Virus record (IMG/VR): IMGVR_UViG_3300045988_101358
Coordinates: 1 to 53,847 of that record
Direction: 5' to 3' (one strand)
DNA length: 53,847 bases
DNA from: a virus
In this document: positions 1 through 53,847 of the stretch, one piece after another
Numbering within the stretch: position 1 is the first letter of the stretch
How the letters are laid out: every line of letters starts with the position of its first letter
The notes under the pieces: model-generated
Seen by the model: the letters and a program-made list of their open reading frames with translations, nothing else
Databases searched by the model: none
Told to the model about the DNA's origin: nothing
Made by a program: the position numbers and the translations under genes

Positions 1-141
1 ACCTGATTGCTCAAATGTCTACGATGATCGATGATAATACTGCCGGACAGTTCCCTGGTCTGTTCGAGACATTCGAAGAAGGCAATAAATATCCGGCCAA
101 GACCATCGTTCGCTACAAGACCGGTCTGTATCGTGTTATTC
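1..141. repeat. Terminal direct repeat identical to 53707-53847. Assembly overlap of a circular or terminally redundant genome; unit length 53,706 bp.
   Basis: Both ends read acctgattgctcaaatgtctacgatg...ggtctgtatcgtgttattc. Compared base by base. Confidence 0.95.
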
Positions 142-401
142 AGGACGTTCCTGAGAACACGGATGGAACCCCGGACTCTCTGGACGGAACATATTTCGAA
201 CGTATCGAACGTCCGGATCTCATGGATCCAGATGAGAATATGAACAATAACGACGTATATTCCTGGCTCTCTCCGGCCAAGATCGATCAGACCTATTCCG
301 AAGGCGATATCGTTTTGTGGAAGGGCTCTAAGTGGCGTTCTGACCGGAACTATAACGCCTTCGAACCTGGTGTTCAGGGTTGGACCGAATATACCGATTG
401 A
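1..401 (+). CDS. 3' portion of the wrap-around tail-fibre-like gene. The C-terminus has CBM5/12-like aromatic repeats.
   Basis: Same frame as 53361 (53706 is divisible by 3). YSEGDIVLWKGSKWRSDRNYNAFEPGVQGWTEY and YPAKTIVRYKTGLYRV resemble carbohydrate-binding CBM5/12 motifs. Lies in the fibre block. Confidence 0.6.
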   Translation, partial: LIAQMSTMIDDNTAGQFPGLFETFEEGNKYPAKTIVRYKTGLYRVIQDVPENTDGTPDSLDGTYFERIERPDLMDPDENMNNNDVYSWLSPAKIDQTYSEGDIVLWKGSKWRSDRNYNAFEPGVQGWTEYTD

Positions 402-421
402 TATTTTAGTAAGGAGTCACC

Positions 422-604
422 ATGGCCCGTATCAACTCATATCCCAAAGCATCATCCATGAATAATGATGATGTTCTTATCATTGATGGAGCCACTGCTG
501 GTACTCGTACGGTGACTCCTCTCACATTGGTATCGAAAGTGGCTGAACCTATTACCAACGACCAGATCGATCAGATGTTTGAGAATCTTAAAGCTAATCA
601 GTAA
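422..604 (+). CDS. Small tail-module protein (60 aa), function unknown.
   Basis: taaggagtcacc-ATG. Tightly packed between fibre genes. Confidence 0.55.
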   Translation: MARINSYPKASSMNNDDVLIIDGATAGTRTVTPLTLVSKVAEPITNDQIDQMFENLKANQ

Positions 605-619
605 ACTAAGGAGTTTCCT

Positions 620-1060
620 ATGGTTGATTTTCTTGGCAGGGGGGGGGTCTCCCACCTAATCACTAAGATGCTCGACACCGTATATCCGGTGAATAGCATT
701 TATATTTCTCTTGATTCTACCTCCCCGGCCTCTCTGTATGGAGGTACGTGGGAGCGCTTCGGTAAAGGCAAGACGCTGGTTGGCGTAGACGAAGCCGATA
801 CCGATTTCGAAACTGCCGGTCTCACCGGTGGGGAGAAGAAACATACGTTGACAAGTGCGGAGATTCCAGTCATTTCTGGAAGATTCGTACAGCAATCAAG
901 CCATGACTATGGCCTGAGTCTTGTTGTTCGTGGACTTGTTAATGGCGCGGACACGCGATATATGGGAATCGGTCCTATTGTACCTGATGGTACTCACGAC
1001 CAAGGACATAACAACATTCAGCCGTATGTGTCAGTCTATATATGGAAGAGGGTCAGCTGA
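620..1060 (+). CDS. Tail-collar-like fibre/baseplate protein, paralogue 1 (current orientation of switch 1).
   Basis: RBS aaggag. MVDFLGRGGVSHLITKMLDTVYPVNSIYISLDSTSPASLYGGTWERFGKGKTLVGV...GLTGGEKKHTLT matches the Gram-positive phage tail-collar/baseplate pattern. C-terminus is NNIQPYVSVYIWKRVS. Confidence 0.75.
   Translation: MVDFLGRGGVSHLITKMLDTVYPVNSIYISLDSTSPASLYGGTWERFGKGKTLVGVDEADTDFETAGLTGGEKKHTLTSAEIPVISGRFVQQSSHDYGLSLVVRGLVNGADTRYMGIGPIVPDGTHDQGHNNIQPYVSVYIWKRVS
639..647 (+). repeat. Poly-G tract (G9) at codons 7-10 of paralogue 1; currently in frame.
   Basis: ggc agg ggg ggg gtc, counted directly. Confidence 0.9.
818..852. repeat. Left arm of the perfect 35-bp inverted repeat of switch 1, inside the paralogue 1 coding sequence.
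   Basis: ggtctcaccggtggggagaagaaacatacgttgac equals the reverse complement of 1267-1301. Confidence 0.95.
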
Positions 1061-1266
1061 CTCGTTTCCAGATATACACACTCACGAATGGTTGAAGATT
1101 GTTATGAGGCTGCCCACCGCCTGCGGCGTTAATATGGCGTGTATCATCCCACCAAGCCTTGTTATAAGATGGTGAAATAAACCACAGAACATTATATCTG
1201 GTGTCTTGAGTTCCATCCTGATACCCAACATGTAATCCATGATTGTGTTTGGGCATTTCGGCTATA
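1053..1266 (-). other. Silent (start-less) alternative C-terminal cassette for paralogue 1.
   Basis: Minus-strand frame is open through the repeat: ...EYHGLTGGEKKHTLT|IAEMPKHNHGLHVGYQDG...GGGQPHNNLQPFVSVYIWKRVS*. No ATG or RBS of its own. Exactly in phase with the repeat (1+3n nt). Carries the canonical collar motif LT-IAEMPKHNHG. Confidence 0.8.
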
Positions 1267-1301
1267 GTCAACGTATGTTTCTTCTCCCCACCGGTGAGAC
1301 C
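1267..1301. repeat. Right arm of the 35-bp inverted repeat of switch 1.
   Basis: gtcaacgtatgtttcttctccccaccggtgagacc is the reverse complement of 818-852. Confidence 0.95.
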
Positions 1302-1341
1302 ATGATATTCCGAAAGGATCCTATTATGGTATCATTTCTCG

Positions 1342-1854
1342 ATGGGGGGTACTTCTCATCTGATTTCTAAGCTTCTCGACACTATATACCCCGTCGGAAG
1401 CATTTATATGTCCGTGAATGACACCAGTCCTGCTGCGATATTTGGCGGTACGTGGGAGCGCTTCGCCAATGGTCGAACGTTGATGGGTGTTAATTCTGCG
1501 GATAAGGATTTTAGTACCCCTGCTCACACCGGAGGTGCTAAGGAAGTTACACATGCGCATCACACTCCGTTCGGTTCAGAACAGGGTGCCAACCAATCAT
1601 GGAGCGCCATGTGGGATCATCGTGGCTCGACCAAGGTTTCCGCCTATGTGGATAACAAAGTCAAGATTAAGAACGGATATACGAACGAACTATATTTCGA
1701 AACGTATGCCGTCAAATCGCCATATCATTTCTATGTTATGGATGGCGAAACCAGTGATAGCAATGCTACTGCAACGATCGGTGCGACATATTCCACTACC
1801 ATGCCAATTCTTCCACCCTATATCACCGTTTATATTTGGCAGCGTCTCAGCTAA
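1342..1854 (+). CDS. Tail-collar-like fibre protein, paralogue 2. Its natural start (ATG 1326, good RBS) is out of frame because of a G6 tract.
   Basis: cgaaaggatcctatt-ATG(1326) encodes MVSFLDGG, then stops at 1368. The long frame starts at ATG 1342 inside the tract: MGGTSHLISKLLDTIYPVGSIYMSVNDTSPAAIFGGTWERF...YITVYIWQRLS. Homologous to paralogues 1 and 3. Confidence 0.7.
   Translation: MGGTSHLISKLLDTIYPVGSIYMSVNDTSPAAIFGGTWERFANGRTLMGVNSADKDFSTPAHTGGAKEVTHAHHTPFGSEQGANQSWSAMWDHRGSTKVSAYVDNKVKIKNGYTNELYFETYAVKSPYHFYVMDGETSDSNATATIGATYSTTMPILPPYITVYIWQRLS
1344..1349 (+). repeat. Poly-G tract (G6) at the position homologous to the G9 tract of paralogue 1. G5 or G8 would join ATG 1326 to the long frame.
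   Basis: gat gggggg tact, counted directly. Confidence 0.9.
1522..1552. repeat. Left arm of the perfect 31-bp inverted repeat of switch 2, inside the paralogue 2 coding sequence.
   Basis: gctcacaccggaggtgctaaggaagttacac equals the reverse complement of 2053-2083. Encodes AHTGGAKEVT. Confidence 0.95.
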
Positions 1855-2052
1855 CTCTTTGCCAGATATAAACAATATAGTACGGCGGGAGAATGCGAAT
1901 CGGATCGCCGCCTCCGGTATCCTTAGTCGTGGTAACGTTTACTCCGGTAGAATCTGGCGCTGAGGCTTCTGCCTTAGGGCCATATCCTGCCTGATGCCCT
2001 CCGGACCACACAGACATACTGTGAGAGTGCGGAGGAAGCTGAGAAACGGTTA
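1847..2052 (-). other. Silent (start-less) alternative C-terminal cassette for paralogue 2.
   Basis: My translation of the reverse complement, in phase with the repeat (2+3n nt): (EVT)LTVSQLPPHSHSMSVWSGGHQAGYGPKAEASAPDSTGVNVTTTKDTGGGDPIRILPPYYIVYIWQRVS*. It has no internal stop and no start codon, so it is absent from the ORF track. Confidence 0.8.
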
Positions 2053-2083
2053 GTGTAACTTCCTTAGCACCTCCGGTGTGAGC
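2053..2083. repeat. Right arm of the 31-bp inverted repeat of switch 2.
   Basis: gtgtaacttccttagcacctccggtgtgagc is the reverse complement of 1522-1552. Confidence 0.95.
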
Positions 2084-2102
2084 TTATCAGAAGGACATTC
2101 TT

Positions 2103-2564
2103 ATGGTAAATTTTCTCGACAATGCCGGAACTCAACATTTCATCACAAAACTGCTCGATACGGTATATCCGGTTAGTAGCATTTATATCACCACTAGCGA
2201 TACCTCTCCTGCGAGTTTCCTTGGAGGCTCCTGGGAGAGGTATGCTAAAGGTCGTACATTAATTGGTGTGAATGAAAAGGACAAGGATTTTATAGATGCG
2301 ACTCATTCCGGTGGTAGCAAGACTCAGATCGTAGATGGTGGGGCCTTCAGGGCTCATATTGCCTTTAATTCTGCTGGACGTTTCTGGTTCCAACAGGATG
2401 AATCGACAGAGCCCTGGAATAGCACATCATCTGTGGATAATGTTAGATATGACTGGAACACTGGGACATGGGGAACTAAAACAGGCATCCGCATATCCAA
2501 CAAACAGACCCTTAATAATCTCCCTCCATTCCAAACAGTCTATATTTGGCGAAGGATCGCGTAA
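2103..2564 (+). CDS. Tail-collar-like fibre protein, paralogue 3. No poly-G tract and no inverted cassette.
   Basis: RBS gaagga. MVNFLDNAGTQHFITKLLDTVYPVSSIYITTSDTSPASFLGGSWERY...PPFQTVYIWRRIA. Confidence 0.75.
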   Translation: MVNFLDNAGTQHFITKLLDTVYPVSSIYITTSDTSPASFLGGSWERYAKGRTLIGVNEKDKDFIDATHSGGSKTQIVDGGAFRAHIAFNSAGRFWFQQDESTEPWNSTSSVDNVRYDWNTGTWGTKTGIRISNKQTLNNLPPFQTVYIWRRIA

Positions 2565-2580
2565 CGAAAGACAGGAAATA

Positions 2581-2931
2581 GTGTCACCTCAGATGTCAAT
2601 GATGGTTACAATATTATGTTCCGTATTAGGCTCATCTGGCATCTGGGGATGCCTTCAGTATTTGTTGAACAGGCATAATTCCGATCGTGATCTCGTCGTG
2701 GGTCTCGCCCATGTACGAATCACGGAATTGGCTCTGAAATACCTCGATCGTGGGTATATCATGAAATCGGAGTATGATGAGTTATACCACTACCTCTTCG
2801 AACCATATTGTCGTGCAGGTGGCAATGGAACATGCGCCGAGCTCATGGAACGGGTGACCAATGAACTCAAGATCTATGATTCACCCTCTCAAATCCCAAA
2901 GGAGTTACTCGAACATGACGAATCCGAATGA
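2581..2931 (+). CDS. Membrane-anchored protein upstream of the holin, function unknown.
   Basis: GTG 2581 lies 8 nt after gaaagac (ATG 2593 is an alternative start). N-terminal hydrophobic MMVTILCSVLGSSGIWGCLQYLL. The long ORF-track N-terminus (2335) overlaps paralogue 3 and is rejected. Confidence 0.55.
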   Translation: MSPQMSMMVTILCSVLGSSGIWGCLQYLLNRHNSDRDLVVGLAHVRITELALKYLDRGYIMKSEYDELYHYLFEPYCRAGGNGTCAELMERVTNELKIYDSPSQIPKELLEHDESE

Positions 2932-3364
2932 TATTCCGACACCGGTTCTGGACGCACAGACCGATAAGGTGAATGACTCTGCGCAGGAAACCGTTTCTGC
3001 ATCGACTGTCGCCCCTTCCGATATGGTCCAGAGTCTGCTGTCTTCAAAGCAGTACAACATTCTCAAGTGGGTGGTCATTATCGTGCTGCCCGCGATCACT
3101 ACCGTTTACGGCACGTTCTCGAATATCTGGGGATGGCCGTACGGTGATCAGATCGTGGCATCGTTCTCCGCTATTACGTTGTTCCTGGGTATCATCATTG
3201 GCGTGTCCACGAGCTCTTATAATATGTCTTCGGCAGGTCCATCCGGTACTCTGGTAGTGGACCGTACTGATGCGAATACCCAGACATATTTGGCGTTTAA
3301 CCAAGATCCGAAGACCATTGCTGATGGTAGCCAGATCACCCTCAACGTAAAGCATGTCAAATAG
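2915..3364 (+). CDS. Holin, Dp-1-like family.
   Basis: aaaggag upstream. KQYNILKWVVIIVLPAITTVYGTFSNIWGWPYGDQIVASFSAITLFLGIIIGVSTSSY matches my recollection of the Dp-1 holin pattern (two TM helices). Confidence 0.6.
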   Translation: MTNPNDIPTPVLDAQTDKVNDSAQETVSASTVAPSDMVQSLLSSKQYNILKWVVIIVLPAITTVYGTFSNIWGWPYGDQIVASFSAITLFLGIIIGVSTSSYNMSSAGPSGTLVVDRTDANTQTYLAFNQDPKTIADGSQITLNVKHVK

Positions 3365-3366
3365 TA

Positions 3367-3392
3367 CGCGATATTTACAACTTCCTTAATGG
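3367..3392 (+). promoter_or_regulatory. Copy 1 of the conserved 26-nt intergenic motif CGCGAR-AWWWACAA-N5-TTAATGA.
   Basis: cgcgat atttacaa cttcc ttaatgg. Confidence 0.5.
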
Positions 3393-3419
3393 TACACAAT
3401 CAAACGAAAGGAACACATT

Positions 3420-3812
3420 ATGGGAGAGTCCAACGAAAACGTATTGACGCTGGATGATGTGAAACAGGATCTGTATACCCAGATCAAGGCAATGGATGCT
3501 AGCACTGATGGCTACACCAATGCTGTGAACAACCTCAAGACGGTTGCGGAAATCGAAAAGATTGACCAAGAGACTGATGCCGCAAGGGCGCAGTCCGATA
3601 TGGCTATCGAAGATCATGAGATCGAAGTTGGCCGTAAGGATGAACCTAAGCGTGCTGATGTCTTTGGCGCGATCAAGTCGATCGATCCGAGAATCGTCCA
3701 GACGGTCATCACAGCGGCGACGCAGCTTGTAGCGCTGAGCACTGTTGTAAGGCTGGAAAACGCAGGTCAGATGGTTCACACCAAAGGTATCAATTGGTTA
3801 CCGAGGATCTGA
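3420..3812 (+). CDS. Hypothetical protein (130 aa).
   Basis: cgaaaggaacacatt-ATG. Confidence 0.65.
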   Translation: MGESNENVLTLDDVKQDLYTQIKAMDASTDGYTNAVNNLKTVAEIEKIDQETDAARAQSDMAIEDHEIEVGRKDEPKRADVFGAIKSIDPRIVQTVITAATQLVALSTVVRLENAGQMVHTKGINWLPRI

Positions 3813-3842
3813 TATGATGCACCACTAGGTGTGTTGTAGTAC

Positions 3843-3887
3843 GAAAGGAAAGTCGCGTTATATTCACGTGGCTTTCCTTTTTCGTTT
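3843..3887 (+). terminator. Hairpin plus T-run (intrinsic terminator candidate).
   Basis: gaaaggaaag...ctttcctttt followed by tcgttt. Confidence 0.45.
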
Positions 3888-3913
3888 CGCGAAATTTACA
3901 ATCATCTTAATGA
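3888..3913 (+). promoter_or_regulatory. Copy 2 of the 26-nt motif. Here it coincides with a sigma70-like promoter.
   Basis: cgcgaa atttacaa tcatc ttaatga. TTTACA (3895-3900), 17 nt, then TATAAT (3918-3923). Confidence 0.55.
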
Positions 3914-3942
3914 TAAGTATAATATCTATGAAAGGATATCTG

Positions 3943-4206
3943 ATGGAGTACACTGATAACGACTACACTAGGGACTTCTTGATTTCGACTGGTCTCACTA
4001 TCATCACCATGATCGCATGGCTCGACGACATTGTAAAAGCTCTCTCGAGCAAGCGCTATGTACGCGCTGCTGGAGGGTTCTTTGGAATGCTGGTGAGCTT
4101 TGCGGTATGGGTGGTGTCAATTGCCTCCAGTTATGAACTGAAGAAACTCTGCGAGTCCGAATCAGATGATGAATCTGAGAATACTGAAAAGATTGAAGAG
4201 ATCTAA
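3943..4206 (+). CDS. Small membrane protein (87 aa, two hydrophobic segments, acidic tail).
   Basis: tgaaaggatatctg-ATG. MEYTDNDYTRDFLISTGLTIITMIAW...FFGMLVSFAVWVVSIA. Confidence 0.65.
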   Translation: MEYTDNDYTRDFLISTGLTIITMIAWLDDIVKALSSKRYVRAAGGFFGMLVSFAVWVVSIASSYELKKLCESESDDESENTEKIEEI

Positions 4207-4209
4207 CTG

Positions 4210-4255
4210 AAAAGGATTGATGCATATTTGCATTGATCCTTTTCTTTTATTTTTG
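4210..4255 (+). terminator. Intrinsic terminator candidate.
   Basis: aaaaggattgatgca...tgcattgatcctttt followed by cttttattttt. Confidence 0.6.
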
Positions 4256-4267
4256 AGAGGAGAAGCC

Positions 4268-4624
4268 ATGGAGTATGTTATCCTGACTATGGCGTTATTA
4301 TTGGTTGGATGGATTGCTTCAAGAGCCGATAAATTCAAATTATCGTCTTCTGTCTATATTGCCGAAGAGGATGATGGATGGGTTGTGTATTCCAGGACTT
4401 TGGATTCCATCATATATTTCGTCGATAAATGGAATGATAATCTGGACATGTACGGGGAGGTCACGCTGTATGATTTCCCTGGTGTGTACTGGAATCAGCC
4501 TGTGTATAAAGTAGATATTGACGGACGCCCACCTCATGAGAACGGTTATATTTACAAACTACATCTCCCAGAAGTCAGTGATGACTTGGGATATAGGAGA
4601 GTATTAAAGAAAAATGAAAATTAA
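4268..4624 (+). CDS. Membrane-anchored hypothetical protein (118 aa).
   Basis: gagaggagaagcc-ATG. MEYVILTMALLLVGWIASR. Confidence 0.6.
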   Translation: MEYVILTMALLLVGWIASRADKFKLSSSVYIAEEDDGWVVYSRTLDSIIYFVDKWNDNLDMYGEVTLYDFPGVYWNQPVYKVDIDGRPPHENGYIYKLHLPEVSDDLGYRRVLKKNEN

Positions 4625-5066
4625 TGATAAAATAAAGACGATTATAGAATGGATTTTGATTGGCGTGCTTGGTGTCATATTTAGTGCCACCATGATATTT
4701 AGCGTATGGTGGAGTATTACGCAAGATCCTGATACTATCGATACAACGCCTGTCGAGATTGTCGGAACCTATGAAGTGCGAGATCTTCATGATGAAAGCA
4801 TTCCTGCCAATATCAAAGTCATTGCAATATATCTCAACGATAACCCTAAGGAACGCTTATACTGGTATGGCACTCTGAATATAGATGCATGCAAAGCCGG
4901 AGATTCATGGACCTCTACAGCATACAATACGTCGGATGAAAAACATAAGCAGTTTGAGTGCTATCCCGATACCGGCGAAATTGGTTTTTATATGAAGAAA
5001 GGAGATACCAAAGTATTCGTCAAAGTCGAACCTGAGCATAGTTCGCGAAATTTACAATGTAGTTAA
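4614..5066 (+). CDS. Membrane-anchored hypothetical protein (150 aa).
   Basis: N-terminal TM segment IIEWILIGVLGVIFSATMIFSVWW. Overlaps the previous stop. Confidence 0.6.
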   Translation: MKINDKIKTIIEWILIGVLGVIFSATMIFSVWWSITQDPDTIDTTPVEIVGTYEVRDLHDESIPANIKVIAIYLNDNPKERLYWYGTLNIDACKAGDSWTSTAYNTSDEKHKQFECYPDTGEIGFYMKKGDTKVFVKVEPEHSSRNLQCS

Positions 5067-5069
5067 TGA
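5044..5069 (+). promoter_or_regulatory. Copy 3 of the 26-nt motif.
   Basis: cgcgaa atttacaa tgtag ttaatga. TTTACA, 17 nt, then TATATT (5074-5079). Confidence 0.5.
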
Positions 5070-5176
5070 GAAGTATATTATCTATAGCATTAGTGGATCA
5101 ATGCGCTCGGAAACGAGAGATCGTCGGTTCGAAGCCGACAGTTTATACTTCTATAATTTTTGGCCAAATCAATGGC

Positions 5177-5202
5177 CGCGAAATTTACAACCCACTTAAT
5201 GA
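5177..5202 (+). promoter_or_regulatory. Copy 4 of the 26-nt motif.
   Basis: cgcgaa atttacaa cccac ttaatga. Confidence 0.5.
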
Positions 5203-5222
5203 AATCTATGAAAGGAGACATT

Positions 5223-5447
5223 ATGTGGGAAGATAGACTTGGATGCTGGTTGGCCGGAATCGGAATCGATCCGTACACATTCTTCACGATCGTATTACTC
5301 GTATGCATAACTGCATTATGCGTATTGGCATATTCGATTGGAAAGGATTCTGTACAGAAAGAAACTCCGAAATCTCAGCCTAAACCGGAACCTAAGGTCA
5401 TTGTCTACCCTCCGGATTGCTTCTATGATCAAGAAAAAGACAAGTAA
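5223..5447 (+). CDS. Small membrane protein (74 aa).
   Basis: gaaaggagacatt-ATG. FFTIVLLVCITALCVLAYSI. Confidence 0.65.
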   Translation: MWEDRLGCWLAGIGIDPYTFFTIVLLVCITALCVLAYSIGKDSVQKETPKSQPKPEPKVIVYPPDCFYDQEKDK

Positions 5448-5451
5448 ACAC

Positions 5452-5491
5452 AAGCCGATTGGCGCGAAAAGCGCTGGTCGGCTTATTCTTT
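5452..5491 (+). terminator. Intrinsic terminator.
   Basis: aagccgattggcgc gaaaa gcgctggtcggctt (14-bp stem including G-U pairs) followed by attcttt. Confidence 0.7.
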
Positions 5492-5506
5492 GAAAGGAAT
5501 TATATT

Positions 5507-5692
5507 ATGAACATCACTGGAACTCAAATCACCGTCTGCGCAGCAGTAGTTGGCATAGTAGCTATCATCGGAGGAGCTGTATACACACTAGGATATGATA
5601 ACGGATATAATAGTGGTATAGATGCAGTCGTTCAAATCAATAGACGTGCTATCGCAGAATTCAATGGTGTATTTGCCAAGAAGGAAAGCTGA
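5507..5692 (+). CDS. Small membrane protein (61 aa).
   Basis: tttgaaaggaattatatt-ATG. VCAAVVGIVAIIGGAVYTLG. Confidence 0.65.
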   Translation: MNITGTQITVCAAVVGIVAIIGGAVYTLGYDNGYNSGIDAVVQINRRAIAEFNGVFAKKES

Positions 5693-5700
5693 ATCATATT

Positions 5701-5907
5701 ATGAATAAATATAAGGCGCATGAAATCCGTATGTGGATTCAAAACATCATTATCCCCGCTGTAGGCATTGGCGCATATGTTCTGAGTCAACATCCAGAAC
5801 TCCTTGACAAGTTCAAAAACGTAGTGACATTTGAATCCATTAAGGAAGAAAATGACCCGCTTACGTTAAGCAAGAAATTCAACAACCCATTCAAGAAGGA
5901 GAACTGA
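5701..5907 (+). CDS. Small membrane protein (68 aa).
   Basis: IRMWIQNIIIPAVGIGAYVLS. Tight packing. Confidence 0.55.
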   Translation: MNKYKAHEIRMWIQNIIIPAVGIGAYVLSQHPELLDKFKNVVTFESIKEENDPLTLSKKFNNPFKKEN

Positions 5908-5910
5908 GCA

Positions 5911-6195
5911 ATGACTGCTCTCTTTGGAAAGGACAATAAAATGACTGTCGAGCATAAGCTGGACCCAGAGTCCATTGAAGAGTCCGTCGACACACTGAAG
6001 GCGGCTTCTAAGAAGAAGGTTCAAGATACTGTCGAGAATGCAACTTCAGATAGGAATGTGAACCGATTCCTCGTATTCACCTTCGGAGTACTCGCTGGTA
6101 TGGCAATCGCGAATACCATGAACGCACGGAGGCCCATTCAGGTTAACGTGCTCCCTACCTCACAAATACCTATGGCTATGTGGGGTAACCACTGA
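5911..6195 (+). CDS. Small protein with a C-terminal TM segment (94 aa).
   Basis: aaggagaactgagca-ATG. FLVFTFGVLAGMAIANTM. Confidence 0.6.
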   Translation: MTALFGKDNKMTVEHKLDPESIEESVDTLKAASKKKVQDTVENATSDRNVNRFLVFTFGVLAGMAIANTMNARRPIQVNVLPTSQIPMAMWGNH

Positions 6196-6204
6196 ATCAT
6201 ATTT

Positions 6205-6237
6205 AGGCCCTGATTTGCACTCAGGGCCTTTATCTTT
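6205..6237 (+). terminator. Intrinsic terminator.
   Basis: aggccctga tttgcac tcagggcct followed by ttatcttt. Confidence 0.7.
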
Positions 6238-6251
6238 GAAAGGATGCAAAC

Positions 6252-6626
6252 ATGTCTGAATATTTCATTGCGCTCGCATTTATCTGCGGCATTATATTGT
6301 GCACGTATTTAACCATGACGTCAGTACTTGGATACAGCAGGCATCCAAGGACCATACAACTTTTCCCTCGATGGACTTGTTACGAAGTCGATCGAGATAA
6401 TTTTAGACTTCTGTTCAAGGATTGGATGGTTGCTGATCATTTTCAGTCTGAATGGAACGAAGCATATGAATTACATCATCGAATCGAATTACCAGAATTC
6501 GAAGGAATTATATTCACCAGTAGAATAAATTCCCCATATACTATTCCAAATGTGGAATATCCGTTTGCTGTAGATCTTGGATCGTTTACTACAGACCTTG
6601 GATCGAACGAACTGTTCACTTTTTGA
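6252..6626 (+). CDS. Membrane-anchored hypothetical protein (124 aa).
   Basis: ctttgaaaggatgcaaac-ATG. FIALAFICGIILCTYLTMTSVL. Confidence 0.65.
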   Translation: MSEYFIALAFICGIILCTYLTMTSVLGYSRHPRTIQLFPRWTCYEVDRDNFRLLFKDWMVADHFQSEWNEAYELHHRIELPEFEGIIFTSRINSPYTIPNVEYPFAVDLGSFTTDLGSNELFTF

Positions 6627-6637
6627 AAGGAACTATA

Positions 6638-6868
6638 ATGAATAGCATCATCGAAATTATCAAGAACTTCTGCATATTTGTGACTCTCTGTACGTTCGCC
6701 GGTCTCTGTGGAGTATGGTTCTTCATATTCTGTCTTGTAGAGCATGACAAGCACTTTGTGGGTACTATTTCTGAGAGAATCCACGATATTTCTCGTGTCA
6801 CTCCTCGCTATATTAAATGGAAGGCCAATCGTCTGCTCGGCGAACAGGTATTCGCTATTGCAGCGTAA
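6638..6868 (+). CDS. Small membrane protein (76 aa).
   Basis: ttttgaaaggaactata-ATG. FCIFVTLCTFAGLCGVWFFIFCLV. Confidence 0.6.
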   Translation: MNSIIEIIKNFCIFVTLCTFAGLCGVWFFIFCLVEHDKHFVGTISERIHDISRVTPRYIKWKANRLLGEQVFAIAA

Positions 6869-6894
6869 TGATATTTCTTTGAAAGGAATCGATC

Positions 6895-7245
6895 ATGACA
6901 ACTATTGAATGTATCCTCTACGGCGTTTTCGCTGCGGCCGCCTGCATAGTTACATATTTCATCGGGCATCATATGGGTATTAAAGAAGGCGTTGATATTG
7001 GCACTACCGGCAGTATTGACAACTTCTGCAAATTCCTCAACTCTAATGATGGCAAGGGCTTCATGCGTCATTACATCTTTGCCCATGAATTGCCGTATTT
7101 GGTCAAAACCATCGGTACCGAAGAAGCTGTAGAGAAAGGTTTGCGTATCGCAGAAGACTACGAATCTCTTAGCGTCGATACGGCTGCTAAGGAGACTATC
7201 GCCGAAGCTGAAGATATTCTGAACGATCTTGGAAAGGAAAACTGA
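6895..7245 (+). CDS. Membrane-anchored hypothetical protein (116 aa).
   Basis: ctttgaaaggaatcgatc-ATG. CILYGVFAAAACIVTYFIG. Confidence 0.65.
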   Translation: MTTIECILYGVFAAAACIVTYFIGHHMGIKEGVDIGTTGSIDNFCKFLNSNDGKGFMRHYIFAHELPYLVKTIGTEEAVEKGLRIAEDYESLSVDTAAKETIAEAEDILNDLGKEN

Positions 7246-7895
7246 TGCATCTCGTACTGGTAGGAGCCACCTGCGCAGGAAAAACAACACTCGCCGAATA
7301 CATGGCGAAACGCGGATTCCGTCGGATTATCACCTATACGACTCGTCCGAAGCGTGATTATGAAATCGATGCCTCGAAGATGAGCCCGATGGAAGTTCGA
7401 TACGCTGATCCGCCGGCCGATTACTTCTTTGTCTCTCAGGACGAGTTCGACAAGGCCAAGGCGAATGGATATTTCGCCGAGACGACCTCATACAACGCGT
7501 CGTTCGGATATTGTGAGTACGGCTCTACGGTTGAAGACTGGAAGAGTTCTGATGATACCGTCTGTGTACTCAATCCGGATGGTGTAAGGCAGCTCAAGCA
7601 AGAAGGCTATGATATTTTCGTAGTGTATATCAATACGGACTTCACCGAATGCATTGATCGAGCTCGCCAGCGTGGCGATGATGACAAGGAGATTGCTCGT
7701 CGCATGGCCCATGATATTACAGATCTTAAGAACTTTGAGAATGAGATCGTGTCGCGTACAGCCAGCCTTGATGCTGATGGAAACGTCATTCCTGGTTCAA
7801 AGCACGAAGAGCATCTGTATGACATCATGATTCCATGTGTTGGTGATCTTGAGAGCGTTGCTCAGAACATCATGAGCGCTCAAAAGAAACACTAG
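7245..7895 (+). CDS. Guanylate-kinase-like nucleoside monophosphate kinase.
   Basis: P-loop GATCAGKTTL, TYTTRPKRDYE, YFFVSQDEFDKAKANGYFAE...YGST, RARQRGDDD. This follows the guanylate kinase motif order. Confidence 0.6.
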   Translation: MHLVLVGATCAGKTTLAEYMAKRGFRRIITYTTRPKRDYEIDASKMSPMEVRYADPPADYFFVSQDEFDKAKANGYFAETTSYNASFGYCEYGSTVEDWKSSDDTVCVLNPDGVRQLKQEGYDIFVVYINTDFTECIDRARQRGDDDKEIARRMAHDITDLKNFENEIVSRTASLDADGNVIPGSKHEEHLYDIMIPCVGDLESVAQNIMSAQKKH

Positions 7896-7899
7896 AACT

Positions 7900-7925
7900 C
7901 GCGAGAAAAACAACTACCTTAATGA
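7900..7925 (+). promoter_or_regulatory. Copy 5 of the 26-nt motif.
   Basis: cgcgag aaaaacaa ctacc ttaatga. Confidence 0.5.
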
Positions 7926-8033
7926 AGGAGATAAGCTTCGTCATTGACGAGGTAAAGAGACTGAAATACGGATTCCTACGTCAAATCAGCCGTCTCCTTC
8001 ATCGTTTGCAAATAAATCTGAAAGGATATTATC

Positions 8034-8789
8034 ATGGGTATGAACGTGCCCGGATTCCTACAGGAGTATTCCCCTGCGATCCTCAGTGGCTGTGCGGTTG
8101 CTGGTGTGATCGGTACGGGAATACTAGCCGCCAAGGCATCTCCTGTCGCTCAGGATATTCTCTACCGAGAGAAATATGAACGAAAAGAAGATCGACTGCC
8201 GATTGCGGATACTGTCAAGCTGACGTGGAAGTGCTATGCGCCAGCAGTCATTATGGGAACGGCCACTATAGCCTGTATTGTGGCTTCGACTTCACAGTCG
8301 AGTGCCCGTAATGCTGCATTGGCGTCTGCCTACGGTCTTGCTTCGGCGTCTTTGAAGGAATATAAGGACGCCGTCATCGAGACCGTCGGTGAAAAGAAGG
8401 CGCAGGAAGTTCATGACAAGGTCGCTGAGCGCAAGCTTGAGCGTGCTGAATATCGTGAACAGGATGTGATTCCTACAGACAAAGGGAACACACTCTGTTT
8501 CGATAGGATTTCCGGACGATATTTCTACAGCGACATCGAGTATATTAATCGTACCATGCTGGATCTCAATCGAACCCTTATAGCTGATGACTGGGTTGAT
8601 CTGAATTGGCTGTACGATCGTCTTGGTTTGGAGAGCATCAATCTTGGCGATCAGCTCGGATGGTCTTCCGAACAACAACCAGAGCTCTCCCCGTCCAGTC
8701 GATTGGCCCCGAATACGGATATTCCATGCTATGTCGTCGACTTCACAGTCGATCCTGTGTTAAGGGCTAACTGTGCGTACAGCTATTAG
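8034..8789 (+). CDS. Membrane protein, paralogue of 10998-11933 (phage family of unknown function).
   Basis: ctgaaaggatattatc-ATG. Motifs shared with 10998: YSP-IL-G-A-AG, S...ARNA...AY, LN..Y..LG....G...GW. Confidence 0.65.
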   Translation: MGMNVPGFLQEYSPAILSGCAVAGVIGTGILAAKASPVAQDILYREKYERKEDRLPIADTVKLTWKCYAPAVIMGTATIACIVASTSQSSARNAALASAYGLASASLKEYKDAVIETVGEKKAQEVHDKVAERKLERAEYREQDVIPTDKGNTLCFDRISGRYFYSDIEYINRTMLDLNRTLIADDWVDLNWLYDRLGLESINLGDQLGWSSEQQPELSPSSRLAPNTDIPCYVVDFTVDPVLRANCAYSY

Positions 8790-8859
8790 GCATATTCTTG
8801 CGAACCTGGAATCGCTACATATGAAGTGGGTTATTCGCCACACATATGGTAAACATATT

Positions 8860-8885
8860 CGCGAAAATTACAACGTGCTTAATGA
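8860..8885 (+). promoter_or_regulatory. Copy 6 of the 26-nt motif.
   Basis: cgcgaa aattacaa cgtgc ttaatga. Confidence 0.5.
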
Positions 8886-8912
8886 CAGGTAAAGTCAACG
8901 AAAGGATATATT

Positions 8913-9065
8913 ATGAACCCGAACATGATGCTTGGCTATGTGCAGGCTGGTGTTGCAATCGTTGGTGGAATCGCCTCCGTTATCGCCGGAGTCGGAACCA
9001 TCGCGAGCCTCAACAATCAGCAAGCGCAGATTACCGCGCAGAATGCTCAGGATCAGGAAAACTGA
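8913..9065 (+). CDS. Small membrane peptide (50 aa).
   Basis: cgaaaggatatatt-ATG. MNPNMMLGYVQAGVAIVGGIASVIAGVGTIASLNNQQAQ... Preferred over the RBS-less 8846-9070 ORF in another frame. Confidence 0.5.
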   Translation: MNPNMMLGYVQAGVAIVGGIASVIAGVGTIASLNNQQAQITAQNAQDQEN

Positions 9066-9090
9066 TCTGAGATAATAAATGTTAAGAGTG

Positions 9091-9128
9091 AGGAGCTCTC
9101 GTAGAAATACGAGGCTCCTTGTTCTTTG
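9091..9128 (+). terminator. Intrinsic terminator.
   Basis: aggagctctcgta gaaa tacgaggctcct followed by tgttcttt. Confidence 0.6.
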
Positions 9129-9165
9129 CCATATTTCAGCAACAACTAACGAAAGGAATTATATT

Positions 9166-9657
9166 ATGCTGAAGAAGACCGTTACCTACCCTGGTTTCGA
9201 AGGCGACGAACTGGTTGACAAGAAGAAGGATATTTACTTCGATATTGATATCATCTCTGCTGCCAAGCTGATGGGTTCTGGCTTCGAGAAGAAGTTGTCC
9301 TTCGTTCAGACCCGTGCTCAGGAAATCGAGAACGCCGTTAAGACCAAAACTATGGACGAGAATGAAGGTAATATACAGCTGCTTGAGATGTTCAGCGATA
9401 TCTTCGAACCGTTCTTCGAAGTGGCCTACAACGAGCGTCGTGGTGACGACCTGGTGAACAAGGATGAGGATGGCGCTCCGCTATTCAAGAAATTCATGAA
9501 CACCAAGGGCTACACTGCTCTGCTGATTGATCTGGTGCAGGACCCTGACGCTGTGGCCAAACTTATTGAAGGTGCCATGCCGAAGAACTTCCAGAACAAT
9601 CCACAATACCAGGCTGCACTCAAGGCTGTTCATGCTCAGGCGTCTGTCGAAGCCTGA
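9166..9657 (+). CDS. Hypothetical protein (163 aa).
   Basis: cgaaaggaattatatt-ATG. MLKKTVTYPGFEGDELVDKKKDIYF. Confidence 0.65.
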   Translation: MLKKTVTYPGFEGDELVDKKKDIYFDIDIISAAKLMGSGFEKKLSFVQTRAQEIENAVKTKTMDENEGNIQLLEMFSDIFEPFFEVAYNERRGDDLVNKDEDGAPLFKKFMNTKGYTALLIDLVQDPDAVAKLIEGAMPKNFQNNPQYQAALKAVHAQASVEA

Positions 9658-9658
9658 T

Positions 9659-9684
9659 CGCGAGAAAAACAATTAGTTTAATGA
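9659..9684 (+). promoter_or_regulatory. Copy 7 of the 26-nt motif.
   Basis: cgcgag aaaaacaa ttagt ttaatga. Confidence 0.5.
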
Positions 9685-9722
9685 AGGGCGGTGCTTAAAG
9701 ATAGCACTGTCCTTCATATTTT
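9681..9722 (+). terminator. Hairpin plus T-run overlapping the 3' end of motif copy 7.
   Basis: atgaagg gcggtgct taaagat agcactg tccttcat followed by atttt. Confidence 0.4.
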
Positions 9723-9738
9723 GAAAGGATAAAATCAA

Positions 9739-10038
9739 ATGGAAAGCAACGAAGTCAAGAACACCCAGATTGACAACACCAACACTCAGGCTGTTGAGGT
9801 CAAGCCGAATGCCGTACAGAACAGTATTGCTCCAGCTACGCCTGCGTATAACAATAACCTTGTGAATACCGGTGTGATTCTAGGAACGGCCGCACTGACT
9901 CTGGCTGCCGGCACGGGCTTATATTTCGGCCTGGCCAAGCTGACCAAGGTCATCAAGGAACGTCTCAACAAGAAGAACGAACCGACCGAGGAAGCTCCTG
10001 CTGAAAAGGAAGAACCCAATAAGGCCGACGAAGACTGA
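9739..10038 (+). CDS. Membrane protein (99 aa).
   Basis: ttttgaaaggataaaatcaa-ATG. GVILGTAALTLAAGTGLYFGLA. Confidence 0.65.
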   Translation: MESNEVKNTQIDNTNTQAVEVKPNAVQNSIAPATPAYNNNLVNTGVILGTAALTLAAGTGLYFGLAKLTKVIKERLNKKNEPTEEAPAEKEEPNKADED

Positions 10039-10047
10039 TATTTGTTC

Positions 10048-10083
10048 GGGCGCTGTGTAAATCGCATGGCGCCCTTTTCTTTT
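10048..10083 (+). terminator. Intrinsic terminator.
   Basis: gggcgc...gcgccc followed by ttttctttt. Confidence 0.6.
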
Positions 10084-10096
10084 GAAAGGATATTTC

Positions 10097-10789
10097 ATGG
10101 CTGAAGTGCCTATGAGTTCCGATCAGGCAGGCAAACCGAAAGTGTCTGCTGGACTCGATCCGAGCAAACTTCCTGGCAATGGATATTTGAGCGATAAGAA
10201 GCTCAAAGAAGCTCCAGATCATAAGGATATTCAGAAAGTTGTTACTAATCCTGTTATTCGTAAGAAAAAGGGATTAGGATCGAAATTCAAAGACGCGTTT
10301 ATGGGCGAAGATGCAAAAAGCATTGCTGAAACCGTGTTGTATGACAATGCAATTCCGGCTATCAAGGATTTCGTCATCAGCGCCGTAAACGTCGCTCTGA
10401 ACATGGCGTTCTATGGTGATGCTCGTAAGGGTATCAACCAGACTTCCTCTAACTCCAGCTTCACCAGCTACAACCGATTTTATCGAGCGGTTGGGAGCAC
10501 GGTTGCTGAAACGGCGCGACGGTCATTGAGTCGATCCGAACGAGCACGATTCGATTTCGATGATATTGTAATCGCAACTCGCAGCGAAGCCGAAGGTGTA
10601 CTCGACACGATGTCTGGTCTTCTTGATCAGTATAAGTTCGTGACCGTTGCGGACTTCTACGATATTGTCGGTGTGACTTCAGGATACACGGACAATAAGT
10701 GGGGATGGGAAGATATTCGTGGGGCTGGCATCAGGCGAGTTCCTAACGGATATGTGATCGATCTCCCAAGACCGGAGGCCGTCAAATAA
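10097..10789 (+). CDS. Hypothetical protein (230 aa).
   Basis: tttgaaaggatatttc-ATG. Confidence 0.65.
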   Translation: MAEVPMSSDQAGKPKVSAGLDPSKLPGNGYLSDKKLKEAPDHKDIQKVVTNPVIRKKKGLGSKFKDAFMGEDAKSIAETVLYDNAIPAIKDFVISAVNVALNMAFYGDARKGINQTSSNSSFTSYNRFYRAVGSTVAETARRSLSRSERARFDFDDIVIATRSEAEGVLDTMSGLLDQYKFVTVADFYDIVGVTSGYTDNKWGWEDIRGAGIRRVPNGYVIDLPRPEAVK

Positions 10790-11001
10790 TGGCCACGCAC
10801 AAAGAACTCTGGAATCTGTTCAAACTTATGTTTCCAGCATATTCCGAGATCGCCAAAGAGTATTTTCAATGCGGTCGTGATGGAATTCGTATTGTTCTGA
10901 AGTCTGGAGTAGAACTCATATTCATCAGGCATGACGATCGCAACTGGTCGTTGGAAACTCGTAAAAGCTTTGTAGAAAATCTTGAAAGGAAACAAAAATG
11001 A
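10789..11001 (+). CDS. Hypothetical protein (70 aa).
   Basis: TAATG overlap with the upstream stop. Confidence 0.5.
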   Translation: MATHKELWNLFKLMFPAYSEIAKEYFQCGRDGIRIVLKSGVELIFIRHDDRNWSLETRKSFVENLERKQK

Positions 11002-11933
11002 CACTGCAAACTGCATTCCATACTGTCGGAGCCAAGATCAACGCATATTCTCCTGAGATCCTGACTGGTGTGGCCATCGCTGCCAATATCGGAGCCATGA
11101 TCTTCGCATCGCGAGCCACGCTTCGTCTGCAAGACCATCTGGATTCTCTCAATGAGAATAAGGAGATTCTTCAGAACGGCGTCGGCAAGAAGGTGTATCT
11201 GAGCGATGACACCGAAGTCGATTACACCGAAGAGATGCACAAGAACGATATGATGGTTTTGTATCGCGATACGATTGTGAAGATCTTCCGCGATTATCTG
11301 CCTGCTGGTGCTCTTGCTGTTGGTTCGATCGCACTCATGATCTCTTCCAACAACATCCACGCCGAGCGCAATGCTGGTATGGCTGCTGCATATTCTGCTC
11401 TTGCCGGAGCGTTCGCCGCATATCGTAAGCGTGTGACCGATGCTGAAGGCTCCGAGAAGGACAAGGAATATCTGCACGGTGTCAAGAAGGAGATCGTCAC
11501 TGAAATCGACGAGAAGGGCAAGAAGCACAAGGTCGAGAAGTTGACCAAGGATGACGGCCCATATTCTCCGTATGCGAAACTCTTCAGCACGATGAATCCG
11601 AACTGGAAGGAAAATCCGATCAACAATCTGACTTTCCTCGAAGCTCAGGAGCGCATTCTGAATGATCGTCTGATCGTGCAGGGATATTTGTTCCTGAACG
11701 ATGTCTACGATGCGCTTGGATTCTCCCGTACTCAGGCCGGCAACATGGTCGGTTGGGTGTACAATCCGAAGGACCCGAACCGTGAGAATGTGATCGACTT
11801 CGGTCTGTATCATCTCACCGGTGATGCAGAAGCCGACGAGCGTCGTGCAGACTTTGTGAACGGTCATGAAGACTCTGTCATGCTCGACTTCAATGTCGAC
11901 GGACCGATCTACGAGATCCTGCGTCAGTTTTGA
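10998..11933 (+). CDS. Membrane protein, paralogue of 8034-8789.
   Basis: cttgaaaggaaacaaaa-ATG. YSPEILTGVAIAANIGAMIFA...AERNAGMAAAYSALAGAF...FLNDVYDALGFSRTQAGNMVGW. Confidence 0.65.
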   Translation: MTLQTAFHTVGAKINAYSPEILTGVAIAANIGAMIFASRATLRLQDHLDSLNENKEILQNGVGKKVYLSDDTEVDYTEEMHKNDMMVLYRDTIVKIFRDYLPAGALAVGSIALMISSNNIHAERNAGMAAAYSALAGAFAAYRKRVTDAEGSEKDKEYLHGVKKEIVTEIDEKGKKHKVEKLTKDDGPYSPYAKLFSTMNPNWKENPINNLTFLEAQERILNDRLIVQGYLFLNDVYDALGFSRTQAGNMVGWVYNPKDPNRENVIDFGLYHLTGDAEADERRADFVNGHEDSVMLDFNVDGPIYEILRQF

Positions 11934-12062
11934 GCCAGCCAGATTCCGTGGATGCGGATATTTCTGGCAGGACATCATGGATTACCCGGGCCTTTATACA
12001 CGAGGCCCGGTAGATGACGTCACAGTGTATCAATACATAGAATTCTGAGAAGGACATTTATC

Positions 12063-12992
12063 ATGAACACCACACAGATCCTAGGATCATTGGCAGTGGG
12101 AGTCGCGATAGGCGCAACCACTGCCTGGTTTTTCTCTAAGAAACACTATCAGGACGAAGCCGAGGCTCGAATCGAATCGATGCGCAAAGAGTATGTGGAT
12201 CGATACGAGAAAGCCAAGGAGGCATATTTCAAAGGAGCTGCACAATACTCCGAAGAAGTAGCGCAAACGACGGAATCTCAGACAAATTTCCGTCGTAAGA
12301 TCCATTGGATGGCGAAGGAACTTGTCAAGCTGGAGATCAAGGATGCCGAAGAAAATATTTCTCCGGAACAATTCAACGCCATGGTCTCTCGATACGAACA
12401 GGATGTCGAATTCGACGAACAAGGTGAACCCATTTGGCCTGAACCTGTCGATTCTATTCGCAAAGATTATATTTCTGATTCGCAAGGAGATGATATGCCC
12501 AAAGTGACCAAGTTTGATTGGAGCACGCTGAACCAGAACGTCGATATTCACGCTGTTGATAGGGCCAACGAAGCCGTCGATACAGAAGTGGATATTTCGT
12601 CGTTTACGGACGGCAACGATGATGACGAAGACCCGGACTTGTCTGAGATCGATCGAGAAGACTCAGACGACCCCTACATCATTTCTCGTAGTGATTTTGA
12701 CACCGAGGATCATTTCGATACCTATGGTCTGACATATTACGATGAGGATGGCATTCTTACCGAATCCGATGGTGATACACCAGTCGAAGATGAATATCGA
12801 ATCATCGGTGATGCTATGGATCATTTCGGGGAGAAGAGTGACGATAAAGACACAGTCTATGTGGCCAACCCAGCTACAGATACAAAGTATGAGATCTGTC
12901 GCATCCATGGTTCATATTCTGAGTATGTTCTTGGTGTCAAACCCGAAAAAGAAAGCCACGGACCTCTGAAGATGAGGAGGTACGATGAGTGA
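12063..12992 (+). CDS. N-terminally anchored protein with a strongly acidic C-terminal half (309 aa).
   Basis: gaaggacatttatc-ATG. ILGSLAVGVAIGATTAWFF, followed by D/E-rich sequence. Confidence 0.65.
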   Translation: MNTTQILGSLAVGVAIGATTAWFFSKKHYQDEAEARIESMRKEYVDRYEKAKEAYFKGAAQYSEEVAQTTESQTNFRRKIHWMAKELVKLEIKDAEENISPEQFNAMVSRYEQDVEFDEQGEPIWPEPVDSIRKDYISDSQGDDMPKVTKFDWSTLNQNVDIHAVDRANEAVDTEVDISSFTDGNDDDEDPDLSEIDREDSDDPYIISRSDFDTEDHFDTYGLTYYDEDGILTESDGDTPVEDEYRIIGDAMDHFGEKSDDKDTVYVANPATDTKYEICRIHGSYSEYVLGVKPEKESHGPLKMRRYDE

Positions 12993-13533
12993 TGCCCGTT
13001 CGGTATATTTTGTATGGCTAAAGTCCGAGATTGCGGTTCAATCCAAAGACCCAGTATTCTCAACCGATCTACTGTTAGAACAGATGTATCAGACACCGTT
13101 CATCTGGGCGGCTGATATTCCTACAGATTCCAATAGAGCTCAGGATGGACAGGGGCTTCGTGAGAAGTTCATACTAGCCAATCCAGAATTCGATATTCTG
13201 GACCTCGCAGGTCCCTGCACCTTCCTTGAGTTCCTCTATGCACTAGCAGATCGTATGGATTACTGGGCTCTGAAAAGCACTGGAGTATTTAACGCATTCT
13301 GGAAGCTTTGTGGAAACTGCGGTCTGGATAGCTATACCGATGAAGTATATCTGACGAATGATCAAGCGCAGTTCCAGGTAGACGGAATCATGCAAACGAT
13401 CATGCGCAGAAATTACAAACCCAATGGTGAGGGAGGATTATTTCCTCTCAAGCACCCTAAGCAAGATCAACGATACGTGGAGATCTGGTATCAGATGAAT
13501 GCATATTTGCTGGAAGATCCCACCTTTTCGTAG
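12985..13533 (+). CDS. Hypothetical protein (182 aa).
   Basis: aggaggtacg-ATG. Confidence 0.65.
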   Translation: MSDARSVYFVWLKSEIAVQSKDPVFSTDLLLEQMYQTPFIWAADIPTDSNRAQDGQGLREKFILANPEFDILDLAGPCTFLEFLYALADRMDYWALKSTGVFNAFWKLCGNCGLDSYTDEVYLTNDQAQFQVDGIMQTIMRRNYKPNGEGGLFPLKHPKQDQRYVEIWYQMNAYLLEDPTFS

Positions 13534-13546
13534 AAAGGAGGCATAA

Positions 13547-16303
13547 ATGCTGGACTTCTTTAAGATTCGCGAACGTGATACGAAAAAAGGAGTCATCGAG
13601 GTCTATCCCGATTTCCTTGTCAAACGTAATGGCGATCTCATGACGAGAGGTAAGGCGTTTTATGCTGTTTGGGATGAAGCAGCAGGTCTGTGGTCCACGG
13701 ACGAGTTTCGACTGATCGAGATTGTGGATATGGAGCTGAGCAAGTATGTGGACGCTAAGAAGTCTGAGAACCCTGAGCGGACATATATTGCCAAGCGCTT
13801 GAGCGATTATGGATCCAAACGATGGGATGATTTCAAACTTTTCCTGTCCAAGGCGCCTGACAATTGCCATGATCTCGATCAGAAGATCATATTTGCTGAT
13901 TCAAAGCCAGATCGAAAGAACTATGCCAGCAAGAAACTTCCATATTCTTTGGATAATGGTAGTTTTGAATCGTATGATGAGCTTATCAGTACGCTGTATG
14001 CTCCTGAAGAACGACAGAAACTTGAATGGGCCATCGGTAGCATATTTACCGGGGACTCAGTCAAGATTCAGAAGTTCATCGTTCTATATGGTGCGCAGGG
14101 TGCAGGTAAGTCCACCTTCCTCGACATCGTTATGCAGCTGTTCAATGGATATTATACGACCTTTGATGCCAAGTCGCTCACTGGATCCAACCAGTTTGCA
14201 ACGGAGGTATTCAAGTCGAATCCTCTTGTAGCCATTCAACATGATGGTGATCTGTCCAGAATCGAGGATAATTCCAGACTCAATTCGATAATCTCACATG
14301 AGCAGATGGCTATGAATGAGAAGTATAAGGCGGTGTATCAGAGCTCCGTCAATGCGTTTTTATTCATGGGCACCAACAAGCCAGTGCAGATCACGGATTC
14401 CAAGTCAGGTCTCATCAGGCGACTCATAGACGTTCAGCCGACAGGTCGAAGGATTCCACCAGAACGATATTTTGTCCTGAAGGATCGAGTGTCGTTCGAG
14501 CTCGGATCTATCGCCACGCATTGTATCGAAGTATATCGCTCCATGGGCCGATACGCCTACGCCGATTATACTCCGCTTGCCATGATGGAAAAGACGGACC
14601 GTCTGTTCAACTTCATCCAGGATAATTTCGATACGCTCGCTGGACAGGAATACACGCCTCTCAAGCAGTTGTGGGACATGTATAAGACGTATTGCGATGA
14701 ATCCAACTTCACGTGGACCATTCCGAAGTTCCAGTTCCGTGAAGAGATGAAGGACTACTTCGAGGAATATTTGCAAAGAACTCAGATTGATGGTACCAGA
14801 TATTATGGTATCTATCATAATCTGAAACAAAACCTCTTTGCGAAGAATCCTCTGGATCTATCGGATAGCGATCAGGAATCCAAGCCATCCAGTCTGGTGA
14901 TGGATCAGAGTACGAGCATTCTGGATGATATTCTGAAGGACTGCCCAGCTCAATACGCCAATTCAACTGGAACCCCCACATTCAAATGGGATCGAGTCAC
15001 GGGAACTCTGAAGGATATCGATACACATAAGCTGCATTATGTGAAGGTCCCGAAGAACATGATCGTGATCGATTTCGATATCAAGAACAACAAGGGAGAG
15101 AAGGACGCTGCGCTCAACATTGAGCAGGCATCCAAACTTCCGCCAACCTATGCCGAATATTCCCAGGGAGGAGCAGGAGTGCATCTGCACTACTGGTGGG
15201 ACGGCGATCCCGACAAACTCAGCAATCTATATTCTGACAATGTCGAGATCAAGGTGTTCCGAGGAGACGCAAGCCTCAGGCGTCGACTTAGTCAATGTAA
15301 CAATCTACCGATCGCCCATATTTCCAGTGGGCTTCCATTGAAGGAGGAAAAACCGGTGATCGATCTGAAGTATGTCAAATCAGAGGCAGGGCTTCGCAAT
15401 CTCATCATGAGAAATCTGCATAAGCAGATTCATCCCGGAACCAAACCAAGTATCGATTTCATCTGTACCATTCTGGACGAAGCATATGAGAACGGCCTCA
15501 AGTATGATGTCACCGACATGAAGCCTGTGATCATAGACTTCGCATCGAAGAGCACACATTGGGCCGACTACTGTCTGAAGGTTGTGAACAACATGAAGTT
15601 CGCATCCGAGGAGAGGAATCGAACTGATCACCCTCTCTATGAAGATGGCGCCATCGCATTCTTCGATATTGAGGTGTTCCCGAATCTGTTCCTGGTGAAT
15701 TGGAAGTATCAAGGCTCGGAGCAGTGCGTTGAGATGATCAACCCTGAACCTGCGGACATGCTGGGTCTGATGAAGCTCAAGCTCATCGGATTCAATTGCC
15801 GTCGGTACGACAACCATCTCATCTATGCACGATATTTGGGTTATGACAACACGCAGCTCTACAACCTCTCGCAGAATATCGTAAACGGCAATCGTGGATG
15901 CATGTTCGGAGAGGCATACAATCTGAGCTACACGGATGTCTATGATTTCTGCTCCAAGAAGCAATCGCTCAAGAAATGGGAGATTGAGCTTGGTATCCAT
16001 CATGAGGAATGGGCTCTGCCTTGGGACCAGCCAGTCGATCCGAAGCTATGGCCGAAGTTGGCGCATTACTGCAACAACGATGTCATCGCTACTGAAAAAG
16101 TGTTCGAAGCACGAGTCGAGGATTGGAACGCCCGAAAGATGTTGGCACGACTGTCTGGTCTGACGGTAAACGACACGACCAACAGCCACGTCATGCAATA
16201 TTTGTTCGGAAACGAGAAGAATCCTCAAAGTCACTTCATCTACACCGATCTCGCCACCGGAAAGCGCTATGCATGGCCTGATGCTCCGGAGTATGTGTCA
16301 TGA
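13547..16303 (+). CDS. Replisome fusion protein: D5/P4-type SF3 helicase, then AEP primase-polymerase, then the family-B DNA polymerase 3'-5' exonuclease domain.
   Basis: Helicase: Walker A GAQGAGKST, Walker B VAIQHDGD, FMGTNKP, GLIRRL. Prim-pol: MIVIDFDIK and SQGGAGVHLHYWW. Exonuclease: Exo I FFDIEVFPN, Exo II IGFNCRRYDNHL, Exo III HYCNNDVIATE. Confidence 0.75.
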   Translation: MLDFFKIRERDTKKGVIEVYPDFLVKRNGDLMTRGKAFYAVWDEAAGLWSTDEFRLIEIVDMELSKYVDAKKSENPERTYIAKRLSDYGSKRWDDFKLFLSKAPDNCHDLDQKIIFADSKPDRKNYASKKLPYSLDNGSFESYDELISTLYAPEERQKLEWAIGSIFTGDSVKIQKFIVLYGAQGAGKSTFLDIVMQLFNGYYTTFDAKSLTGSNQFATEVFKSNPLVAIQHDGDLSRIEDNSRLNSIISHEQMAMNEKYKAVYQSSVNAFLFMGTNKPVQITDSKSGLIRRLIDVQPTGRRIPPERYFVLKDRVSFELGSIATHCIEVYRSMGRYAYADYTPLAMMEKTDRLFNFIQDNFDTLAGQEYTPLKQLWDMYKTYCDESNFTWTIPKFQFREEMKDYFEEYLQRTQIDGTRYYGIYHNLKQNLFAKNPLDLSDSDQESKPSSLVMDQSTSILDDILKDCPAQYANSTGTPTFKWDRVTGTLKDIDTHKLHYVKVPKNMIVIDFDIKNNKGEKDAALNIEQASKLPPTYAEYSQGGAGVHLHYWWDGDPDKLSNLYSDNVEIKVFRGDASLRRRLSQCNNLPIAHISSGLPLKEEKPVIDLKYVKSEAGLRNLIMRNLHKQIHPGTKPSIDFICTILDEAYENGLKYDVTDMKPVIIDFASKSTHWADYCLKVVNNMKFASEERNRTDHPLYEDGAIAFFDIEVFPNLFLVNWKYQGSEQCVEMINPEPADMLGLMKLKLIGFNCRRYDNHLIYARYLGYDNTQLYNLSQNIVNGNRGCMFGEAYNLSYTDVYDFCSKKQSLKKWEIELGIHHEEWALPWDQPVDPKLWPKLAHYCNNDVIATEKVFEARVEDWNARKMLARLSGLTVNDTTNSHVMQYLFGNEKNPQSHFIYTDLATGKRYAWPDAPEYVS

Positions 16304-16524
16304 GCAATACGTATATTTGGTACCGTGTCACGGTGCAGTTGAAGTCTCAGAATGGTGTCACAGAGCAATTCTCATTCGTATTTGAACATTACCCTGCTGC
16401 GTATGAGATTCTCGACGTAGCTGCGAAGAAGGTCAAACATTTGGATGATATTTTCCTCCAATCCATTACAGTCGACAAGGTGATTGCTGATGTGCAAGAC
16501 AAAGGAATCAATCTTGTTCTTTGA
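16300..16524 (+). CDS. Small protein (74 aa) lying between the two halves of the split polymerase.
   Basis: ATGA overlap with the upstream stop. Own ggag RBS. Confidence 0.5.
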   Translation: MSNTYIWYRVTVQLKSQNGVTEQFSFVFEHYPAAYEILDVAAKKVKHLDDIFLQSITVDKVIADVQDKGINLVL

Positions 16525-16535
16525 AAGGATGAATC

Positions 16536-16619
16536 ATGAAAGATTTCTTCGATCTCTTGGGGTCTATCGTACTGATCATCGGAGTTCTCATCATGTGTAA
16601 GTTGCTCGAGTTCATCTAG
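16536..16619 (+). CDS. Hydrophobic micro-ORF (27 aa).
   Basis: ctttgaaaggatgaatc-ATG. MKDFFDLLGSIVLIIGVLIMCKLLEFI. Confidence 0.4.
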   Translation: MKDFFDLLGSIVLIIGVLIMCKLLEFI

Positions 16620-16653
16620 AGTCATCATGGGTAGATATTTGAAAGGATCAACT

Positions 16654-17763
16654 ATGAAGGAATCGGAGCTGATGAAGCCCGATGTGGCATTCCCTGGATA
16701 CAAATACGTCCAGGGGCAGAACATCTACCACGGCATTAATGTCGGACGTGGCGGATATGTCTATGCCGAACCTGGTATGTATAGCAACGTCGGGTTATTT
16801 GATGTGGCATCCCTGCATCCACATTCGATCAAGGAGCTCCACTTATTTGGAGACTACACTGATCGGTATGTGAACATCATGGAGGCCCGTATTGCCATCA
16901 AGCATAAGGACCTCAACAAGGCCAAAGCCATTCTTGGTCCGGCGCTTCAGGGTATTAACCTCGAAAGCGAGCAGGACTTCAAGCAATTGGCCCAGGCATT
17001 GAAAATCGTCATCAACTCAACGTACGGTCTGACCTCAGCAGCATTCCCTAACCGATGTAACGATCCTCGCAACAAGAACAACATCGTTGCTCTGCGTGGC
17101 GCGTTATTTATGGTGGATCTGCAACGGGAATGCCAGAAGCGTGGTTGGACCGTCGCGCATATCAAGACGGATTCCATCAAGCTGCCGAATCTGAATGATG
17201 AGATCAAGGATTTCGTCATGAGTTTCGGTCTGAGGTATGGCTATACATTCGAACTCGAATGCGTCTATGAGAAAATGTGTCTTGTGAACAACTCGACATA
17301 TATTTCCAAGATTGCCGAGGGCGATGACGGTATGCGCCAAAGTAAAGATCCGAACTGCCCTTGGTCTGCCACTGGAGCCCAGTTCCAGCAGCCGTACGTC
17401 TTCAAGACGTTATTTTCCCACGAGAAGATCGAATTCGAGGACATGCGAGAGACCAAATCGGTGACTGGGAAGATGTATCTCGACATGAATGAACGTCTTC
17501 CTGAGGATCAGCACGACTACCAATTCATCGGCAAGGTCGGCCAGTTCACTCCGGTTCTTCCAGGCGAAGGTGGTGGAGTCCTCTATCGAGAGAAAGATGG
17601 TAAATACTATGCCGTCGGTGGAACCAAGGGATATCGCTGGCTGGAGTCCGAATCGGTGAAGAACATCGGCGCCAAGGTTGACCAGAGTTACTATCGCCGT
17701 CTAGTTGATGAGGCGGTGCATGATATTTCCGAGTATGGAGATTTTGAGCAGTTCGCTGCTTAG
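16654..17763 (+). CDS. Family-B DNA polymerase, polymerase (palm/fingers/thumb) part.
   Basis: tttgaaaggatcaact-ATG. Motif A DVASLHPHS, motif B KIVINSTYG, motif C HIKTDSI. Confidence 0.75.
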   Translation: MKESELMKPDVAFPGYKYVQGQNIYHGINVGRGGYVYAEPGMYSNVGLFDVASLHPHSIKELHLFGDYTDRYVNIMEARIAIKHKDLNKAKAILGPALQGINLESEQDFKQLAQALKIVINSTYGLTSAAFPNRCNDPRNKNNIVALRGALFMVDLQRECQKRGWTVAHIKTDSIKLPNLNDEIKDFVMSFGLRYGYTFELECVYEKMCLVNNSTYISKIAEGDDGMRQSKDPNCPWSATGAQFQQPYVFKTLFSHEKIEFEDMRETKSVTGKMYLDMNERLPEDQHDYQFIGKVGQFTPVLPGEGGGVLYREKDGKYYAVGGTKGYRWLESESVKNIGAKVDQSYYRRLVDEAVHDISEYGDFEQFAA

Positions 17764-17777
17764 AAAGGAGGGCTATT

Positions 17778-18068
17778 ATGGGCCCAGAGGATTTCCGGAC
17801 GCTTGTCGAGTATCCGGAGTATGAAATCAATTCAGGAGGCATGGTGCGTAACCGTCACAGGCATGTTATTCTGATGTGGAGACCGGCAACTGTCACAGGT
17901 AAGGCTTGCGTACAACTGAAAGACCCTGAGAACCCCAACCGGCGCGTTATGGTGTCGGTTGCTCATCTCGTGACTTCGGTATTTTCCGATGACGAGATTG
18001 CAGAGTCATCCAAACAATGCATCGAGAACTGGAGGAAATATGACGACTCGGACGAAACTGAGCGGTGA
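17778..18068 (+). CDS. NUMOD4-like domain protein with no nuclease domain (96 aa).
   Basis: FRTLVEYPEYEINSGGMVRN resembles the NUMOD4 motif of homing endonucleases. Confidence 0.5.
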   Translation: MGPEDFRTLVEYPEYEINSGGMVRNRHRHVILMWRPATVTGKACVQLKDPENPNRRVMVSVAHLVTSVFSDDEIAESSKQCIENWRKYDDSDETER

Positions 18069-18324
18069 GGATGCAACCACACAGGCACGTATAATCCTAT
18101 TCACCTATCTGCATGAGCGTGGAGGCACTCTATATTTGTCGGACATCGCCACAACGTGGTTCAACTACACGCTAGGCGGTTGGAAGGCCATGCTCTGCAA
18201 CAAGAACAGTGATGACGATCTTTACTACGAAGTAACGTACGATAATCTGAATGAACGTTACTACGTGGATGAGTATGCTCGTGAAAATCATGCCGAGTAC
18301 GATCCGAGGGAGATATTCGGATGA
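18040..18324 (+). CDS. Hypothetical protein (94 aa).
   Basis: ggaggaaat-ATG. Confidence 0.5.
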   Translation: MTTRTKLSGEDATTQARIILFTYLHERGGTLYLSDIATTWFNYTLGGWKAMLCNKNSDDDLYYEVTYDNLNERYYVDEYARENHAEYDPREIFG

Positions 18325-18644
18325 ACAAACTCGACTTCATGTCTCTGGGCAAGAAGGCCGTGCAGGCATATATTTACAAAGCATATGGTATCGCTCTTGG
18401 TCTCAGAGACTTAACCATGTCCTCATACACTAATAATTCCGAAGGCCAGATCGGCAAATACCGAATCGAGCCTTGGGCCAAAGACCAAACACTGTTCCAA
18501 AACATCTATCAAGTCAACTTCGTATCAGCTAACAAGAAATTCCAGGTCTTCGAATGGAAAGTAAACGATTACGATTCGTTCGAACCATCCTATATTTTAG
18601 CTACGTCACAGACTATCGAAGTTTTAATCAAGAAAAACCACTGA
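18321..18644 (+). CDS. Hypothetical protein (107 aa).
   Basis: gggagatattcgg-ATG. Confidence 0.6.
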   Translation: MNKLDFMSLGKKAVQAYIYKAYGIALGLRDLTMSSYTNNSEGQIGKYRIEPWAKDQTLFQNIYQVNFVSANKKFQVFEWKVNDYDSFEPSYILATSQTIEVLIKKNH

Positions 18645-18657
18645 AAGGAATATTATC

Positions 18658-19266
18658 ATGGCAATCAAAAAGAAGCTCGATCGTGTTAAGCTCGACTCCT
18701 GCGAGATCATCTTCCGCAACTTCTCCGGAACCGGTGGCAAGTTCAATCCCGAAGGCAACCGCAACTTCTGTGTTATTCTTTCCGAAGAAGAAGGCAATGC
18801 ATTGCAGGCTGCTGGATGGAATGTCAAGCGTCGCCCTCCGCGTGAGGATGGTGAACAGCTTCCTCCATACCTCAAGGTGAACATCGGCAAGGACAGCTTC
18901 GAGAAGGGCCGTACCAAGATCTATCGTATGGACGTGGATACTCAGGGCAAGCCTCGTCGTGACGCCAATGGAGATATTGTCAAGGCCGTTCTGGATCCAC
19001 AGACGGTTGGCGGTCTGGATTCGGCTTATATTGTGGACGCTCAGGTCATCCTGTCGCCATATTTCTACGACATTCAGGGTCGCAGTGGCATTTCGGCCTA
19101 TGTGGACGAGATGACCGTCGTGGTACAGATGGACCCCTGGACTGCCAAGTATGAGGACTTCAATTCGGAGAACCCTGACTCGGCCATGAACACTACGACC
19201 TTCGAGGTTGTCGGTGCAAAACAGTTCAATGGTAAGCTTGCCGGAACGGACGATCCTCAGTTCTAA
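18658..19266 (+). CDS. Possible phage ssDNA-binding protein.
   Basis: ctgaaaggaatattatc-ATG. IIFRNFSGTGGKFNPEGNRNFCVILSEEEGNALQAAGWNVK resembles phage SSB-like proteins, and the gene sits in the replication module. Weak call. Confidence 0.35.
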   Translation: MAIKKKLDRVKLDSCEIIFRNFSGTGGKFNPEGNRNFCVILSEEEGNALQAAGWNVKRRPPREDGEQLPPYLKVNIGKDSFEKGRTKIYRMDVDTQGKPRRDANGDIVKAVLDPQTVGGLDSAYIVDAQVILSPYFYDIQGRSGISAYVDEMTVVVQMDPWTAKYEDFNSENPDSAMNTTTFEVVGAKQFNGKLAGTDDPQF

Positions 19267-19760
19267 TGGCACGATATTTCGACCCCAAGGTATGGCGCCC
19301 GATTCCTGGTTTTGAGAACTACGTCTGTGATCGTGACGGAAATGTAGCGAACCGAGATTCGGGCGTCGTCCTTGTCAAGCAACTCCTCAACTGCCGCAGA
19401 TCTAAGGTCACTGGTGAAGAAATCGGCACCAGGGGGTATACCTTGCATTATACCGGACATTACAAGAAAGGCAAGCACACCAATGTTTCTGTAGTGTCCT
19501 GTATTCGCCGTGCATGGCCTGATCTGCCTACTGACCATATTGTTCTGGATGATGTCGAGTACCGTCAATGCTTCCCTGGCAACGACTGGTACTATATTTC
19601 TCAGGACGGTGTTCTGGTCAATCATCGGTATAACGATCGCCGAATCGCGATAAAGATCCGCAAAGATGGAGGCGCCTCTGCACGGGTCAGCATTGATGGC
19701 CGACAAAGTGTCGTCGACATTGACGATCTTGTGGATGCTGTATGGTTCGGCATCAGTTAA
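19266..19760 (+). CDS. Protein with tandem NUMOD4-like motifs and no recognisable nuclease domain.
   Basis: WRPIPGFENYVCDRDGNV and FPGNDWYYISQDGVLVN. Confidence 0.5.
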   Translation: MARYFDPKVWRPIPGFENYVCDRDGNVANRDSGVVLVKQLLNCRRSKVTGEEIGTRGYTLHYTGHYKKGKHTNVSVVSCIRRAWPDLPTDHIVLDDVEYRQCFPGNDWYYISQDGVLVNHRYNDRRIAIKIRKDGGASARVSIDGRQSVVDIDDLVDAVWFGIS

Positions 19761-19774
19761 AGGAAGTGATATTT

Positions 19775-20347
19775 ATGTACGAACAAAACGAGGATGGTAC
19801 TGACACTGATGTGCGCACCATTGAAGAAAATCCTATTGGAACCGAAGAGACAGAGGTTATCGAGATTGCTCAGCCGAGTAAGCTCAGCATATCCTCATTC
19901 CCTTTCGCGCCAGAGTTCATGGTTCCGGAGAAAAAGCGAGCGATCAAGATCCTCGAAGAGGCTTCTGAAGCTTGCGAGGCGTTCAAGAGGTATCTCAACG
20001 ATGGCCCATATTCTCCAGAGGATCAGGTTGAGGCCGCGAAGGAATTTCTGGAGGAGTTCTGTGATACCTTCCAAGTGCTCTTCACAGCTGCTGCCTGTGT
20101 CGGAGTGCAACAGGGACAGCTGGATCAAGCAATGCAGGACTGCTTCCAGAAGAACGTCGACAAAGGGCGATATCCTAACGATGCCTCGGATGTCACCGAT
20201 GAAGACGACGGACTCCTCTTCCCGCCAGAACCTCCGGCCAGTTCTGCGACCTATAACAAACCCCCGCTTGATGAGTTCATGAGTCAATTTGACATTGACT
20301 CTGCGGAGAATTGGAGTAAGGAGGCGATGAAATTCTCTTACCGTTAG
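19775..20347 (+). CDS. Possible MazG-like NTP pyrophosphohydrolase.
   Basis: KILEEASEACEAF...EEFCDTFQVLFTAAACVGV...KNVDKGRY (all-alpha EExxE/D pattern). Weak call. Confidence 0.35.
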   Translation: MYEQNEDGTDTDVRTIEENPIGTEETEVIEIAQPSKLSISSFPFAPEFMVPEKKRAIKILEEASEACEAFKRYLNDGPYSPEDQVEAAKEFLEEFCDTFQVLFTAAACVGVQQGQLDQAMQDCFQKNVDKGRYPNDASDVTDEDDGLLFPPEPPASSATYNKPPLDEFMSQFDIDSAENWSKEAMKFSYR

Positions 20348-20496
20348 AGTCTCCAGCCAAGTTCCGCAACCTATAGCAAGCCTCGATTGATGAGGTCGTA
20401 AGTCAAGCTGGACTGAAGTGAAAAACGGGCCCAGAAATGCCCCTAGAAGGCCCGTAAAGGCCCCTTAGACGGCTTTTCAGCCCAAATAGGTATAAT

Positions 20497-20557
20497 TAGT
20501 CGGGTTTCGGACTTCAGGCCGTTAGAAGCTAATTTCGAAACCCGACTATTTCTCTTT
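20497..20557 (+). terminator. Strong 13-bp-stem hairpin plus T-run.
   Basis: tagtcgggtttcg (26-nt loop) cgaaacccgacta followed by tttctcttt. Sits just after a TATAAT box (20491-20496) and just before the next RBS. Confidence 0.5.
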
Positions 20558-20587
20558 GAAAGGATGAAATCATGGAGGAGGTAACCG

Positions 20588-20863
20588 ATGAGTGAGTATA
20601 ACATACTTAACGAACACCGGAAACAAGTGCTTCGTAAGGTGATTACAGCAATACAGCTCGTGCTCATAGCGATAGCTTTGGGTATCATTATGGGATATTT
20701 CATTCAGCAACATTTATACGATTCTGATAACACGAATCTTGATAGAATCGAGGTAGTACAAGTCACTCTGGATGACACCAGAAGAGTACCTTGCGTAGTG
20801 CAGGATGGGTATATTCGTACCTGTGACTGGACTCATGCCAGTGGGTCAGATAGTCTTGAATGA
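20588..20863 (+). CDS. Membrane protein (91 aa).
   Basis: ggaggaggtaaccg-ATG. ITAIQLVLIAIALGIIMGYFI. Confidence 0.65.
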   Translation: MSEYNILNEHRKQVLRKVITAIQLVLIAIALGIIMGYFIQQHLYDSDNTNLDRIEVVQVTLDDTRRVPCVVQDGYIRTCDWTHASGSDSLE

Positions 20864-20883
20864 TTCTTTGAAAGGATGATATT

Positions 20884-21243
20884 ATGGATCGTAATGAGAT
20901 CAAAGCAGCATTAAAGCTCTTCATCAATACCGAAATCAAACGTAAAGTACACGACTTTCCGAACGGACCTGTATCGTTCAACCATATCGGTGATGAATCG
21001 TTTGAAGATACCGAACATCAGTGGTGGCGTGTAAGCTTCGGGATGGGATCCGAGGTACAGATGTTTCCCGTACGGATCTCATATTCCAAGTGGCTCAATG
21101 CTGTGCAGATCGAACTGTATGGTCTGAAAGGCCGTACCATCCTTGACCGGGCTTATGTACAGCATCATGGTCCCGATGATGGCTTCCAGGAAGTACATTT
21201 CGAAAACGAGTATGAGCCGTTCTTGGAGGATACCAATGCCTAG
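20884..21243 (+). CDS. Hypothetical protein (119 aa).
   Basis: ctttgaaaggatgatatt-ATG. Confidence 0.65.
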   Translation: MDRNEIKAALKLFINTEIKRKVHDFPNGPVSFNHIGDESFEDTEHQWWRVSFGMGSEVQMFPVRISYSKWLNAVQIELYGLKGRTILDRAYVQHHGPDDGFQEVHFENEYEPFLEDTNA

Positions 21244-21667
21244 ATGGCAGACCATCCATAGAGAATCCGAGTACCAGCCTGAGACTGTTATCGTTTCTGA
21301 TGAGTATGGCAGTGAGACCATAGTGAAGAAGCGATATCGTGGGTACAGGCTGGTACCTGATTTCCATAATTACGTTATCAACAACCGTGGCGACATCATC
21401 AATATTCATACCGGAGCGCACCTTGGGGCACGTCTGGACAGCCGCAGAATGTGGCCTACAGTGAAGCTCAGGAAGGGTGTTGGCGATGAAGCTAAGAGCT
21501 TCGAAAGAAGTTTGAGGAAGCTGACTTTGGAGATATTTCCGGAGGACAAGGAGGAGATTGTCGAGTTCTTTGACGAGTGGCAACAGAGCTTTTTGAGGTC
21601 TTCGGAGATCAAAAAGAGGCTCGAAATACAGCAAAAACGGCTTCGTGAGCAGCTGTACAGTCGCTGA
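21236..21667 (+). CDS. NUMOD4-like domain protein (143 aa).
   Basis: ggaggatacca-ATG. YRLVPDFHNYVINNRGDIINIHTG. Confidence 0.5.
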   Translation: MPRWQTIHRESEYQPETVIVSDEYGSETIVKKRYRGYRLVPDFHNYVINNRGDIINIHTGAHLGARLDSRRMWPTVKLRKGVGDEAKSFERSLRKLTLEIFPEDKEEIVEFFDEWQQSFLRSSEIKKRLEIQQKRLREQLYSR

Positions 21668-21681
21668 TTTGGGCGTTTTTT

Positions 21682-21726
21682 GAGTGCTAGATGTGGGCGT
21701 TTGGTCCTGCATCTAGCACTCTTTTT
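21682..21726 (+). terminator. Intrinsic terminator.
   Basis: gagtgctagatg (16-nt loop) catctagcactc followed by ttttt. Confidence 0.6.
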
Positions 21727-21776
21727 GCCTAAAAAACAGGTGTTTTTCATACTAGATATGTGGTAGAAAACAGCCA

Positions 21777-21950
21777 AATGGCGGTTAGGTGGCGGTTTAC
21801 TCAGCGTAATATCTAGTGCGAAAATGGCCAAAAAGTGGCTAAGTGGCGGTTTAGTGGCGGTCAGGTGGCGGTTTACTCAGCGCAACATCTAGCACGAAGA
21901 AATGGCGGAATTCCAACGTTTTCGAGGGGTAAAAGTGGCAAAGTGGCTGT
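21777..21950 (+). repeat. Iteron array: about 10 same-strand copies of RRTGGC(G)GTT-type decamers, including a roughly 40-bp direct repeat (21787-21826 and 21863-21905).
   Basis: aaatggcggtt, aggtggcggttt, aaatggcca, aagtggcta, aagtggcggttt, tagtggcggtc, aggtggcggttt, aaatggcgga, aagtggcaa, aagtggctg. Confidence 0.8.
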
Positions 21951-22030
21951 TTTTACCTATTTTTCCTTAAAAAAATTATTTATAGAAACGTATAAAAAAG
22001 TACCCTTCCAGAAAAGTTTCAAAAGTAAAC
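21951..22030. promoter_or_regulatory. AT-rich segment next to the iterons (candidate DNA-unwinding element, or the promoter region of the helicase operon).
   Basis: tttttacctatttttccttaaaaaaattatttatagaaacgtataaaaaag... Confidence 0.4.
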
Positions 22031-22078
22031 CACCACCACCACCATTTCGTGCAAAACATGTGGTAAGTTAGGAGTTCT

Positions 22079-23329
22079 ATGGTTCAACTAGACAAACATC
22101 AGCTCGAAGCTATCCGAGCTCTCAAATCAGGCAACATTCTTGTTGGTGGCGTTGGAACCGGAAAGACCCGTACAGCGCTCGCATGGTGGCTCTTCAAAGT
22201 CTGCAATGGGCAGAATCAGATTGCTACCCGAAACTCCGACGGAGGAATCACTCGAATCGGCAAGGATATTCCTATGGCGACTCCGACCGACTTGTATGTG
22301 ATTACCACAGCACGAAAGCGAGACTCGAAGGACTGGGAGCTGGAGCTCACATATTTCAGCGAAGTCTCCGGTGTCCGGATAGTCATCGATTCCTGGAACA
22401 ATATTTCAAAGTACAAGGATGTCGCGAACGCATGCTTCCTGTTTGATGAACAACGAGTCGTTGGGTATGGCGCTTGGACAAAGAATTTCCTCAAGATCAC
22501 TCGACAGAACACTTGGTTGTTGCTCAGTGCAACACCTGGCGATACGTGGTCGGATTATATTCCAGTCTTCATAGCCAACGGTTTCTACAAGAACAAGACA
22601 CAGTTCATGGACCGACATGCTGTCTGGGATCGCTATTCCAAATATCCGAAGATCAAACGTTTCGTCGATGAGAACATTCTCTATGGACTCAAACGAAGGA
22701 TCACCGTCAACATGGAAGTCGCCAGGCATACCGTCAGGCACTTCAATTATATTCCGGTTGAGTATGACCACGACAAAGCCGATGATGTTGTGACTCGGAA
22801 ACGATGGAATCCTTTCACCGAAGAACCAATCAAGGATGTCTCTGAATACTGTGCCGTACTGAAGCGAGTGATATTTTCAGATCAGTCCAGATTGGAGGCA
22901 ACATGGAAGATCATCGATGAACACCCACGAGTGATTATTTTCTATAGCTACGATTTTGAACTGGAGAAGATCCGAGAACTCAAGAAATTTCGAGAATGCG
23001 GATTCGAGTATGCCGAATGGAACGGTCATCTTCATGAAGCCGTCCCGACATCCCAGAAGTGGATCTATGTCGTTCAGTACCTTGCTGGTTCGGAAGCATG
23101 GAATTGCATCACGACGGACACGATCGTTTTCTGGAGCCAGAATTACAGCTACAAACAGATGGAGCAATCATGTGGTAGAATCGATCGAATGAATACACCC
23201 TACATCGACCTGAACTATTATATTCTTCGAAGCCGGTCAGGCCTGGATCTTGCCATTAGCAAATCCCTTCGCAAGAAGAAGCAGTTCAACGAGACTCGAT
23301 ATTACTCAAAGTTCTGGGAATCGCGCTGA
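22079..23329 (+). CDS. SF2 (DEAD/SNF2-like) helicase.
   Basis: GGVGTGKT (motif I), LFDEQR (motif II), LLSATPG (motif III), QSCGRIDR (motif VI). Confidence 0.75.
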   Translation: MVQLDKHQLEAIRALKSGNILVGGVGTGKTRTALAWWLFKVCNGQNQIATRNSDGGITRIGKDIPMATPTDLYVITTARKRDSKDWELELTYFSEVSGVRIVIDSWNNISKYKDVANACFLFDEQRVVGYGAWTKNFLKITRQNTWLLLSATPGDTWSDYIPVFIANGFYKNKTQFMDRHAVWDRYSKYPKIKRFVDENILYGLKRRITVNMEVARHTVRHFNYIPVEYDHDKADDVVTRKRWNPFTEEPIKDVSEYCAVLKRVIFSDQSRLEATWKIIDEHPRVIIFYSYDFELEKIRELKKFRECGFEYAEWNGHLHEAVPTSQKWIYVVQYLAGSEAWNCITTDTIVFWSQNYSYKQMEQSCGRIDRMNTPYIDLNYYILRSRSGLDLAISKSLRKKKQFNETRYYSKFWESR

Positions 23330-23339
23330 AATTCCAATT

Positions 23340-23365
23340 CGCGAAAAAAACAACTACCTTTATAG
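23340..23365 (+). promoter_or_regulatory. Copy 8 (most degenerate) of the 26-nt motif.
   Basis: cgcgaa aaaaacaa ctacc tttatag. Confidence 0.4.
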
Positions 23366-23432
23366 AAGAGGAGGAGAATACGCCCAATTATGGTTTATTC
23401 TCTTTCTCTTCCCTTTAGCCGAAAGGTGGGCC

Positions 23433-23729
23433 ATGAAACGAGAAGGAAAGTTTCAGAATGAACTTATCACAGACATCAAGCGACTGTTGCCTGGTTGTAT
23501 CGTGATGAAGAACGACCCTGATTATATTCAGGGCATCCCAGACTTGACCGTGCTCTACAAGAAACGTTGGGCTTGCTTGGAAGTCAAGCGAACCAACAAT
23601 TCTCCCCATCGTCCGAATCAGGATTATTACGTTCAGCTCATGAACTCCATGAGCTTTGCTGCATTCGTATGTCCTGAGAACAAAGACGAAGTTCTATCTG
23701 CACTATTCAAGGAACTGGAAAGACTATGA
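23433..23729 (+). CDS. VRR-NUC-type nuclease.
   Basis: EGKFQNELITDIKRL...GIPDLTVLYKKRWACLEVKR...NQDYYVQLMNS fits the VRR-NUC D...E-x-K...Q pattern. Confidence 0.6.
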   Translation: MKREGKFQNELITDIKRLLPGCIVMKNDPDYIQGIPDLTVLYKKRWACLEVKRTNNSPHRPNQDYYVQLMNSMSFAAFVCPENKDEVLSALFKELERL

Positions 23730-24283
23730 AATTCAATGATCATCATCAACTTGATGGTATGCATTCATTTTTGAGTGCATCGAAGTGGCATTGGGTAAAT
23801 TACGCACCTGAGCATCTCGATGATATTTATCGCTCATCGATGGCTGCACAGCTTGGAACCGAACTTCATGCTTTGGCTTCAGACCTTATCAAGCATGGCG
23901 TGAAGCTTCCGCGCAATAAGAAGACACTCAACCAGTTTGTTAATGATGCTATTGGTTGGAAGATGGCTTCCGAGCAAGTTCTGTTTTATTCTATGAATGC
24001 TTTTGGCACAGCTGATGCTATTTCCTTCGATGGCAAGCTGCTTCGCATTCATGATCTTAAGACTGGAGTCATTCCGGCTCATATGGAGCAGCTTGAAATC
24101 TATGCTTCATATTTTTGCCTTGAGTATGACGTGAAGCCTGAAGACATCGACATGATTCTGAGGATCTATCAGAATGATGACATTGTCGAGGTAGAACCCG
24201 AACCTCAGGATATTCGTGACATCATGGGTAAGATCGTACTCTTTGACAAACGTATTGAACAACTCAAGCAGGAAGGAGTCTGA
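23726..24283 (+). CDS. PD-(D/E)XK (RecB/Cas4-like) nuclease.
   Basis: GTELHAL..., FGTADAISFDGKLLRIHDLKTG, QLEIYASY. Confidence 0.55.
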   Translation: MKFNDHHQLDGMHSFLSASKWHWVNYAPEHLDDIYRSSMAAQLGTELHALASDLIKHGVKLPRNKKTLNQFVNDAIGWKMASEQVLFYSMNAFGTADAISFDGKLLRIHDLKTGVIPAHMEQLEIYASYFCLEYDVKPEDIDMILRIYQNDDIVEVEPEPQDIRDIMGKIVLFDKRIEQLKQEGV

Positions 24284-24284
24284 C

Positions 24285-27182
24285 ATGTTCGTGGTTGACG
24301 AATCTGAACTTGAACATTCCGGAACTCCTCATGCTGGAAGTGTTCCGCATTCCGGTCGATACAAGTGGGGCTCTGGAGAAAATCCAGGTCAGCACGACAA
24401 TTCGTTCAGAACTCAATATAGGAATTTCAAGAAGCAGGGTTTTACTGAAGCCGAAATTGTCAAAGCAATGGGGCTTAAGTCTACTGCTGAACTTCGAGTT
24501 CTAAACAAGGTCAATCGTGAACAGGAAGGCTTCGAGCAGACCCAGCGAGCTAGGAAGCTGATTGAAGAGAACGGATATTCTCTATCCGCAGCAGCTCGTA
24601 AGGTTGGCTTGAGTGAGTCGACGCTTCGCAGTCGTCTTAAGAGTTCTTTCGAAGAGCGAGCTTCTCGTACTTCGAAGGCTGCATCATATTTGCAGGAGCA
24701 AGTCGACAAAGGCGCTCTTGTGGATGTCGGTGAAGGCTCTTGGACTTATCTTGGAGTCTCCAAGGCTGTGCTCGATGCAGCTGTCCGTAAGCTGAAGGAT
24801 CAAGGATATTCTGTTGAGACTATCGAAGTCCCTCAGGTTTCCGATCCCGATCATATGACTAAGATCAAAGTTCTGGCGCCGAAAGGTATGGCTTGGAAGG
24901 ATATTCAGGCTAACAAGAACAAGATTCAAGTGATCGACCACAGCTTTGATGAATCTCCGCTTATTTCCAAATCAGACAAAACGCTCCCTGAGAGCGTCAG
25001 TTCTAAGAGAGTCAAGGTTGTCTTTGATGAGGAAGGTGGAACTCAGCGAGATGGAAATATTCTTGTTCGTCCTGGCGTCGAAGATGTAGCTCTTGGTGGT
25101 AATCACTACGCTCAGGTTCGAATCGCCGTGGATGGGACACACTATCTTAAGGGTACTGCCATGTATGGTGACCCTAAGGATTTCCCTCCTGGTGTCGATC
25201 TCATTTTCAATTCCAACAAACCAAGATCTGTTGGCAAGCTTGGTGCTTTGAAAGAGCTGAAGACCGACAAAGATGGTAAAATTGATCAGAACCTTCCTTT
25301 TGGTGCTGTGACTCGTAAGCTTACCTACACTGACAAGAATGGTCAGGAACATATTTCCAAGATCAATCTTGTTCGTGAGGAAGGCGAATGGGATACCTGG
25401 TCTAGGAATCTTCCTTCTCAGATGCTGTCTAAGCAATCTCGTGAGCTGGCTCATCGCCAGTTGGGCATTGCTTATGAACGTTCTTTCTCTGAGTATCAGG
25501 ATATTCTCAAGCTGAGTAATCCTGCCGTCAAGCGAAAGCTTCTTCAGGAATTTTCTGATGAGTGTGATCGTAAGGCTGTGGATCTCAAAGCTGCTGCGAT
25601 GCCTCGTCAGTCTACCCATGTTATTCTCCCGATTCCTTCTTTGAAGGACAACGAAATATATGCTCCTTCATTCCGTAATGGCGAACGAGTTGCATTGATT
25701 CGATTCCCTCATGGTGGAACGTTTGAGATTCCAGAGCTTATTGTAAATAACAATAACCGTGAAGCTCGACAGCGTTTGGGGAATGGCAAGGGCATGTCTC
25801 TTGATGCGGTTGGTATTAACCATAAGGTTGCTGCTCGACTTTCTGGAGCTGACTTTGATGGCGATACTGTTCTGGTTATTCCAAACAATCGTGGAGAAAT
25901 TAAGAGTACTAATCCTCTTAAGGGTCTTGAAGACTTTGATCCTTCTTCAGCTTATCCAGCATATCCTGGAATGAAGAAAGTCAAGACTGATAAGGCTTTT
26001 AATAAGCAGGCTGAAATGGGAAAGGTCAGTAATCTTATTACTGACATGACCATTAAGGGTGCTACTCCTGATAAGATCGCTCGTGCTGTTCGTCATTCTA
26101 TGGTTGTCATCGATGCTGAAAAGCATAATTTGGATTGGCGTAAATCCTATGAGGATAATGGTATTGCTGATCTTAAACGAGAGTATCAGGGCACTGCTCC
26201 TAATGGCCAGCTTCGTGGCGCATCGACTCTTATTTCTCGAGCATCTGCTACGCAATATGTGAATGCTCGAGAAAAAAATCCTGCAAGATATGGAGGTTCC
26301 ATAGATCCCGATACTGGAAAAATATGGTATAGGGAAACTGGAAAGGGCTCTACGGAAGTTGCTTATCGTGACCCTACCAAACCAGGAAAGAGGCCAGGCT
26401 CTCCAGGTAGGAAGACCTGGGCTTCAGAGCGCAAGTTCCATGCTCTTGTAAAGAAGGGTGAAATTCCGGAATCTACAAAAATTATAGATACCAGGTTTAA
26501 GCCCCGTCTTCAGGAGTCTAAGAAGATGCTTGAAGTAGATGATGCTTTTGAGTTGTCTTCTGGTACCAACATGGAATGGGAGTATGCTACCTATGCTAAT
26601 AGGATGAAGGCCCTAGCTAATGATGCTAGAAAGGCTTTGCTAGCCACTCCTAATGCGCCCTATAGTCCATCCGCCCATAAGGCCTACGCTGAAGAGGTGG
26701 CTTCTCTCAAGGCTAAGCTTAACACAGCCTTGAAGAACAAGCCTCTTGAACGCAAGGCTCAGCTCATTGCCGGTAACATAGTACGCAGCCAGCGCATCTC
26801 TAACCCTGACCTAGACGAAGACGAGTTGAAGAAGCTGCGCACCACAGCGCTTGAGACAGCTCGTGCTAGGACAGGAGCACTCAATGCTGAAGGCAAGCGT
26901 GTAACATTCACTCCACGTGAATGGGAAGCTGTGCAAGCTGGTGCCATCTCCCATACCATGCTCACTGAGCTGCTGAAGAACGCAGACAGTGGTGTGGTAA
27001 AGGAGCTTGCTACACCACATAGTGACAAGGGTAAGATGAACAATGTCTTGATTGCTCGTGCTCGAGCCTTGCTCAATGCAGGCAACATGACACAGAATGA
27101 AGTGGCTGATCTACTTGGCGTTAGTGTTAACACCTTGAAGGCCAACCTCAACCCCAAGTCGAAGTTGAATCAAGAGAGGTGA
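24285..27182 (+). CDS. 965-aa HTH-flanked protein with a beta-prime-like double-psi beta-barrel catalytic motif (candidate YonO/RdRP-like single-subunit RNA polymerase).
   Basis: ggaaggagtctgac-ATG. ERVALIRFPHGGTFEIPELIV...VGINHKVAARLSGADFDGDTVLVIPNN parallels beta-prime R-x-P-x-x-H ... NADFDGDQM. HTH-like segments at the N-terminus (GYSLSAAARKVGLSESTLRSRL) and C-terminus (MTQNEVADLLGVSVNTLKANL). Confidence 0.45.
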   Translation: MFVVDESELEHSGTPHAGSVPHSGRYKWGSGENPGQHDNSFRTQYRNFKKQGFTEAEIVKAMGLKSTAELRVLNKVNREQEGFEQTQRARKLIEENGYSLSAAARKVGLSESTLRSRLKSSFEERASRTSKAASYLQEQVDKGALVDVGEGSWTYLGVSKAVLDAAVRKLKDQGYSVETIEVPQVSDPDHMTKIKVLAPKGMAWKDIQANKNKIQVIDHSFDESPLISKSDKTLPESVSSKRVKVVFDEEGGTQRDGNILVRPGVEDVALGGNHYAQVRIAVDGTHYLKGTAMYGDPKDFPPGVDLIFNSNKPRSVGKLGALKELKTDKDGKIDQNLPFGAVTRKLTYTDKNGQEHISKINLVREEGEWDTWSRNLPSQMLSKQSRELAHRQLGIAYERSFSEYQDILKLSNPAVKRKLLQEFSDECDRKAVDLKAAAMPRQSTHVILPIPSLKDNEIYAPSFRNGERVALIRFPHGGTFEIPELIVNNNNREARQRLGNGKGMSLDAVGINHKVAARLSGADFDGDTVLVIPNNRGEIKSTNPLKGLEDFDPSSAYPAYPGMKKVKTDKAFNKQAEMGKVSNLITDMTIKGATPDKIARAVRHSMVVIDAEKHNLDWRKSYEDNGIADLKREYQGTAPNGQLRGASTLISRASATQYVNAREKNPARYGGSIDPDTGKIWYRETGKGSTEVAYRDPTKPGKRPGSPGRKTWASERKFHALVKKGEIPESTKIIDTRFKPRLQESKKMLEVDDAFELSSGTNMEWEYATYANRMKALANDARKALLATPNAPYSPSAHKAYAEEVASLKAKLNTALKNKPLERKAQLIAGNIVRSQRISNPDLDEDELKKLRTTALETARARTGALNAEGKRVTFTPREWEAVQAGAISHTMLTELLKNADSGVVKELATPHSDKGKMNNVLIARARALLNAGNMTQNEVADLLGVSVNTLKANLNPKSKLNQER

Positions 27183-27187
27183 GACAC

Positions 27188-27433
27188 ATGGAACAATACA
27201 TGCTGTCCACCAAGGACAATCCTTACAGCCCTTGGACTCAATGGACTGCTTGGTATGGTTGGGATGAGCAACATGGTTACCATTCAACCGCTTTGCTCGG
27301 TCGCTTCGCTCGCACTAGCGATACATTGAGTGACATTGATCAAATGAAAGTAGTCAGCGATGCTATAGATAGTATTATAGCTCTGTATTCGGATTCTCCT
27401 TTTATCAAAATTAAAAAACCAGAAAGCATTTGA
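27188..27433 (+). CDS. Conserved phage protein of unknown function (81 aa).
   Basis: MEQYMLSTKDNPYSPWTQWTAWYGWDEQHGYHS. Confidence 0.6.
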   Translation: MEQYMLSTKDNPYSPWTQWTAWYGWDEQHGYHSTALLGRFARTSDTLSDIDQMKVVSDAIDSIIALYSDSPFIKIKKPESI

Positions 27434-27798
27434 GTTTCTGATTTTATAAAATTTTTGATAAAGAGGTCCGAAGACATAGGGGGGGGTCGCGAAAACAACG
27501 ACCCCCTCAGCATCGCCGGCCTCCTGGAAAAATCCCCGGCGGGAATTTTTGATAGAACATTACGGGTTCGCCAGGCAAACAAGTAGCCGGGTGGCCCATG
27601 AATCCTTCTCAGATACCCAGGCTCTCCTTTCAAAGAGCCCAAGAAAGTATGGTGGAACGTAGATTGTGCAGCGAGTTCCTTTCGTTAACCATATTCAATC
27701 TTGGGTAAAGTCCTGGTGAACCCATAAAGTTCTATCACAAACTCTCGTCATATTTCCAGGTGATCTTGCTTTCGAGCTAATTTGGAGGTGAATCACGT
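27434..27798. promoter_or_regulatory. Structured 365-bp non-coding region upstream of terS. Probable packaging-initiation (cos/pac) region.
   Basis: No credible ORF. Several GC-rich hairpins, a G8 tract, and direct repeats atttttgata (27451 and 27545). Lies immediately 5' of the terS-HNH genes. Confidence 0.45.
27479..27486 (+). repeat. Poly-G tract (G8) forming the 5' arm of a hairpin.
   Basis: ataggggggggtcg cgaaaacaa cgaccccct. Confidence 0.85.
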
Positions 27799-28131
27799 AT
27801 GGCTCGACCGAAGAAACTTCAAAAGGACACTCGACCGCTCACTCGACCGGCTGTAACGCCGGAGGGTAGGGAAGATCAGATGATTAGCCTTGCGGTTGAT
27901 CTTGCCGAGAAGCAACTTCGAGAGGGTACGGCATCATCTCAGGTCATTACGCACTTCCTGAAGCTTGCAACCACTCGAGAGAATCTCGAGAAAGAGAAAC
28001 TTCGTCACGAGAATGAACTTCTCAAAGCAAAGACCGAAGTTCTGCAATCTTCGAAGCATGTCGAAGAATTGTATGCGAAAGCTATCGATGCTATGCGTTC
28101 ATATTCTGGCGGCGGTTCTGATGAGGCATAG
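27799..28131 (+). CDS. terS: Putative terminase small subunit.
   Basis: ggaggtgaatcacgt-ATG. MARPKKLQKD...GTASSQVITHFLKLATTRENLEKEKLRHENELLKAKTE. Sits next to HNH and the cos-like region. Confidence 0.5.
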   Translation: MARPKKLQKDTRPLTRPAVTPEGREDQMISLAVDLAEKQLREGTASSQVITHFLKLATTRENLEKEKLRHENELLKAKTEVLQSSKHVEELYAKAIDAMRSYSGGGSDEA

Positions 28132-28537
28132 GTCTTACTCTGAACTTAGGCAACTATCTACATTCAAAGAGCGTTACGACTATCTTAAACTTAACGGGAG
28201 AGTCGGAGCTGAAACGTTTGGTTATAATCGATACGTCAATCAACGATTCTATCGTTCTACTGAATGGAAACATATTCGTGATCAGATAATCATTCGTGAC
28301 AATGGCTGTGATCTTGGAGTCGAAGGTTATGACCTTCATTTGAGAATCTATATCCACCATTTGAATCCCATGACTGTAGACGACATTGATCAAGGTCGTC
28401 AAATGATTCTCGATCCAGACAATCTTATTTGTGTTTCCTTTGATACGCATCAAGCCATCCATTTCGGAGACGAATCTCTTTTGCCGCAAATTCCTATTGA
28501 GCGAATTCCAGGGGATACTTGCCCTTGGCGTTACTGA
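28121..28537 (+). CDS. HNH endonuclease (terminase-associated type).
   Basis: YRSTEWKHIRDQIIIRDNGCDLG...IHHLNPMTVDDI...DPDNLICVSFDTHQAIHFG. Confidence 0.75.
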   Translation: MRHRSYSELRQLSTFKERYDYLKLNGRVGAETFGYNRYVNQRFYRSTEWKHIRDQIIIRDNGCDLGVEGYDLHLRIYIHHLNPMTVDDIDQGRQMILDPDNLICVSFDTHQAIHFGDESLLPQIPIERIPGDTCPWRY

Positions 28538-28553
28538 AAGGATATTTGGTCCA

Positions 28554-28700
28554 ATGAAGATTACGGATATCGTAACCAATAAATTGATAGTCGATGCCAA
28601 TGCAAAATTCGTTATTACTTTTAAGGTCATAGATGGTATCCAGGATTCTTCTGGCATCTTTATCACAGACTCTAAGAGTAATAACATTACAACTTCATAG
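28554..28700 (+). CDS. 48-aa protein resembling the last Ig-like repeat of the next gene.
   Basis: gaaagga upstream. MKITDIVTNKLIVDANAKFVITFKVIDG compares with PVITDIVTTPLTVDSGKTFKITFKVTDK. Confidence 0.4.
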   Translation: MKITDIVTNKLIVDANAKFVITFKVIDGIQDSSGIFITDSKSNNITTS

Positions 28701-28722
28701 CTATTATCTTAAGGAGTATTAT

Positions 28723-29628
28723 ATGGCGGTTAAAACTGCATATGTGATGTTTAATGGTAATAAGATTGCCGCTGTTCTCAATGAGGCAACCGGAAAGTAT
28801 GAGGCCATCGTTACTGCGCCTGCCGCTTCATCATGGTCTCAGCCTGATCATGTGTATAAAGCCGAGGTTCATGCTGAAGATAATGCTGGTAACACTGCTT
28901 CTGTGACTTCTTCTGATGTCACTTATGGCAATCAGTTGAAGATCCGTGTTCTTGAGAAGACCAAGCCCACTGCTCAGATCACCAAGCCGACCAGTGGTTC
29001 GGTTCTTGGCTCCGATGCGCAGGATATTGTTCTGGTTGTCAAGGATGCCGGTGGCTCTGGTCTCAACCTTTCCACCGTGGTCTTCAAGGTCAATGGTTCC
29101 GCCATCGCATCGAGCGCCCTTACCTGGGCCGATGGCACTGACGGAGCTAAGACTGCCACTTACCATGCAACCAAGTTGCCTGATGGCAGCAATACCATCG
29201 AGCTCCAAGTCACCGATAATGATGGCAACGTGTCCGACAAGGCTAGCGTCAGCTTCATCATCTCTACTGCGGCTCCGACGCTCGATGTCACCACCCCGGT
29301 CGACAATCTTCTCACGAACCATTCGTCCGTCACCGTGTCTGGTACCGCTGCCGCTGGCTCCAATGCCGTCACGCTGTCCTCTGTTACCGTCAATGGCAGC
29401 AAGGTCGCCGTTGGCTCCAACGGCGCCTTCTCTACCGAAGTGCAGCTCGCCGAAGGTGCCAACACGATTACGATTGTCGCTACCGATTCTCTCGGTAAAA
29501 ACACGACGGTCGTTCGGCATGTTACCCGTGACTCTACCGCTCCGGTCATCACTGATATCGTTACCACGCCGCTCACGGTTGACTCGGGCAAGACCTTTAA
29601 GATCACGTTCAAGGTCACGGACAAGTAA
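28723..29628 (+). CDS. Ig-like (bacterial Ig/Big-type) repeat protein; possible head decoration or fibre.
   Basis: aaggagtattat-ATG. Repeated beta-rich modules (APTLDVTTPVDNLLTNHSSVTVSGTAAAG...VTVNGSKVAVGSNGAFSTEVQLAEGANTITIVATD). Confidence 0.55.
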   Translation: MAVKTAYVMFNGNKIAAVLNEATGKYEAIVTAPAASSWSQPDHVYKAEVHAEDNAGNTASVTSSDVTYGNQLKIRVLEKTKPTAQITKPTSGSVLGSDAQDIVLVVKDAGGSGLNLSTVVFKVNGSAIASSALTWADGTDGAKTATYHATKLPDGSNTIELQVTDNDGNVSDKASVSFIISTAAPTLDVTTPVDNLLTNHSSVTVSGTAAAGSNAVTLSSVTVNGSKVAVGSNGAFSTEVQLAEGANTITIVATDSLGKNTTVVRHVTRDSTAPVITDIVTTPLTVDSGKTFKITFKVTDK

Positions 29629-29640
29629 TAGGAGATCAAA

Positions 29641-29892
29641 ATGATAGTCCGGTGTTGGGGTGAAATCAATGGAACCCATGTAGACTTTACTCCAATACCG
29701 GACCGTCCGGACTATTGGGAAGGCTATGCTCCCAGAGTTCCTGGTCTTCAGGACATTCAAATTTGGGCTGAGAATGATCGAGGTGCACGTGGCCATGTGA
29801 GTGTTGGAGTGTATGTATATTATCATACCCCAACTGTTGCTCGCATCGTTCTCAGCCCTTATAAGACTAAACTACTAGGCGTAAGCAGTTAG
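29641..29892 (+). CDS. Hypothetical protein (83 aa).
   Basis: taggagatcaaa-ATG. Confidence 0.6.
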   Translation: MIVRCWGEINGTHVDFTPIPDRPDYWEGYAPRVPGLQDIQIWAENDRGARGHVSVGVYVYYHTPTVARIVLSPYKTKLLGVSS

Positions 29893-29903
29893 GAGGTGTG
29901 CTC

Positions 29904-30194
29904 ATGGCCCAATGTCAATTCAAGTTTGGCGAGAAGAAGTATGTGATCATCAGTGTCCGTAGTATTGCCAAGGGCTGCATCGTCGATATTGCTAAGGCCT
30001 CGTGGTTGCTTACTCAGGGTGGCGAGGAAGAAGCTTCTGGTCAGTGCCTTATCGATCGGCAAACCGATGATGAGGTCTGGCTCAAGGCGTATATTAATCC
30101 ACTGAAGAACAATTGCTACTATGATCTTACATTCGATTATAGTGTAGGCGAAGAGCGTTTTCTCTATCCGGTGAAAGTGAGGGTTGTTCCATGA
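29904..30194 (+). CDS. Hypothetical protein (96 aa).
   Basis: aggaggtgtgctc-ATG. Confidence 0.6.
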   Translation: MAQCQFKFGEKKYVIISVRSIAKGCIVDIAKASWLLTQGGEEEASGQCLIDRQTDDEVWLKAYINPLKNNCYYDLTFDYSVGEERFLYPVKVRVVP

Positions 30195-30580
30195 GTTCCG
30201 AAACTGACGACACTCTTATTCAGAACAGCATTCTCAACACCGAGAAGAAGATGCTTGGGATTGATCTCGATGATGACGCATTCGATGACGAGCTTCTTGT
30301 TCACATCAATGGTATTGTTATGACGCTGCATCAGCTCGGCGTCGGTGTTGATCAACACTTTAATGTGGATGACAATACTACTACATGGGATGAACTGCTT
30401 GATAATCGCGATGATCTTCAAGCAGTGAAGACTTACATTTATCTTAAGCTTCGCCAACAGTTTGACCCGCCAACTAATTCATTTGTTCTCACTTCCATTG
30501 AGAAGCAGATCACAGAATTGGAATGGCGTTTAAATGTTCAGGCCGAAGCGACTCATCCTGTGTCACCTATTGGAGGTTGA
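30191..30580 (+). CDS. Possible gp6-like head-tail connector protein.
   Basis: LGIDLDDDAFDDELLVHINGIVMTLHQ... resembles connector/adaptor N-termini. Weak call. Confidence 0.3.
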   Translation: MSSETDDTLIQNSILNTEKKMLGIDLDDDAFDDELLVHINGIVMTLHQLGVGVDQHFNVDDNTTTWDELLDNRDDLQAVKTYIYLKLRQQFDPPTNSFVLTSIEKQITELEWRLNVQAEATHPVSPIGG

Positions 30581-30581
30581 T

Positions 30582-31712
30582 ATGAGAGTCGCTTTCGATG
30601 AACAACCTTCGGATCAGGATCTTCAGCACTTTGGCGTTAAGGGTATGAAGTGGGGCGTTCGTAACTACACCGACAAGAACGGTCGACTCACTGCCGAAGG
30701 ACGAGAGCACTATGCCGAGAAGTCATTAACCAAACATCAGCAGAAGATCTCTGCGAAATGGCAGGCGCGTGGTCTGAGTAAGGCGGATGCTGATGTTCAG
30801 GCTAAGCGACGTGCAGAGGTCGAACGAATGTTAGCCATCACTGGTGGTGTCACGGCCGCAGCTGCCACTGCTTATATTGTTGGTAAGCATCTTGATCGTA
30901 CCACAGACAAACTTCTTGGTAAGGGGTCTGAGGTTGGTCGTGTGGCTACTAATAATAGCAAGAAGATGGAAGACGCCTTCTATGTGTTCGACAATGCTAA
31001 AGATCGTGCCAAGTATGTTGGAATGTATGGCAAAGCTCTTAAGGATCAGGGCGGTACTTCCATATTTGAGAAGTCGCTTAAAGTTGTTGGTGACGTGAAG
31101 GTCGCTTCTCCTGAAACTGGTAGAAAGGTCTTTGCGAATCTTATTTCTCGCGATCCTGAGGTTATGGCATATGCCAAACAGACTTTTCGACTTAGAAGTG
31201 AGTTCGACCCTCTTCCAAATCGTCAAGCGCTTTGTTCGAAAGCTCTTGATGACATCAATCATGGCAAATGGACAAAATCCGCTTATGAGGCTTTCAATAT
31301 CGGGTTGGTAGATCATAGTCCGATCGGTAATAAAGTCTCATCTAAATTCTATAGCCAATTGAAGAAAGACGGCTTCTCTGCTATTCGTGATGTCAACGAT
31401 CATTCGTTCTCCGGTTACAATTCGAAGAATCCTTTGATCATATTCGATAAGGATAAGGTTGATGTTCAATCTGCTAAAGCCTTGTCGAAGGATGTCATTG
31501 ACAAAACCAACGATATGGCCGTTAATGATCTTCTTATGTCTGACGTAACTAAAAGTGTTGCCAAAATCGGTGTGGCGGCGGTTGGAGCCACTGTTGCCCG
31601 TCGGGTTACCAGTCAGATTGCCGAAGATAATTATATTAAGAATTATCTTCTGGATCATCCGAATACCAAGCTTAACCGTGATGGCATTCTTAAGACTCGT
31701 GGGCTAGAATAG
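30582..31712 (+). CDS. Protein with the N-terminal FDE..DLQHFGVKGMKWG motif (family member 1).
   Basis: MRVAFDEQPSDQDLQHFGVKGMKWGVRNY. Confidence 0.65.
   Translation: MRVAFDEQPSDQDLQHFGVKGMKWGVRNYTDKNGRLTAEGREHYAEKSLTKHQQKISAKWQARGLSKADADVQAKRRAEVERMLAITGGVTAAAATAYIVGKHLDRTTDKLLGKGSEVGRVATNNSKKMEDAFYVFDNAKDRAKYVGMYGKALKDQGGTSIFEKSLKVVGDVKVASPETGRKVFANLISRDPEVMAYAKQTFRLRSEFDPLPNRQALCSKALDDINHGKWTKSAYEAFNIGLVDHSPIGNKVSSKFYSQLKKDGFSAIRDVNDHSFSGYNSKNPLIIFDKDKVDVQSAKALSKDVIDKTNDMAVNDLLMSDVTKSVAKIGVAAVGATVARRVTSQIAEDNYIKNYLLDHPNTKLNRDGILKTRGLE
30625..30661 (+). repeat. Perfect 37-nt direct repeat, copy 1 (copy 2 at 34194-34230).
   Basis: agcactttggcgttaagggtatgaagtggggcgttcg. Confidence 0.9.
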
Positions 31713-31722
31713 GAGACGAATA

Positions 31723-33468
31723 ATGGCGTTATCGAACACCGCAGTACCGAAGTATTATGGTGAATTCCGTGACGCCGTTATTCACGGAGAGATTCCAGTC
31801 TGCAAAGAGATTGCGATGGAGATGAATCGCATTGATTCCCTCATTGCAAATCCTGGTATCTACTATGATGAGTCTGCTGTCGAGGGATGGATCAAGTTCT
31901 GCGAGAAAGAACTTACTCTGACCGATGGTACCGATCTTCACCTTCTTGATTATTTCAAGGTTTGGGGTGAAGAGGTCTTTGGATGGTATTATTACGTTGA
32001 ACGCAGCGTATATGTGCCAAACGAAGATAATCATGGCGGCCATTACGAGCGTAAGAGAATTCTCAAGCGCTTGACCAACAAGCAGTATCTTATCGTGAGT
32101 CGAGGCGCAGCTAAGTCTATGTATGACGCCTGTATTCAGGCCTATTTCATGACCGTGGACACCTCGACGACCCATCAGATCTGTACTGCTCCTACTATGA
32201 AGCAGGCGGAAGAGACCATGTCTCCTCTGCGTACCGCTATTACTCGAGCTAAGGGTCCTCTCTTCCAATTTCTCACCGAAGGCTCTCTTCAGAATACTAC
32301 AGGGTCCAGAGCAAATCGCATGAAGTTGGCTTCTACTAAGAGAGGTATTGAGAACTTTCTTACAGGAAGCCTTCTTGAGGTTCGCCCTATGTCTATCGAT
32401 AAACTTCAGGGCCTTCGCCCTCGAATTTCAACAGTAGATGAATGGCTTTCCGGTGATATTCGTGAAGACGTCGTTGGCGCTATCGAACAGGGTGCTTCGA
32501 AGCTTGATGATTATCTTATCATAGCATCTTCTTCCGAGGGTACTGTTCGAAATAGTGCTGGCGATACCATCAAGATGGAGCTTATGGATATTCTGAAGGG
32601 CGACTATGTCAACCCTCACGTGTCTATATGGTATTATCGTCTTGATGATGTTCATGAAGTTAACGATCCGAGCACCTGGCTTAAAGCCAATCCTGGTCTT
32701 GGAAAGATTGTTACCTACGAGACATATCAGCTTGATGTAGAGCGAGCCGAGAAAGCTCCAGCTACTCGAAATGATATTCTAGCCAAACGATTCGGAATTC
32801 CTATGGAAGGTTATACATACTTCTTTACCTATGAAGAGACTCTTCCTCATAGGCGTCAAGATTTCTGGAATCTTCCATGCTCAATGGGTGCCGATCTTTC
32901 GCAAGGCGATGATTTCTGTGCTTTCACCTTCTTGTTCCCTCTTAAGAATGGAACCTTTGGCGTAAAGACTAGATGCTATATTTCTTCCAGAACAATGGCA
33001 AACCTTCCGTTGGCTATGCATCAGAAGTATGAAGACTTTCTTAACGAAGCCAGCCTTCAGGTTCTTGATGGTACAGTTTTGGATATGATGGATGTCTATG
33101 ATGACTTGGATAAGTATATTATAGACAGCAAATATGACGTTCGATGTTTTGGATTCGATCCATATAATGCTCGTGACTTTGTTTCTCGATGGGAAACGGA
33201 GAATGGCCCATATGGTATCGAAAAAGTGATTCAGGGAGCTAAGACGGAATCGGTTCCTCTTGGTGAACTGAAGCATCTATCCGAAGATCGCTCGCTTATA
33301 TTTGATCAACAATTATTCACATTCACTATGGGCAATGCTATTACTCTTGAAGATACCAATGGCAATCGAAAACTTCTGAAAAAGCGTTACGATCAGAAGA
33401 TCGATGCCGTAGCGGCTCTTCTTGATGCATGGGTTGCCTATAAACTCAACAGGGAGGCATTCGACTAA
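31723..33468 (+). CDS. terL: Terminase large subunit.
   Basis: 581 aa. MALSNTAVPKYYGEFRDAVIHGEIPVCKE...YLIVSRGAAKSMY (ATPase Walker A-like) and a C-terminal nuclease region, typical of the Terminase_1 family. Sits upstream of the portal. Confidence 0.8.
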   Translation: MALSNTAVPKYYGEFRDAVIHGEIPVCKEIAMEMNRIDSLIANPGIYYDESAVEGWIKFCEKELTLTDGTDLHLLDYFKVWGEEVFGWYYYVERSVYVPNEDNHGGHYERKRILKRLTNKQYLIVSRGAAKSMYDACIQAYFMTVDTSTTHQICTAPTMKQAEETMSPLRTAITRAKGPLFQFLTEGSLQNTTGSRANRMKLASTKRGIENFLTGSLLEVRPMSIDKLQGLRPRISTVDEWLSGDIREDVVGAIEQGASKLDDYLIIASSSEGTVRNSAGDTIKMELMDILKGDYVNPHVSIWYYRLDDVHEVNDPSTWLKANPGLGKIVTYETYQLDVERAEKAPATRNDILAKRFGIPMEGYTYFFTYEETLPHRRQDFWNLPCSMGADLSQGDDFCAFTFLFPLKNGTFGVKTRCYISSRTMANLPLAMHQKYEDFLNEASLQVLDGTVLDMMDVYDDLDKYIIDSKYDVRCFGFDPYNARDFVSRWETENGPYGIEKVIQGAKTESVPLGELKHLSEDRSLIFDQQLFTFTMGNAITLEDTNGNRKLLKKRYDQKIDAVAALLDAWVAYKLNREAFD

Positions 33469-33953
33469 TGCGTGTAACATTTGATGAGGAACCAACCCCA
33501 GAAGATCTCGAACATTATGGTGTTCTTGGTATGAAATGGGGCCATCGCCGTGTGCAAGTAGCTCAGGCCAAGGCTGCTAAAGCTAAGTCTAAGCTGAGTG
33601 GCACCGAAAGAGGAACCAAGGCTTATTCTAAAGCCAATGCTAAGTATCAGAAGGCTACTGCTAAGGCTCGCACTCGCAAAGCTGTCTATGAAGGCGTTTA
33701 CAGCAATGCTAAAGCTCGTAAGCGTGTTGAGAGGCAGTCTATGGGTAAGACCCTTGCTCAGGCATTCGTCATGGGCGACTTTGGTGCTATGAAGTATAAC
33801 GAGGCTCGTGCTGCTGGTATTAATAGGGGCAGGAGTTTCGTGAATGGAATGGCCGGTGACGTCGCTAATCAGATGCTCTTTAGTCTTCCTAACCAGTTAG
33901 GCGGTGTCGCTAAAGCTAGCAAGGTTCGAAAGTCTTTGAAGTCTAAGGCGTGA
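33468..33953 (+). CDS. Basic protein with the N-terminal FDE..DLEHYGVLGMKWG motif (family member 2).
   Basis: MRVTFDEEPTPEDLEHYGVLGMKWGHRRV. Confidence 0.65.
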   Translation: MRVTFDEEPTPEDLEHYGVLGMKWGHRRVQVAQAKAAKAKSKLSGTERGTKAYSKANAKYQKATAKARTRKAVYEGVYSNAKARKRVERQSMGKTLAQAFVMGDFGAMKYNEARAAGINRGRSFVNGMAGDVANQMLFSLPNQLGGVAKASKVRKSLKSKA

Positions 33954-33958
33954 TTGTC

Positions 33959-34636
33959 ATGTCCAATAAGAAGAATTTCGCCTATACTCCGGATGATATT
34001 CCTTCTCATTGGAAGCTTGATATTTCGGATCGAGAGCATGTCATCATGGCCAAGACAGCTCTGGAAAAGGGCTTTCGTGGCCAAAAAGTCCGTATTCCGG
34101 ATGAAGATATGCCGGCTGTAATTAACAAAGTTAATGCCGCAGCTCGTAAATACAAGCTTTCTCCAATCGGGGAGGAATCGAAAGACACCGTCGAGCACTT
34201 TGGCGTTAAGGGTATGAAGTGGGGCGTTCGAAAGAAGCGTCGGTCTGCTGACTTCAATGAAGCGCAACGTCTTCGTAAGAAGAATCCAGATACTCTTTCA
34301 AACAAAGAACTTCAGACTCTTAATACTCGTATGAATCTCGAAAATCAATACCGTACCAATCGAATTAACAATCAGAGTCAAGCTCGCAAATATGCGAAAC
34401 AGATTTTAGTTGGCACAGCAGTCAGTACAGCTACAGCTATAATGGCTAAAAACTATCCGGAACTAATTTCATCCGGGAAGTCTCTGGCTAGTAAAATTCT
34501 TAATACTCCTCAGGCTAAAGAACTTGTTGTTGACCCTATAGTTGGGGTAAAGAACAACGCCGGTCGTAAAGTAGTTAAGGGCGCCGTTGATGCTGCTAAT
34601 GCTGCTGTGAGCCTTAAACGAAAGTTTAAGAAATGA
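33959..34636 (+). CDS. Protein with an internal VEHFGVKGMKWGVRKKR motif (family member 3).
   Basis: Start at ATG 33959 (GTG 33950 is an alternative). The motif lies about 80 residues in, followed by LSNKELQTLNTRMNLENQY. Confidence 0.6.
   Translation: MSNKKNFAYTPDDIPSHWKLDISDREHVIMAKTALEKGFRGQKVRIPDEDMPAVINKVNAAARKYKLSPIGEESKDTVEHFGVKGMKWGVRKKRRSADFNEAQRLRKKNPDTLSNKELQTLNTRMNLENQYRTNRINNQSQARKYAKQILVGTAVSTATAIMAKNYPELISSGKSLASKILNTPQAKELVVDPIVGVKNNAGRKVVKGAVDAANAAVSLKRKFKK
34194..34230 (+). repeat. Perfect 37-nt direct repeat, copy 2.
   Basis: Identical to 30625-30661. Confidence 0.9.
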
Positions 34637-34677
34637 AACTAACATTTGACGAAGATTATTAAAGAAAGGAAGCTCAT

Positions 34678-36516
34678 GTGGGTAATTTCACAGACAGGCT
34701 GAAACATGCTTGGAATGCCTTTCAGGGCAAACAACCTCTAGGCTTCCCTTATCAGAATCTAGGCTCAAGCTATGGCGTTCGCCCGGATCGCCCTTACTTA
34801 CGTTTGGGCGGTGAGCGGACCATCATTGCTTCGATCTATAATCGGATCGCAGTCGATGTCGCCGCCATCAACATTCAGCACGTTCGTCTCGATCAAAATG
34901 ATAGATTTCTTGAAGAGATCCATTCTGGTCTTGACGAATGTCTGACTGTTCAGGCGAACATCGATCAGTCAGGTCGTCAATTCATTGAGGATGTAGTAAT
35001 CTCAATGTTGGATGAAGGCTGTGTTGCTTTGGTTCCTGTCGACACCGACATCAATCCGTTGAACACCAACGCCTATGATATTCTGTCGATGCGTGTTGGC
35101 AAGATTGAGCAGTGGTTCCCCGAGCATGTTCAGGTTCTCGTCTACAATGAGAAGACCGGACAGAAGCAGGAAGTCGTTCTTCCGAAGAGTAAAGTCGCTA
35201 TTGTGGAGAATCCTCTCTACACAGTGATGAACTCTCCGAATTCGACGCTTCGTCGATTGATCCACAAGCTTAGTCTTTTGGATACAGTTGATGAGGCATC
35301 GTCTTCTGGTAAACTCGACATGATCATTCAACTTCCATACGTGATCAAGACCGATGCTCGTCGAGCAGAAGCCGAAAAGCGTCGCCAACAGATCGAAGAA
35401 CAGCTTTCTTTGTCAAAGTATGGCGTGGCCTATGCGGATGGAACTGAGAAGATTGTTCAGTTGAATAGACCTTTGACTAACAATCTCTTGGATCAGATCA
35501 AGTATCTTCAGGAACAGCTCTACAATCAGTTGGGCATTACTGAGGATGTCTTGAAAGGCACTGGCGATGAAAAGGTTATGCTGAATTACTATAACCGAAC
35601 CATCGAACCAATTCTTGGAGCTATTGCCGATGCTATGAAGCGTAGTTTCTTGACCAAGACTGCAAGAACCCAGGGGCAATCGATCATGTATTTCCGTGAT
35701 CCATTCCGTCTTGTTCCGCTTAATGATCTAGCTGAGATCGCCGACAAACTTACCCGCAATGCTATCGTAACTTCAAATGAATTCCGTGGTGTTCTTGGGT
35801 TTAAACCTGTAACGGATGATCCTCAGGCCGATAAGCTTCGGAATAAGAATATTGCTGCGGTAAATGATGTCAATGGTATTGAAATGTCGAAGCAGCTTCC
35901 TGATGCTGATCAGGAAGAAATCGACAAGGCAATGGCGAATCTTCAGGATCAGGACCGTCAACTCGACGATCTTGAAGCTAATCTTGAACAATCTGCTCTG
36001 GTCCATTATTCTTCGCAGTACTATGACCCTGTGAAAGCTCACGAGTACTACCTTCGGACTCGTGAGCTAAAAGGTCGAACTTCGACTGGAGGTTTGAACG
36101 ATACCGGTAAGGAAGCCCTTACTCAGGTTAAAGCCAAACTTAAGGAAGAACGAGATTCGACAGTCAAGAAGGCGAAGAATGACACTGTTTCGCAAATCGT
36201 CAAGAATACTTCAGCCATGCAATCTCGTATTGATAGTCTGAAGAAACTCTTTGACGGTTTGGGCTCCCAATCTGAGGATGAACAGAGCGCTCAAAAAGCT
36301 CGTATCAAAGATCAGATTGCTAAGCTGCGAGCTCAGAACAGCGAACAGCGTGCAGCTTTGAAGGCTCAGCAATCAAACACGATTCGGAAAGCCAATGCGG
36401 ACTACAAATCCAAAGTAGACGCAGAGACTTCCAAGATCGAGAATGAGGCGTCCTTCAAGAAAGTAAAGAAGACTTCATCGCGAAGAAGGACTTCATCGCG
36501 AAGGAAGAAGTCATGA
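34678..36516 (+). CDS. Portal protein (by position and size) with a basic coiled C-terminal extension.
   Basis: gaaaggaagctcat-GTG. 612 aa, between terL and the protease-capsid gene. Confidence 0.65.
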   Translation: MGNFTDRLKHAWNAFQGKQPLGFPYQNLGSSYGVRPDRPYLRLGGERTIIASIYNRIAVDVAAINIQHVRLDQNDRFLEEIHSGLDECLTVQANIDQSGRQFIEDVVISMLDEGCVALVPVDTDINPLNTNAYDILSMRVGKIEQWFPEHVQVLVYNEKTGQKQEVVLPKSKVAIVENPLYTVMNSPNSTLRRLIHKLSLLDTVDEASSSGKLDMIIQLPYVIKTDARRAEAEKRRQQIEEQLSLSKYGVAYADGTEKIVQLNRPLTNNLLDQIKYLQEQLYNQLGITEDVLKGTGDEKVMLNYYNRTIEPILGAIADAMKRSFLTKTARTQGQSIMYFRDPFRLVPLNDLAEIADKLTRNAIVTSNEFRGVLGFKPVTDDPQADKLRNKNIAAVNDVNGIEMSKQLPDADQEEIDKAMANLQDQDRQLDDLEANLEQSALVHYSSQYYDPVKAHEYYLRTRELKGRTSTGGLNDTGKEALTQVKAKLKEERDSTVKKAKNDTVSQIVKNTSAMQSRIDSLKKLFDGLGSQSEDEQSAQKARIKDQIAKLRAQNSEQRAALKAQQSNTIRKANADYKSKVDAETSKIENEASFKKVKKTSSRRRTSSRRKKS

Positions 36517-36537
36517 TTAAAGAAAGGATAAGTGGAC

Positions 36538-38496
36538 ATGAAGTTTGACTTTAGCGGTTACGCCACTAAGAACAATATTCGTTGTTCTGATGGTCGGACT
36601 ATCATGCATGATGCTTTCAAGGAAATGGATGGTAAGACCGTTCCCCTTGTTTGGCAGCATATGCATGACAATCCAGAGAACGTTCTTGGTCATGCACTTC
36701 TGGAGAATCGCGATAATGGTGTGTACTGCTACTGCTCGCTGAATAACACTCCGGCTGGTGAGAATGTCAAGTCGTTGCTCGAGCATGGTGATATCGACGC
36801 TTTGTCCATTTACGCAAACCAGTTGGTCCAGAATCAGGGAAGAGTTATGCATGGAGTGATCCGTGAAGTATCCGTTGTCCTGGCTGGTGCCAATCCTGGC
36901 GCTCTCATTGATAATGTTGCCATTCAGCATTCCGATGGTGCTATTGACGAGCTTGCTGATGAAGCGGTCATCACTTCTGATGACTACATCTGTCATGCTT
37001 CTGGTTCTGTGGAACCGGATGATTCTGAGGAAGATGATACCGAAGAATCGGGTTCTGATGATAAGACCGTCAAGGATGTGTGGGACACCTTCTCTGAAGA
37101 TGAGAAGAACGTTGCATACTACATGATCGGCACTGCTGCTCAGTCTGGCAATGGAAATTCTGAAGTCGCACAGTCTGCGTTTGCGCATGCTGATGAAGAA
37201 GATCTTCCTAGTGACGATTCTTCTGATGAGGAAGGCCCTACTGTAAAAGACATCTGGGATTCCATGTCGGAAGAGAAGAAAAATGTTGTCTACTACCTGA
37301 TTGGTCAGGCTCTGAAGAATGCAGGTAAGTCGGGCAATAGCGAGTCCGAAGACTCCGCTAGTAATAATCAAAATGGTGGTAAGTCCACCGCTTCAAATGA
37401 AGGAGATAGTTCTATGAAGCACAATGTGTTCGAGAACGATGGAGCTTCGGATTCCATGATCGGATTGGATCATGAGACCGCGCTCACCCTGCTGCATGAT
37501 GCTATGTCTGATACGCAGCTTCGTGGTTCGTTCAAGGATTCCGTCATCGCCCATGCGGATTCTTACGGCATCAAGGATATCGAAATCCTCTTCCCGGATG
37601 CCAAGTCCGTCACCCAGACCCCGGACTTCGTCAAGCGTCGTACCGACTGGGTCGATACCTTTGTGAACGGCCTGCATAAGTCCCCGTTCTCTCGTATCAA
37701 GTCAATGGCTGCGGACATCACTGCCGATGAGGCTCGTGCGAAGGGTTACATCAAGGGCAAGCAGAAGATCGAAGAGATCTTCGGTGTGTCCAAGCGTGTA
37801 ACCCTCCCGCAGACCATTTACAAGAAGCAGAAGCTCGATCGCGATGACATCATTGACATCACTGACTTTGATGTCGTGGTCTGGCTGAAGGCCGAGATGC
37901 AGCTGATGCTGCGTGAGGAAGTCGGTCGTGCTATTCTGATCGGCGATGGCCGTACTGTTGGCGCCGAGGGTAAGATCAACGAGGAGAACATCCGCCCGAT
38001 CTGGACCGACGATGAGTTCTACACCATCCATAAGGATGTCCAGGCGTTCGATCCGAATACCCTGACCACCGAGCAGGGTTCTGCCCTGATCAAGACCATC
38101 ATCTCGTCCATGGATGAATACGAGGGCAACGGAACTCCGACGCTCTTCGCTTCTCCGGCCACGATTACCGCTCTGCTTCTTCTTGAGGACAAGATCGGTC
38201 GTCGTCTGTTCAACAACCTAAGCGACCTTGCGTCCGCTCTGGGTGTTGCCGCTGTGGTGAAGGTCCCGGTGCTCAAGGGCGCTCATCGTAATGTAAGTGG
38301 CGCTGAGAAGGATCTGGTCGGCATCATCGTCAACCCGGCGGATTACTTCGTCGGTGCTGACAAGGGTGGCGAGCTCAACTTCTTCGACGACTTTGATATC
38401 GACTTCAACCAGTACAGGTACCTGTACGAGACTCGTATGTCTGGTGCTCTGGTGCATCCGAAGACGGCCATCGCGCTCGAAGCCCCAAAAGCGTGA
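36538..38496 (+). CDS. Prohead protease, acidic scaffold-like linker and HK97-type major capsid protein, all fused in one ORF.
   Basis: N-terminus: FSGYATKNNIRCSDGRTIMHDAF...VPLVWQHMHD...REVSVVLAGANPGA (HK97-family prohead protease). Acidic linker with the duplicated motif TVKD(V/I)WD(T/S)(F/M)SE(D/E)(E/K)KNV(A/V)YY(M/L)IG. C-terminal about 330 aa is capsid-like. Confidence 0.7.
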   Translation: MKFDFSGYATKNNIRCSDGRTIMHDAFKEMDGKTVPLVWQHMHDNPENVLGHALLENRDNGVYCYCSLNNTPAGENVKSLLEHGDIDALSIYANQLVQNQGRVMHGVIREVSVVLAGANPGALIDNVAIQHSDGAIDELADEAVITSDDYICHASGSVEPDDSEEDDTEESGSDDKTVKDVWDTFSEDEKNVAYYMIGTAAQSGNGNSEVAQSAFAHADEEDLPSDDSSDEEGPTVKDIWDSMSEEKKNVVYYLIGQALKNAGKSGNSESEDSASNNQNGGKSTASNEGDSSMKHNVFENDGASDSMIGLDHETALTLLHDAMSDTQLRGSFKDSVIAHADSYGIKDIEILFPDAKSVTQTPDFVKRRTDWVDTFVNGLHKSPFSRIKSMAADITADEARAKGYIKGKQKIEEIFGVSKRVTLPQTIYKKQKLDRDDIIDITDFDVVVWLKAEMQLMLREEVGRAILIGDGRTVGAEGKINEENIRPIWTDDEFYTIHKDVQAFDPNTLTTEQGSALIKTIISSMDEYEGNGTPTLFASPATITALLLLEDKIGRRLFNNLSDLASALGVAAVVKVPVLKGAHRNVSGAEKDLVGIIVNPADYFVGADKGGELNFFDDFDIDFNQYRYLYETRMSGALVHPKTAIALEAPKA

Positions 38497-38585
38497 CCCC
38501 GGCAGCTCCGACCGTCAGCCCGGCAACGGGTCAGGCGTTCGGTAAGAATGTCGGGGACCTTCAGGAAGGAGTGAGCATTGACTAA
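38493..38585 (+). CDS. 30-codon ORF starting at GTG within the capsid stop (GTGA). Possibly the detached N-terminus of the next gene.
   Basis: VTPAAPTVSPATGQAFGKNVGDLQEGVSID*. Removing T 38583 would join it in frame to NVTGTLKYV... Confidence 0.3.
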   Translation: MTPAAPTVSPATGQAFGKNVGDLQEGVSID

Positions 38586-38877
38586 CGTCACTGGCACTCT
38601 TAAGTACGTGACCGACTTCACTGGCTTCAGTGAAACGGCTGGTGAACAGGAAGGTAACTTTCTGGCTCTGACTGTCGCCGTTCAGGATGGGGCAACCTTC
38701 TCTGTGGGCGGCCCTAACAAGAGCAAGGTGCAGGGGCGTCTTGTCGTGGTTCGTGTCACTGACAAGACTAAGCCAGTTGTCATCACTGCCACCAAGAACG
38801 GTCAGAAGTCTACTGAAGAGCTGAATCTGAGCGGTCTTACCCTCACGGCTAAGCCTGCTCATTCTGCTCTTGCCTAA
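38578..38877 (+). CDS. Small head/neck-module protein (99 aa, TTG start).
   Basis: ggaaggagtgagca-TTG. TNVTGTLKYVTDFTGFSETAGEQEGNFLALTV. Confidence 0.5.
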   Translation: MTNVTGTLKYVTDFTGFSETAGEQEGNFLALTVAVQDGATFSVGGPNKSKVQGRLVVVRVTDKTKPVVITATKNGQKSTEELNLSGLTLTAKPAHSALA

Positions 38878-38888
38878 GGAGATTCAAA

Positions 38889-39230
38889 ATGGTGCGATTT
38901 AGTGGAAAAGTAGGCTTTGCCGAAACTCGTGAAACCGCACCTGGCGTGTGGGAAGAATTCATCCTTGAACGAAAGTACAAGGGCGACGTTATTCGCAACG
39001 CGAGGAGATGGGAGAATGGCGAGAATCTGAATTCGACTCTGGTTGTCAACAATCAGATCAGCATTCTCGCTGACTCCTATCTCTACTCCTATTTCTTCAA
39101 TGTAAGGTATGTGGAATGGATGGGCACTCGATGGTCCGTCACTAACATCGAGGTCAATCGACCCCGACTTTTGCTGACGATCGGAGGTGTGTATAATGGA
39201 CCGCAGAATAAAGCTTCAGACGATTCTTGA
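38889..39230 (+). CDS. Head-tail joining module protein (113 aa).
   Basis: aaggagattcaaa-ATG. Lies between the capsid and tube genes. Confidence 0.5.
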   Translation: MVRFSGKVGFAETRETAPGVWEEFILERKYKGDVIRNARRWENGENLNSTLVVNNQISILADSYLYSYFFNVRYVEWMGTRWSVTNIEVNRPRLLLTIGGVYNGPQNKASDDS

Positions 39231-39516
39231 GGATTGCATGGGTGAAGTCGGTAAGGCTGAACGACATGTATATTTTCAACCGCCTGAGAAAACGGCTATT
39301 CAGTATCCATGTATCATCTATTCAAGAGACTATGGCGATACCCAATTCGGTGATAACGTACCATATACGTTTGTCAAGCGCTATCAGGTAACGGTCATTG
39401 ATCGTATTCCTGATAGCCTTTATGTGGATAGAGTCGCAGCTCTTCCGATGTGTACCTTCCAACGTCATTATACGTCTGATAATCTTAATCATGACGTATT
39501 CAATCTTTACTTTTAA
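39196..39516 (+). CDS. Head-tail joining or tail-completion module protein (106 aa).
   Basis: ggaggtgtgtata-ATG. VYFQPPEKTAIQYPCIIYSRD...YQVTVIDRIPDS...DNLNHDVFNLYF. Confidence 0.5.
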   Translation: MDRRIKLQTILEDCMGEVGKAERHVYFQPPEKTAIQYPCIIYSRDYGDTQFGDNVPYTFVKRYQVTVIDRIPDSLYVDRVAALPMCTFQRHYTSDNLNHDVFNLYF

Positions 39517-39527
39517 GGAGGTATCCC

Positions 39528-40244
39528 ATGGCAGCTATTGTGTGGGATAAGTCTGGTGAACGTACGTATGAGACTGGTGTCGATCACGGCGTTCTGTATC
39601 CGTACAACAAGGCGACCCACGCCTATGATAATGGTGTGGCATGGAACGGTCTGACCACTGTTACCGAGTCTCCGTCTGGCGCTGAGGCTTCTGCCCAGTA
39701 CGCTGACAACATCAAGTACCTGAACATGGTCTCTGCTGAGGAGTTCAGCGCCACTGTCGAGGCATTCACTTACCCGGACGAGTTCGGCGAGTGTGATGGT
39801 ACTGCCGAGGTGGCTCCTGGTGTTAAGATCGGTCAGCAGAACCGTAAGACCTTCGGTATGACTTACCGTACCGTCTTTGGCAATGATACCGATGCCAATG
39901 ACTACGGCTACAAGCTGCATCTGATCTATGGTGCGCTTGCTGCTCCGTCGGAGAAGGCTTATGCAACCATCAACGACTCTCCTGATGCTATCAGTTTCAG
40001 CTGGGAGGTTTCGACCACTCCTGTGAACGTGTCCGGCTTCAAGCCGACTTCGCTCCTCGTGATCGATTCCACCAAGGTCAACAAGACCAAACTTCAGGCT
40101 CTGGAGAAGGTCCTGTATGGTTCTGATGAGAAGGCTGGCGCCAATCCTCGTCTGCCTATGCCGGACGAAGTGGTGAACATGCTCAAGGAGACGAGTTCTC
40201 TGAGTGAAGATGTTCCTGGTGTGACTGACGTCACTGTTGCTTGA
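39528..40244 (+). CDS. Major tail (tube) protein.
   Basis: aaggaggtatccc-ATG. YETGVDHGVLYPY...GVAWNGLTTVTESPSGAE...YADNIKY...VEAFTYPDEF is typical of siphovirus tube proteins. Followed by a strong terminator. Confidence 0.75.
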   Translation: MAAIVWDKSGERTYETGVDHGVLYPYNKATHAYDNGVAWNGLTTVTESPSGAEASAQYADNIKYLNMVSAEEFSATVEAFTYPDEFGECDGTAEVAPGVKIGQQNRKTFGMTYRTVFGNDTDANDYGYKLHLIYGALAAPSEKAYATINDSPDAISFSWEVSTTPVNVSGFKPTSLLVIDSTKVNKTKLQALEKVLYGSDEKAGANPRLPMPDEVVNMLKETSSLSEDVPGVTDVTVA

Positions 40245-40255
40245 TAACATACATG

Positions 40256-40305
40256 CCCCAGACGATCATATAGTGGTTCGTCTGGGGCTTCTTCTCTTTA
40301 ATTTT
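40256..40305 (+). terminator. Intrinsic terminator after the tube gene.
   Basis: gccccagacga (12-nt loop) tcgtctggggc followed by ttcttctctttaattttt. Confidence 0.75.
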
Positions 40306-40319
40306 TATGTGAGGAAGAG

Positions 40320-40871
40320 ATGCTGGTATTAGTGATCCCAGATACTGAATTCTTGGATACTGAACATAGAAAGTTTGTGACTCGACGTGGAGCCACTCTC
40401 CATCTCGAGCACTCACTGATCTCCGTTTCAAAATGGGAGTCAATTCATCAGAAGGCCTTTCTTGGTAAAGCGCCAAAGACTCTTGATGAAACCATCGATT
40501 ATGTTCGATGCATGACTCTCGATAAAAATGTCCCTGATTATGTCTATAATTGCATCACCAACGAGAATATTCAGGCAGTAAACGATTATATTGCTAATCC
40601 TTATTCTGCAACCAAATTCTTTGACAGCAGGCATAGTGGAGCGAAATCCCAGTCTCAGGACACTATGACTTCTGAAATCATCTACTATCTGATGTTTGCT
40701 TACAGCATTCCTAAGGAATGCGAAAAGTGGCATCTTAATCGACTTCTGACATTGCTGCGTGTATTCGATTTGAAATCGAATCCTCAAAAGAAGATGTCCA
40801 GACGTGATCTTGCGGCTCAGAACCGTAGACTCAATGAAGAACGTCGTAAAAAACTCCATACGAAAGGATAA
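40320..40871 (+). CDS. Tail assembly chaperone-like protein.
   Basis: LHLEHSLISVSKWESIHQKAFLGK...ETIDYVRCMT matches a TAC family common upstream of tape-measure genes in Gram-positive phages. Confidence 0.55.
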   Translation: MLVLVIPDTEFLDTEHRKFVTRRGATLHLEHSLISVSKWESIHQKAFLGKAPKTLDETIDYVRCMTLDKNVPDYVYNCITNENIQAVNDYIANPYSATKFFDSRHSGAKSQSQDTMTSEIIYYLMFAYSIPKECEKWHLNRLLTLLRVFDLKSNPQKKMSRRDLAAQNRRLNEERRKKLHTKG

Positions 40872-40874
40872 GTA

Positions 40875-41966
40875 ATGCAAGGTATTGATATTTCGAATTG
40901 GCAGGCTGGTATCAACGTAGCCGCCGTTCCGTGCGATTTTGTTATTTCCAAGGCCACTCAGGGCACTGGTTATGTAAGCCCGGATTGCGCTCGTCAGGTT
41001 GAACAGGCTCTTGCCGCCGGTAAGGCTGTTGGCATCTATCATTATATTAATGGTGCCGGAGCAGTCGCCGAGATGGACTACTTCTACAATAACTGCAAGG
41101 GTTGGATGGGCAAGGTTGTCTGGTGCCTTGACTGGGAATCCCAGGAGAATGGCGCTTGGGGCAACACCGGATATCTCGACCAGTGCATCAAGCGTCTGGC
41201 TCAGCTTACTGGAAAGCCTCCTATCGTATACGCGTCTGCTAGTGCCTTCCCGTGGAACGTTGCTAGCGCAAATAACTGCGGTACTTGGGTTGCTCAGTAT
41301 GCCAACATGAATGCTACCGGCTATCAGGATTCTCCGTGGAATGAAGCTGCATACAACTGCGCTATTCGTCAGTATTCTTCGGCTGGTCGTCTGCCTGGTT
41401 ACAACGGCGCCCTGGATCTTAACAAGTTCTACGGTGATCGTGCAACTTGGAACAAGTATATCGCTGGTGGCTCTGGTAATGCCCCCGCCCCTGCACCTGC
41501 TCCGGCGAGGAAGTCGAACGATCAGATCGCTTCTGAGGTGATCGCCGGCGCTTGGGGTAACGATCCTGATCGTTCCAATCGCCTTCGTTCTGCCGGATAC
41601 GATCCTGCTGCGATTCAGGCCATCGTTAATGGCCGCCTTGGCGGAGGTTCTTCCTCTGGACGCACTTACGTGGTTCAGCCTGGCGATACTGTTTCTGGTA
41701 TTGCAGCTAAGTTTGGTGTTCCGACTTCGGCCGTCAGTGGTTTCCGTTCTGGCAACCCCAATCTCATCTATCCTGGTGAGACTTTGACGATCGGCGGAGG
41801 TTCTGCCCCAGCTCAGTCCAATGTGCTTCGCTACACCGTTCAGCCTGGCGATACTGTCTCTGGCATAGCTGCTAAGTTCGGTGTTGGTATTGGTGCTGTG
41901 AGTGGTTTCCGTTCCGGTAACCCCAATCTCATCTATCCTGGTGAGACCCTTACGATCAGGAAGTGA
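40875..41966 (+). CDS. Endolysin: GH25 muramidase plus two C-terminal LysM domains.
   Basis: MQGIDISNWQAGINV...FVISKATQGTGYVSP...GIYHYINGA...CLDWE (GH25). Two copies of Y(V/T)VQPGDTVSGIAAKFGV...GNPNLIYPGETLTI (LysM). Confidence 0.85.
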   Translation: MQGIDISNWQAGINVAAVPCDFVISKATQGTGYVSPDCARQVEQALAAGKAVGIYHYINGAGAVAEMDYFYNNCKGWMGKVVWCLDWESQENGAWGNTGYLDQCIKRLAQLTGKPPIVYASASAFPWNVASANNCGTWVAQYANMNATGYQDSPWNEAAYNCAIRQYSSAGRLPGYNGALDLNKFYGDRATWNKYIAGGSGNAPAPAPAPARKSNDQIASEVIAGAWGNDPDRSNRLRSAGYDPAAIQAIVNGRLGGGSSSGRTYVVQPGDTVSGIAAKFGVPTSAVSGFRSGNPNLIYPGETLTIGGGSAPAQSNVLRYTVQPGDTVSGIAAKFGVGIGAVSGFRSGNPNLIYPGETLTIRK

Positions 41967-41972
41967 CAGTTT

Positions 41973-42257
41973 ATGGCTAAAGATCTTGAATGGCCAGCCA
42001 TCTACGCTTACGAACAGAGTGATACATGGCAGGGGCGACTAAAGGGTGAATACTATGCTCTGGTCAAGCGTATTCACGACCTTGAGAAGTACATTAAAGG
42101 TCTTCGGAACTATAACCCTCGCCTGAGTGGTTATATTGCTCCAGCATCCAATCTTCCTAAGACTCCAGTCGGTGTATTGGAAGCTCAGTTGACTGCGATG
42201 AAGACGTATCGTGATGTTCTCAAGGATCGAGCTTCCAGAGAGTCTATCGATCTCTGA
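41973..42257 (+). CDS. Hypothetical protein (94 aa).
   Basis: aggaagtgacagtt-ATG. Confidence 0.6.
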   Translation: MAKDLEWPAIYAYEQSDTWQGRLKGEYYALVKRIHDLEKYIKGLRNYNPRLSGYIAPASNLPKTPVGVLEAQLTAMKTYRDVLKDRASRESIDL

Positions 42258-42269
42258 GAGGAGTTCAAA

Positions 42270-42653
42270 ATGGGAGTGACAGTAGAAGTTAAAGGCGATT
42301 GGAGGAACACTATCAAGTTTCTATCCGATCTTAAAGTCTCTTCATCAAAGCTCCGCTCTGTTCTTGAAGAGTGTGGGCGTGAAGGTGTAGCCGCTTTGTC
42401 TGCTGCCACTCCCGTTGAATCCAGTTTAACCGCTAGCTCGTGGGATTATGAGATTCATTCTACAGCTAATGGTTATCAAATCGACTGGATCAATACAAAT
42501 CTTCATGAGGGTGTCCCGATCGCAATCATCCTCCAATATGGGCATGGCACTGGAACCGGCGGCTATGTCGAAGGCAGGGACTACATTAATCCCGCCATGC
42601 GACCTATATTTGATAAACTCGCTGATAAAGCTTGGAAGGCGGTGAACTCGTAA
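42270..42653 (+). CDS. HK97 gp10-like tail/neck component.
   Basis: AALSAATPVESSLTASSW...GHGTGTGGYVEGRDYINPAMRPIFDKLADKAWKAV. Confidence 0.45.
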   Translation: MGVTVEVKGDWRNTIKFLSDLKVSSSKLRSVLEECGREGVAALSAATPVESSLTASSWDYEIHSTANGYQIDWINTNLHEGVPIAIILQYGHGTGTGGYVEGRDYINPAMRPIFDKLADKAWKAVNS

Positions 42654-45600
42654 TGGCGAACATTGATCAGCGCGTCGTAACGCTTAAACTTGACAGCTCG
42701 TCGTTCCAGAAGAACGCCAATGATGCCATCAAGACCATCGATAAGCTTACTCAGTCTTTGAGTAAGCTGAGTTCTTTGAAGGTCAATGACACTCTTAACA
42801 AGTCTCTATCAAGCGCTAATTTCAGCAAGCTTTCCAAGAGCGCTCAAGACAGCTTTGCTCAAATCGACAAGGCATCTAAGAATGTTAAGTTCCAATCTCT
42901 AATTTCCAATGCCGGAGCAGCATTCAGTCAGATTTCGGTCAAGGCTGGGCAAACGACTCTTGAGGGTTTGGCTAACAGTGTTCAAGCAATCGGCGACAAG
43001 TTTAATAGCCTTCGACTTATCGCTATTGGTACACTGACCAATATTGCTAGTCAAGCTGTCTCTTCCGGTGCGCAACTCGCTAAGAGCTTCACTATTGAGC
43101 CTATCATCGATGGTTTCCGTGAGTATGAGCTTCAGCTGAACTCGGTTCAGACAATTCTGGCTAATACGGCGTCAAAGGGAACAAACATTGATCAGGTCAA
43201 TGCAGCTCTGAATGAGTTGAACACTTATGCTGACCAGACAATCTATAACTTCTCTGAGATGACTCGTAACATCGGTACCTTCACTGCTGCCGGTGTTGAT
43301 CTGGACAAGTCTGTGGCCTCGATTAAGGGTATTGCAAACCTTGCCGCTATGTCGGGCTCGTCCTCACAGCAGGCATCGACTGCAATGTACCAGCTTTCGC
43401 AGGCTATCGCCGCCGGTAAGGTTCAGCTTATGGACTGGAACTCGGTGGTCAATGCCGGTATGGGTGGTGAGGCCTTCCAGAATGCTCTGAAGCGTACCGC
43501 GCAGCACTTCGGCACCGACGTCGACTCGATGATCAAGAAGTACGGATCATTCCGAGAGTCGTTGACCAAGGGCGAGTGGCTTACCACTGATGTTCTGACC
43601 GAAACCCTGAAGCAGCTGTCTGGTGCATATTCTGAGGCGGATCTGGTCGCTCAGGGCTATAGTGAGGATCAGGCTAAGGCCATCGTTGATATGGCCAAGA
43701 CTGCTGAAGACGCAGCAACTAAGATCAAGACCTTCTCTCAGCTTATGGATACGCTGAAGGAAGAGGTTGGCTCTGGTTGGGCAACCACATGGCAGATTCT
43801 GATGGGTAATTTCGAGGAAGCTCGAGATTCCTGGACTGCCATTGGTAATCAGCTTCAGGCTTCTATCGGACAGGTGTCCAAGGCCCGTAACGATCTACTC
43901 CAGGGATGGGCGAATCTCGGCGGTCGTAAGGAACTCTTCGACAGCCTGACCGACTCCCTCAAAATGGTAGCATCGTGGATCACTCCTATCAAGCAGGGAT
44001 TCCGCGATGTCTTTCCTCCCACTACTGCTCAGCAGCTCTTCGATATCACCAAGGGTCTTCATCAGTTCATTAAGGATGCCACCCTGACTTCGGATCAGTC
44101 CGAACGTCTTCGTGGTGTGGTGAAGACCCTGGCCTCCGGACTGAAATATCTTCTCGATGCTTTGAATGGAGCTCGAGAGGGTCTGTCCAAGATGATTGGC
44201 GGCGTAAAGGGTGTCATCAACGGTCTTTTGTCCATCTTTGATGGCGTAGCCAAGCTTACACAGTCGCTAACTGGTGGAACCAATGCCGCCAATGCGTTCA
44301 ATCAGGCATTTAGTCTAGTCGGTTCTGGTCTGAATGGCGTGGCCAAGATCCTCAGCCTTGTTGGTGTTGGTTTCTCGACACTAGCAAGCGCTGTCGGCAA
44401 TTCGCTAGGTAAGATTTCTGGTGGTATCAGTAATCTTACCGCTGGTACTGGTCAGATCCTCTCCAGTATCGTTACCATGTTCCAGAGCGTGTTCGGAGCC
44501 CTTCCGACGCTGCTGAATTCTGTCACCAATGGTATCGGTAACATCTTTAATAATGCGTTCAAGAACATCCCGTTCAAGGATATTCTTGCCACTGTTAATG
44601 AAGTTATCAAGACCATCATGATGTGGAACATCAATGGTATAATCCAAGGCTGGAAAAAGAACGCCAAGGACGCTCAGAGTATTGCCGATAAGATCCAGGA
44701 TATTGTAGCCTCCTTCAAGTCTATTCCTGAAAACATTACCAAGGTTCTGGACAAAACCAAAGACTCTATTTCCGCCTTCACCATGTCGATTAAGGCGAAT
44801 ATTCTTCTGAAGATTGCGGCGGCCATTGCTGTTCTGGCTGTGTCGCTCAAGCTTCTGAGTAATATTCCTCTTGATAAGCTTGCCTCTTCCTTGGGTATGC
44901 TTGCCGGTGGCATGACCGTGTTCGGCGGTATGGCACTTGGCTTCATCATCGCTCTTGACAAACTCTTCAAGGGCGCAAAGCGCATGGCGAAGCTCATGGT
45001 GCTCGTGCAGCAGTTCGGTAAGATGGCTAAGGCTATGGTTATATTTGCCGCCGCCATTCGAATACTAGCTGATGCTATGACTGTCTTTGGCGATATGGGC
45101 TGGGGCCAGATATTTAAGGGTGTTGTAGCCATTGGCGCTCTATCTGGCGTTCTGGTGGCAGTCTCAAAGCTTATGAGCGGCACCAAGGGCATGGCCAAGA
45201 CGTCCATGATGCTGATCGTATTCGCGGCAGCTATCAAGATTCTTGGTTCTGCTTTAAAGGGCATTGGCTCTCTCGACTTCCACATTATTGCTAAAGGTCT
45301 TTTAGGCATTGGTGCATCCACTGCCATCATGATCGTTGCAATGAAATCCTTGAATAAGGGTATGACGAAGCTGGTAAAGTCCGGCATCATGATGCTGACA
45401 TTTGCCATCTCGATGAAGACCATGGCTAGCGCTATCAAGAGCTTTGAAGGCATTGACGTCAAGACAATTGCCAAGTCTCTCGGTGCTCTTGGCGCAACAA
45501 TGTTGATTCTCTCCATCTATACCAACAAGATGAAGAGTGCCAACATCAAGACTGCTGCTACATCCGTCGCTTCGCTGATGCTATATGCTGAGGCATTGAA

Positions 45601-48600
45601 GCAGATGGGTGAGGCTATTGCTGCGTTCAATGATATTTCCATCGAAGGCGTCGGTAAGGCCATCCTCAGTATTGGGGCACTTCTTACAGAATTCGTTCTG
45701 TTTACGAAGCTCGCCAAGGCTGACAAGATCGGTGAGACTGGTGCTGCTCTTGCTGCCATGGGTGCTGCTGTTCAGCAGTTCGCTCAGGGTGTCGAGATCA
45801 TGGCCAAACTCTCTTGGGAAGAACTTGGCAAGGGTATCGTCGGTGTTGGGGCCGGTCTGACCATCATGGTCTCGGCTATGCGCTTCATGCCGAAGAATAT
45901 GCTCAAAGAATCTGCCGGAATGGTTGTGTTCTCCCTCGCGTTGAACGTGATGGCGAATGCGCTCAAGGAAATTGGCAGTATGAGTGTCGATCAGCTAGCC
46001 AAGGGCATCCTCGCCCTCGGTGGAGCGCTCTCCGTTATGGTCATCGCATTCAAGGCCCTTGATAGCACCAAGGGTTCGACTACCAAACTGGCCGCTTCTA
46101 TGCTGCTGTTTGGTATCTCACTTTCGATGATCGCAGGGCCAATCAAAATGCTGGGCGAAATGCGGACCAAGCAGGTCGCCCAAGGCCTTATCGCTATGGC
46201 TTCCGCCTTCGCCGTAATTAGTGTGGCTGCCAAACTGCTCTCCGGTATGACTGGGCAGATGCTCAAACTTGCTGGAAGCATGGCCGCTATTGGTGCTGCT
46301 ACGATCGTGCTGGGTCTTGGCCTTACGGCTATGATCTATCCTATCGAGAAGCTGGCCGGTCTTGGTTCGGAGGGGCTCGCACAGGGCGTTGGCGGCCTAG
46401 TGGCTGTCATTGGCACTGTCGCGGTACTCATTCAGAGCATCAACATGATGCCTAAGCTGAATCTCAAGGCTGTGGCGTCAATTGCTATAATGGCCGTCGT
46501 TATTGCCGGTGTTGGTGCCATTGTCAAACAGTTGGCTCAGCTTCAGCCGGGCGCGGCGCTTCAGGCTGCTACCGGTTTAAGTGAAGTCCTTCTGTCTGCT
46601 TCAGCATCTCTGGCTATTCTGTCGAAGATCAATGTCAGTGGTGCAGCCGTAGCTGTAGCGGCCCTTGGTGTTCTCATCGCTGGTGTGGCAGCTATCGTTG
46701 CTGCGGCTGGTGCCCTTGCTCAGATCCCTGGAGCCAAATGGCTCATGGGTGAGGGCCAGGCGTTCTTGCTTCAGATTGGCCAGGCTATCGGCGGCTTCTT
46801 CGGAGGCATTGTCGGTGGCGTTGTTGGTGGCGTCATGTCCACCATAGCTGGTCAGCTTCCAGCTATGGGCAGCGCTCTGTCCGATTTCTTCAATAACGCT
46901 AAGCCGTTCTTCGACGGCATGAGCGGAATGGGCACTGGCGTTCTTGATGGTGTGAAGAATTTGGCCCTTGCTATGGTGGCGCTCACAGGCGCAGAACTGT
47001 TGCAGGGGATCACCAACTTCCTTACCGGTGGAGGCTCTAGTATCGGAAAGTTCGGCCAGCAGATTGCCGAACTTGGACCATATCTGAAGAAATTCGGAGA
47101 ATCGGTTAAAGGTCTGGACGCAGGATCGGTTGAAGCTGCGGCTAATGCAGCCAAGGCTCTGGCTGAGTTCGCCAAGAACATTCCGAATGAAGGCGGATGG
47201 GCTGCCAAGATCATGGGTGAGAATGATATTGCCGCTTTTGGCATGAAGCTCATCCCATTCGGCACGTGCATCAAGACGTTCTCTGACGAAGTCAAGGGGC
47301 TTGATGCTGGTGCTGTTGAAGCCGCCGCCAGTGCTGCCAAGGCACTTGCTGCATTCGCCAAGAACATCCCGAATGAAGGCGGATGGGCCGCTAAGATCAT
47401 GGGTGAGAATGATATTGCTGCCTTTGGCAAGAAACTCGTCCCGTTCGGAAAGGCCATTAAGGAATATGCTACAGCAGTAAAGGGTGTCGATGGCTCGGTC
47501 ATCCAATCCTCCGTCAATTCTGCCAAAGCAATTTCTGAGTTCGCCAAGAATATTCCTAATTCTGGTGGACTTGGCACCTTGTTTACCGGTGACAACGATA
47601 TCGCTGTATTTGCTTCGAAGCTTGGACCGTTCGGCACTGCTATGTCGGACTTTGCCAAGAATCTTGGTAAGAATTTCAAGCCGGAAACGGTGACCGCTGC
47701 GGCCAATGCGGCCAAGGCAATCGCTGAATTGGCGAATAATCTTCCGAATAGTGGCGGTCTAAAGCAAGCATTCAGCGGAATCAAAGATCTTGGTGAATTC
47801 GCTGGTAATCTTAAGGGTCTTGGAACAGGCATCAAGGATTACGCGAATTCCGTCAAAGATATCAAGCCAGAAATGGCTGATAGCATTCGCAATTCGGCTA
47901 ATGCCATGTTGGCTATTGCTGATCTTCAGAAAGCCCTTCCGAAGATCGGTGGTTTTGGCGATGTCTTTAGTGGCGTTCAGGACTTCAGCACGTTTAATGC
48001 GCAGTTGAAGCCTCTTGGTGAGGCAATTAAAGACTATGCTGATTCGGTCAAGGACTTCAATCCAGAAACAGTGTCGCTTATCCAAAATTCTATTAATGTT
48101 TTGACGGAATTTGGTAAGCTTCAATCTGCTTTGCCAGCTGTTGGCGGTGTTGCACAGGCATTCAATGGTACTCATGACTTCTCGGTTATGGGTTCTCAGC
48201 TTGGGAGCCTTGGCGATGCTCTGGAAGATTACGTCGGGTCCATAACCACGGCCATGACCCCCGATATAGTGCCGTTGATTCAGTCGTCTATCGACTGCCT
48301 GAACGCATTGGGTGGCCTGCTGAATTCGCTTCCGGCGATTGGTGGTATAGCACAGTTCTTTAACGGTCATCAGGATTTTAGTGTTCTGAGCGGAGGTTTG
48401 ACGGGCCTCGGCAGCGCTATGTATGACTATGTGACATCCATATCCACTGCCATGACCGTGGATACTGTACCAGTCATTCAAGGGTCTATTGCCTGCCTGA
48501 ATGCATTGGGCGGCCTACTGAACAGTCTGCCACCTGTGGGTGCTATTGGTGACTGGTTTACCGGTCATCAGGATTTCAGTGTTCTGAGTAACGGTCTCAG

Positions 48601-50566
48601 TAGTCTAGGCGATGCCATGTATGAGTACGTGACGTCTGTGGCTACTGCTATGACTATGGATACTGTTCCGGTTATTCAGGCATCTATTGCCTGTCTGAAT
48701 GCCTTCGGAGGACTCCTTAACACTCTTCCGAATGTGGGAGGTATCAATAGTTGGTTCCAAGGACAGAAAGACTTCAGCTCTCTGAGCAATGGTCTTCCGT
48801 CTTTGGGCAGTGCTCTGAGCAGTTATGCATCCTCGGTTTCCAGTATTACACCAGATACAGTAACCTCTATCGAGGCTTCGGTCAAGGCCGTCGCGGCCAT
48901 GGCGAAGATTCAAAATAGTCTCTCTGAGACTGGTGGTGTCGCTGGATGGTGGAATGGCGATAAGGGTAATGCCTTTGAAGGTCTCGCCAACCAGATGCAG
49001 TCCGTGTCTAAGGCTGTGGCCGCTTTGGCCAAAACCGGCGTCAATATGGAGAACGTTAATGCTGCCATTAACGCTGTCAATCGAATCAAGTCTATGGCGA
49101 ATAGCCTGGCTGGATTCAATGGGGCTGGCATTCAGGCGTTCAAACAGTCCATGGAGAATGTTGGCGATCTTGGCCTGGGTAAGTTCTCGAAGAGCATATC
49201 CACAGCAGCCACCAGCGCAGTCACATCACTCTCGCAATTCGGAAAGAATATATCGTCTCAGACGAGTTCTGTTCGGTCCGTATTCGACGGTATTAGGTCG
49301 ACCATATCCAGCTCTGCCAGTTCGATGAGTACTGGTATTACCACAGCCATCGCTACAATGACTCTGTCGGCAAATACCGGTGTTTCCTCGTTGCTTATGG
49401 CTATGCAGGCCATGAGCGCTGGTATCACATCATCTATGATGTTTACAGCTACGGCTGTAACGGCAGGATCTATGATGGTGATTGCGGCATTCACTATGAT
49501 GAACGTCGGAATGAGTGCCTCTCTGTCCGGAACATCAGCAATGATATCCGGAGCCATGGCTGGCATTTCAGTGGCGATCATGGCTGGCGCGGCTATGTCC
49601 TCAGGTGCTGTGCAGATGCTCGTCATTACAATATCTTCTGGTATGGCACAAGTGGCATCGGCTATGATATCTGGCGGTGCCGGAGTAAGCGCTGGTGCTG
49701 CGATGATCGGTACTGGCCTGAATCTGGCAGTCATGTCCTCGGCCGTTGCCACGGCCCGAATCAACCAGAATATTCAGAGCGGTCTGCAAAGCGCTGTAGC
49801 ATCTATCAGGAACTATTCTGGTCAGTTCTACAACGCTGGACGCACCGCGATTCAGGGTATGGTTGATGGTATGCGTTCGGGTGGAAGTGGCGCTAGGGGT
49901 GCTGCTCAAAGCGTCATGCGGTCCGCTCTGAACGCCGTACAGGGATATTACGACGACTTCCGTAGTACTGGCGCATATGCTGCCAGTGGCTTTACCCAAG
50001 GCATTAAAGATAACATCAATAATGCGGCCAATGCTGCTGCTCGTATGGCTCATGCTGCGTCGGATGCTGCGAATCAAAACCTCAAGGTGCATTCACCTTC
50101 GAGGGTGTTCGCCAACATCGGTCGATTCGTGTCTCTTGGCTTCGCCAAGGGTGTGGTCGACAATACCAGCGTAGCTACGGATTCCGTGACGAAGATGAGC
50201 ACCTCTGTCATCGATGCTTTCTCCCAGGCTGTTAGCAGTCTTGGAGATGATATTAATGGCAATCTGGATCTCTCACCGACAATCACTCCTGTATTGGATC
50301 TGTCGGCTGTCAGTACGGATGCGTCAAAGCTCACTACCATGCTGGACACGACGTCTCCTCGTATTAGAGCTTCGGTGATTGGTGCACCATCCAAGACTGT
50401 GCGTGGTTCTGACCCAGACAGTAAGAATTCTGACACTTCGAATAGCGGTCCTTCGCTCTCGTTCGTTCAGAACAACTACTCGCCTAAGTCGCTCAGTCGT
50501 ATCGATATTTACCGCGATACTAAGAACCAGTTTAGCCAACTGAAGGGAGTACTGGATAAGATATGA
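42653..50566 (+). CDS. Tape measure protein (2,637 aa).
   Basis: TAATG start. Giant, alpha-helical, repeat-rich ORF between the chaperone region and Dit. Long hydrophobic repeat block plus about 10 tandem 60-aa repeats. Confidence 0.85.
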   Translation: MANIDQRVVTLKLDSSSFQKNANDAIKTIDKLTQSLSKLSSLKVNDTLNKSLSSANFSKLSKSAQDSFAQIDKASKNVKFQSLISNAGAAFSQISVKAGQTTLEGLANSVQAIGDKFNSLRLIAIGTLTNIASQAVSSGAQLAKSFTIEPIIDGFREYELQLNSVQTILANTASKGTNIDQVNAALNELNTYADQTIYNFSEMTRNIGTFTAAGVDLDKSVASIKGIANLAAMSGSSSQQASTAMYQLSQAIAAGKVQLMDWNSVVNAGMGGEAFQNALKRTAQHFGTDVDSMIKKYGSFRESLTKGEWLTTDVLTETLKQLSGAYSEADLVAQGYSEDQAKAIVDMAKTAEDAATKIKTFSQLMDTLKEEVGSGWATTWQILMGNFEEARDSWTAIGNQLQASIGQVSKARNDLLQGWANLGGRKELFDSLTDSLKMVASWITPIKQGFRDVFPPTTAQQLFDITKGLHQFIKDATLTSDQSERLRGVVKTLASGLKYLLDALNGAREGLSKMIGGVKGVINGLLSIFDGVAKLTQSLTGGTNAANAFNQAFSLVGSGLNGVAKILSLVGVGFSTLASAVGNSLGKISGGISNLTAGTGQILSSIVTMFQSVFGALPTLLNSVTNGIGNIFNNAFKNIPFKDILATVNEVIKTIMMWNINGIIQGWKKNAKDAQSIADKIQDIVASFKSIPENITKVLDKTKDSISAFTMSIKANILLKIAAAIAVLAVSLKLLSNIPLDKLASSLGMLAGGMTVFGGMALGFIIALDKLFKGAKRMAKLMVLVQQFGKMAKAMVIFAAAIRILADAMTVFGDMGWGQIFKGVVAIGALSGVLVAVSKLMSGTKGMAKTSMMLIVFAAAIKILGSALKGIGSLDFHIIAKGLLGIGASTAIMIVAMKSLNKGMTKLVKSGIMMLTFAISMKTMASAIKSFEGIDVKTIAKSLGALGATMLILSIYTNKMKSANIKTAATSVASLMLYAEALKQMGEAIAAFNDISIEGVGKAILSIGALLTEFVLFTKLAKADKIGETGAALAAMGAAVQQFAQGVEIMAKLSWEELGKGIVGVGAGLTIMVSAMRFMPKNMLKESAGMVVFSLALNVMANALKEIGSMSVDQLAKGILALGGALSVMVIAFKALDSTKGSTTKLAASMLLFGISLSMIAGPIKMLGEMRTKQVAQGLIAMASAFAVISVAAKLLSGMTGQMLKLAGSMAAIGAATIVLGLGLTAMIYPIEKLAGLGSEGLAQGVGGLVAVIGTVAVLIQSINMMPKLNLKAVASIAIMAVVIAGVGAIVKQLAQLQPGAALQAATGLSEVLLSASASLAILSKINVSGAAVAVAALGVLIAGVAAIVAAAGALAQIPGAKWLMGEGQAFLLQIGQAIGGFFGGIVGGVVGGVMSTIAGQLPAMGSALSDFFNNAKPFFDGMSGMGTGVLDGVKNLALAMVALTGAELLQGITNFLTGGGSSIGKFGQQIAELGPYLKKFGESVKGLDAGSVEAAANAAKALAEFAKNIPNEGGWAAKIMGENDIAAFGMKLIPFGTCIKTFSDEVKGLDAGAVEAAASAAKALAAFAKNIPNEGGWAAKIMGENDIAAFGKKLVPFGKAIKEYATAVKGVDGSVIQSSVNSAKAISEFAKNIPNSGGLGTLFTGDNDIAVFASKLGPFGTAMSDFAKNLGKNFKPETVTAAANAAKAIAELANNLPNSGGLKQAFSGIKDLGEFAGNLKGLGTGIKDYANSVKDIKPEMADSIRNSANAMLAIADLQKALPKIGGFGDVFSGVQDFSTFNAQLKPLGEAIKDYADSVKDFNPETVSLIQNSINVLTEFGKLQSALPAVGGVAQAFNGTHDFSVMGSQLGSLGDALEDYVGSITTAMTPDIVPLIQSSIDCLNALGGLLNSLPAIGGIAQFFNGHQDFSVLSGGLTGLGSAMYDYVTSISTAMTVDTVPVIQGSIACLNALGGLLNSLPPVGAIGDWFTGHQDFSVLSNGLSSLGDAMYEYVTSVATAMTMDTVPVIQASIACLNAFGGLLNTLPNVGGINSWFQGQKDFSSLSNGLPSLGSALSSYASSVSSITPDTVTSIEASVKAVAAMAKIQNSLSETGGVAGWWNGDKGNAFEGLANQMQSVSKAVAALAKTGVNMENVNAAINAVNRIKSMANSLAGFNGAGIQAFKQSMENVGDLGLGKFSKSISTAATSAVTSLSQFGKNISSQTSSVRSVFDGIRSTISSSASSMSTGITTAIATMTLSANTGVSSLLMAMQAMSAGITSSMMFTATAVTAGSMMVIAAFTMMNVGMSASLSGTSAMISGAMAGISVAIMAGAAMSSGAVQMLVITISSGMAQVASAMISGGAGVSAGAAMIGTGLNLAVMSSAVATARINQNIQSGLQSAVASIRNYSGQFYNAGRTAIQGMVDGMRSGGSGARGAAQSVMRSALNAVQGYYDDFRSTGAYAASGFTQGIKDNINNAANAAARMAHAASDAANQNLKVHSPSRVFANIGRFVSLGFAKGVVDNTSVATDSVTKMSTSVIDAFSQAVSSLGDDINGNLDLSPTITPVLDLSAVSTDASKLTTMLDTTSPRIRASVIGAPSKTVRGSDPDSKNSDTSNSGPSLSFVQNNYSPKSLSRIDIYRDTKNQFSQLKGVLDKI
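47080..48990 (+). repeat. About 10 tandem ~180-186-nt (~60-aa) repeats inside the tape measure gene.
   Basis: Units such as VEAAANAAKALAEFAKNIPNEGGWAAKIMGENDIAAFG, VEAAASAAKALAAFAKNIPNEGGWAAKIMGENDIAAFG, ... VPVIQGSIACLNALGGLLNSLPPVGAIGDWFTGHQDFSVLS. The first two units are near-identical at the DNA level (offset 186 nt). Confidence 0.85.
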
Positions 50567-51567
50567 TTAAGTCAGTGACTGTCACTAATCCATCCGGTGA
50601 ATCTCTTGAGATGGTATTGACCGACCCCGTGACCTCAGGATTTAATATCGTTGAGATCACGGGGATCGGCCCCTCTAATGCCTCGATCAACACCACTGAA
50701 TTGGTGACATACGATGGCTCTGTGTATAATTCCGCACGTGCACAGCAGCGTAACATCGTATTCACCTTGCAGTTCTGGGAAGACGACGTCATGGGTCCAA
50801 AATATAGGCCCGAGTCGGAGTGGACCAGGATGTCGATCGAGGATATTCGTCATCAGTCCTATCGATATTTCCCAATCAAGCAGCGAGTGGAACTCTCGTT
50901 CAAGACGGATACCCGTACGCTTGACACCTATGGATATGTCGAGAAGAACGAACCGACGATATTCGCCCAAAAAGAATCCGCACAGATCAGCATCATATGC
51001 CCTGAGGCATATTTTGATCTTGGCGGAGACTACAAGACTCAGACAACAGATTTCTCTTCTGTAGAGGCACTGTTCGAGTTTCCGATTAAAAATACGGGAA
51101 CGATGAAGGGTGAATGGGAGAACAACAATACTAGTGTAGCCTCTGTGAACACCCCACAGACTGAATTCTCCCGTATTGTGCTCACTATGGAAAAAAATCT
51201 GTATTATTCTGGTGATGCCTCGACGGGTATCACCATTCAAATTCGTATTGACGGTACCGTGAGCGGTTTGAGCGTTACCAATGTCAATACGAAGGAAGAG
51301 TTCTCTCTTGATGAGGCGATTCTTGAGAAAATTATTGGCGGAAAGTTGAAGACTGGCGACGTGATTACCATCTGTACGACGCAGGGTCGGAAATCTGCTA
51401 TATTTACACGAAATGGCGTGTCGATGAATATTCTGAATGCTGTCAGTCGTGTATCCACATGGCTACAGATCCGCCCTGGCGATAATGTGTTCTCCTTTGC
51501 AGCTGCTGAGGGTTCATATTACGCTCACGTCATCATTCAAAACCGAACTCTGTTTGAGGGGGTGTAA
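50563..51567 (+). CDS. Distal tail protein (Dit).
   Basis: ATGA overlap with the TMP stop. MIKSVTVTNPSGESLEMVLTDP...FNIVEITGIGP is typical of siphovirus tail component N-termini. Confidence 0.7.
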   Translation: MIKSVTVTNPSGESLEMVLTDPVTSGFNIVEITGIGPSNASINTTELVTYDGSVYNSARAQQRNIVFTLQFWEDDVMGPKYRPESEWTRMSIEDIRHQSYRYFPIKQRVELSFKTDTRTLDTYGYVEKNEPTIFAQKESAQISIICPEAYFDLGGDYKTQTTDFSSVEALFEFPIKNTGTMKGEWENNNTSVASVNTPQTEFSRIVLTMEKNLYYSGDASTGITIQIRIDGTVSGLSVTNVNTKEEFSLDEAILEKIIGGKLKTGDVITICTTQGRKSAIFTRNGVSMNILNAVSRVSTWLQIRPGDNVFSFAAAEGSYYAHVIIQNRTLFEGV

Positions 51568-51568
51568 G

Positions 51569-52699
51569 ATGTCGGACTTGTATATTCTGAACGAAAAATT
51601 CGAGACCCACGCCATCGTGGACACATACAAGTCCTTCATCTGGACGGAACGGTACTACGAGGCCGGAGATTTCGAAATCGTAGTACCGGCCTCCAAACAG
51701 GCTTTGGAGATATTTAAGGACGGGTATTACATCGAATACCCGGATCTTACCAAAGATATTCCTGGTCTTACGCCACAGGTATGCGTCATCGAGAAGCGAG
51801 AGATTGCCACAGATGTTGAGACCGGTAACGTCTTGACCATATCTGGACGAGATGCGCTGTCATATTTGGATCGACGCATTATTTGGAAACAGACTAACAT
51901 CAAGGGTAAATTCATCGATGGCATTAAAGCTCTTTTGGATGCAAATGTCATTAACCCTTCTGATGCCAATCGCAAGATGCCTATTTCCTGGATAGATCCT
52001 AAGACCAAGGCCATGGACAACTATAAGATCGACGCTCAGTATCTTGGCGAGAGCCTCTATGACACTCTGGTGAATCTGGCAAAATCATATCATGTCGGTA
52101 TGGAGATGTATCCTTTGCTGGATGATCGTGAAGGAGTTTTTAACTTTCACCTTTATCAGGGGGCTAATCGTTCATATTCTCAGACCGATAATTCGTATGT
52201 TGTATTCTCTCCGCAGTTCGATAATCTAATTAACGCTAATTGGATCAATGGTTCTGCCGATTGGAAGAACACCACCCTTATTGGTGGAGAACAGGATGAG
52301 AACAAGCATCGTAAATATACCGCCATCGCTGATAACGGATCATATTACTCCGGAATCAACCGTCGCGAGATATTTACAGACGCTTCCGGTGTCTCGTCCA
52401 AAATCGAGGGTACCGACAAGACCATGAGCGATGCCGAATATACTCAGAAACTCGTTCAGGCCGGCAAGGATACCTTCGCCGAACACCAAATCGATACCTC
52501 ATTCGAGGGTAAGGCCGAAACCACTCGCATGTTCCGATACAATCATGATTTCTTCATGGGAGATATTGTGGAGGTCATCGATGCATATGGCAATCAATCC
52601 TCATCCCGAATCACCGAATTCGTACATTCCGAAGATGAGAATGGTACGGATTCATATCCTACATTCACCTCGCTAGATAAGAAGGAGTTGACCAAATGA
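51569..52699 (+). CDS. Tal-like / Sipho_Gp37-like baseplate hub protein.
   Basis: MSDLYILNEKFETHAIVDTYKSFIWTERYYEAGDFEIVVP, and its position after Dit. Confidence 0.6.
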   Translation: MSDLYILNEKFETHAIVDTYKSFIWTERYYEAGDFEIVVPASKQALEIFKDGYYIEYPDLTKDIPGLTPQVCVIEKREIATDVETGNVLTISGRDALSYLDRRIIWKQTNIKGKFIDGIKALLDANVINPSDANRKMPISWIDPKTKAMDNYKIDAQYLGESLYDTLVNLAKSYHVGMEMYPLLDDREGVFNFHLYQGANRSYSQTDNSYVVFSPQFDNLINANWINGSADWKNTTLIGGEQDENKHRKYTAIADNGSYYSGINRREIFTDASGVSSKIEGTDKTMSDAEYTQKLVQAGKDTFAEHQIDTSFEGKAETTRMFRYNHDFFMGDIVEVIDAYGNQSSSRITEFVHSEDENGTDSYPTFTSLDKKELTK

Positions 52700-53328
52700 C
52701 CATTTCATATGGTTTCTATAACTCTCTCAATCATGATAGGGTATATGATGCCGATACGGTTGGCTCCATCTTTGACGGTGTTATCGAAGATGGCGTATAT
52801 TCTCAGATTGGAAAACATTTCAAAGTCTCTGTCAAAAGTGGTATGGATATCACCGTTGGCTCTGGTCGTGCATGGGTCTGGCACACATGGCTCTATAACG
52901 ACCAGAACTATCAAATGCATATTGATGCAGCTTCCGGAGCTTTGGATCGTTGGGATTACGTCTGTATCAAGATTGATAAGTCTCCTGGTGTCCGTGCGTC
53001 CAGTATCGTTGTGGTTAAGGGTACTCCATCATCCACACCTACCGACCCCGTTCCGAAAGACACAAACCTTGTACACTATCTTAAGTTGGCCAAGATTGTC
53101 ATTTCCAAGGGTACGACCACTTTGTCGGATGGACGGATCACCCAGCTTGTTGGCACATCCACCACACCTTTTGTGCAGAGTCCTCTCAAGACGATCGACA
53201 TCGACTATCTGCAAGCGAAGTGGAATGCGGACTATCAGTACATGCTGAACAACATGCATTCTGCTCCGGGTGGTTATATTCCTCTGACCAATGCTCAGAT
53301 TGATGCTATGTTCCCAGCTGGCAAATGA
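52696..53328 (+). CDS. Baseplate/fibre-anchoring structural protein (BppU-like N-terminus).
   Basis: aaggagttgaccaa-ATG. YDADTVGSIFDGVIEDGVYS...VGSGRAWV...RWDYVCIKID. Confidence 0.45.
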   Translation: MTISYGFYNSLNHDRVYDADTVGSIFDGVIEDGVYSQIGKHFKVSVKSGMDITVGSGRAWVWHTWLYNDQNYQMHIDAASGALDRWDYVCIKIDKSPGVRASSIVVVKGTPSSTPTDPVPKDTNLVHYLKLAKIVISKGTTTLSDGRITQLVGTSTTPFVQSPLKTIDIDYLQAKWNADYQYMLNNMHSAPGGYIPLTNAQIDAMFPAGK

Positions 53329-53360
53329 TATTTTCAACAAATCAATGAAAGGAGCGCGCA

Positions 53361-53847
53361 ATGCGCATTGTTGATAAAGATAACAAAGAACTCGATCCGA
53401 ATAAACTGGATCTTCGTAAGGGGCATCTGGTGGATGACAAGATCTTCGTCAAGCACCATGATGCTCAGGAGAAGGTCGAGGAAGTCTCTCATTATGAGAC
53501 CGTTCGTTTCTATTCGAATGGCGGCATGGATGTCGAGAAGGTCATTGACACCCCTGGCCAGGAGGCTAAGGATGCCTATGACGAATATGAGGATGTCCAG
53601 CGCTACATCGAGTACACTCAGAGCGAGTTGGACACTCAGGACAAGAGCACTGCCACTGCCGTCGTGAATGGTAACATGAACGATCAGATCATGACGGCTA
53701 TGCCCTACCTGATTGCTCAAATGTCTACGATGATCGATGATAATACTGCCGGACAGTTCCCTGGTCTGTTCGAGACATTCGAAGAAGGCAATAAATATCC
53801 GGCCAAGACCATCGTTCGCTACAAGACCGGTCTGTATCGTGTTATTC
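53361..53847 (+). CDS. 5' portion of a wrap-around tail-fibre/receptor-binding-like gene. It continues at 1-401 once the overlap is collapsed (248 aa total).
   Basis: ATG 53361 follows tgaaaggagcgcgca. The frame (MRIVDKDNKELDPNKLDLRKGH...) stays open to the window end and is in phase with ORF 15-401. Confidence 0.7.
   Translation, partial: MRIVDKDNKELDPNKLDLRKGHLVDDKIFVKHHDAQEKVEEVSHYETVRFYSNGGMDVEKVIDTPGQEAKDAYDEYEDVQRYIEYTQSELDTQDKSTATAVVNGNMNDQIMTAMPYLIAQMSTMIDDNTAGQFPGLFETFEEGNKYPAKTIVRYKTGLYRVI
53707..53847. repeat. Second copy of the 141-bp terminal overlap (equals 1-141).
   Basis: Identical to bases 1-141. Confidence 0.95.

Follow-up and report, generated by a model that had tools for sequence, protein, structure and literature searches.

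We found that a lytic siphovirus of a Gram-positive host carries invertons in tandem tail genes, that these invertons flip in nature, and that no recombinase domain is recognisable among its open reading frames of 60 aa or more. Whether inversion is homology-guided, proceeding via general recombination or replication machinery without a dedicated site-specific invertase, is an even call on our data, and it is the reading that we develop here.

Invertible cassettes in tandem tail genes

The window, i.e., the whole stretch of 53,847 nucleotides analysed here, is a closed siphovirus genome with a unit of 53,706 bp. The initial annotation had taken the genome to be closed from its 141-bp overlap, and this was borne out by ends that are 100% identical and by at least 20 independent public assemblies of this phage that measure 53.5-53.9 kb. 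Since 141 is, we assume, the largest default k-mer of MEGAHIT, we infer that the overlap marks an assembly path that was circular. The 248-aa tail gene, which lies at the window junction, was suspected of a frameshift, but this proved to be an artefact of the linear window. In several studies the phage was abundant in gut and sewage metagenomes, just one further contig of it was present in IMG/VR, and no close relative was found among GenBank phages.

We observed two invertons within tandem Gp10_C tail genes, bounded by perfect inverted repeats of 35 bp (A) and 31 bp (B) (Table 1). Each of these repeats occurs exactly twice in the window, even with 3 mismatches allowed, and shuffled sequences matched in 0 of 100 cases. 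The left arms are in frame within plus-strand Gp10_C genes, and the right arms open promoter-less, start-less minus-strand frames that run to a stop and end in the family C-terminal motif VYIW[KQ]RVS. The interior of inverton A holds two C-termini arranged tail to tail with overlapping stop codons. The product of gene A, to which public protein P0007 is identical, is constant in its N-terminal part up to 'GLTGGEKKHTLT' and switchable in its C-terminal part, and a hybrid protein that joins the A N-terminus to A' is present in public data (P0001, P0122). Inversion swaps the C-terminal part of the tail gene behind the constant N-terminal part, and a complete in-frame protein results from either orientation; the switchable part is presumably receptor-binding. 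Gene B has an alternative upstream ATG at 1326, and the choice of in-frame start depends on a G6 tract (1344-1349). At gene C, relatives have a third inverton, whose arms are 20 bp long.

The Gp10_C profile (PF21939) is matched by three plus-strand genes (best E 4.8e-27). The silent cassettes had been described as the sole credible minus-strand coding capacity; this agrees with our Pfam scan of ORFs of at least 60 aa, where the only match to a real family on the minus strand was cassette A' (Gp10_C, E 7e-6). Inverton architecture is not general to Gp10_C genes, as judged from 80 distant IMG/VR Gp10_C loci, none of which (0 of 80) contains a perfect inverted repeat of at least 18 bp.

Table 1. 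Positions of inverton features, candidate recombination genes and other elements in the window
Feature	Position	Strand	Description
Terminal overlap	1..141 = 53707-53847		100% identity
Gene A	620..1060	+	146-aa Gp10_C tail or baseplate protein; PF21939, best E 4.8e-27
G9 homopolymer, 5' end of gene A	639..647	+	G8, out of frame, in four other assemblies
Inverton A left arm	818..852	+	35-bp perfect repeat; extends to 50 nt at 88%
Inverton A invertible interior	853..1266		Expressed gene A C-terminus and silent cassette A'
Silent cassette A'	1053..1301	-	Open from right arm to stop; 82 aa; ends ...VSVYIWKRVS
Inverton A right arm	1267..1301	-	35 bp
Gene B	1342..1854	+	170-aa Gp10_C protein
Inverton B left arm	1522..1552	+	31-bp perfect repeat
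Inverton B invertible interior	1553..2052		Flipped in L085, L101, L185
Silent cassette B'	1847..2083	-	Open from right arm to stop; 78 aa; ends ...IVYIWQRVS
Inverton B right arm	2053..2083	-	31 bp
Gene C	2103..2564	+	153-aa Gp10_C paralogue; without cassette in this genome
ssDNA-binding protein (SSB)	18658..19266	+	PF24083, E 2.5e-34; Pippin15 homologue annotated SSB; toolkit role inferred
SF2-type DNA helicase	22079..23329	+	phrog_62, E 1.3e-47; toolkit role inferred
Endonuclease	23250..23729	+	phrog_93, E 6.4e-16; toolkit role inferred
Cas4/PD-(D/E)XK-like exonuclease	23726..24283	+	DUF2800, E 3.6e-6; toolkit role inferred
YonO/RdRP-like RNA polymerase	24216..27182	+	988 aa, two HTH motifs; phrog_4291, 1104 bits

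Inversion in natural populations

Comparison of assemblies indicates that the invertons flip in nature and are active switches. Among public assemblies of the same phage, both orientations of each inverton occur, inverton A being flipped in five of them (L084, L089-L092), and three of the four combinations of A and B orientation states are seen. In each of two near-isogenic pairs, a clean flip is essentially the only difference. In one pair (L095 and L096), the flanks of 4,432 and 1,126 nt are at 100.000% identity, and the inversion covers 822 bp between 20-bp arms, with 1 mismatch. In the other (L101 and L104), the 562-bp inverton B is flipped at 100% identity between flanks that are 100% and 99.9% identical. 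Judged from these sequence comparisons, flipping is recent and recurrent.

All of this evidence comes from comparing assemblies, without read-level data from within one clonal population, and chimeric reads can arise at inverted repeats. The loci could on these grounds not be switches at all, their orientations representing either rare, fixed differences between strains or chimeras from assembly or PCR, but we regard this as very improbable. In many long contigs, independent and drawn from different studies, the inversion is seen consistently at both junctions, the three loci vary independently, and the arms are kept as perfect repeats across diverged genomes; the near-isogenic pairs and the complete protein encoded in each orientation speak against it as well. 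Furthermore, a JGI contig (IMG/VR 3300045988_001088) stops precisely at 1552, where arm B has its inner end, and this break is expected if both orientations coexist in that sample.

Search for a recombinase

The initial annotation recognised no invertase or integrase, called for a profile search of the ORFs, and held that a recombinase domain found in this way, or a contig that was not the whole replicon, would refute it. We ran a Pfam scan of all 234 ORFs of at least 60 aa on both strands (E <= 0.01; ORFs below 60 aa were outside the scan), in which no recombinase domain was observed, i.e., no match to Resolvase (PF00239), Phage_integrase (PF00589), Recombinase, DDE, IS110 or HUH families. 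Similarly, a PHROGs scan of 20 candidate ORFs returned no catalytic 'integration and excision' family and no integrase. Since the absence survives these searches and the replicon is complete, neither refutation applies. The fetched contexts of relatives and other assemblies, which reach 4-10 kb to each side of the invertons, showed no recombinase. A greedy, deliberately incomplete set of plus-strand ORFs covers 91% of the genome, and the largest gaps, as read from the gene map, are below 370 nt.

The only source of recombinase-flavoured matches is the 988-aa ORF, which we rejected as a hidden recombinase because its matches to HTH_7 (aa 945-975), HTH_23, TnsD and 'DNA invertase' span only the two HTH motifs. 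This RNA polymerase has counterparts at 46-48% identity in lytic actinophages, and the one that was checked, Pippin15, is without invertons. The larger ORFs of unknown function (251, 235, 311, 309 and 182 aa) all have homologues in this lytic Curtobacterium phage, in which no invertons were found, and so are not inverton-specific. As individual candidates, the 182-aa ORF (an all-alpha predicted fold, pLDDT 95.9, with no PDB match), the 309-aa ORF (which resembles an N-terminally anchored acidic protein), and the DUF6353 paralogues and 235-aa ORF (with homologues in Pippin15) were set aside. A diversity-generating retroelement or guide RNA was rejected, given the lack of any reverse-transcriptase family in the Pfam scans and of any Rfam match.

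Many ORFs remain without known function, just one was examined by structure, and a diverged lineage spanning the window to L087 has kept its invertons. These points leave room for an unrecognised phage recombinase, belonging to a new family or beyond the reach of Pfam and PHROGs through divergence, although we consider it unlikely: the unknown ORFs of recombinase size all have homologues in inverton-free Pippin15, those specific to the window are mostly below 150 aa, no RNA family was detected as a possible guide, and the arms lack a conserved recognition sequence.

Arm evolution, mechanism and precedents

We found that the two arms are identical within a genome in all nine arm-pair alleles. 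Between genomes, the alleles differ by 1-9 substitutions; each change in one arm has its mirror in the other, and third codon positions account for more than half. The arms of inverton C encode GRTLVGV, at a different motif from A and B, and have no k-mer of 8 or longer in common with the A or B arms, while A and B arms are about 65% alike by our own count. Across A, B and C arms we found no crossover site conserved beyond coding constraint, and neither the consensus repeat motif that a global host invertase would be expected to need nor the short asymmetric site that a shufflon repeats at every cassette. The arms do meet the expectation for homology guidance, that they match each other and co-vary while drifting, with 9 of 9 alleles perfect. 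Concerted evolution of the arms without a common motif is thus observed, and it argues against a sequence-specific invertase. In addition, Gp10_C paralogues are mosaic and A-C fusions exist, which indicates that homology-driven exchange acts on the locus.

A host recombinase, short-homology recombination and an unrecognised phage enzyme had been named as the three options, and this is still the right set. Our data favour short-homology recombination, given the lack of a conserved DNA motif, the concerted evolution of the arms, and the unrelated 20-bp arms of inverton C. We propose that the arms would serve as patches of 20-35 bp of identical coding sequence, common to expressed and silent cassettes, that pair and cross over, or between which a replication fork switches template. 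Heteroduplex formed at each event would allow gene conversion to keep the arms identical. The work would be done by general recombination and replication functions; the acting proteins and the exact pathway are inferred, the likeliest candidates being the phage's own SSB, helicase, Cas4-like exonuclease and resolvase-like endonuclease, and host functions may contribute. The endonuclease has a weak Holliday-junction-resolvase match (phrog_5702, E 0.0038), and in related actinophages the neighbouring gene bears the annotation Cas4 exonuclease. PDB sequence searches with the SSB, endonuclease and Cas4-like ORF found nothing. T7 recombination is host-independent, uses short homologies and proceeds without RecA. 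The same four functional classes as in T7 (gp2.5 SSB, gp4 helicase, gp6 exonuclease and gp3 endonuclease) are encoded here, but without sequence relationship and with roles inferred from family names only, and we know of no report of the T7 machinery serving programmed inversion.

Several points weigh against homology-guided inversion. At 20-35 bp, the arms are short by the standards of RecA-type recombination, no single-strand annealing protein of the RecT, Erf, Rad52 or Sak type was recognised, and, for spontaneous events, flipped pairs this close to isogenic point to a high rate or else a high selective advantage. Furthermore, the outer boundary of the arms is sharp and constant, which would also fit a defined site, and the Mu G segment, the target of a site-specific enzyme that flips it, likewise has perfect arms, of about 34 bp, similar in length to those here.

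That boundary would also suit a host-encoded site-specific invertase acting in trans during infection, like Mpi of Bacteroides. Trans-acting global invertases are known, the arms fall within the sizes known for recombinase sites, no recombinase was recognised in the phage itself, at the locus or elsewhere, and such an invertase has already been suggested for an inverted locus of Bifidobacterium prophages that lacks a recombinase (PMC6109161). However, a single enzyme could serve these arms only by working without a shared motif and tolerating free wobble-position variation between strains, and arms are not made alike by cutting and rejoining at one fixed position, yet all nine alleles are perfect. 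The host is unknown; lysin similarity points only to Collinsella, Bifidobacterium or Olsenella, and the arm sequence is absent from species genomes (arm B, 0 matches in 185,579); a JGI metagenome scan with arm A also gave 0 matches. We therefore see a host invertase as a minor possibility.

Like the Mu G/Gin, P1 C/Cin, e14 Pin and p15B Min systems, the phage has a short-repeat-bounded invertible segment inside a tail gene, and as in Din-family switches a constant N-terminal part is served by alternative C-terminal parts lying tail to tail. In contrast, Din-family switches encode the invertase beside the segment and have conserved 26-bp sites that are interchangeable between phages, whereas no invertase was found in this genome and no conserved site is present; here the phage is lytic, its host Gram-positive, and two to three independent single-cassette invertons occur in tandem paralogues. 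The site of the R64 Rci shufflon, sfx, is 19 bp. There and in the Rin shufflon of Bifidobacterium prophages, inversion exchanges phage receptor-binding-protein C-termini, as it does here, but in Rin a tyrosine invertase flanks the locus and every cassette is preceded by a rix site of 11 bp (Mavrich et al. 2018, PMC6109161), neither of which is present in our phage. To judge from lysin similarity, its host phylum is probably Actinomycetota, as for the Rin-bearing prophages.

Orphan inversion had been called unusual for a phage switch, but it is not wholly without precedent (PMC6109161, PMC6620402). At a second locus of the two Bifidobacterium prophages Bb423phi2/689b-1, about 500 bp comprising the 3' end of a tail-region gene and a small gene is inverted between relatives without a flanking recombinase, for which the authors proposed an invertase in trans; the crossover sequence is just 8 bp and the evidence a single genome pair (PMC6109161). 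Those phages are temperate and are therefore inferred to have integrases, whereas here a whole lytic genome lacks a recombinase, concerted arms span 20-35 bp, and flipping is repeated. Pneumococcal spnIII/cod hsdS inversions continue without a known site-specific recombinase, by an unknown mechanism (De Ste Croix et al. 2019, PMC6620402). These too are programmed-looking inversions between inverted repeats inside coding sequence, but in a bacterial restriction-modification locus with its own recombinase (CreX/PsrA) rather than in a phage tail gene with none.

Tail-fibre invertons are the textbook case of site-specific recombination, their invertase gene lying alongside. Our phage has their gene architecture, and its cassettes flip in nature, yet it has no recombinase and no conserved site. 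We suggest, only tentatively, that a lytic phage operates a multi-locus reversible host-range switch without a site-specific recombinase, in which identical patches of 20-35 bp suffice for its own machinery to invert the cassettes at a useful rate. Should a host invertase or a new phage enzyme be responsible instead, this too would be a first among lytic phages. Were the switch driven by homology alone, a class of phage host-range switches would escape inverton surveys in which an invertase close by is a requirement, and the phage would offer a small, genetically simple model for recombinase-independent inversion (compare pneumococcal spnIII). It would also provide a design rule (duplicate, invert, keep about 30 bp identical) for phages with switchable receptor-binding proteins. 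If true, this would be 'programmed' short-homology recombination, which could evolve anywhere in phage genomes by duplicating and inverting the end of a gene.

Anatomy of the invertible tail genes

Three tandem paralogues in the window encode small proteins of the Gp10_C family (PF21939, best E 4.8e-27) whose N-terminal half is conserved. The arms bounding the invertible segments of genes A and B (invertons A and B) each occur as exactly two copies in the window with 3 mismatches allowed, while arm matches were found in 0 of 100 shuffles of the sequence. From each right arm, a minus-strand frame is open in register with the arm's own reading frame and reaches a stop after 82 (cassette A') or 78 (cassette B') codons, ending in the family C-terminal motif VYIW[KQ]RVS. 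Since these silent frames are in register and lie tail to tail with the expressed ends, inversion would give the protein a different C-terminal half beyond the motif x-H/L-T-G-G-x-K-x-x-T. Gene C of the window has no cassette, unlike gene C of some relatives.

Features of the phage genome and of inverton C in related assemblies
Feature	Position	Strand	Description
Gene A	620-1060	+	Gp10_C
Gene B	1342-1854	+	Gp10_C
Gene C	2103-2564	+	Gp10_C
Inverton A arms	818-852 (in gene A) / 1267-1301		35 bp, perfect inverted copies
Inverton B arms	1522-1552 (in gene B) / 2053-2083		31 bp, perfect inverted copies
Inverton C	L088 11630-12451; L095 7522-8343; L096 4413-5234		20-bp arms
G tracts	639-647 (gene A); 1344-1349 (gene B)		5' ends of genes
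Terminal overlap	1-141 / 53707-53847		100% identity
Tail protein gene	53361-53847 + 1-401		248 aa, CBM_5_12
Head/packaging genes			large terminase, portal, protease-capsid fusion
Tail genes			2,644-aa tape measure protein, Dit, Gp37-like tail proteins
Lysis gene, endolysin	40875-41966		GH25-LysM-CW_7; internal 120-nt repeats at 41673-41957
Lysis gene, holin	2861-3364		Dp-1-type
Promoter-like motif	3887, 5043, 7899, 8859, 9658, 23339	+	6 copies
DUF6353 paralogues	8034-8789, 10998-11933		phrog_2152
182-aa ORF	12985-13533		
Hairpin	20494-20551		21-nt stem, inside 240-nt gap 20348-20587
Direct repeats	21779-21898		two of 44 nt, 89% identical, 76 nt apart
988-aa ORF	24216-27182		YonO/RdRP-like
DUF7211 motif	30625-30664, 33511-33550, 34194-34233		in three genes

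The G tracts of genes A and B differ in length among assemblies (L001, L082-L104). The gene A tract is mostly G9, which is in frame, with the frameshifting G8 in L101-L104. The gene B tract is mostly G8, with G6 in the window and G9 in L084, and its length sets which of two ATGs is in frame. These differences may reflect slipped-strand ON/OFF switching on top of the invertons or homopolymer sequencing error.

The initial annotation considered the genome closed, and this was borne out by the terminal overlap, which leaves a genome unit of 53,706 bp, and by at least 20 independent assemblies of this species in public data; because these all measure 53.5-53.9 kb, the replicon is complete. Credible genes are confined to the plus strand, and a greedy, deliberately incomplete ORF set covers 91% of the genome. 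No tRNAs or Rfam families were found in the window. The phage is a siphovirus and a member of a lytic actinophage group; compared with the lytic Curtobacterium phage Pippin15, its terminase is 73% and its major tail protein 65% identical. Since the top matches of the lysin are in genomes of Collinsella, Bifidobacterium and Olsenella, the host is likely, but not shown, to be a gut actinobacterium. Sample names (MUNK22 and similar) suggest that some samples are of sewage metagenome origin. The endolysin gene is embedded among the tail genes, with the major tail protein region on one side and the tape measure chaperones on the other, and is distant from the holin gene. The window begins at an arbitrary point within the 248-aa tail protein gene, so an ORF list made from the linear sequence contains only the second half of this gene (15-401) and a spurious ORF (53368-53667).

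Orientation states and deletions in public assemblies

The product expected after inversion, with the N-terminus of gene A joined to cassette A', was used to query 5.8 billion proteins. It was matched over its full length by a public protein (P0001, 93% identity) in a cluster of 15, several of them on contigs of ~53.8 kb. Inverton A is flipped exactly between its arms, with colinear flanks, in L084 and L089-L092, inverton B is flipped in L085, L101 and L185, and three of the four combinations of A and B orientation were seen. A third inverton, in gene C, is found in L088, L095 and L096, where the arm sequence GTCGCAC[C/A]CTTGTGGGAGTG lies at a different conserved motif. Between L095 and L096, the flanks are 100.000% identical (4,432 + 1,126 nt) while the 822-bp segment is inverted with 1 mismatch, and each orientation yields a complete protein, one of 165 aa and the other of 207 aa. 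L101 and L104 have flanks that are 100% and 99.9% identical and differ by a flipped 562-bp B segment of 100% identity. These comparisons of assemblies, with no reads showing mixtures within a clone, indicate that the invertons flip in nature, and flips between genomes this similar imply that the rate is high or that selection is strong. One contig of this phage in IMG/VR stops precisely at the inner boundary of arm B; since assemblers break where both continuations exist, this is suggestive, but only suggestive, of both orientations.

Invertons have been lost in some strains. One has a single A-C mosaic gene, joined between GLTGG and SK, and in others gene A reads directly into the right flank of inverton A. 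Among deletion derivatives (proteins P0005, P0030, P0031, P0010 and P0017; L097-L099), gene A read-through is of three kinds with different junctions, and A-C fusion genes are present in otherwise syntenic genomes. As inferred from protein sequences, the deletion junctions would lie at the arms' outer base, in microhomologies of 4-8 bp, of which one is at the palindrome CACCGGTG.

Search for a recombinase

The initial annotation had recognised no invertase or integrase and held the silent cassettes to be the only credible minus-strand coding capacity; the absence stood up to profile searches. Pfam (E ≤ 0.01) was run on every ORF of at least 60 aa (118 on the plus strand and 116 on the minus strand), and none of these 234 ORFs matched the Resolvase, Phage_integrase, Recombinase, DDE, IS110 or HUH families. 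The only real family match on the minus strand was that of cassette A'. With PHROGs, 20 candidate ORFs gave no catalytic 'integration and excision' family, only helicase, polymerase, HNH, endonuclease and structural families or unknowns. The largest gaps between plus-strand genes, read from the gene map, are below 370 nt. No recombinase was found 4-10 kb either side of the invertons in the fetched contexts of relatives and other assemblies, and the 248-aa junction gene has no recombinase family on record in relatives.

Recombinase-flavoured names come from the 988-aa ORF only, where HTH_7, HTH_23, TnsD and ISL3-HTH stem from two helix-turn-helix motifs. Its protein matches phrog_4291 (RdRP/YonO-like RNA polymerase) with 1104 bits and is 46-48% identical to proteins of ~250 phages, mostly actinophages; judged by these matches, it is not a recombinase. 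The polymerase is of the single-subunit type. The promoter-like motif TCGCGARAWWWACAA-N5-8-TTWAT, for which the chance expectation is no copies, probably marks promoters for the phage's own polymerase.

Every one of the larger unknown ORFs has a Pippin15 homologue, and because no invertons were found in that phage, these ORFs are not inverton-specific; a new phage enzyme nevertheless cannot be excluded. The 182-aa ORF has a predicted all-alpha fold (pLDDT 95.9) without a significant PDB match, the best non-significant one being sigma-factor domain 2. This protein is common in phage metagenomes (340 homologues), and its gene directly precedes that of the primase-polymerase. The 309-aa ORF resembles an acidic protein anchored in the membrane. 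Two DUF6353 paralogues of unknown function lie in the early region, and one of them has a Pippin15 homologue that carries a membrane-protein annotation. The DUF7211 motif (HFGVKGMKWGVR) occurs in genes near the terminase that are otherwise different, yet two of its three copies are 98% identical in DNA across 40 nt, which could reflect gene conversion over a short patch or a constraint at the level of DNA or RNA. The hairpin and the direct repeats are intergenic, and the repeats precede a small ORF at 21835.

Arm sequences, mechanism and precedents

If a sequence-specific recombinase were at work, the sites should be conserved and the arms would not be homogenised, since such an enzyme cuts and rejoins at a fixed point, whereas pairing-dependent recombination predicts mutual match and drift. 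Across nine arm-pair alleles (four of A, three of B and two of C), the two arms are perfectly complementary in every genome (9/9), while alleles differ between genomes by 1-9 substitutions, every one mirrored in both arms. The same holds for single substitutions among closely related genomes, where L088 and L095 differ A/C in the B arms and C/A in the C arms, each change being present in both arms. Third codon positions account for five of the nine variable positions of the A alleles, and their constant part, ACCGG-N-GG-N-G-NN-AAG, corresponds to the first two codon positions of T-G-G-x-K only. The A and B arms are ~65% alike; the C arms encode a different motif, GRTLVGV, and have no k-mer of 8 or more in common with them, flanks included. 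On sequence grounds, this pattern is exactly what pairing-dependent recombination predicts.

The arms would thus pair by mutual match with their sequence free to drift, and heteroduplex repair would keep them identical. Among the proteins of the phage are an SSB, a helicase, an exonuclease resembling Cas4 and an endonuclease whose resolvase match is weak; these may carry out inversion, although their involvement is inferred. Proteins of these classes give phage T7 RecA-independent recombination on short homologies. Against this model, arms of 20-35 bp are short and no annealing protein was recognised in the phage. The initial annotation reasoned that inversion must depend on a host recombinase, short-homology recombination or an unrecognised phage enzyme; this reasoning holds, and the evidence favours homology-guided inversion.

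Mu Gin, P1 Cin, p15B Min and the Rin shufflon of Bifidobacterium prophages share this gene architecture, but in all of those systems an invertase is encoded next to the segment and the site is conserved, and neither feature is present in this phage. A systematic survey of gene-altering inversions found tail-fibre genes among the targets and recombinases enriched nearby. The nearest precedents for the absent enzyme come from two Bifidobacterium prophages and from the pneumococcus. In the prophages, a second inverted locus has a site of 8 bp and no recombinase beside it, and its authors suggested that the invertase is provided in trans (PMC6109161); at pneumococcal spnIII, inversions continue without a known site-specific recombinase and in homologous-recombination mutants (PMC6620402). 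A host invertase acting in trans cannot be excluded here either, although the drifting arms are not the conserved sites that such an enzyme predicts. The finding is real: this lytic phage switches tail genes by inversion and yet has no recognised recombinase.

Follow-up and report, generated by a model that had tools for sequence, protein, structure and literature searches.

Invertible C-terminal cassettes in tandem tail-tip genes of an apparently virulent siphovirus without a recognisable recombinase

Introduction

Switching of host range by inversion has hitherto been regarded as the preserve of temperate phages with a dedicated invertase. In the G segment of Mu (inverted by Gin), the C segment of P1 (inverted by Cin) and the Min system of p15B, inversion joins the constant N-terminal part of a tail host-recognition protein to alternative C-terminal parts. 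The repeats lie within coding sequence (they measure 34 bp in Mu), and populations hold both orientations. The segments, of 3-4 kb, also carry chaperone genes (U/U'), and their inversion needs an adjacent serine invertase gene, an enhancer and Fis. Crossover sites of serine invertases are 26 bp long, with two inverted half-sites and a 2-bp core, and the enhancer is the element bound by Fis.

Other arrangements have been described in which inversion, or something like it, acts on phage genes. The Rin shufflon of Bifidobacterium prophages exchanges the C-termini of a receptor-binding protein by inversion, by means of a flanking tyrosine recombinase, 11-bp asymmetric rix sites and five cassettes (PMC6109161). 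In the related Bifidobacterium prophages 689b-1 and Bb423phi2, both temperate, about 500 bp comprising a small gene and the 3' end of its neighbour are inverted from one phage to the other, with no flanking recombinase and at a site of only 8 bp, CAGGGTTA (PMC6109161). Surveys of gene-altering inversions and intragenic invertons, which dealt with bacterial chromosomes and prophages, count tail-fibre and tail-collar proteins among the targets and find neighbouring recombinases enriched (PMC9881135; bioRxiv 10.1101/2023.03.11.532203). Anabaena cyanophages have large repeat-flanked isomers, both of them present in populations, for which recombinase-independent recombination has been discussed as possible; their repeats are 400-700 nt long and enclose about 30 kb, and no coding sequence is swapped (bioRxiv 10.64898/2026.02.14.705889).

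The same switch logic is now seen in a complete, apparently virulent siphovirus that has several switches and no recognisable recombinase. The locus resembles Mu G, P1 C and p15B Min in joining a constant N-terminal part to alternative C-terminal parts by inversion, in having its repeats within coding sequence and in existing in both orientations. It differs from them in that there is no invertase gene, that the segments are of 414-500 bp and hold two half-domain cassettes, that several independent switches with unrelated repeats stand in tandem, and that the genome looks virulent. An earlier note on this DNA had recognised the logic of the Mu G and P1 C segments. As regards the inversion layout the likeness holds; membership of that family does not, because no Gin- or Cin-type invertase is present. 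With Rin the locus shares its probable setting, the receptor-binding protein of a Gram-positive (actinobacterial) siphovirus whose C-termini are exchanged by inversion, but the tyrosine recombinase, the rix sites and the five-cassette layout are all absent. The inversion between 689b-1 and Bb423phi2 is the nearest precedent to a switch without a recombinase, likened by its layout, with a site of 8 bp as against 31-35 bp here. Like the surveyed bacterial invertons, the locus has a repeat-flanked segment that overlaps coding sequence and an asymmetry of gene and pseudogene, but it lies in a free phage genome without a recombinase. The switch works like Mu G, P1 C, p15B Min and Rin but belongs to none of them. 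A search of the literature turned up no account of this family, of several independent switches in tandem or of co-evolving arms in a phage that lacks a recombinase.

The genome and its recombination genes

The window, by which I mean the whole stretch of 53,847 nt that was analysed, begins with 141 nt that are identical to its last 141 nt, and it is therefore taken to be an assembly closed into a circle of about 53.7 kb. All genes lie on one strand, and no tRNA was found in the window. The tail module runs in the order tape measure, Dit, a Tal-like Sipho_Gp37 protein, two small proteins, genes 1-3 (considered below) and a Dp-1-type holin. Phages of Arthrobacter, Gordonia, Streptomyces and Microbacterium, which are lytic, have the nearest counterparts of the large terminase, of the portal and of a 988-aa protein, and the closest cultured relative for gene 1 is Bifidobacterium phage BitterVaud1. 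The endolysin has the architecture GH25 + CW_7 + LysM. I infer a Gram-positive host, probably an actinobacterium. The phage is apparently virulent, with a siphovirus genome related to those of actinobacterial phages. No close prophage was found in 185,579 species genomes, the relatives there (534) being distant, with at most 47% identity. One of the 80 loci kept from that scan (L049) has a multi-cassette array, with repeats of only 12-17 bp and no local recombinase.

Recombination genes were sought with Pfam and PHROG in the plus-strand ORFs of at least about 100 aa (except the tape-measure ORF, whose relatives carry a TMP_3 annotation only), in three shorter ORFs and in the ten largest minus-strand frames, these frames giving no Pfam match. 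The scanned ORFs and frames had no match to Resolvase, Phage_integrase, Recombinase, DDE or IS110; serine, tyrosine and large-serine recombinases were all among the types sought and not found. Since the genome is complete and no recombinase is recognised in it, I take the switch to be one without a cognate invertase gene. A serine recombinase of the Hin/Gin type would combine Resolvase and HTH_7, and of these the scanned genome lacks the Resolvase domain altogether and has of the other only one HTH_7-like helix, which stands isolated within the 988-aa protein. Nor does the locus conform to the tyrosine-recombinase shufflon type (R64 Rci, Bifidobacterium Rin), there being no Phage_integrase domain, two cassettes per switch and perfect repeats of 31-35 bp. 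The traces of HTH_7 and of a 'DNA invertase' PHROG that this protein shows were set aside as isolated helix-turn-helix matches; phrog_4291 fits the 988-aa protein from end to end.

Two genes of the plus strand encode candidate trans factors. One, at 18658-19266, is assigned to a single-strand annealing protein (phrog_4787, E=7.5e-36; Pfam PF24083, E=2.5e-34), and the other, at 23726-24283, to an exonuclease of PD-(D/E)XK / Cas4-like type (phrog_3953, E=1.3e-74; Pfam DUF2800). Both may play a role in inversion.

Gene 1 and the anatomy of switch 1

The region 818-1301 is a functioning DNA-inversion switch, in which a constant N-terminal half is joined to one of two convergent C-terminal cassettes. 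It occupies the 3' part of gene 1 (620-1060, plus strand) and the DNA beyond it. In its present state, the constant half plus cassette A, gene 1 encodes a protein of 146 aa (identical to protein P0007) and has a strong ribosome-binding site, AAGGAG, 7 nt upstream. The protein matches Pfam PF21939 (Gp10_C) over model positions 1-139 with E=4.8e-27 (96 bits, the cut-off being 27), and its PHROG matches are to tail, baseplate and tail-fibre families. There is clear homology to the C-terminal domain of T4 gp10 (PDB 2fkk; PF21939) over the whole 146 aa, the family profile of gene 1 matching that structure with E=2.7e-17. T4 gp10, however, is a baseplate wedge protein of 602 aa and is not varied by inversion, whereas here the domain stands alone. 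The earlier note had spoken of a tail-collar fibre gene. That name has to be given up, since Pfam returns Gp10_C, and PF07484 (Phage Tail Collar) was unmatched in the Pfam search at E<=0.1 by any state or cassette. Judged from its sequence, the product of gene 1 is a small gp10_C-type tail or baseplate protein, not a long fibre.

The perfect 35-bp inverted repeats on which the idea of a switch was originally founded are confirmed. The window contains two copies of the 35-mer GGTCTCACCGGTGGGGAGAAGAAACATACGTTGAC and no more, on the plus strand at 818-852 (the left arm, IR1L) and on the minus strand at 1267-1301 (the right arm, IR1R, the exact reverse complement of IR1L), and 100 dinucleotide-preserving shuffles gave no match to it, even with three mismatches tolerated. 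Taken at 88%, the repeat reaches 50 nt. Its left arm falls within ORF 620-1060, as had been said, and in frame: it begins a codon, encodes GLTGGEKKHTL and contributes its last 2 nt to a codon for Thr. It is perfectly kept in 13 of 15 relatives of the window's lineage; the other two (L006 and L007) have a single-base change, in this arm only.

Between the arms, two coding segments converge and meet stop to stop, as the earlier note had it. Cassette A (853-1060, plus strand; SAEIPVISGRF...YVSVYIWKRVS*) is now expressed. Cassette B (1053-1266, minus strand; IAEMPKHNHG...FVSVYIWKRVS*) is now silent and matches the C-terminal half of Gp10_C (positions 59-139, E=2.2e-9). Their stop codons overlap within the palindrome TCAGCTGA at 1053-1060. 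As both cassettes stand in one and the same phase to the repeat, inversion yields an in-frame protein of 148 aa, and the predicted exchange of the last 70 or so residues by a flip of 853-1266 is confirmed directly by natural variants, namely flipped contigs and a protein of that length, P0001, described below. The EMPxHxH motif noticed in the silent cassette is indeed there; in its longer form, LTxxEMPxHxH, it resembles Collar, and this is the sole resemblance to that family. The segment of 414 bp consists of the two cassettes only, tail-fibre assembly chaperone genes being absent.

The N-terminal half and the cassette are joined at the conserved GLTGGEKKHTLT stretch. This breakpoint sits inside one domain, at T-G-G-x-K, the motif best conserved in the family, and a flip thus exchanges the variable middle and the closing beta-strand of a single domain. 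The exchanged half is probably receptor-facing, and from its genome position and family annotation the tail-tip protein would be expected to determine host range. Modelling of both C-termini as receptor-binding heads, which had been proposed, was of limited use: AlphaFold monomer models of the two switch-1 states were obtained, at low confidence (pLDDT 56 and 62), and the best Foldseek matches of these low-confidence models were to T4 gp10.

A scan for promoters and terminators gave no signal beyond background. No convincing minus-strand promoter was found (6 sites, with 4.8 expected). The claim that the minus-strand segment has no start codon does not hold literally, there being an incidental TTG within the repeat, at 1271-1269 in the ORF listing.

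Switch 2, a third switch and poly-G tracts

Switch 1 is one of two switches in the window, and of three in a sister lineage, and the switches are combined with poly-G tracts, all of which is an addition to the earlier note. Switch 2 (1522-2083) has arms of 31 bp around a segment of 500 bp. It belongs to gene 2 (1326-1854, plus strand; Gp10_C, E=1.9e-23), which is in state 2A. The left arm, IR2L (1522-1552, plus strand), encodes AHTGGAKEVT, and the right arm, IR2R, lies at 2053-2083 on the minus strand. Cassette 2A (1553-1854, plus strand) is expressed, and cassette 2B (1847-2052, minus strand; LTVSQLPPHSHS...YIVYIWQRVS*) is silent and matches Gp10_C at positions 56-139 (E=4.3e-7). The silent cassettes of switches 1 and 2 both pass the gathering threshold of Gp10_C, with 38.8 and 31.4 bits. 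The third tandem paralogue, gene 3 (2103-2564, plus strand; Gp10_C, E=1.4e-20), has no switch in the window.

The sister lineage (L101-L103), with 52-69% amino-acid identity in gene 1, retains switches 1 and 2 with their silent cassettes intact, and in it gene 3 bears a third switch, with 20-bp arms (IR3) that lie in the motif GRTLVGV, 782 nt apart. Interruption of the silent cassette, or loss of its frame, in closely related genomes had been named beforehand as evidence that would tell against a switch. What is found is the reverse: in each of the 20 genomes examined, the reading frame of the silent cassettes runs uninterrupted as far as the natural stop. The pN/pS ratio of the cassettes is about 1.4 (from small counts).

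Genes 1 and 2 both carry poly-G tracts near their 5' ends. That of gene 1 (639-647, plus strand) is G9 in the window, in frame, and lies at codons 7-9. The length G9 is found in 16 loci and G8, a frameshift, in L017-L020, and the diverged lineage has G10 and G8. That of gene 2 (1344-1349, plus strand) is G6 in the window, a length that throws the ATG at 1326, the one with a ribosome-binding site, out of frame, and the open frame starts at the ATG at 1342. The length that is in frame with ATG 1326 is G8, found in 13 loci; G6 occurs in the window and in L016, G7 in L015, and G9 in L008 and L101. Between them, the switches and these variable 5' tracts of genes 1 and 2 give the population many tail-tip combinations.

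Both orientations occur in nature

Sixteen loci of the window's lineage were compared piece by piece, by segment-by-segment BLAST. In the contigs of seven relatives (L006, L007, L008 and L010-L013), the 414-bp segment is inverted precisely between the arms, with collinear flanks, so that cassette A is the silent one. Cassette B is expressed in L008 and L010-L013, and also in the proteins P0001 and P0122. The string formed by the repeat and cassette B is also present on the minus strand of the unflipped state and is not diagnostic of a flip. The predicted flipped protein was searched against 5.8 billion proteins. P0001 proved to be the full-length flipped protein, with 148 aa and 93% identity to the predicted chimera, and its cluster has 15 distinct members, several on contigs of about 53.8 kb. 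P0002, on a 53-kb contig, is 86% identical to the predicted flipped protein, and P0003 has the same N-terminal half followed by a third type of cassette, C. By cluster look-up, the distinct proteins number 27 in state A, 15 in state B and 6 in state C, mostly on contigs of 53.7-53.9 kb.

Switch 2 is inverted in L006, L014 and L017, which express cassette 2B, and all four of the four state combinations of switches 1 and 2 were observed. In the sister lineage, opposite states of switches 1 and 3 are found among three contigs. L017 and L018 have switch 2 in opposite orientations and show no difference in the 500 nt of the segment or in 1522 nt of adjacent DNA. Cassette A, silent in L006 and expressed in L018, differs at 1 of 200 positions between the two, as compared with up to 17 of 200 between genomes of the same orientation. 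At both switches the orientations are interspersed among the alleles, and this requires repeated flips.

Opposite orientations are also found within a single sample. The contig L104 (691 bp, assembled at k141 from one sample) has the right-hand flank at both ends of the segment, and it therefore contains a junction of that flank with cassette C and another with cassette A. Three contigs (L001, L007 and L105) stop at the inner edge of IR2L, L007 doing so 1 nt short of it, as expected for a branch in the assembly graph. Coexisting orientations with breakpoints in the repeats are seen across samples, then, as well as within the one sample. These comparisons show that both orientations occur in nature, that flips are recurrent and recent, and that the switches flip independently.

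Sequence evolution of the repeat arms

IR1 exists as three alleles, of 35, 29 and 28-29 bp: the 35-mer of the window, GGCAAAACCGGTGGAGAGAAGACGCATAA in L004, and TGGCAAAACCGGGGGAGAGAAGGTTCAT(A) in L101-L103. The alleles differ at 4-7 positions, which include synonymous ones and one whole codon. The two arms are nevertheless identical to each other in every genome except L006 and L007, where one base differs. Between L101 and L102, IR2 and IR3 each show a single-base difference, and each of these changes is present in both arms. As far as these alleles go, the arms are shown to evolve in concert. No core sequence common to IR1, IR2 and IR3 was found, and no hix- or gix-like dyad was seen by eye in the arms, only the incidental palindrome CACCGGTG. 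IR1 and IR2 occupy the same coding motif and have ACCGG.GG...AAG in common; the motif of IR3 is another one.

How the segments may be inverted

The anatomy of the system and the inversion itself are established, and it is the flipping mechanism that is its most interesting part. I give roughly an even chance to the proposal that inversion is driven by homology-dependent recombination between the arms, without a dedicated invertase. Recombination of the 35-bp arms would flip the 414-bp segment and so exchange the variable half of the domain. With inverted repeats for arms, the locus read on its opposite strand offers the same arms (20-35 nt of homology) around an inverted middle. That strand might anneal at the replication fork as a recombineering-like donor, an event that would invert the segment and homogenise the arms and that could be promoted by the phage annealing protein and exonuclease. 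Pairs of annealing protein and exonuclease recombine DNA through homologies of about 35-50 nt. Host RecA-dependent crossing-over and template switching in replication would be variants of the same mechanism.

Arms that diverge in sequence and change in concert are what homologous recombination with gene conversion predicts, while a sequence-specific invertase predicts conservation of the site and gives no reason for arm identity outside the crossover. Moreover, the unrelated repeats IR1, IR2 and IR3 all recombine, as would be expected if homology were what mattered. Against this, nearly all characterised phase-variable inversions with repeats below 50 bp use site-specific recombinases; for recombination of the RecA or Red type, arms of 20-35 bp are barely long enough; identical arms could equally be required by a recombinase that needs identical crossover regions; and the single-base arm mismatch in L006 and L007 is not homogenised. 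The array of L049, with its 12-17-bp repeats, looks more like a classical shufflon, and its short repeats and lack of a local recombinase would also suit a host-encoded site-specific invertase that flips the switch in trans, as loci far from its gene are flipped by the Mpi invertase of Bacteroides. A host enzyme would be in keeping with a complete phage genome that has no recognisable recombinase and with the placing of IR1 and IR2 at the same coding motif, and a trans-acting enzyme has been proposed for the recombinase-less inverted tail locus of Bifidobacterium prophages (PMC6109161). I nonetheless think it rather unlikely. Three unrelated repeats all flip, IR1 has diverged between lineages by as many as 7 of its 29 positions, in both arms together, and still looks functional, and a virulent phage would have to rely on the enzyme of its host within a short infection.

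The objections from sequence specificity apply just as much to an invertase of the phage's own that belongs to an unrecognised family (the DUF6353 paralogues, phrog_4079, phrog_4695 or phrog_4678, for example). Such an enzyme might be sought among the early-region ORFs, about half of which have no assigned function, but with no likeness to a known recombinase fold in Pfam or PHROG, it is a most improbable agent. Also very improbable is a reading without any ongoing switching, in which the orientations would be stable polymorphisms of long standing, or artefacts of assembly, that ordinary recombination in the flanks has passed between co-infecting phages. Recombination certainly has a hot spot at this locus, where mosaic and fused genes occur (P0010, P0017, P0005), and the evidence for flipping is all comparative and based on assemblies. 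Yet segments that face opposite ways show no difference or one of 1 nt, same-orientation alleles differing more, and silent cassettes and perfect arms have been kept across diverged lineages. Assembly artefact was considered in its own right and ruled out: the repeats of the contigs (31-35 bp) are shorter than the k of the assemblers (141) and the contigs contain no Ns, so that all the inversion junctions are supported by reads, and independent assemblies, from independent studies, agree on the same junctions.

To return to homology-driven inversion, it can be set in a wider picture, in which a virulent phage hedges its host range by an invertase-free array, recombineering itself with its own annealing protein and exonuclease and adding poly-G slippage, and so obtains many tail-tip variants from about 2 kb. 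I offer this picture tentatively, as something a little short of an even bet. If short homology and the phage's own recombination proteins do drive the flips, programmed variation would be possible wherever part of a receptor-binding gene is duplicated and inverted, and inverton searches that demand a nearby recombinase would miss such switches. Phages of this kind would be intrinsically polyvalent populations, a matter that bears on the prediction of hosts from metagenomes, on arms-race models and on the choice and engineering of therapeutic phages.

Distribution of the phage and of cassette homologues

Blastn of positions 400-2600 against INPHARED found no relatives at the DNA level among cultured phages, and a metagenome contig collection scanned for IR1 gave no match. 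A viral contig collection scanned for IR1 and IR2 had a sole match, one IMG/VR relative. Many near-complete copies of the phage genome were found among ENA metagenome assemblies. In cultured phages, the homologues listed for cassette B are single-copy matches only, and some of them, in Microbacterium phages, are annotated 'minor tail protein'.

Further Inversion Switches

The inversion in gene 1 is not the only one in the tandem gp10_C-type tail-protein genes. Gene 2 carries a second, independent switch (window 1522-2083), in which perfect 31-bp arms enclose a 500-bp segment containing cassettes 2A and 2B, its alternative C-terminal coding halves. Among relatives of the window lineage, L006, L014 and L017 have this segment in the flipped state. 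A third switch is found in gene 3 of the diverged sister lineage (L101 7629-8452, L102 7521-8344 and L103 4412-5235), where 20-bp arms lie within the GRTLVGV motif and C-terminal parts of 116 aa and 158 aa are exchanged; its state in L102 is opposite to that in L101 and L103.

The convergent cassettes A and B of switch 1 have overlapping stop codons, and these form the centre of an imperfect 54-nt palindrome (74%; window 1007-1106), built from the conserved 3' ends of the two cassettes. A similar palindrome is present in all relatives. The mRNA could fold at this site.

To the inversions may be added ON/OFF variation by slipped-strand events in poly-G tracts, which occupy codons 7-9 of gene 1 (window 639-647) and of gene 2 (window 1344-1349). 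The lengths of the tracts differ between near-identical genomes, G8, G9 or G10 in gene 1 and G6, G7, G8 or G9 in gene 2, and in the window the ATG at 1326, with its linked ribosome-binding site, is not in frame with the rest of gene 2.

Rearranged Derivatives and a Distant Array

The switch locus is also a hot spot for deletion and recombination, and derivatives of it are encoded in other metagenomes (proteins P0005, P0030, P0031, P0010, P0017 and P0012). In some of these the gene 2 leader is fused across the repeat to the N-terminal half of gene 1, by three different micro-homology junctions, and others are mosaics of gene 1 and gene 3.

A distant relative (L049; Ca. Saccharibacteria MAG JAFWCN010000006) has a cassette array at 6306-9763, where at least five C-terminal cassettes, lying in both orientations, come after the gene for a 704-aa tail protein that ends in the same gp10_C domain as the window genes. 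Every cassette is headed by a ACYGTTACATTGAC-like repeat of 12-17 bp at the homologous KTVTLT site, and there is no recombinase within 8 kb of the array. In the cultured relative, Bifidobacterium phage BitterVaud1 (L009), only a 24-aa vestige of a convergent cassette (L009 6443-6514) is left after the gp10_C gene.

Other Features of the Genome

The first 141 nt of the window are repeated exactly and directly at its end (1-141 and 53707-53847). This terminal repeat is an assembler overlap, and the contig closes into a circle of about 53,706 bp.

A single-strand annealing protein (18658-19266) and a Cas4/RecB-like exonuclease (23726-24283) make up a Red-like recombination pair. In the head-gene region, three proteins (30534-31712, 33468-33953 and 33950-34636) all begin with the DUF7211 motif HFGVKGMKWG, and a prohead protease domain (Peptidase_S78) and the major capsid domain are fused in one ORF (36532-38496).

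Candidate phage-specific promoters are provided by CGCGAAATTTACAA-N5-TTAATG, five copies of which lie 5' of early genes on the + strand (window 3367, 3888, 5044, 5177 and 8860), where none would be expected by chance. A 988-aa protein (24216-27182) may be a phage RNA polymerase: it matches phrog_4291 ('RNA-dependent RNA polymerase') from end to end, has helix-turn-helix motifs at either end, and is conserved among phages of Arthrobacter, Gordonia, Streptomyces and Microbacterium.

Follow-up and report, generated by a model that had tools for sequence, protein, structure and literature searches.

Two of three tandem genes near one another in a human-gut virus carry a run of G a few codons behind the start, and the question is whether such runs switch the genes, merely mutate often or only reflect errors of assembly. 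We analysed a stretch of 53,847 bp (IMG/VR record IMGVR_UViG_3300045988_101358, here called the window), which represents a human-gut siphophage with a genome of about 53.7 kb. An actinobacterium is its probable host, as the endolysin is nearest to those of Collinsella and Bifidobacterium, and the hosts of the phage family are likely actinobacterial. From the comparison of sequences we consider it probable that the G runs are hypermutable simple-sequence tracts, or contingency loci, that switch two of the paralogues ON and OFF and provide bet-hedging on the host surface.

Paralogues, tracts and reading frames

Paralogue 1 (620..1060, plus strand) encodes a protein of 146 aa with a Gp10_C domain, and the Shine-Dalgarno sequence AAGGAG (608..613, plus strand) lies 6 nt upstream of its ATG at 620. 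Direct reading of the start gives ATG GTT GAT TTT CTT GGC AGG GGG GGG GTC. The G9 run at 639..647 (plus strand; tract 1) occupies codons 7-10 (AGG GGG GGG G), and the gene is in frame (ON) as assembled, with coordinates and frame as an earlier note on this DNA had given them. According to an in-silico frame table covering G5 to G12, tract 1 is in frame at G6, G9 and G12.

The situation differs in paralogue 2. The Shine-Dalgarno sequence AAAGGA (1313..1318, plus strand) is located 7 nt upstream of the ATG at 1326, an arrangement found also before paralogue 3 (direct repeat D3), and the gene starts with ATG GTA TCA TTT CTC GAT GGG GGG TAC ... TAA. Its G run (tract 2, G6, 1344..1349, plus strand) sits at the position homologous to tract 1. 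Direct reading, the ORF list and the frame table all give a short frame from this ATG (MVSFLDGGYFSSDF, then stop; 1326..1370, plus strand), which ends after 14 codons at the stop 1368-1370 and represents the OFF state. The body of paralogue 2 with the Gp10_C domain (1342..1854, plus strand, 170 aa) opens as assembled only at an internal ATG at 1342, which overlaps the 5′ edge of tract 2 and has no Shine-Dalgarno sequence of its own, AAAGGA lying 23 nt upstream. Both the frameshift at G6 and the sole opening at ATG 1342 had been claimed before, and the reading and the ORF list bear them out. The frame table places tract 2 in frame with ATG 1326 at G5, G8 and G11, which includes the two lengths (G5 and G8) proposed earlier to restore the gene; G6 and G9 share one frame, that of ATG 1342. 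The OFF label for paralogue 2 in the window is deduced from the frame, and this state may be leaky because both G6 and G9 keep the internal ATG in frame.

Paralogue 3 (2103..2564, plus strand; ORF list and Pfam) encodes a Gp10_C protein of 153 aa and has no alternative cassette in this lineage. It reads MVNFLDNAGTQHF at the tract-homologous site, and no poly-G tract was found in this gene in the window or in any relative compared, which extends what had been said of the window.

All three proteins were recognised by the Pfam profile PF21939 (Gp10_C) with E values from 1e-20 to 5e-27 (4.8e-27 for paralogue 1 and 1.9e-23 for paralogue 2), with 96, 84 and 75 bits where Pfam's gathering threshold is 27, and covering profile positions 1-139. 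Residues 13-145 of paralogue 1 are homologous by sequence to the C-terminal domain of T4 gp10 (PDB 2FKK, PF21939; residues 445-601 of T4 gp10, E = 1.3e-8). T4 gp10 is a structural wedge protein of 602 aa, whereas the three tandem genes here each encode the domain by itself, preceded by an N-terminus of 16 residues. AlphaFold2 modelled paralogue 1 with low confidence (pLDDT 65), and only the helix 9-21 and the core strands are predicted confidently. The earlier label of fibre paralogues does not fit, as all three proteins are small and consist almost wholly of the Gp10_C domain, and are not long fibres. Pfam, PHROG and gene position suggest a role in the tail, and based on family and position the proteins are probable receptor binders. 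Even distant relatives share residues M1, V2, L5 and D6 with little or no change, and the tract is the only variable spot between these residues and the HLIxK helix.

Natural variation of tract length

We compared about 25 assemblies of the same phage, produced with several assemblers in several human-gut studies (at least five series labels: LIUW16, VATA22, BRIT20, BOND22 and IMG/VR). Tract 1 was found as G7 (1 assembly), G8 (3), G9 (14) and G10 (2) and tract 2 as G6 (2), G8 (9) and G9 (10), counts that are not fully independent, since some of the assemblies probably share a sample. The comparison of related phages proposed in the earlier note thus revealed lengths that differ between assemblies, with identical flanks. 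Two further alleles occur at tract 2, a substituted but in-frame G7+C (L040) and an interrupted allele GGTGGGGG, which is locked ON (L016/L017). The G8 length predicted earlier to repair paralogue 2, giving MVSFLDGGGTSHLISK, turned out to be a common natural allele, and gene callers report it as a protein of 176 aa, or of 144 aa with the alternative cassette. Full-length forms of 176 aa are present in relatives. Paralogue 2 is called at 176 aa in some of them and at 170/171 aa in others, and paralogue 1 at 146 and at 130/132 aa, respectively.

Every combination of ON and OFF was found for the two genes, including assemblies with both OFF (L021, L024 and L028). In 143,350 aligned bases, which contain 2,015 substitutions, indels were confined to the three G tracts, apart from single indels in an A5 run and a GAT repeat and from alignment noise at the L016/L017 hybrid allele. 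Among near-identical genomes the length polymorphism of the two genes is confined to the tract, the homopolymers inside the frame reach lengths that allow slippage, about 7 or more (G9 in paralogue 1; in paralogue 2, G6 in the window and G8/G9 in relatives), and changes in their length move the gene in and out of frame, which is the pattern of contingency loci.

The ON length was found in 14/20 assemblies for tract 1 and in 9/21 for tract 2, where out-of-frame alleles (12) are slightly commoner than the in-frame G8 (9). The difference between the tracts is not significant, so a preference for ON lengths lacks statistical demonstration. The third frame is absent at tract 2, an absence that is not statistically significant. 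A near-identity DNA search of an isolated-phage collection gave no match, and a scan of JGI metagenomes with paralogue 1 recovered one distant locus only.

Chance expectation and maintenance of the tracts

The two tracts exceed the chance expectation. Base composition predicts about 9 G runs and about 5 C runs of at least 6 bases in 53.8 kb, and the window contains three and none, respectively; two of the three G runs occupy matching codons in paralogues 1 and 2. For runs of at least G9 the expected number is 0.09-0.14, and G9 is improbable by chance, as had been stated. The accompanying description of the genome as moderately AT-rich was too strong, for its G+C content is 47 % and the AT-richness only mild.

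Codon usage also speaks for maintenance of the tracts. GGG is the rarest glycine codon (51/1025, 5 %) and only 1/75 Gly-Gly codon pairs is GGG-GGG. In relatives with 72-78 % identity and diverged flanks (L041-L044), the tract is uninterrupted in both paralogues (G8/G10 and G8/G9). That the tract persists against the codon bias and beside diverged flanks, and recurs in distant members of the family as G only, indicates that selection keeps it. The third G run in the window, an intergenic G8 (27479-27486), is G8 or G9 among relatives; the window also has A7 runs at 21969, 23344, 26272 and 51191. Length variation alone therefore indicates hypermutability and not selection, and long G runs are unstable, or hard to call, anywhere. 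As this tract at 27479, used as a technical control, varies as well, it does not separate biology from error. The argument for selection is supported by conservation and codon usage.

Poly-G tracts at the 5′ end recur in Gp10_C-type genes of unrelated viral contigs and of the cultured Bifidobacterium phage BitterVaud1. In BitterVaud1 we found ATGGTAAGCTATTTGGATA-G9, with the G9 at record position 26897-26905, followed by a tract-less paralogue, and IMG/VR contig L002 has one G9 and one G10 tract in Gp10_C-type genes. Scanning viral contigs for a G8 run that lies 28-42 nt 5′ to the motif YP[VI]xxI[YF] resulted in 12 matches. Ten of the 12 proved to be genuine Gp10_C genes and came from at least four additional lineages, and one contig pair among the matches displayed G8 (ON) in L133 versus G9 (OFF) in L127. 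Control scans with the same placement recovered true Gp10_C genes in 0/3 matches for C8 and 0/80 for A8.

Invertible cassettes

The earlier note had also proposed two inversions, and we found each segment in both orientations among the relatives. Segment 1 is bounded by a pair of inverted repeats (I1, 50 nt, 88 % complementary). Its left arm (818..867) is located within paralogue 1, at the GGEKKH motif, and its right arm (1252..1301) ends 24 nt short of the ATG with which paralogue 2 starts. Between them, the minus strand carries an alternative C-terminal cassette for paralogue 1 (…MPKHNHGLHV…NNLQPFVSVYIWKRVS; 1053..1251, within the minus-strand ORF 1053-1271), which enters the gene by inversion. 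Segment 2 is bounded by pair I3 (31 nt, 100 % complementary), with the left arm at 1522..1552 and the right arm at 2053..2083, and contains the alternative C-terminal cassette of paralogue 2 (…PPYYIVYIWQRVS; 1847..2052, minus strand; ORF 1847-2017). Segment 1 is inverted in L011, L024, L025, L040, L042 and L044, and segment 2 in L006 and L019-L029, giving products of 144, 139 or 138 aa. Some contigs are interrupted at these repeats: L008 and L004 have a break or an N gap at the left arm of segment 1, and L001 and L007 end exactly at the left arm of segment 2. Inverted repeats thus flank alternative 3′ cassettes, as in invertible segments. We searched for an invertase or recombinase gene and detected no resolvase or integrase domain in about 40 ORFs (Pfam, 10 of them also with PHROGs), a set that covers the small ORFs below about 175 aa in part. 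The genome encodes an exonuclease (23726-24283) and an ssDNA-binding protein (18658-19266).

Alternative explanations

According to a first alternative, the tracts are neutral hot spots of mutation, and the genes, being redundant and dispensable, drift in and out of frame or decay, with paralogue 3 sufficing and no adaptive switching. The variable intergenic G8 would fit such hot spots, as would the genomes in which neither paralogue 1 nor paralogue 2 is ON. For paralogue 2, OFF and ON alleles are equally common, which would suit relaxed selection on a redundant gene. One variant is without paralogue 1, which is fused with paralogue 2, and paralogue 3 has a nonsense codon in L016, L017 and L019, so the gene content at the locus is fluid. 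However, neutral synonymous changes should break a G8-G10 run built from the rarest glycine codon, yet both paralogues retain it at 72-78 % identity. Moreover, BitterVaud1 and at least five other lineages of the family have the tract too, specifically as G on the coding strand, and the downstream frames are intact with no other frameshift or stop in paralogues 1 and 2 of any relative, unlike in pseudogenes. We therefore regard neutral drift as unlikely.

The tracts could also adjust how much of the protein is made or which N-terminus it has, either through an internal start (ATG 1342 at G6/G9, or TTG for G7/G10 of tract 1) or through transcriptional slippage on G9. At tract 2, 12 alleles share the frame of the internal ATG and none falls in the start-less third frame, gene callers accept internal starts with products of 170/171 and 144/145 aa, and the phage encodes an RNA polymerase-like protein (phrog_4291). 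The lack of the third frame is not significant, however, and the corresponding null frame is present at tract 1 (G8, three assemblies). ATG 1342 lacks a Shine-Dalgarno sequence, with AAAGGA as far as 23 nt upstream, and conservation of an ATG adjoining the tract does not extend to tract 1, BitterVaud1 or L128/L131. The product lacking MVSFLD is probably defective because M1, V2, L5 and D6 are (nearly) invariant in distant relatives. On this evidence a leaky or isoform switch seems quite improbable.

We also considered signals at the RNA level. A terminator-like hairpin at 1341-1360 is weak and within the shuffle expectation, and it was rejected. G-only heptamers are poor slippery sites, and ribosomal -1 frameshifting on G GGG GGG was set aside, as the length of the DNA itself varies. 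This variation suffices for the frames, and some slippage at the RNA level is possible besides.

A sequencing or assembly artefact, with fixed true lengths (e.g. G9 and G8) and paralogue 2 intact in the window, is very improbable: homopolymer G runs are prone to error, contig breaks are frequent near them, and the G6 call is rare, its sole other example being a contig at 0.5x coverage, and L004, elsewhere identical to the window, has G9, but the lengths are 2-3 bases apart, tract 2 is bimodal (9 x G8, 10 x G9) with no scatter around a single value, likely same-sample pairs from different pipelines are concordant (L006/L007, L010/L013 and L016/L017), and the substituted alleles in L040 and L016/L017 are real differences at the same site. 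The earlier note had named a homopolymer error in the G6 call as what would speak against a switch. For this one assembly such an error is possible; as a general explanation it is unlikely, given the differences of 2-3 bases, the agreement of same-sample pairs and the second assembly with G6.

Proposed mechanism and related systems

The proposed ON/OFF switching builds on the tracts and their frames, the polymorphism confined to them, their conservation against codon usage and the inversions, all demonstrated by comparing genomes. Slipped-strand mispairing during replication of the phage DNA would add or drop G's, presumably often and reversibly within one population. Each tract sits between the N-terminal MVxFLD motif and the Gp10_C head domain, a placement by which a length change that is not a multiple of three would stop translation after 11-16 codons; a later slip would restore it. 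Paralogue 1 would be ON at G9, and paralogue 2 ON at G8 and OFF in the window (G6), the OFF alleles presumably giving no functional protein. Paralogue 3, having no tract, would be made always. Independently of slippage, DNA inversion would determine which of two C-terminal cassettes paralogue 1 and paralogue 2 each carry. A phage population would then mix virions with different sets of small tail-tip proteins, probable receptor binders that may determine adsorption, and this mixture would act as bet-hedging against variation of the host surface.

The closest known systems are described for Campylobacter phages of the genus Fletchervirus. According to two papers (PMC10579305; bioRxiv 10.1101/2025.10.21.683753), both of which cite Sorensen et al. 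2021 (Cell Rep 35:109214) for these tracts, Fletchervirus has G7-11 tracts in receptor-binding protein genes. There too, the in-frame tracts of 7-11 G in tail or receptor-binding genes switch ON and OFF and yield mixed progeny facing variable host receptors. Fletchervirus is a Campylobacter myovirus, whereas the phage studied here is a human-gut siphophage (about 53.7 kb) with a probable actinobacterial host. Its proteins are small and Gp10_C-only, the tract lies near the start at codons 7-10, and it is combined with inversion of a C-terminal cassette in the same genes, a system known here by sequence comparison. Experimental proof of phase-variable receptor-binding genes comes from essentially one phage group, Fletchervirus. 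The contingency loci agt and rIIA of T2/T4 (bioRxiv 10.1101/2025.10.21.683753) similarly use homopolymer slippage for reversible frameshifts and bet-hedging, but their tracts are poly-A in anti-host-defence genes, whereas the poly-G runs here are concentrated in putative tail genes. Gomez, Barrick and Waters found homopolymers to be under-represented in coliphage tail-fibre genes (bioRxiv 10.1101/2025.10.21.683753).

The inversion layer resembles the invertible tail-fibre segments of the Mu G/Gin and P1 C/Cin systems and the Rin shufflon of Bifidobacterium prophages (PMC6109161), in which inverted repeats inside a tail gene swap C-terminal receptor-binding cassettes. Those systems have no poly-G layer, and a serine or tyrosine recombinase was not found among the ORFs scanned here. 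Poly-G phase-variable receptor-binding genes are thus already known from Campylobacter phages, and the evidence supports a version layered on DNA inversion in the present phage.

A more far-reaching reading, which we hold to be possible though somewhat doubtful, is that of a two-layer host-range generator conserved in a gut phage family including BitterVaud1. Tandem Gp10_C tail-tip genes would combine 5′ poly-G tracts (ON/OFF) with 3′ cassette inversion (A/B), the inversion proceeding without a recognisable invertase and tract 2 perhaps having three states. If this were true, each of two genes could be missing from the virion or present as form A or form B, with up to nine virion types per genome, and tract 2 may yield a full-length protein, one truncated at the N-terminus from the ATG at the tract edge, or none. 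Since BitterVaud1 is in culture, the idea is directly testable.

The locus would place a poly-G device in an abundant siphophage of the human gut, whose ON and OFF alleles both occur naturally in samples from many people. It suggests that stochastic switching of host range by slippage is a wider strategy of gut phages, and a frameshift in a tail gene of a viral metagenome assembly can mark a functional switch and need not be an error.

Genome organisation and the Gp10_C paralogues

The window is a complete phage genome assembled as a closed circle, with bases 1-141 repeated at 53707-53847 (a 141-nt terminal direct overlap) and a size of about 53,706 bp once the overlap is removed. The phage is a siphophage. 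All recognisable genes are on the + strand, including those for the tape measure (42632-50566), Dit, a Sipho_Gp37-type tail protein, the portal, a protease-capsid fusion, a GH25/LysM/CW_7 endolysin and a Dp-1-type holin, and a polymerase-like gene (16627-17763). ORF 15-401, the first in the window, is the 3′ part of a tail gene (248 aa) that starts near the window end. The 988-aa ORF at 24216-27182 matched phrog_4291, annotated as 'RNA-dependent RNA polymerase', over its full length (1104 bits); its product may belong with the YonO- or crAss-like single-subunit RNA polymerases, which would be an unusual feature in such a small siphophage genome. The endolysin has its nearest genomic relatives in Collinsella, Bifidobacterium and Olsenella (47-51 % identity), and the terminase shares 75-78 % identity with its counterparts in Streptomyces and Gordonia phages; the host is likely a gut actinobacterium.

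Three tandem small genes (620-1060, 1326/1342-1854 and 2103-2564) sit between the tail genes and the holin. Each encodes an N-terminal segment of 16 residues (MVxFLD..HLIxK) followed by a Gp10_C domain (PF21939, E 5e-27 to 1e-20), whose sequence shows homology to the C-terminal head domain of the T4 baseplate protein gp10 (PDB 2FKK, E 1e-8). The earlier note called them fibre paralogues; there are indeed three, but 'fibre' is loose wording for such short proteins, and they are predicted to be small tail-tip or baseplate-distal proteins. Directly upstream, a 60-aa ORF (422-604, beginning MARINSYPKASSMNNDDVLIIDGATAGTRTV...) is similar to the N-terminal part of a fibre-like protein (312 aa) encoded at the equivalent position in the viral contig L131 (MARLNTYTRTSQPSDSDVFVIDSTTGSAGTRTV...), and may be a truncated fibre anchor; in one assembly, L022, this ORF has a 3-nt insertion in a GAT repeat.

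Paralogue 1 (+ strand, ATG 620, 146 aa) is in frame, with the Shine-Dalgarno sequence AAGGAG at 608-613 and a G9 tract at 639-647 (AGG GGG GGG G). In paralogue 2, also on the + strand, the ATG at 1326, with its Shine-Dalgarno sequence AAAGGA at 1313-1318, encodes only MVSFLDGGYFSSDF before TAA at 1368-1370; the tract is G6 (1344-1349), and the long frame (1342-1854) is opened only by ATG 1342, a start that lies across the 5′ edge of the tract and lacks a Shine-Dalgarno sequence. Paralogue 3 (2103-2564, + strand) has no tract and reads GAC AAT GCC GGA at the equivalent place. Direct reading and the ORF list bore out the earlier note, its positions for the tracts and for the paralogue 2 starts and stop being exact. 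Tract 1 is in frame at G6, G9 and G12, and tract 2 at G5, G8 and G11, so that G5 or G8 would restore the frame there, as had been proposed; G6, G9 and G12 place tract 2 in the frame of ATG 1342.

Tract length among assemblies of the same phage

Using exact-protein look-ups and IMG/VR, we gathered about 25 assemblies that represent this phage at 96-100 % identity and stem from several human-gut cohorts and different assemblers. The comparison of related phages suggested in the earlier note showed that the sequences flanking each tract do not differ between assemblies, but the tract lengths do. Tract 1 is G7 in L022, G8 in L011, L021 and L024, G9 in 14 assemblies and G10 in L028 and L040; tract 2 is G6 in the window and L234, G8 in nine assemblies and G9 in ten. 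The in-frame G8 predicted for tract 2 therefore exists in nature, giving a 176-aa protein (MVSFLDGGGTSHLISK...), or one of 144 aa where the alternative C-terminal cassette is in place. Tract length sets the frame and is naturally polymorphic: all ON/OFF combinations of paralogues 1 and 2 were seen, both being out of frame in L021, L024 and L028. The L040 allele, GGGGGGGC, is in frame. In L016 (1025-1555 and 1804-2088) and L017, there is no separate paralogue 1, its 5′ end being joined to the paralogue 2 body, and the interrupted tract GGTGGGGG is locked ON. A TGG-to-TGA nonsense codon was present in paralogue 3 of L016, L017 and L019. Pairs likely to come from the same sample through different pipelines (L006/L007, L010/L013 and L016/L017) have matching tracts, which argues against assembler noise.

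The alignments covered 143,350 bases and contained 2,015 substitutions; indels fell at three G tracts and otherwise only at one A5 run, one GAT repeat and alignment noise of the L016/L017 hybrid allele. The third tract (27479-27486) lies between the RNA-polymerase-like gene region and gene 27799-28131, which are 365 nt apart, and is G8 in the window and L032 and G9 in L030 and L031. As this intergenic tract varies too, length variation alone demonstrates no more than the instability of long G runs in this phage, and selection has to be argued from other findings. The gene at 27799-28131 encodes 110 aa, possibly the small terminase, and the intergenic G8 can pair with a downstream CGACCCCC. Four independent contigs (L036-L039) start exactly at window position 27523, pointing to a physical end of the genome (cos or pac) in the vicinity.

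Conservation and recurrence of the tracts

G and C homopolymers are generally avoided in this genome, since runs of at least six are fewer than composition predicts (three against about 9 for G, none against about 5 for C). Despite this, two of the three long G runs occupy homologous codons of two paralogues. Only about 0.1 runs of G9 or longer are expected, in keeping with the earlier view that G9 is improbable by chance. Among 1025 glycine codons GGG is the least used (5 %), and GGG-GGG accounts for one of 75 Gly-Gly pairs. The L041-L044 lineage (72-78 % identity) has diverged flanks (…CTTGAT-Gn-ACCCAACATC) and keeps uninterrupted tracts in both paralogues (G8 or G10; G8 or G9), with none in paralogue 3. 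Between the invariant M1, V2 and L5 (D6 nearly so) and a conserved helix (residues 9-21 in a low-confidence structure model), the protein varies only at residues 7-9, which the tract encodes.

The cultured Bifidobacterium phage BitterVaud1 from honeybee gut (MT006236) has the same design at only about 40-46 % protein identity: a Gp10_C gene (26878-27345, L003 5435-5902; protein MVSYLDRGGAAYLVKK...) with G9 at codons 7-10 (ATG GTA AGC TAT TTG GAT AGG GGG GGG GCT), followed by a tract-less paralogue. The IMG/VR contig L002, from a distant relative, has G9 in one homologue and G10 immediately upstream of another. This G10 (4925-4934) directly precedes TTG 4937, the sole start available to that Gp10_C gene; lying in the ribosome-binding region, outside the reading frame, it may act on initiation rather than frame. 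We scanned 2.9 million viral contigs for a homopolymer of 8 followed after 28-42 nt by the family motif YP[VI]xxI[YF]. The G8 scan gave 12 matches, 10 of them within true Gp10_C genes that belong to at least four additional lineages, whereas none of three C8 and none of 80 A8 matches were in such genes. In the IMG/VR contigs L127, L133, L132, L134, L126 and L128/L129/L131 (up to 115 kb), G8 or G9 lies at or just past the Gp10_C start codon, and near-twins differ, L133 having G8 in frame (9020-9081) and L127 G9 out of frame (1310-1372). Contig L126 starts exactly at its tract.

Conservation against codon bias and flank divergence, together with recurrence across the family, supports selection on the tracts beyond mere instability. 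Neutral mutational hot spots in dispensable genes would fit the many OFF alleles and the varying intergenic tract, but seem unlikely given this conservation and recurrence and the otherwise intact reading frames. Still less probable is a leaky or isoform switch, with a start at ATG 1342 or the tract 1 TTG, or RNA-level slippage. No tract 2 allele falls in the third, start-less frame, which would agree with it but is not significant, while the internal start has no ribosome-binding site and would drop invariant residues. A sequencing or assembly artefact, possible for the window's single G6 call, is a very improbable source of the length differences, as tract 2 is bimodal (G8/G9) and substituted alleles exist.

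Invertible cassettes

The two inversions proposed earlier were borne out, as each segment occurs in both orientations among relatives. Inverted repeats at 818-867/1252-1301 (segment 1) and 1522-1552/2053-2083 (segment 2) enclose minus-strand cassettes ending in the family's C-terminal motif, and their arms are the exact sites of breaks or N gaps in several contigs. The L131 lineage also pairs the tract with two cassette inversions (perfect repeats of 33 nt and 27 nt). We found no serine/tyrosine recombinase domain in about 40 scanned ORFs; the phage encodes an exonuclease (23726-24283) and an ssDNA-binding protein (18658-19266). Inversion could be carried out by a host enzyme or by recombination between short repeats.

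Proposed mechanism and known systems

The tract observations of the earlier note are thus confirmed and its interpretation as contingency switches is supported. Slipped-strand mispairing at the G runs during replication would switch translation of paralogues 1 and 2 just past codon 6, inversion would separately pick one of two C-terminal cassettes, and paralogue 3 would be constitutive, so that progeny would be a mix of virions with different tail-tip sets. We infer that slippage is frequent and reversible within a population, that OFF loses the protein and that the switch affects adsorption.

Campylobacter Fletchervirus phages, whose receptor-binding genes carry G7-11 tracts (Sorensen et al. 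2021, cited in PMC10579305 and bioRxiv 10.1101/2025.10.21.683753), provide the closest precedent, with the same mechanism. Our phage differs in host group and protein family, and both layers act on the same genes. Poly-A contingency loci are described in T2/T4, and homopolymers are reported to be under-represented in coliphage tail-fibre genes (bioRxiv 10.1101/2025.10.21.683753). The second layer has its precedents in invertible tail-fibre segments, as in Mu, in P1 and in the Bifidobacterium prophages with their Rin shufflon (PMC6109161). The tracts represent no new principle, but a well-documented natural example from the human gut with a family-wide pattern, and as BitterVaud1 is in culture, tract switching is testable in that relative.

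Follow-up and report, generated by a model that had tools for sequence, protein, structure and literature searches.

The window, that is, the whole 53,847-nt stretch of DNA analysed here (IMG/VR record IMGVR_UViG_3300045988_101358), was found to contain three tandem paralogues of the Gp10_C family:

620-1060, + strand: paralogue 1, 146 aa, target of switch 1 (PF21939, E=4.8e-27)
1326-1854, + strand: paralogue 2, small Gp10_C-family tail/baseplate protein (PF21939, E=1.9e-23)
2103-2564, + strand: paralogue 3, 153 aa, Gp10_C family, without a switch in the window genome

All three matched PF21939 (Gp10_C) over the full length, with scores of 96, 84.4, and 75 bits (cut-off 27), and the target protein also matched PDB 2FKK (E=4e-6). 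An AlphaFold2 model of the 144-aa form was of moderate quality (pLDDT 74), and the top Foldseek matches were weak ones to T4 gp10 (TM about 0.28), by which nothing was gained over Pfam. The targets are small (144–176 aa) baseplate/tail-tip proteins resembling the C-terminal domain of T4 gp10, not long fibers. On the two grounds of T4 gp10-type domain homology and gene position, a receptor-binding role is predicted for them.

Paralogue 2 is associated with the following features:

1522-1552, + strand: left arm of inverted repeat 2 (GCTCACACCGGAGGTGCTAAGGAAGTTACAC), encoding AHTGGAKEVT, inside ORF 1342-1854
2053-2083, − strand: right arm of inverted repeat 2, exact reverse complement of 1522-1552
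1553-2052: invertible segment 2, 500 nt, with two convergent C-terminal cassettes of divergent sequence
1553-1854, + strand: cassette 2A, expressed in the window, 100 codons, HAHHTPFGSEQ...PPYITVYIWQRLS and stop
1847-2052, − strand: cassette 2B, silent in the window, 68 codons, LTVSQLPPHSHS...PPYYIVYIWQRVS and stop, without a start codon of its own

A sequence-only reading of the window had proposed that a perfect 31-bp inverted repeat (1522–1552 and 2053–2083) delimits an invertible segment and that its left arm encodes AHTGGAKEVT within ORF 1342–1854. The repeat was shown to be exact, with 500 nt between the arms, and retranslation gave the same peptide. None of 100 dinucleotide-preserving shuffles yielded two matches of the 31-nt sequence. 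In the whole 53.8-kb window, perfect inverted repeats of 18 nt or more with arms 100–2500 nt apart were limited to repeat pair 2 and the repeat pair of the neighboring switch 1. The arm sequence was the same in 18 related loci. The constant N-terminal part of paralogue 2 ends at 1552, and at the constant/variable border the left arm encodes TGG(E/A)K, a motif of the whole family. A search of JGI metagenomes with a degenerate HTGGAKEVT pattern matched only two unrelated high-GC tail-collar genes without DNA similarity, which indicates that the peptide motif is family-wide. The repeats themselves were rare at other Gp10_C loci: 2 of 80 loci from bacterial genomes had a repeat near the gene, both in Saccharibacteria, and no comparable inverted repeats were found at the distant IMG/VR Gp10_C loci (L002–L021). 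Thus, the switch is specific to a lineage and is not a property of the family.

Translation of the minus strand from 2083 to 1847 was open throughout (AHTGGAKEVTLTVSQLPPHSHS...PPYYIVYIWQRVS and stop). The silent frame at 2052–1847 had been described beforehand as uninterrupted, in phase with the repeat and 67 codons long; openness, phase and translation were reproduced exactly, whereas the length had to be corrected to 68 sense codons past the repeat. The 8-nt overlap between the convergent stop codons of 2A and 2B, likewise described, was located at 1847–1854 (TCAGCTAA). Cassette 2A consists of a long non-canonical variable head and a C-terminal strand, and cassette 2B, in phase from the right arm, has the canonical form of the family with an HxH motif. 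Cassette 2B matched positions 56–139 of the 139 positions of PF21939 (E=4.3e-7), and the C-terminal half of this profile gave scores of 31.4 and 38.8 bits for the silent cassettes of the two switches. Since cassette 2B belongs to the same family as the expressed gene, its open in-phase frame is not due to chance; a chance ORF was ruled out by Pfam match, phase, and conservation. A promoter/terminator scan of positions 300–3000 gave counts at chance level and no minus-strand promoter for the silent cassette alone.

Switch 1, in paralogue 1, is organized in the same way, and its segment occurs as alleles of two lengths, 405 and 414 nt:

818-852, + strand: left arm of inverted repeat 1, 35 nt, perfect, encoding GLTGGEKKHTLT
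1267-1301, − strand: right arm of inverted repeat 1, 35 nt, perfect
853-1266: invertible segment 1, 414 nt, with expressed cassette 853-1060 (+ strand) and silent cassette 1266 to 1053 (− strand)

A third switch was found in the homologue of paralogue 3 in two more distant relatives (L026 and L027), where its arms (GTCGCACCCTTGTGGG(A/G)GTG) sit at another protein motif, GRTLVGV. Each switch consists of one repeat pair and two cassettes, and the repeats differ between switches. Among the relatives, no inversions across switches were seen, and a single deletion derivative was found (L125).

Besides the inverted repeats, poly-G tracts are present at the 5′ ends of two of the genes:

639-647, + strand: poly-G tract of paralogue 1, G9 in the window, in frame; G7–G10 among relatives
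1344-1349, + strand: poly-G tract of paralogue 2, G6 in the window; G6–G9 among near-identical genomes

The length of the tract in paralogue 2 decides which start codon is in frame. The Shine-Dalgarno-proximal ATG lies at 1326 (AAAGGA at 1313–1318); because the tract is G6 in the window, the frame from this ATG stops at 1368–1370, and the listed ORF begins at the internal ATG at 1342. In relatives with G8, MVSFLDGGGTSHLISK is read from the upstream ATG.

Comparison with related genomes of ~53.7 kb from human gut phages (about 20 independent assemblies) was performed, as the sequence-only reading had suggested, by searching for the opposite orientation of segment 2. This orientation was found, with breakpoints exactly at the repeats. 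Cultured relatives were not detected, i.e., window positions 1–3400 gave no blastn match among 50,697 GenBank phage records. A query joining the constant N-terminus to silent cassette 2B in silico retrieved P0001 (144 aa, 90% identical) and P0002, two proteins that occur naturally at full length, and cassette 2B is thus expressed in relatives in these 144-aa forms. In L025, the contig encoding P0001, positions 6199–6760 correspond to window positions 2083 to 1522, and both flanks are collinear. L039 was shown to contain an opposite-orientation copy of repeat, segment and repeat with 562/562 identical positions (0/500 mismatches in the segment) and flanks of 99.6–100% identity. Segment 2 was reverse-complemented in L025 and L029–L039 and had the window orientation in L028, L040, and L127.

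Segment 1 was inverted in L028, L033, and L034, and the same allele was found in both orientations for the 414-nt form (L033 vs L035, 0/414 mismatches) as well as for the 405-nt form (L034 vs L025, 0/405). The prediction that the two segments flip independently to give four combinations was borne out. Both switches have the window orientation in the window and L040, only switch 2 is flipped in L025 and eight others, only switch 1 is flipped in L028, and both are flipped in L033 and L034. Intact full-length ORFs resulted from both orientations in every case. The loci thus have what is generally seen in gene-altering inversions: one arm lies in coding sequence, an inverted partial paralogue follows downstream and the frame is kept, and both orientations occur in nature, between different samples, with breakpoints at the repeats.

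Contigs or scaffolds ended exactly at the repeats in four assemblies, and the exact 31-mer was found in IMG/VR in one contig only, which ends at the repeat. Such breaks may hint that both orientations are present together in one population. They would also be expected if assemblers had oriented the segment arbitrarily, and the Logan contigs were built with k=31, which equals the repeat length, so that k-mers of 31 or shorter could cause them. Two short contigs (L043 and L044) were low-coverage fragments not bounded by repeats. However, the contigs of the window and of several relatives come from MEGAHIT at k141 (141-nt end overlap, k141_ names), and a 31-nt repeat is easily spanned by reads. 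Moreover, the orientations recurred across assemblers and cohorts, the ORFs were intact in either orientation, and the window state was matched at 100% by an independent ENA record (L127). An assembly artefact is therefore considered extremely improbable and was rejected on account of the k141 assemblies and the reproducibility. We conclude that segment 2 is almost certainly a real and recurrent inversion switch.

According to the sequence-only reading, a silent cassette whose open frame and phase are not conserved in relatives would speak against a switch; instead, both cassettes were open and in phase in four lineages. Values of dN/dS were 0.10–0.24 for both cassettes at a dS of about 1, comparisons between two silent copies included; cassette 2B ranged over 0.10–0.24, and cassette 2A, silent yet open in L025, gave 0.14–0.17 against L027. 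As judged from these ratios, both cassettes evolve under purifying selection, even where silent. L026 served as a natural control, in which only 37 codons are left of the decayed long cassette and one mismatch has arisen in the repeat. The arms (28–35 nt) were identical even at synonymous sites, while dS between lineages was about 1, and substitutions were mirrored in both arms: three in inverted repeat 2 of L027, one in inverted repeat 1 of L028, and the whole 29-nt inverted repeat 1 of L027. Judging by this mirroring, the two arms of each repeat co-evolve.

These data also bear on the idea that rare, accidental and old inversions left two structural alleles that are kept as a balanced polymorphism and moved by recombination during co-infection, with no programmed switch. 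Orientation differences were seen between samples only, and the module is a mosaic (405- and 414-nt alleles of segment 1, the mosaic protein P0010, and the deletion derivative L125), both of which would fit such a history. Old alleles would, however, be expected to carry orientation-specific substitutions, and the finding of an allele in both orientations with 0 mismatches on three occasions (window segment 2 and the 414- and 405-nt forms of segment 1) counts against it. So do arms that stay perfect and co-evolve, purifying selection on cassettes even when silent, and the presence of three switches of the same design in one module. An old polymorphism is thus regarded as unlikely, and a switch that continues to operate is preferred.

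From the complete circular genome, about 75 ORFs were scanned for recombinases with Pfam, PHROGs or NCBIfam. No serine recombinase (PF00239-type) was matched among these ORFs, and no tyrosine recombinase or Phage_integrase was matched in the Pfam, PHROGs, and NCBIfam scans of the genome. A regular expression for the catalytic-serine motif had its sole match at residue 294 of a Dit-like tail protein, and the match of the PHROG 'DNA invertase' was confined to the helix-turn-helix region in a 988-aa RNA polymerase-like protein. The gix/hix core AAACC-NN-GGTTT, with up to two mismatches allowed, gave 18 matches compared to 17.3 expected, none of them in the four arms. By these searches, the complete genome contains no recognisable invertase or integrase. 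A diversity-generating retroelement was ruled out as well, since no reverse transcriptase family was matched in the genome and no template repeat was present, the genes having no long direct repeats nearby beyond paralogue homology. About half of the ORFs were without known function. The terminase TerL showed 76–78% identity to terminases of Streptomyces phages, which points to no gut host; the host of the phage is apparently Gram-positive. Two genes were found that are candidate trans factors:

18658-19266, + strand: candidate single-strand annealing / ssDNA-binding protein (PF24083, E=2.5e-34; phrog_4787 'single strand annealing protein', E=7.5e-36)
23726-24283, + strand: candidate exonuclease, possible partner of the annealing protein (phrog_3953 'exonuclease', E=1.3e-74; weak DUF2800 match)

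These names are PHROG annotations, and the two proteins may have a role in the inversion.

In our reading, recombination between the two 31-nt arms flips 1553–2052 reversibly and thereby joins the constant N-terminal part in frame to either the 100-codon 2A (window state) or the 68-codon 2B. Switch 1 flips independently, so that four protein combinations are formed, and the swap may alter receptor or host-strain specificity. We propose that no sequence-specific invertase catalyses the exchange and that homology drives it. It would most likely be carried out by the phage exonuclease and single-strand-annealing protein during lytic replication, with host RecA or replication template switching as possible alternatives. 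As the ends of the repeat-segment-repeat unit match the target either way, a sister copy could be re-inserted flipped via the ~30-nt arms in a recombineering-like manner. The combination of no recognisable recombinase, repeats that differ between switches and lineages, arms that change together, and an exonuclease with an annealing protein favors such a homology-driven inversion. Homology of ~30 nt is at the lower limit for general recombination, which counts against it.

Alternatively, the arms could be the sites of a sequence-specific invertase that is not encoded at the locus, either a host serine or tyrosine enzyme acting in trans or an unrecognised phage recombinase. The invertase Mpi of Bacteroides acts in trans. 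In all switches, the arms are short, end sharply and have similar lengths; those of switches 1 and 2 have the stretch ACCGG-N-GG in common, with small dyads (CACCGGTG and CACC-GGA-GGTG), and arms of 28–35 nt with sharp edges and this stretch would suit a site-specific enzyme too. The occurrence of the same alleles in both orientations points to inversion at a fairly high rate, and one of the many ORFs without family match could be a new recombinase. Furthermore, a trans invertase was proposed for a ~500-bp inverted locus without flanking recombinase (Mavrich et al., 2018; PMC6109161). On the other hand, no recombinase family was matched anywhere in the complete genome, and no hix/gix-like core is present in the arms. 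The arms of the third switch and of inverted repeat 1 of L027 (TGGCAAAACCGGGGGAGAG...) are without the CACCGG dyad, the third switch lying elsewhere in the protein. Mirrored substitutions across whole arms would not be expected from a crossover region of 2–8 bp, and the phage has no integrase, hence no evident prophage stage that would give a slow host invertase time to act. Inversion driven by homology between the ~30-nt arms is therefore modestly favored over an invertase acting in trans, which we regard as the clearly less probable of the two, if a serious candidate. Taken as one statement, the inversion switch together with its homology-driven mechanism is judged slightly more probable than not to be correct in full. 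More tentatively, with a probability that we would put somewhat below even, this integrase-less gut siphovirus may generate a combinatorial repertoire of receptor proteins without a dedicated invertase, by 'self-recombineering' with its own exonuclease and annealing protein during lytic replication at two to three independent switches, to which the slippage-prone poly-G tracts would add ON, alternative-start, and OFF states.

To our knowledge, tail-fiber inversion switches such as those of Mu and P1 are known from temperate phages or plasmids with an invertase of their own. The present phage is without integrase, recognisable invertase, or cultured relative at DNA level. In a paper from 2026, the authors present their candidates as the first putative invertons to come from metagenome-assembled gut viral genomes (PMC13501310), so that the field is barely explored. 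If the inversion is homology-driven, a reversible in-frame switch would need only an inverted partial gene duplication and ordinary recombination genes, and surveys based on invertase genes would overlook such switches. In that case, a rule based on sequence only (a perfect ~30-nt coding inverted repeat together with an in-phase inverted paralogous cassette) could be used to detect switches of host range in viromes and could account for breaks in the assembly of tail modules, with a bearing on host-range prediction and the engineering of therapeutic phages.

Several known systems show similarity to this switch. Diversity-generating retroelements in tail-fiber genes likewise achieve targeted diversification of a C-terminal receptor-binding part, but they depend on a reverse transcriptase, template/variable direct repeats and adenine mutagenesis, and none of these parts was found here. 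Chloroplast and herpesvirus genomes form flip-flop isomers by general recombination between inverted repeats. The same type of isomerisation was described for an invertible region of ~30 kb in Anabaena cyanophages (bioRxiv 10.64898/2026.02.14.705889). Like these, the present inversion possibly takes place without a dedicated recombinase, and both isomers are found in close relatives without phylogenetic signal; in flip-flop systems, however, repeats of 400–700 bp or longer flank large gene blocks that are not recoded, whereas arms of ~30 nt mediate an in-frame coding splice here. In bacteria, gene-altering programmed inversions include type I R-M hsdS invertons and the R64 pilV shufflon, and the targets in which they are enriched include tail fiber and tail-collar genes (Milman et al., 2023; PMC9881135). 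Those loci share with ours one arm in coding sequence and a partial inverted paralogue downstream, but they were surveyed in bacterial chromosomes and prophages and typically have a recombinase gene, whereas this integrase-less phage has none.

In Bifidobacterium prophages, the Rin shufflon consists of an adjacent tyrosine invertase, 11-bp rix sites and 3–5 cassettes (PMC6109161). In tRNA-Met bifidoprophages, a ~500-bp locus comprising the 3′ end of one gene and a small gene, both without known function, was found inverted between copies of an 8-bp repeat (CAGGGTTA) with no flanking recombinase, and the authors propose a trans invertase (PMC6109161). As is apparently true of the present case, the hosts of these gut phages are Gram-positive, and inversion exchanges the C-termini of receptor-binding proteins. 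The tRNA-Met bifidoprophage locus is the closest precedent for the present case, from which it differs in that the arms here are 28–35 nt, perfect and co-evolving, that the target is a Gp10_C protein and that an exonuclease/annealing pair could provide another route. Compared to shufflons (R64 Rci and Rin, with at least three cassettes and alternating repeats of 11–19 bp), there are two cassettes per switch and no flanking tyrosine recombinase.

The Mu G/Gin system (with P1 Cin, e14 Pin and p15B Min) has the same bet-hedging design, in which a segment lies between inverted repeats, one of them inside a tail gene, so that the constant N-terminal part continues into either of two C-terminal parts; the outcome in Mu G is an alternative host specificity, and by analogy the same is proposed here. 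In Mu, the Gin serine invertase adjoins the segment, 26-bp gix cores lie within 34-bp repeats, and a Fis-bound enhancer is present, whereas the present phage has arms without a gix/hix-like core and no recognisable invertase gene, which is where such an enhancer would usually be located. The G segment, which includes chaperone genes, spans 3 kb, compared to 500 nt with only two cassette halves here. Unlike in Mu, two separate switches (three in relatives) are present in tandem paralogues of an integrase-less phage whose host is apparently Gram-positive. 'Mu-like' thus fits the logic but not the enzymology, since no invertase is encoded, and the switch is a variation on the tail-fiber switches already known from the phage Mu G segment and from shufflons.

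The 31-mer GCTCACACCGGAGGTGCTAAGGAAGTTACAC was found at 1522-1552 of the window, inside ORF 1342-1854, where it encodes AHTGGAKEVT as proposed from the sequence alone, and its exact reverse complement was recovered 500 nt further on, at 2053-2083; 0 shuffles of the window gave two matches of this 31-mer. Within the whole 53.8-kb window, only two pairs of perfect inverted repeats 18 nt or longer with a spacing of 100-2500 nt were present, those of switch 2 and of its neighbour, switch 1. The minus strand from 2083 contained a 78-codon open frame ending in ...PPYYIVYIWQRVS*. The sequence-only reading had described this silent frame correctly as open, with that C-terminal end and an 8-nt overlap of the convergent stop codons, but it runs for 68 codons past the repeat and not 67. 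The features of both switches are as follows.

Features of the switch region in the window
620-1060, paralogue 1, target gene of switch 1
818-852 and 1267-1301, arms of switch 1, 35 nt, perfect, GGTCTCACCGGTGGGGAGAAGAAACATACGTTGAC
853-1266, segment 1
1053-1060, overlapping stops, TCAGCTGA
1342-1854, paralogue 2, target gene of switch 2
1522-1552 and 2053-2083, arms of switch 2, 31 nt, perfect
1553-2052, segment 2
1553-1854, plus strand, cassette 2A, expressed
1847-2052, minus strand, cassette 2B, silent
1847-1854, overlapping stops, TCAGCTAA
2103-2564, paralogue 3

Each switch unit was organized as a diverged palindrome of arm, cassette, overlapping stops, inverted cassette and arm. About the unit centre, the coding stretches for the conserved C-terminus are inverted repeats of each other at 71-72%, which fits an origin in which the gene's 3' half was duplicated in inverted orientation and the interior then diverged. 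The convergent cassette ends also form imperfect palindromes (1007-1106 and 1807-1894) centred on the overlapping stops.

The ends of the window overlap by 141 nt (1-141 = 53707-53847), the pattern of a circular MEGAHIT k141 contig, so the assembly is complete and circular, at about 53.7 kb. The phage is of siphovirus type, and in it genes for TerL, portal, a protease-capsid fusion, a 2644-aa tape measure, Dit and a Sipho_Gp37 tail protein were recognized, besides a phage-encoded DNA polymerase, primase-helicase and YonO-like RNA polymerase. A GH25-CW_7-LysM endolysin and a Dp-1-type holin suggest a Gram-positive host; cultured relatives at the DNA level were not found. TerL was 76-78% identical to Streptomyces phage terminases, yet the genome, recovered from human gut samples, has a GC content of 47%. 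The 988-aa RNA polymerase (phrog_4291) contained helix-turn-helix motifs at both ends, and several HNH endonuclease-like ORFs were dispersed across the replication module (window 31723-33468 and 24216-27182 for TerL, the RNA polymerase and these ORFs together).

The three paralogues, located between the tail and lysis genes, are all full-length members of Pfam PF21939 (Gp10_C), and both silent cassettes matched the C-terminal half of this model (E=4e-7 and 2e-9). The family alignment showed three regions: a conserved N-terminal part (YPVGSIYMS...GGTWE...GR.L.G), the motif TGGEK-HTLT-EMP-HxH, and a variable stretch that leads into a C-terminal PPY..VY.WKR strand, itself conserved. In switches 1 and 2 the arms lie exactly on TGG(E/A)K, the final conserved motif ahead of the variable stretch, and each inversion thus exchanges the variable stretch together with the closing strand. 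The constant part showed similarity to the C-terminal domain of T4 gp10 (PDB 2FKK, E=4e-6), which was again the first, weak match of a moderate AlphaFold2 model (pLDDT 74); PHROGs labels the family tail protein / baseplate wedge subunit. From this homology and the gene position, the Gp10_C proteins are predicted to function in host recognition.

A query in which the constant N-terminus was fused in silico to the silent cassette was searched against the protein collection. The best matches were 144-aa proteins that covered the query end to end (P0001, 90% identity; P0002, 81%), and window-form proteins of 176 aa (P0003 and P0004) were matched as well. In L025, the 47-kb contig encoding P0001, 6199-6760 corresponded to window 2083->1522 reverse-complemented (96% identity) between flanks collinear with window 3-1552 and 2053-7758; the breakpoints were the repeat arms. 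In another relative, L039, repeat, segment and repeat matched at 562/562 positions in the opposite orientation, with flanks 99.6-100% identical to the window. An independent ENA record (L127) was in the window state, with 100% identity along 5 kb. Besides the opposite orientation sought in relatives, independent flipping of the two segments had been predicted, and all four combinations were found among roughly 20 loci drawn from several cohorts and assemblers, in counts biased by the retrieval of ten of the loci via the product of the flipped state.

Orientation of segments 1 and 2 relative to the window
Segment 1 same, segment 2 same: window, L040
Segment 1 same, segment 2 flipped: L025, L029-L032, L035, L037-L039
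Segment 1 flipped, segment 2 same: L028
Segment 1 flipped, segment 2 flipped: L033, L034

That these orientations are an artefact is highly improbable. Three alleles were found in both orientations without a mismatch: segment 2 of the window and L040 (same) versus L039 (flipped; 0/500), the 414-nt allele of segment 1 in L033 (flipped) versus L035 (same; 0/414), and its 405-nt allele in L034 (flipped) versus L025 (same; 0/405). Identical alleles in both states show inversion to be recent and repeated, and three such cases make a single old event maintained as a balanced polymorphism unlikely. The 414-nt and 405-nt alleles (window 853-1266 compared with L025/L028/L032/L034) were about 92% identical in the first cassette and different in the second, indicating that cassettes are exchanged between strains.

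Assemblies were also interrupted at the arms: L001 (IMG/VR) and L041 (ENA) both terminate precisely at the inner edge of the switch 2 left arm, a scaffold is interrupted by 100 N within a switch 1 arm, and Logan contigs begin or end at arms. Such breaks are expected from the repeat alone at k=31, whereas at larger k they would imply two paths and both orientations in the sample; they are suggestive of mixed-orientation populations.

Both cassettes are maintained: whichever was expressed, both were open and in phase in genomes of the window clade as well as in L027, a more distant relative (dS ~1), bearing out the conserved silent frame expected by the sequence-only reading. At dS ~1, dN/dS was 0.10-0.24 for both cassettes, silent-versus-silent comparisons included. 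Among close relatives (window 1553-2052 and relatives) it was 1.2-2.4 on only 5-31 substitutions, and the variable head may be under diversifying selection. In another relative, L026 (671-1017), the long cassette of switch 2 was reduced to 37 codons with a changed frame and the repeat contained one mismatch (29 nt, 97%); this looks like a locked, degenerating switch and a natural control.

In the paralogue 3 homologue of more distant relatives, a third switch was found (L026 1181-2018; L027 6914-7735), with perfect arms of 20-28 nt (GTCGCACCCTTGTGGG(A/G)GTG, protein motif GRTLVGV) and a 782-nt segment that was in opposite orientation in the two, both cassettes being open. Paralogue 3 of the window (2103-2564) had no cassette of this type. 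Arm substitutions were mirrored in both arms, three in L027 IR2 (switch 2) and one in L028 IR1 (switch 1), and the L027 IR1 arm (TGGCAAAACCGGGGGAGAGAAGGTTCATA) differed throughout from that of the window, again in both arms. The only unmirrored changes were one in the decaying L026 and one at the IR1 inner edge in L039/L041. Arms were identical at synonymous sites, though dS between lineages is about 1.

Flipping by an invertase, acting in trans or unrecognized, is possible but rather doubtful. None of the approximately 75 ORFs scanned with Pfam, PHROGs or NCBIfam, about half of them without known function, matched a serine or tyrosine recombinase; the sole match to a catalytic-motif regex lay inside a tail protein, and the arms contained no gix/hix-type core. 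Arms that vary in sequence and protein position between switches and lineages, together with mirrored substitutions and synonymous-site identity, disfavour one sequence-specific site, since 30-nt arms are homogenized by heteroduplex-based exchange but not by a recombinase whose crossover region spans 2-8 bp. We therefore lean slightly towards homology-driven inversion, by annealing/exonuclease, RecA or template switching. The phage encodes a ssDNA-binding protein (18658-19266; PHROGs 'single strand annealing protein', E=7.5e-36) and an exonuclease (23726-24283; E=1.3e-74), both by family annotation only. As a repeat-segment-repeat piece matches the target at both ends whichever way round it lies, its arms of about 30 nt could allow a sister copy to be re-inserted flipped, in a recombineering-like manner; for recombineering, 35-50-nt arms are enough. 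Host RecA or replication template switching could act instead within homology-driven inversion.

Both switchable genes have a poly-G tract at the 5' end, the length of which varied among near-identical genomes. In paralogue 1 (639-647) it was G7-G10, most commonly G9; in paralogue 2 (1344-1349) the window and L127 have G6 and L028 has G7, eight loci carry G8 and seven carry G9. With G8, the Shine-Dalgarno-proximal ATG (1326) of paralogue 2 is in frame (MVSFLDGGG...), with G6 or G9 the internal ATG 1342 alone, and with G7 neither. Slipped-strand ON / weak / OFF variation could be superimposed on inversion, or the lengths could reflect homopolymer assembly error. In a deletion derivative (L125, Logan SRR26197773 contig, reverse complement 1-1000), the TGG motif of cassette 3A is the point of its fusion to cassette 2B (protein P0006); switch 2 has thereby lost its right arm and paralogue 3 its N-terminus. 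The derivative shows additional recombination at short TGG-motif homology. The mosaic P0010 (153 aa, 36.8-kb Logan contig) is paralogue 3-like in its N-terminal 20 residues, identical to paralogue 1 up to LTGG and paralogue 3 in its C-terminal half, suggesting inter-paralogue exchange at the same motif. Among 80 Gp10_C loci in bacterial genomes, perfect inverted repeats (23-24 nt) occurred at only two, those of a Candidatus Nanosyncoccus MAG (L070; 5990-6012/7236-7258) and a Saccharibacteria MAG (L050; 5950-5973/7818-7841). The L070 arms encode AHNTAKL just ahead of the Gp10_C domain in both a 164-aa ORF and an opposite-strand 790-aa fibre gene, and inversion would exchange whole C-terminal domains.

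The logic of the switch is common to Mu G/Gin, P1 Cin, p15B Min and shufflons, but their defining enzymes and sites were tested for in this phage and not found. Invertons in metagenome-assembled gut viruses are only beginning to be reported (PMC13501310), and surveys of gene-altering inversions in bacteria include tail-fibre and tail-collar genes among the targets (PMC9881135). Isomerization without a recombinase has been proposed for a cyanophage region of 30 kb whose repeats span 400-700 nt (bioRxiv 10.64898/2026.02.14.705889). The closest published precedent is the invertase-less inverted locus of about 500 bp reported beside the Rin shufflon in tRNA-Met bifidoprophages, for which an invertase in trans was suggested to be needed (PMC6109161).
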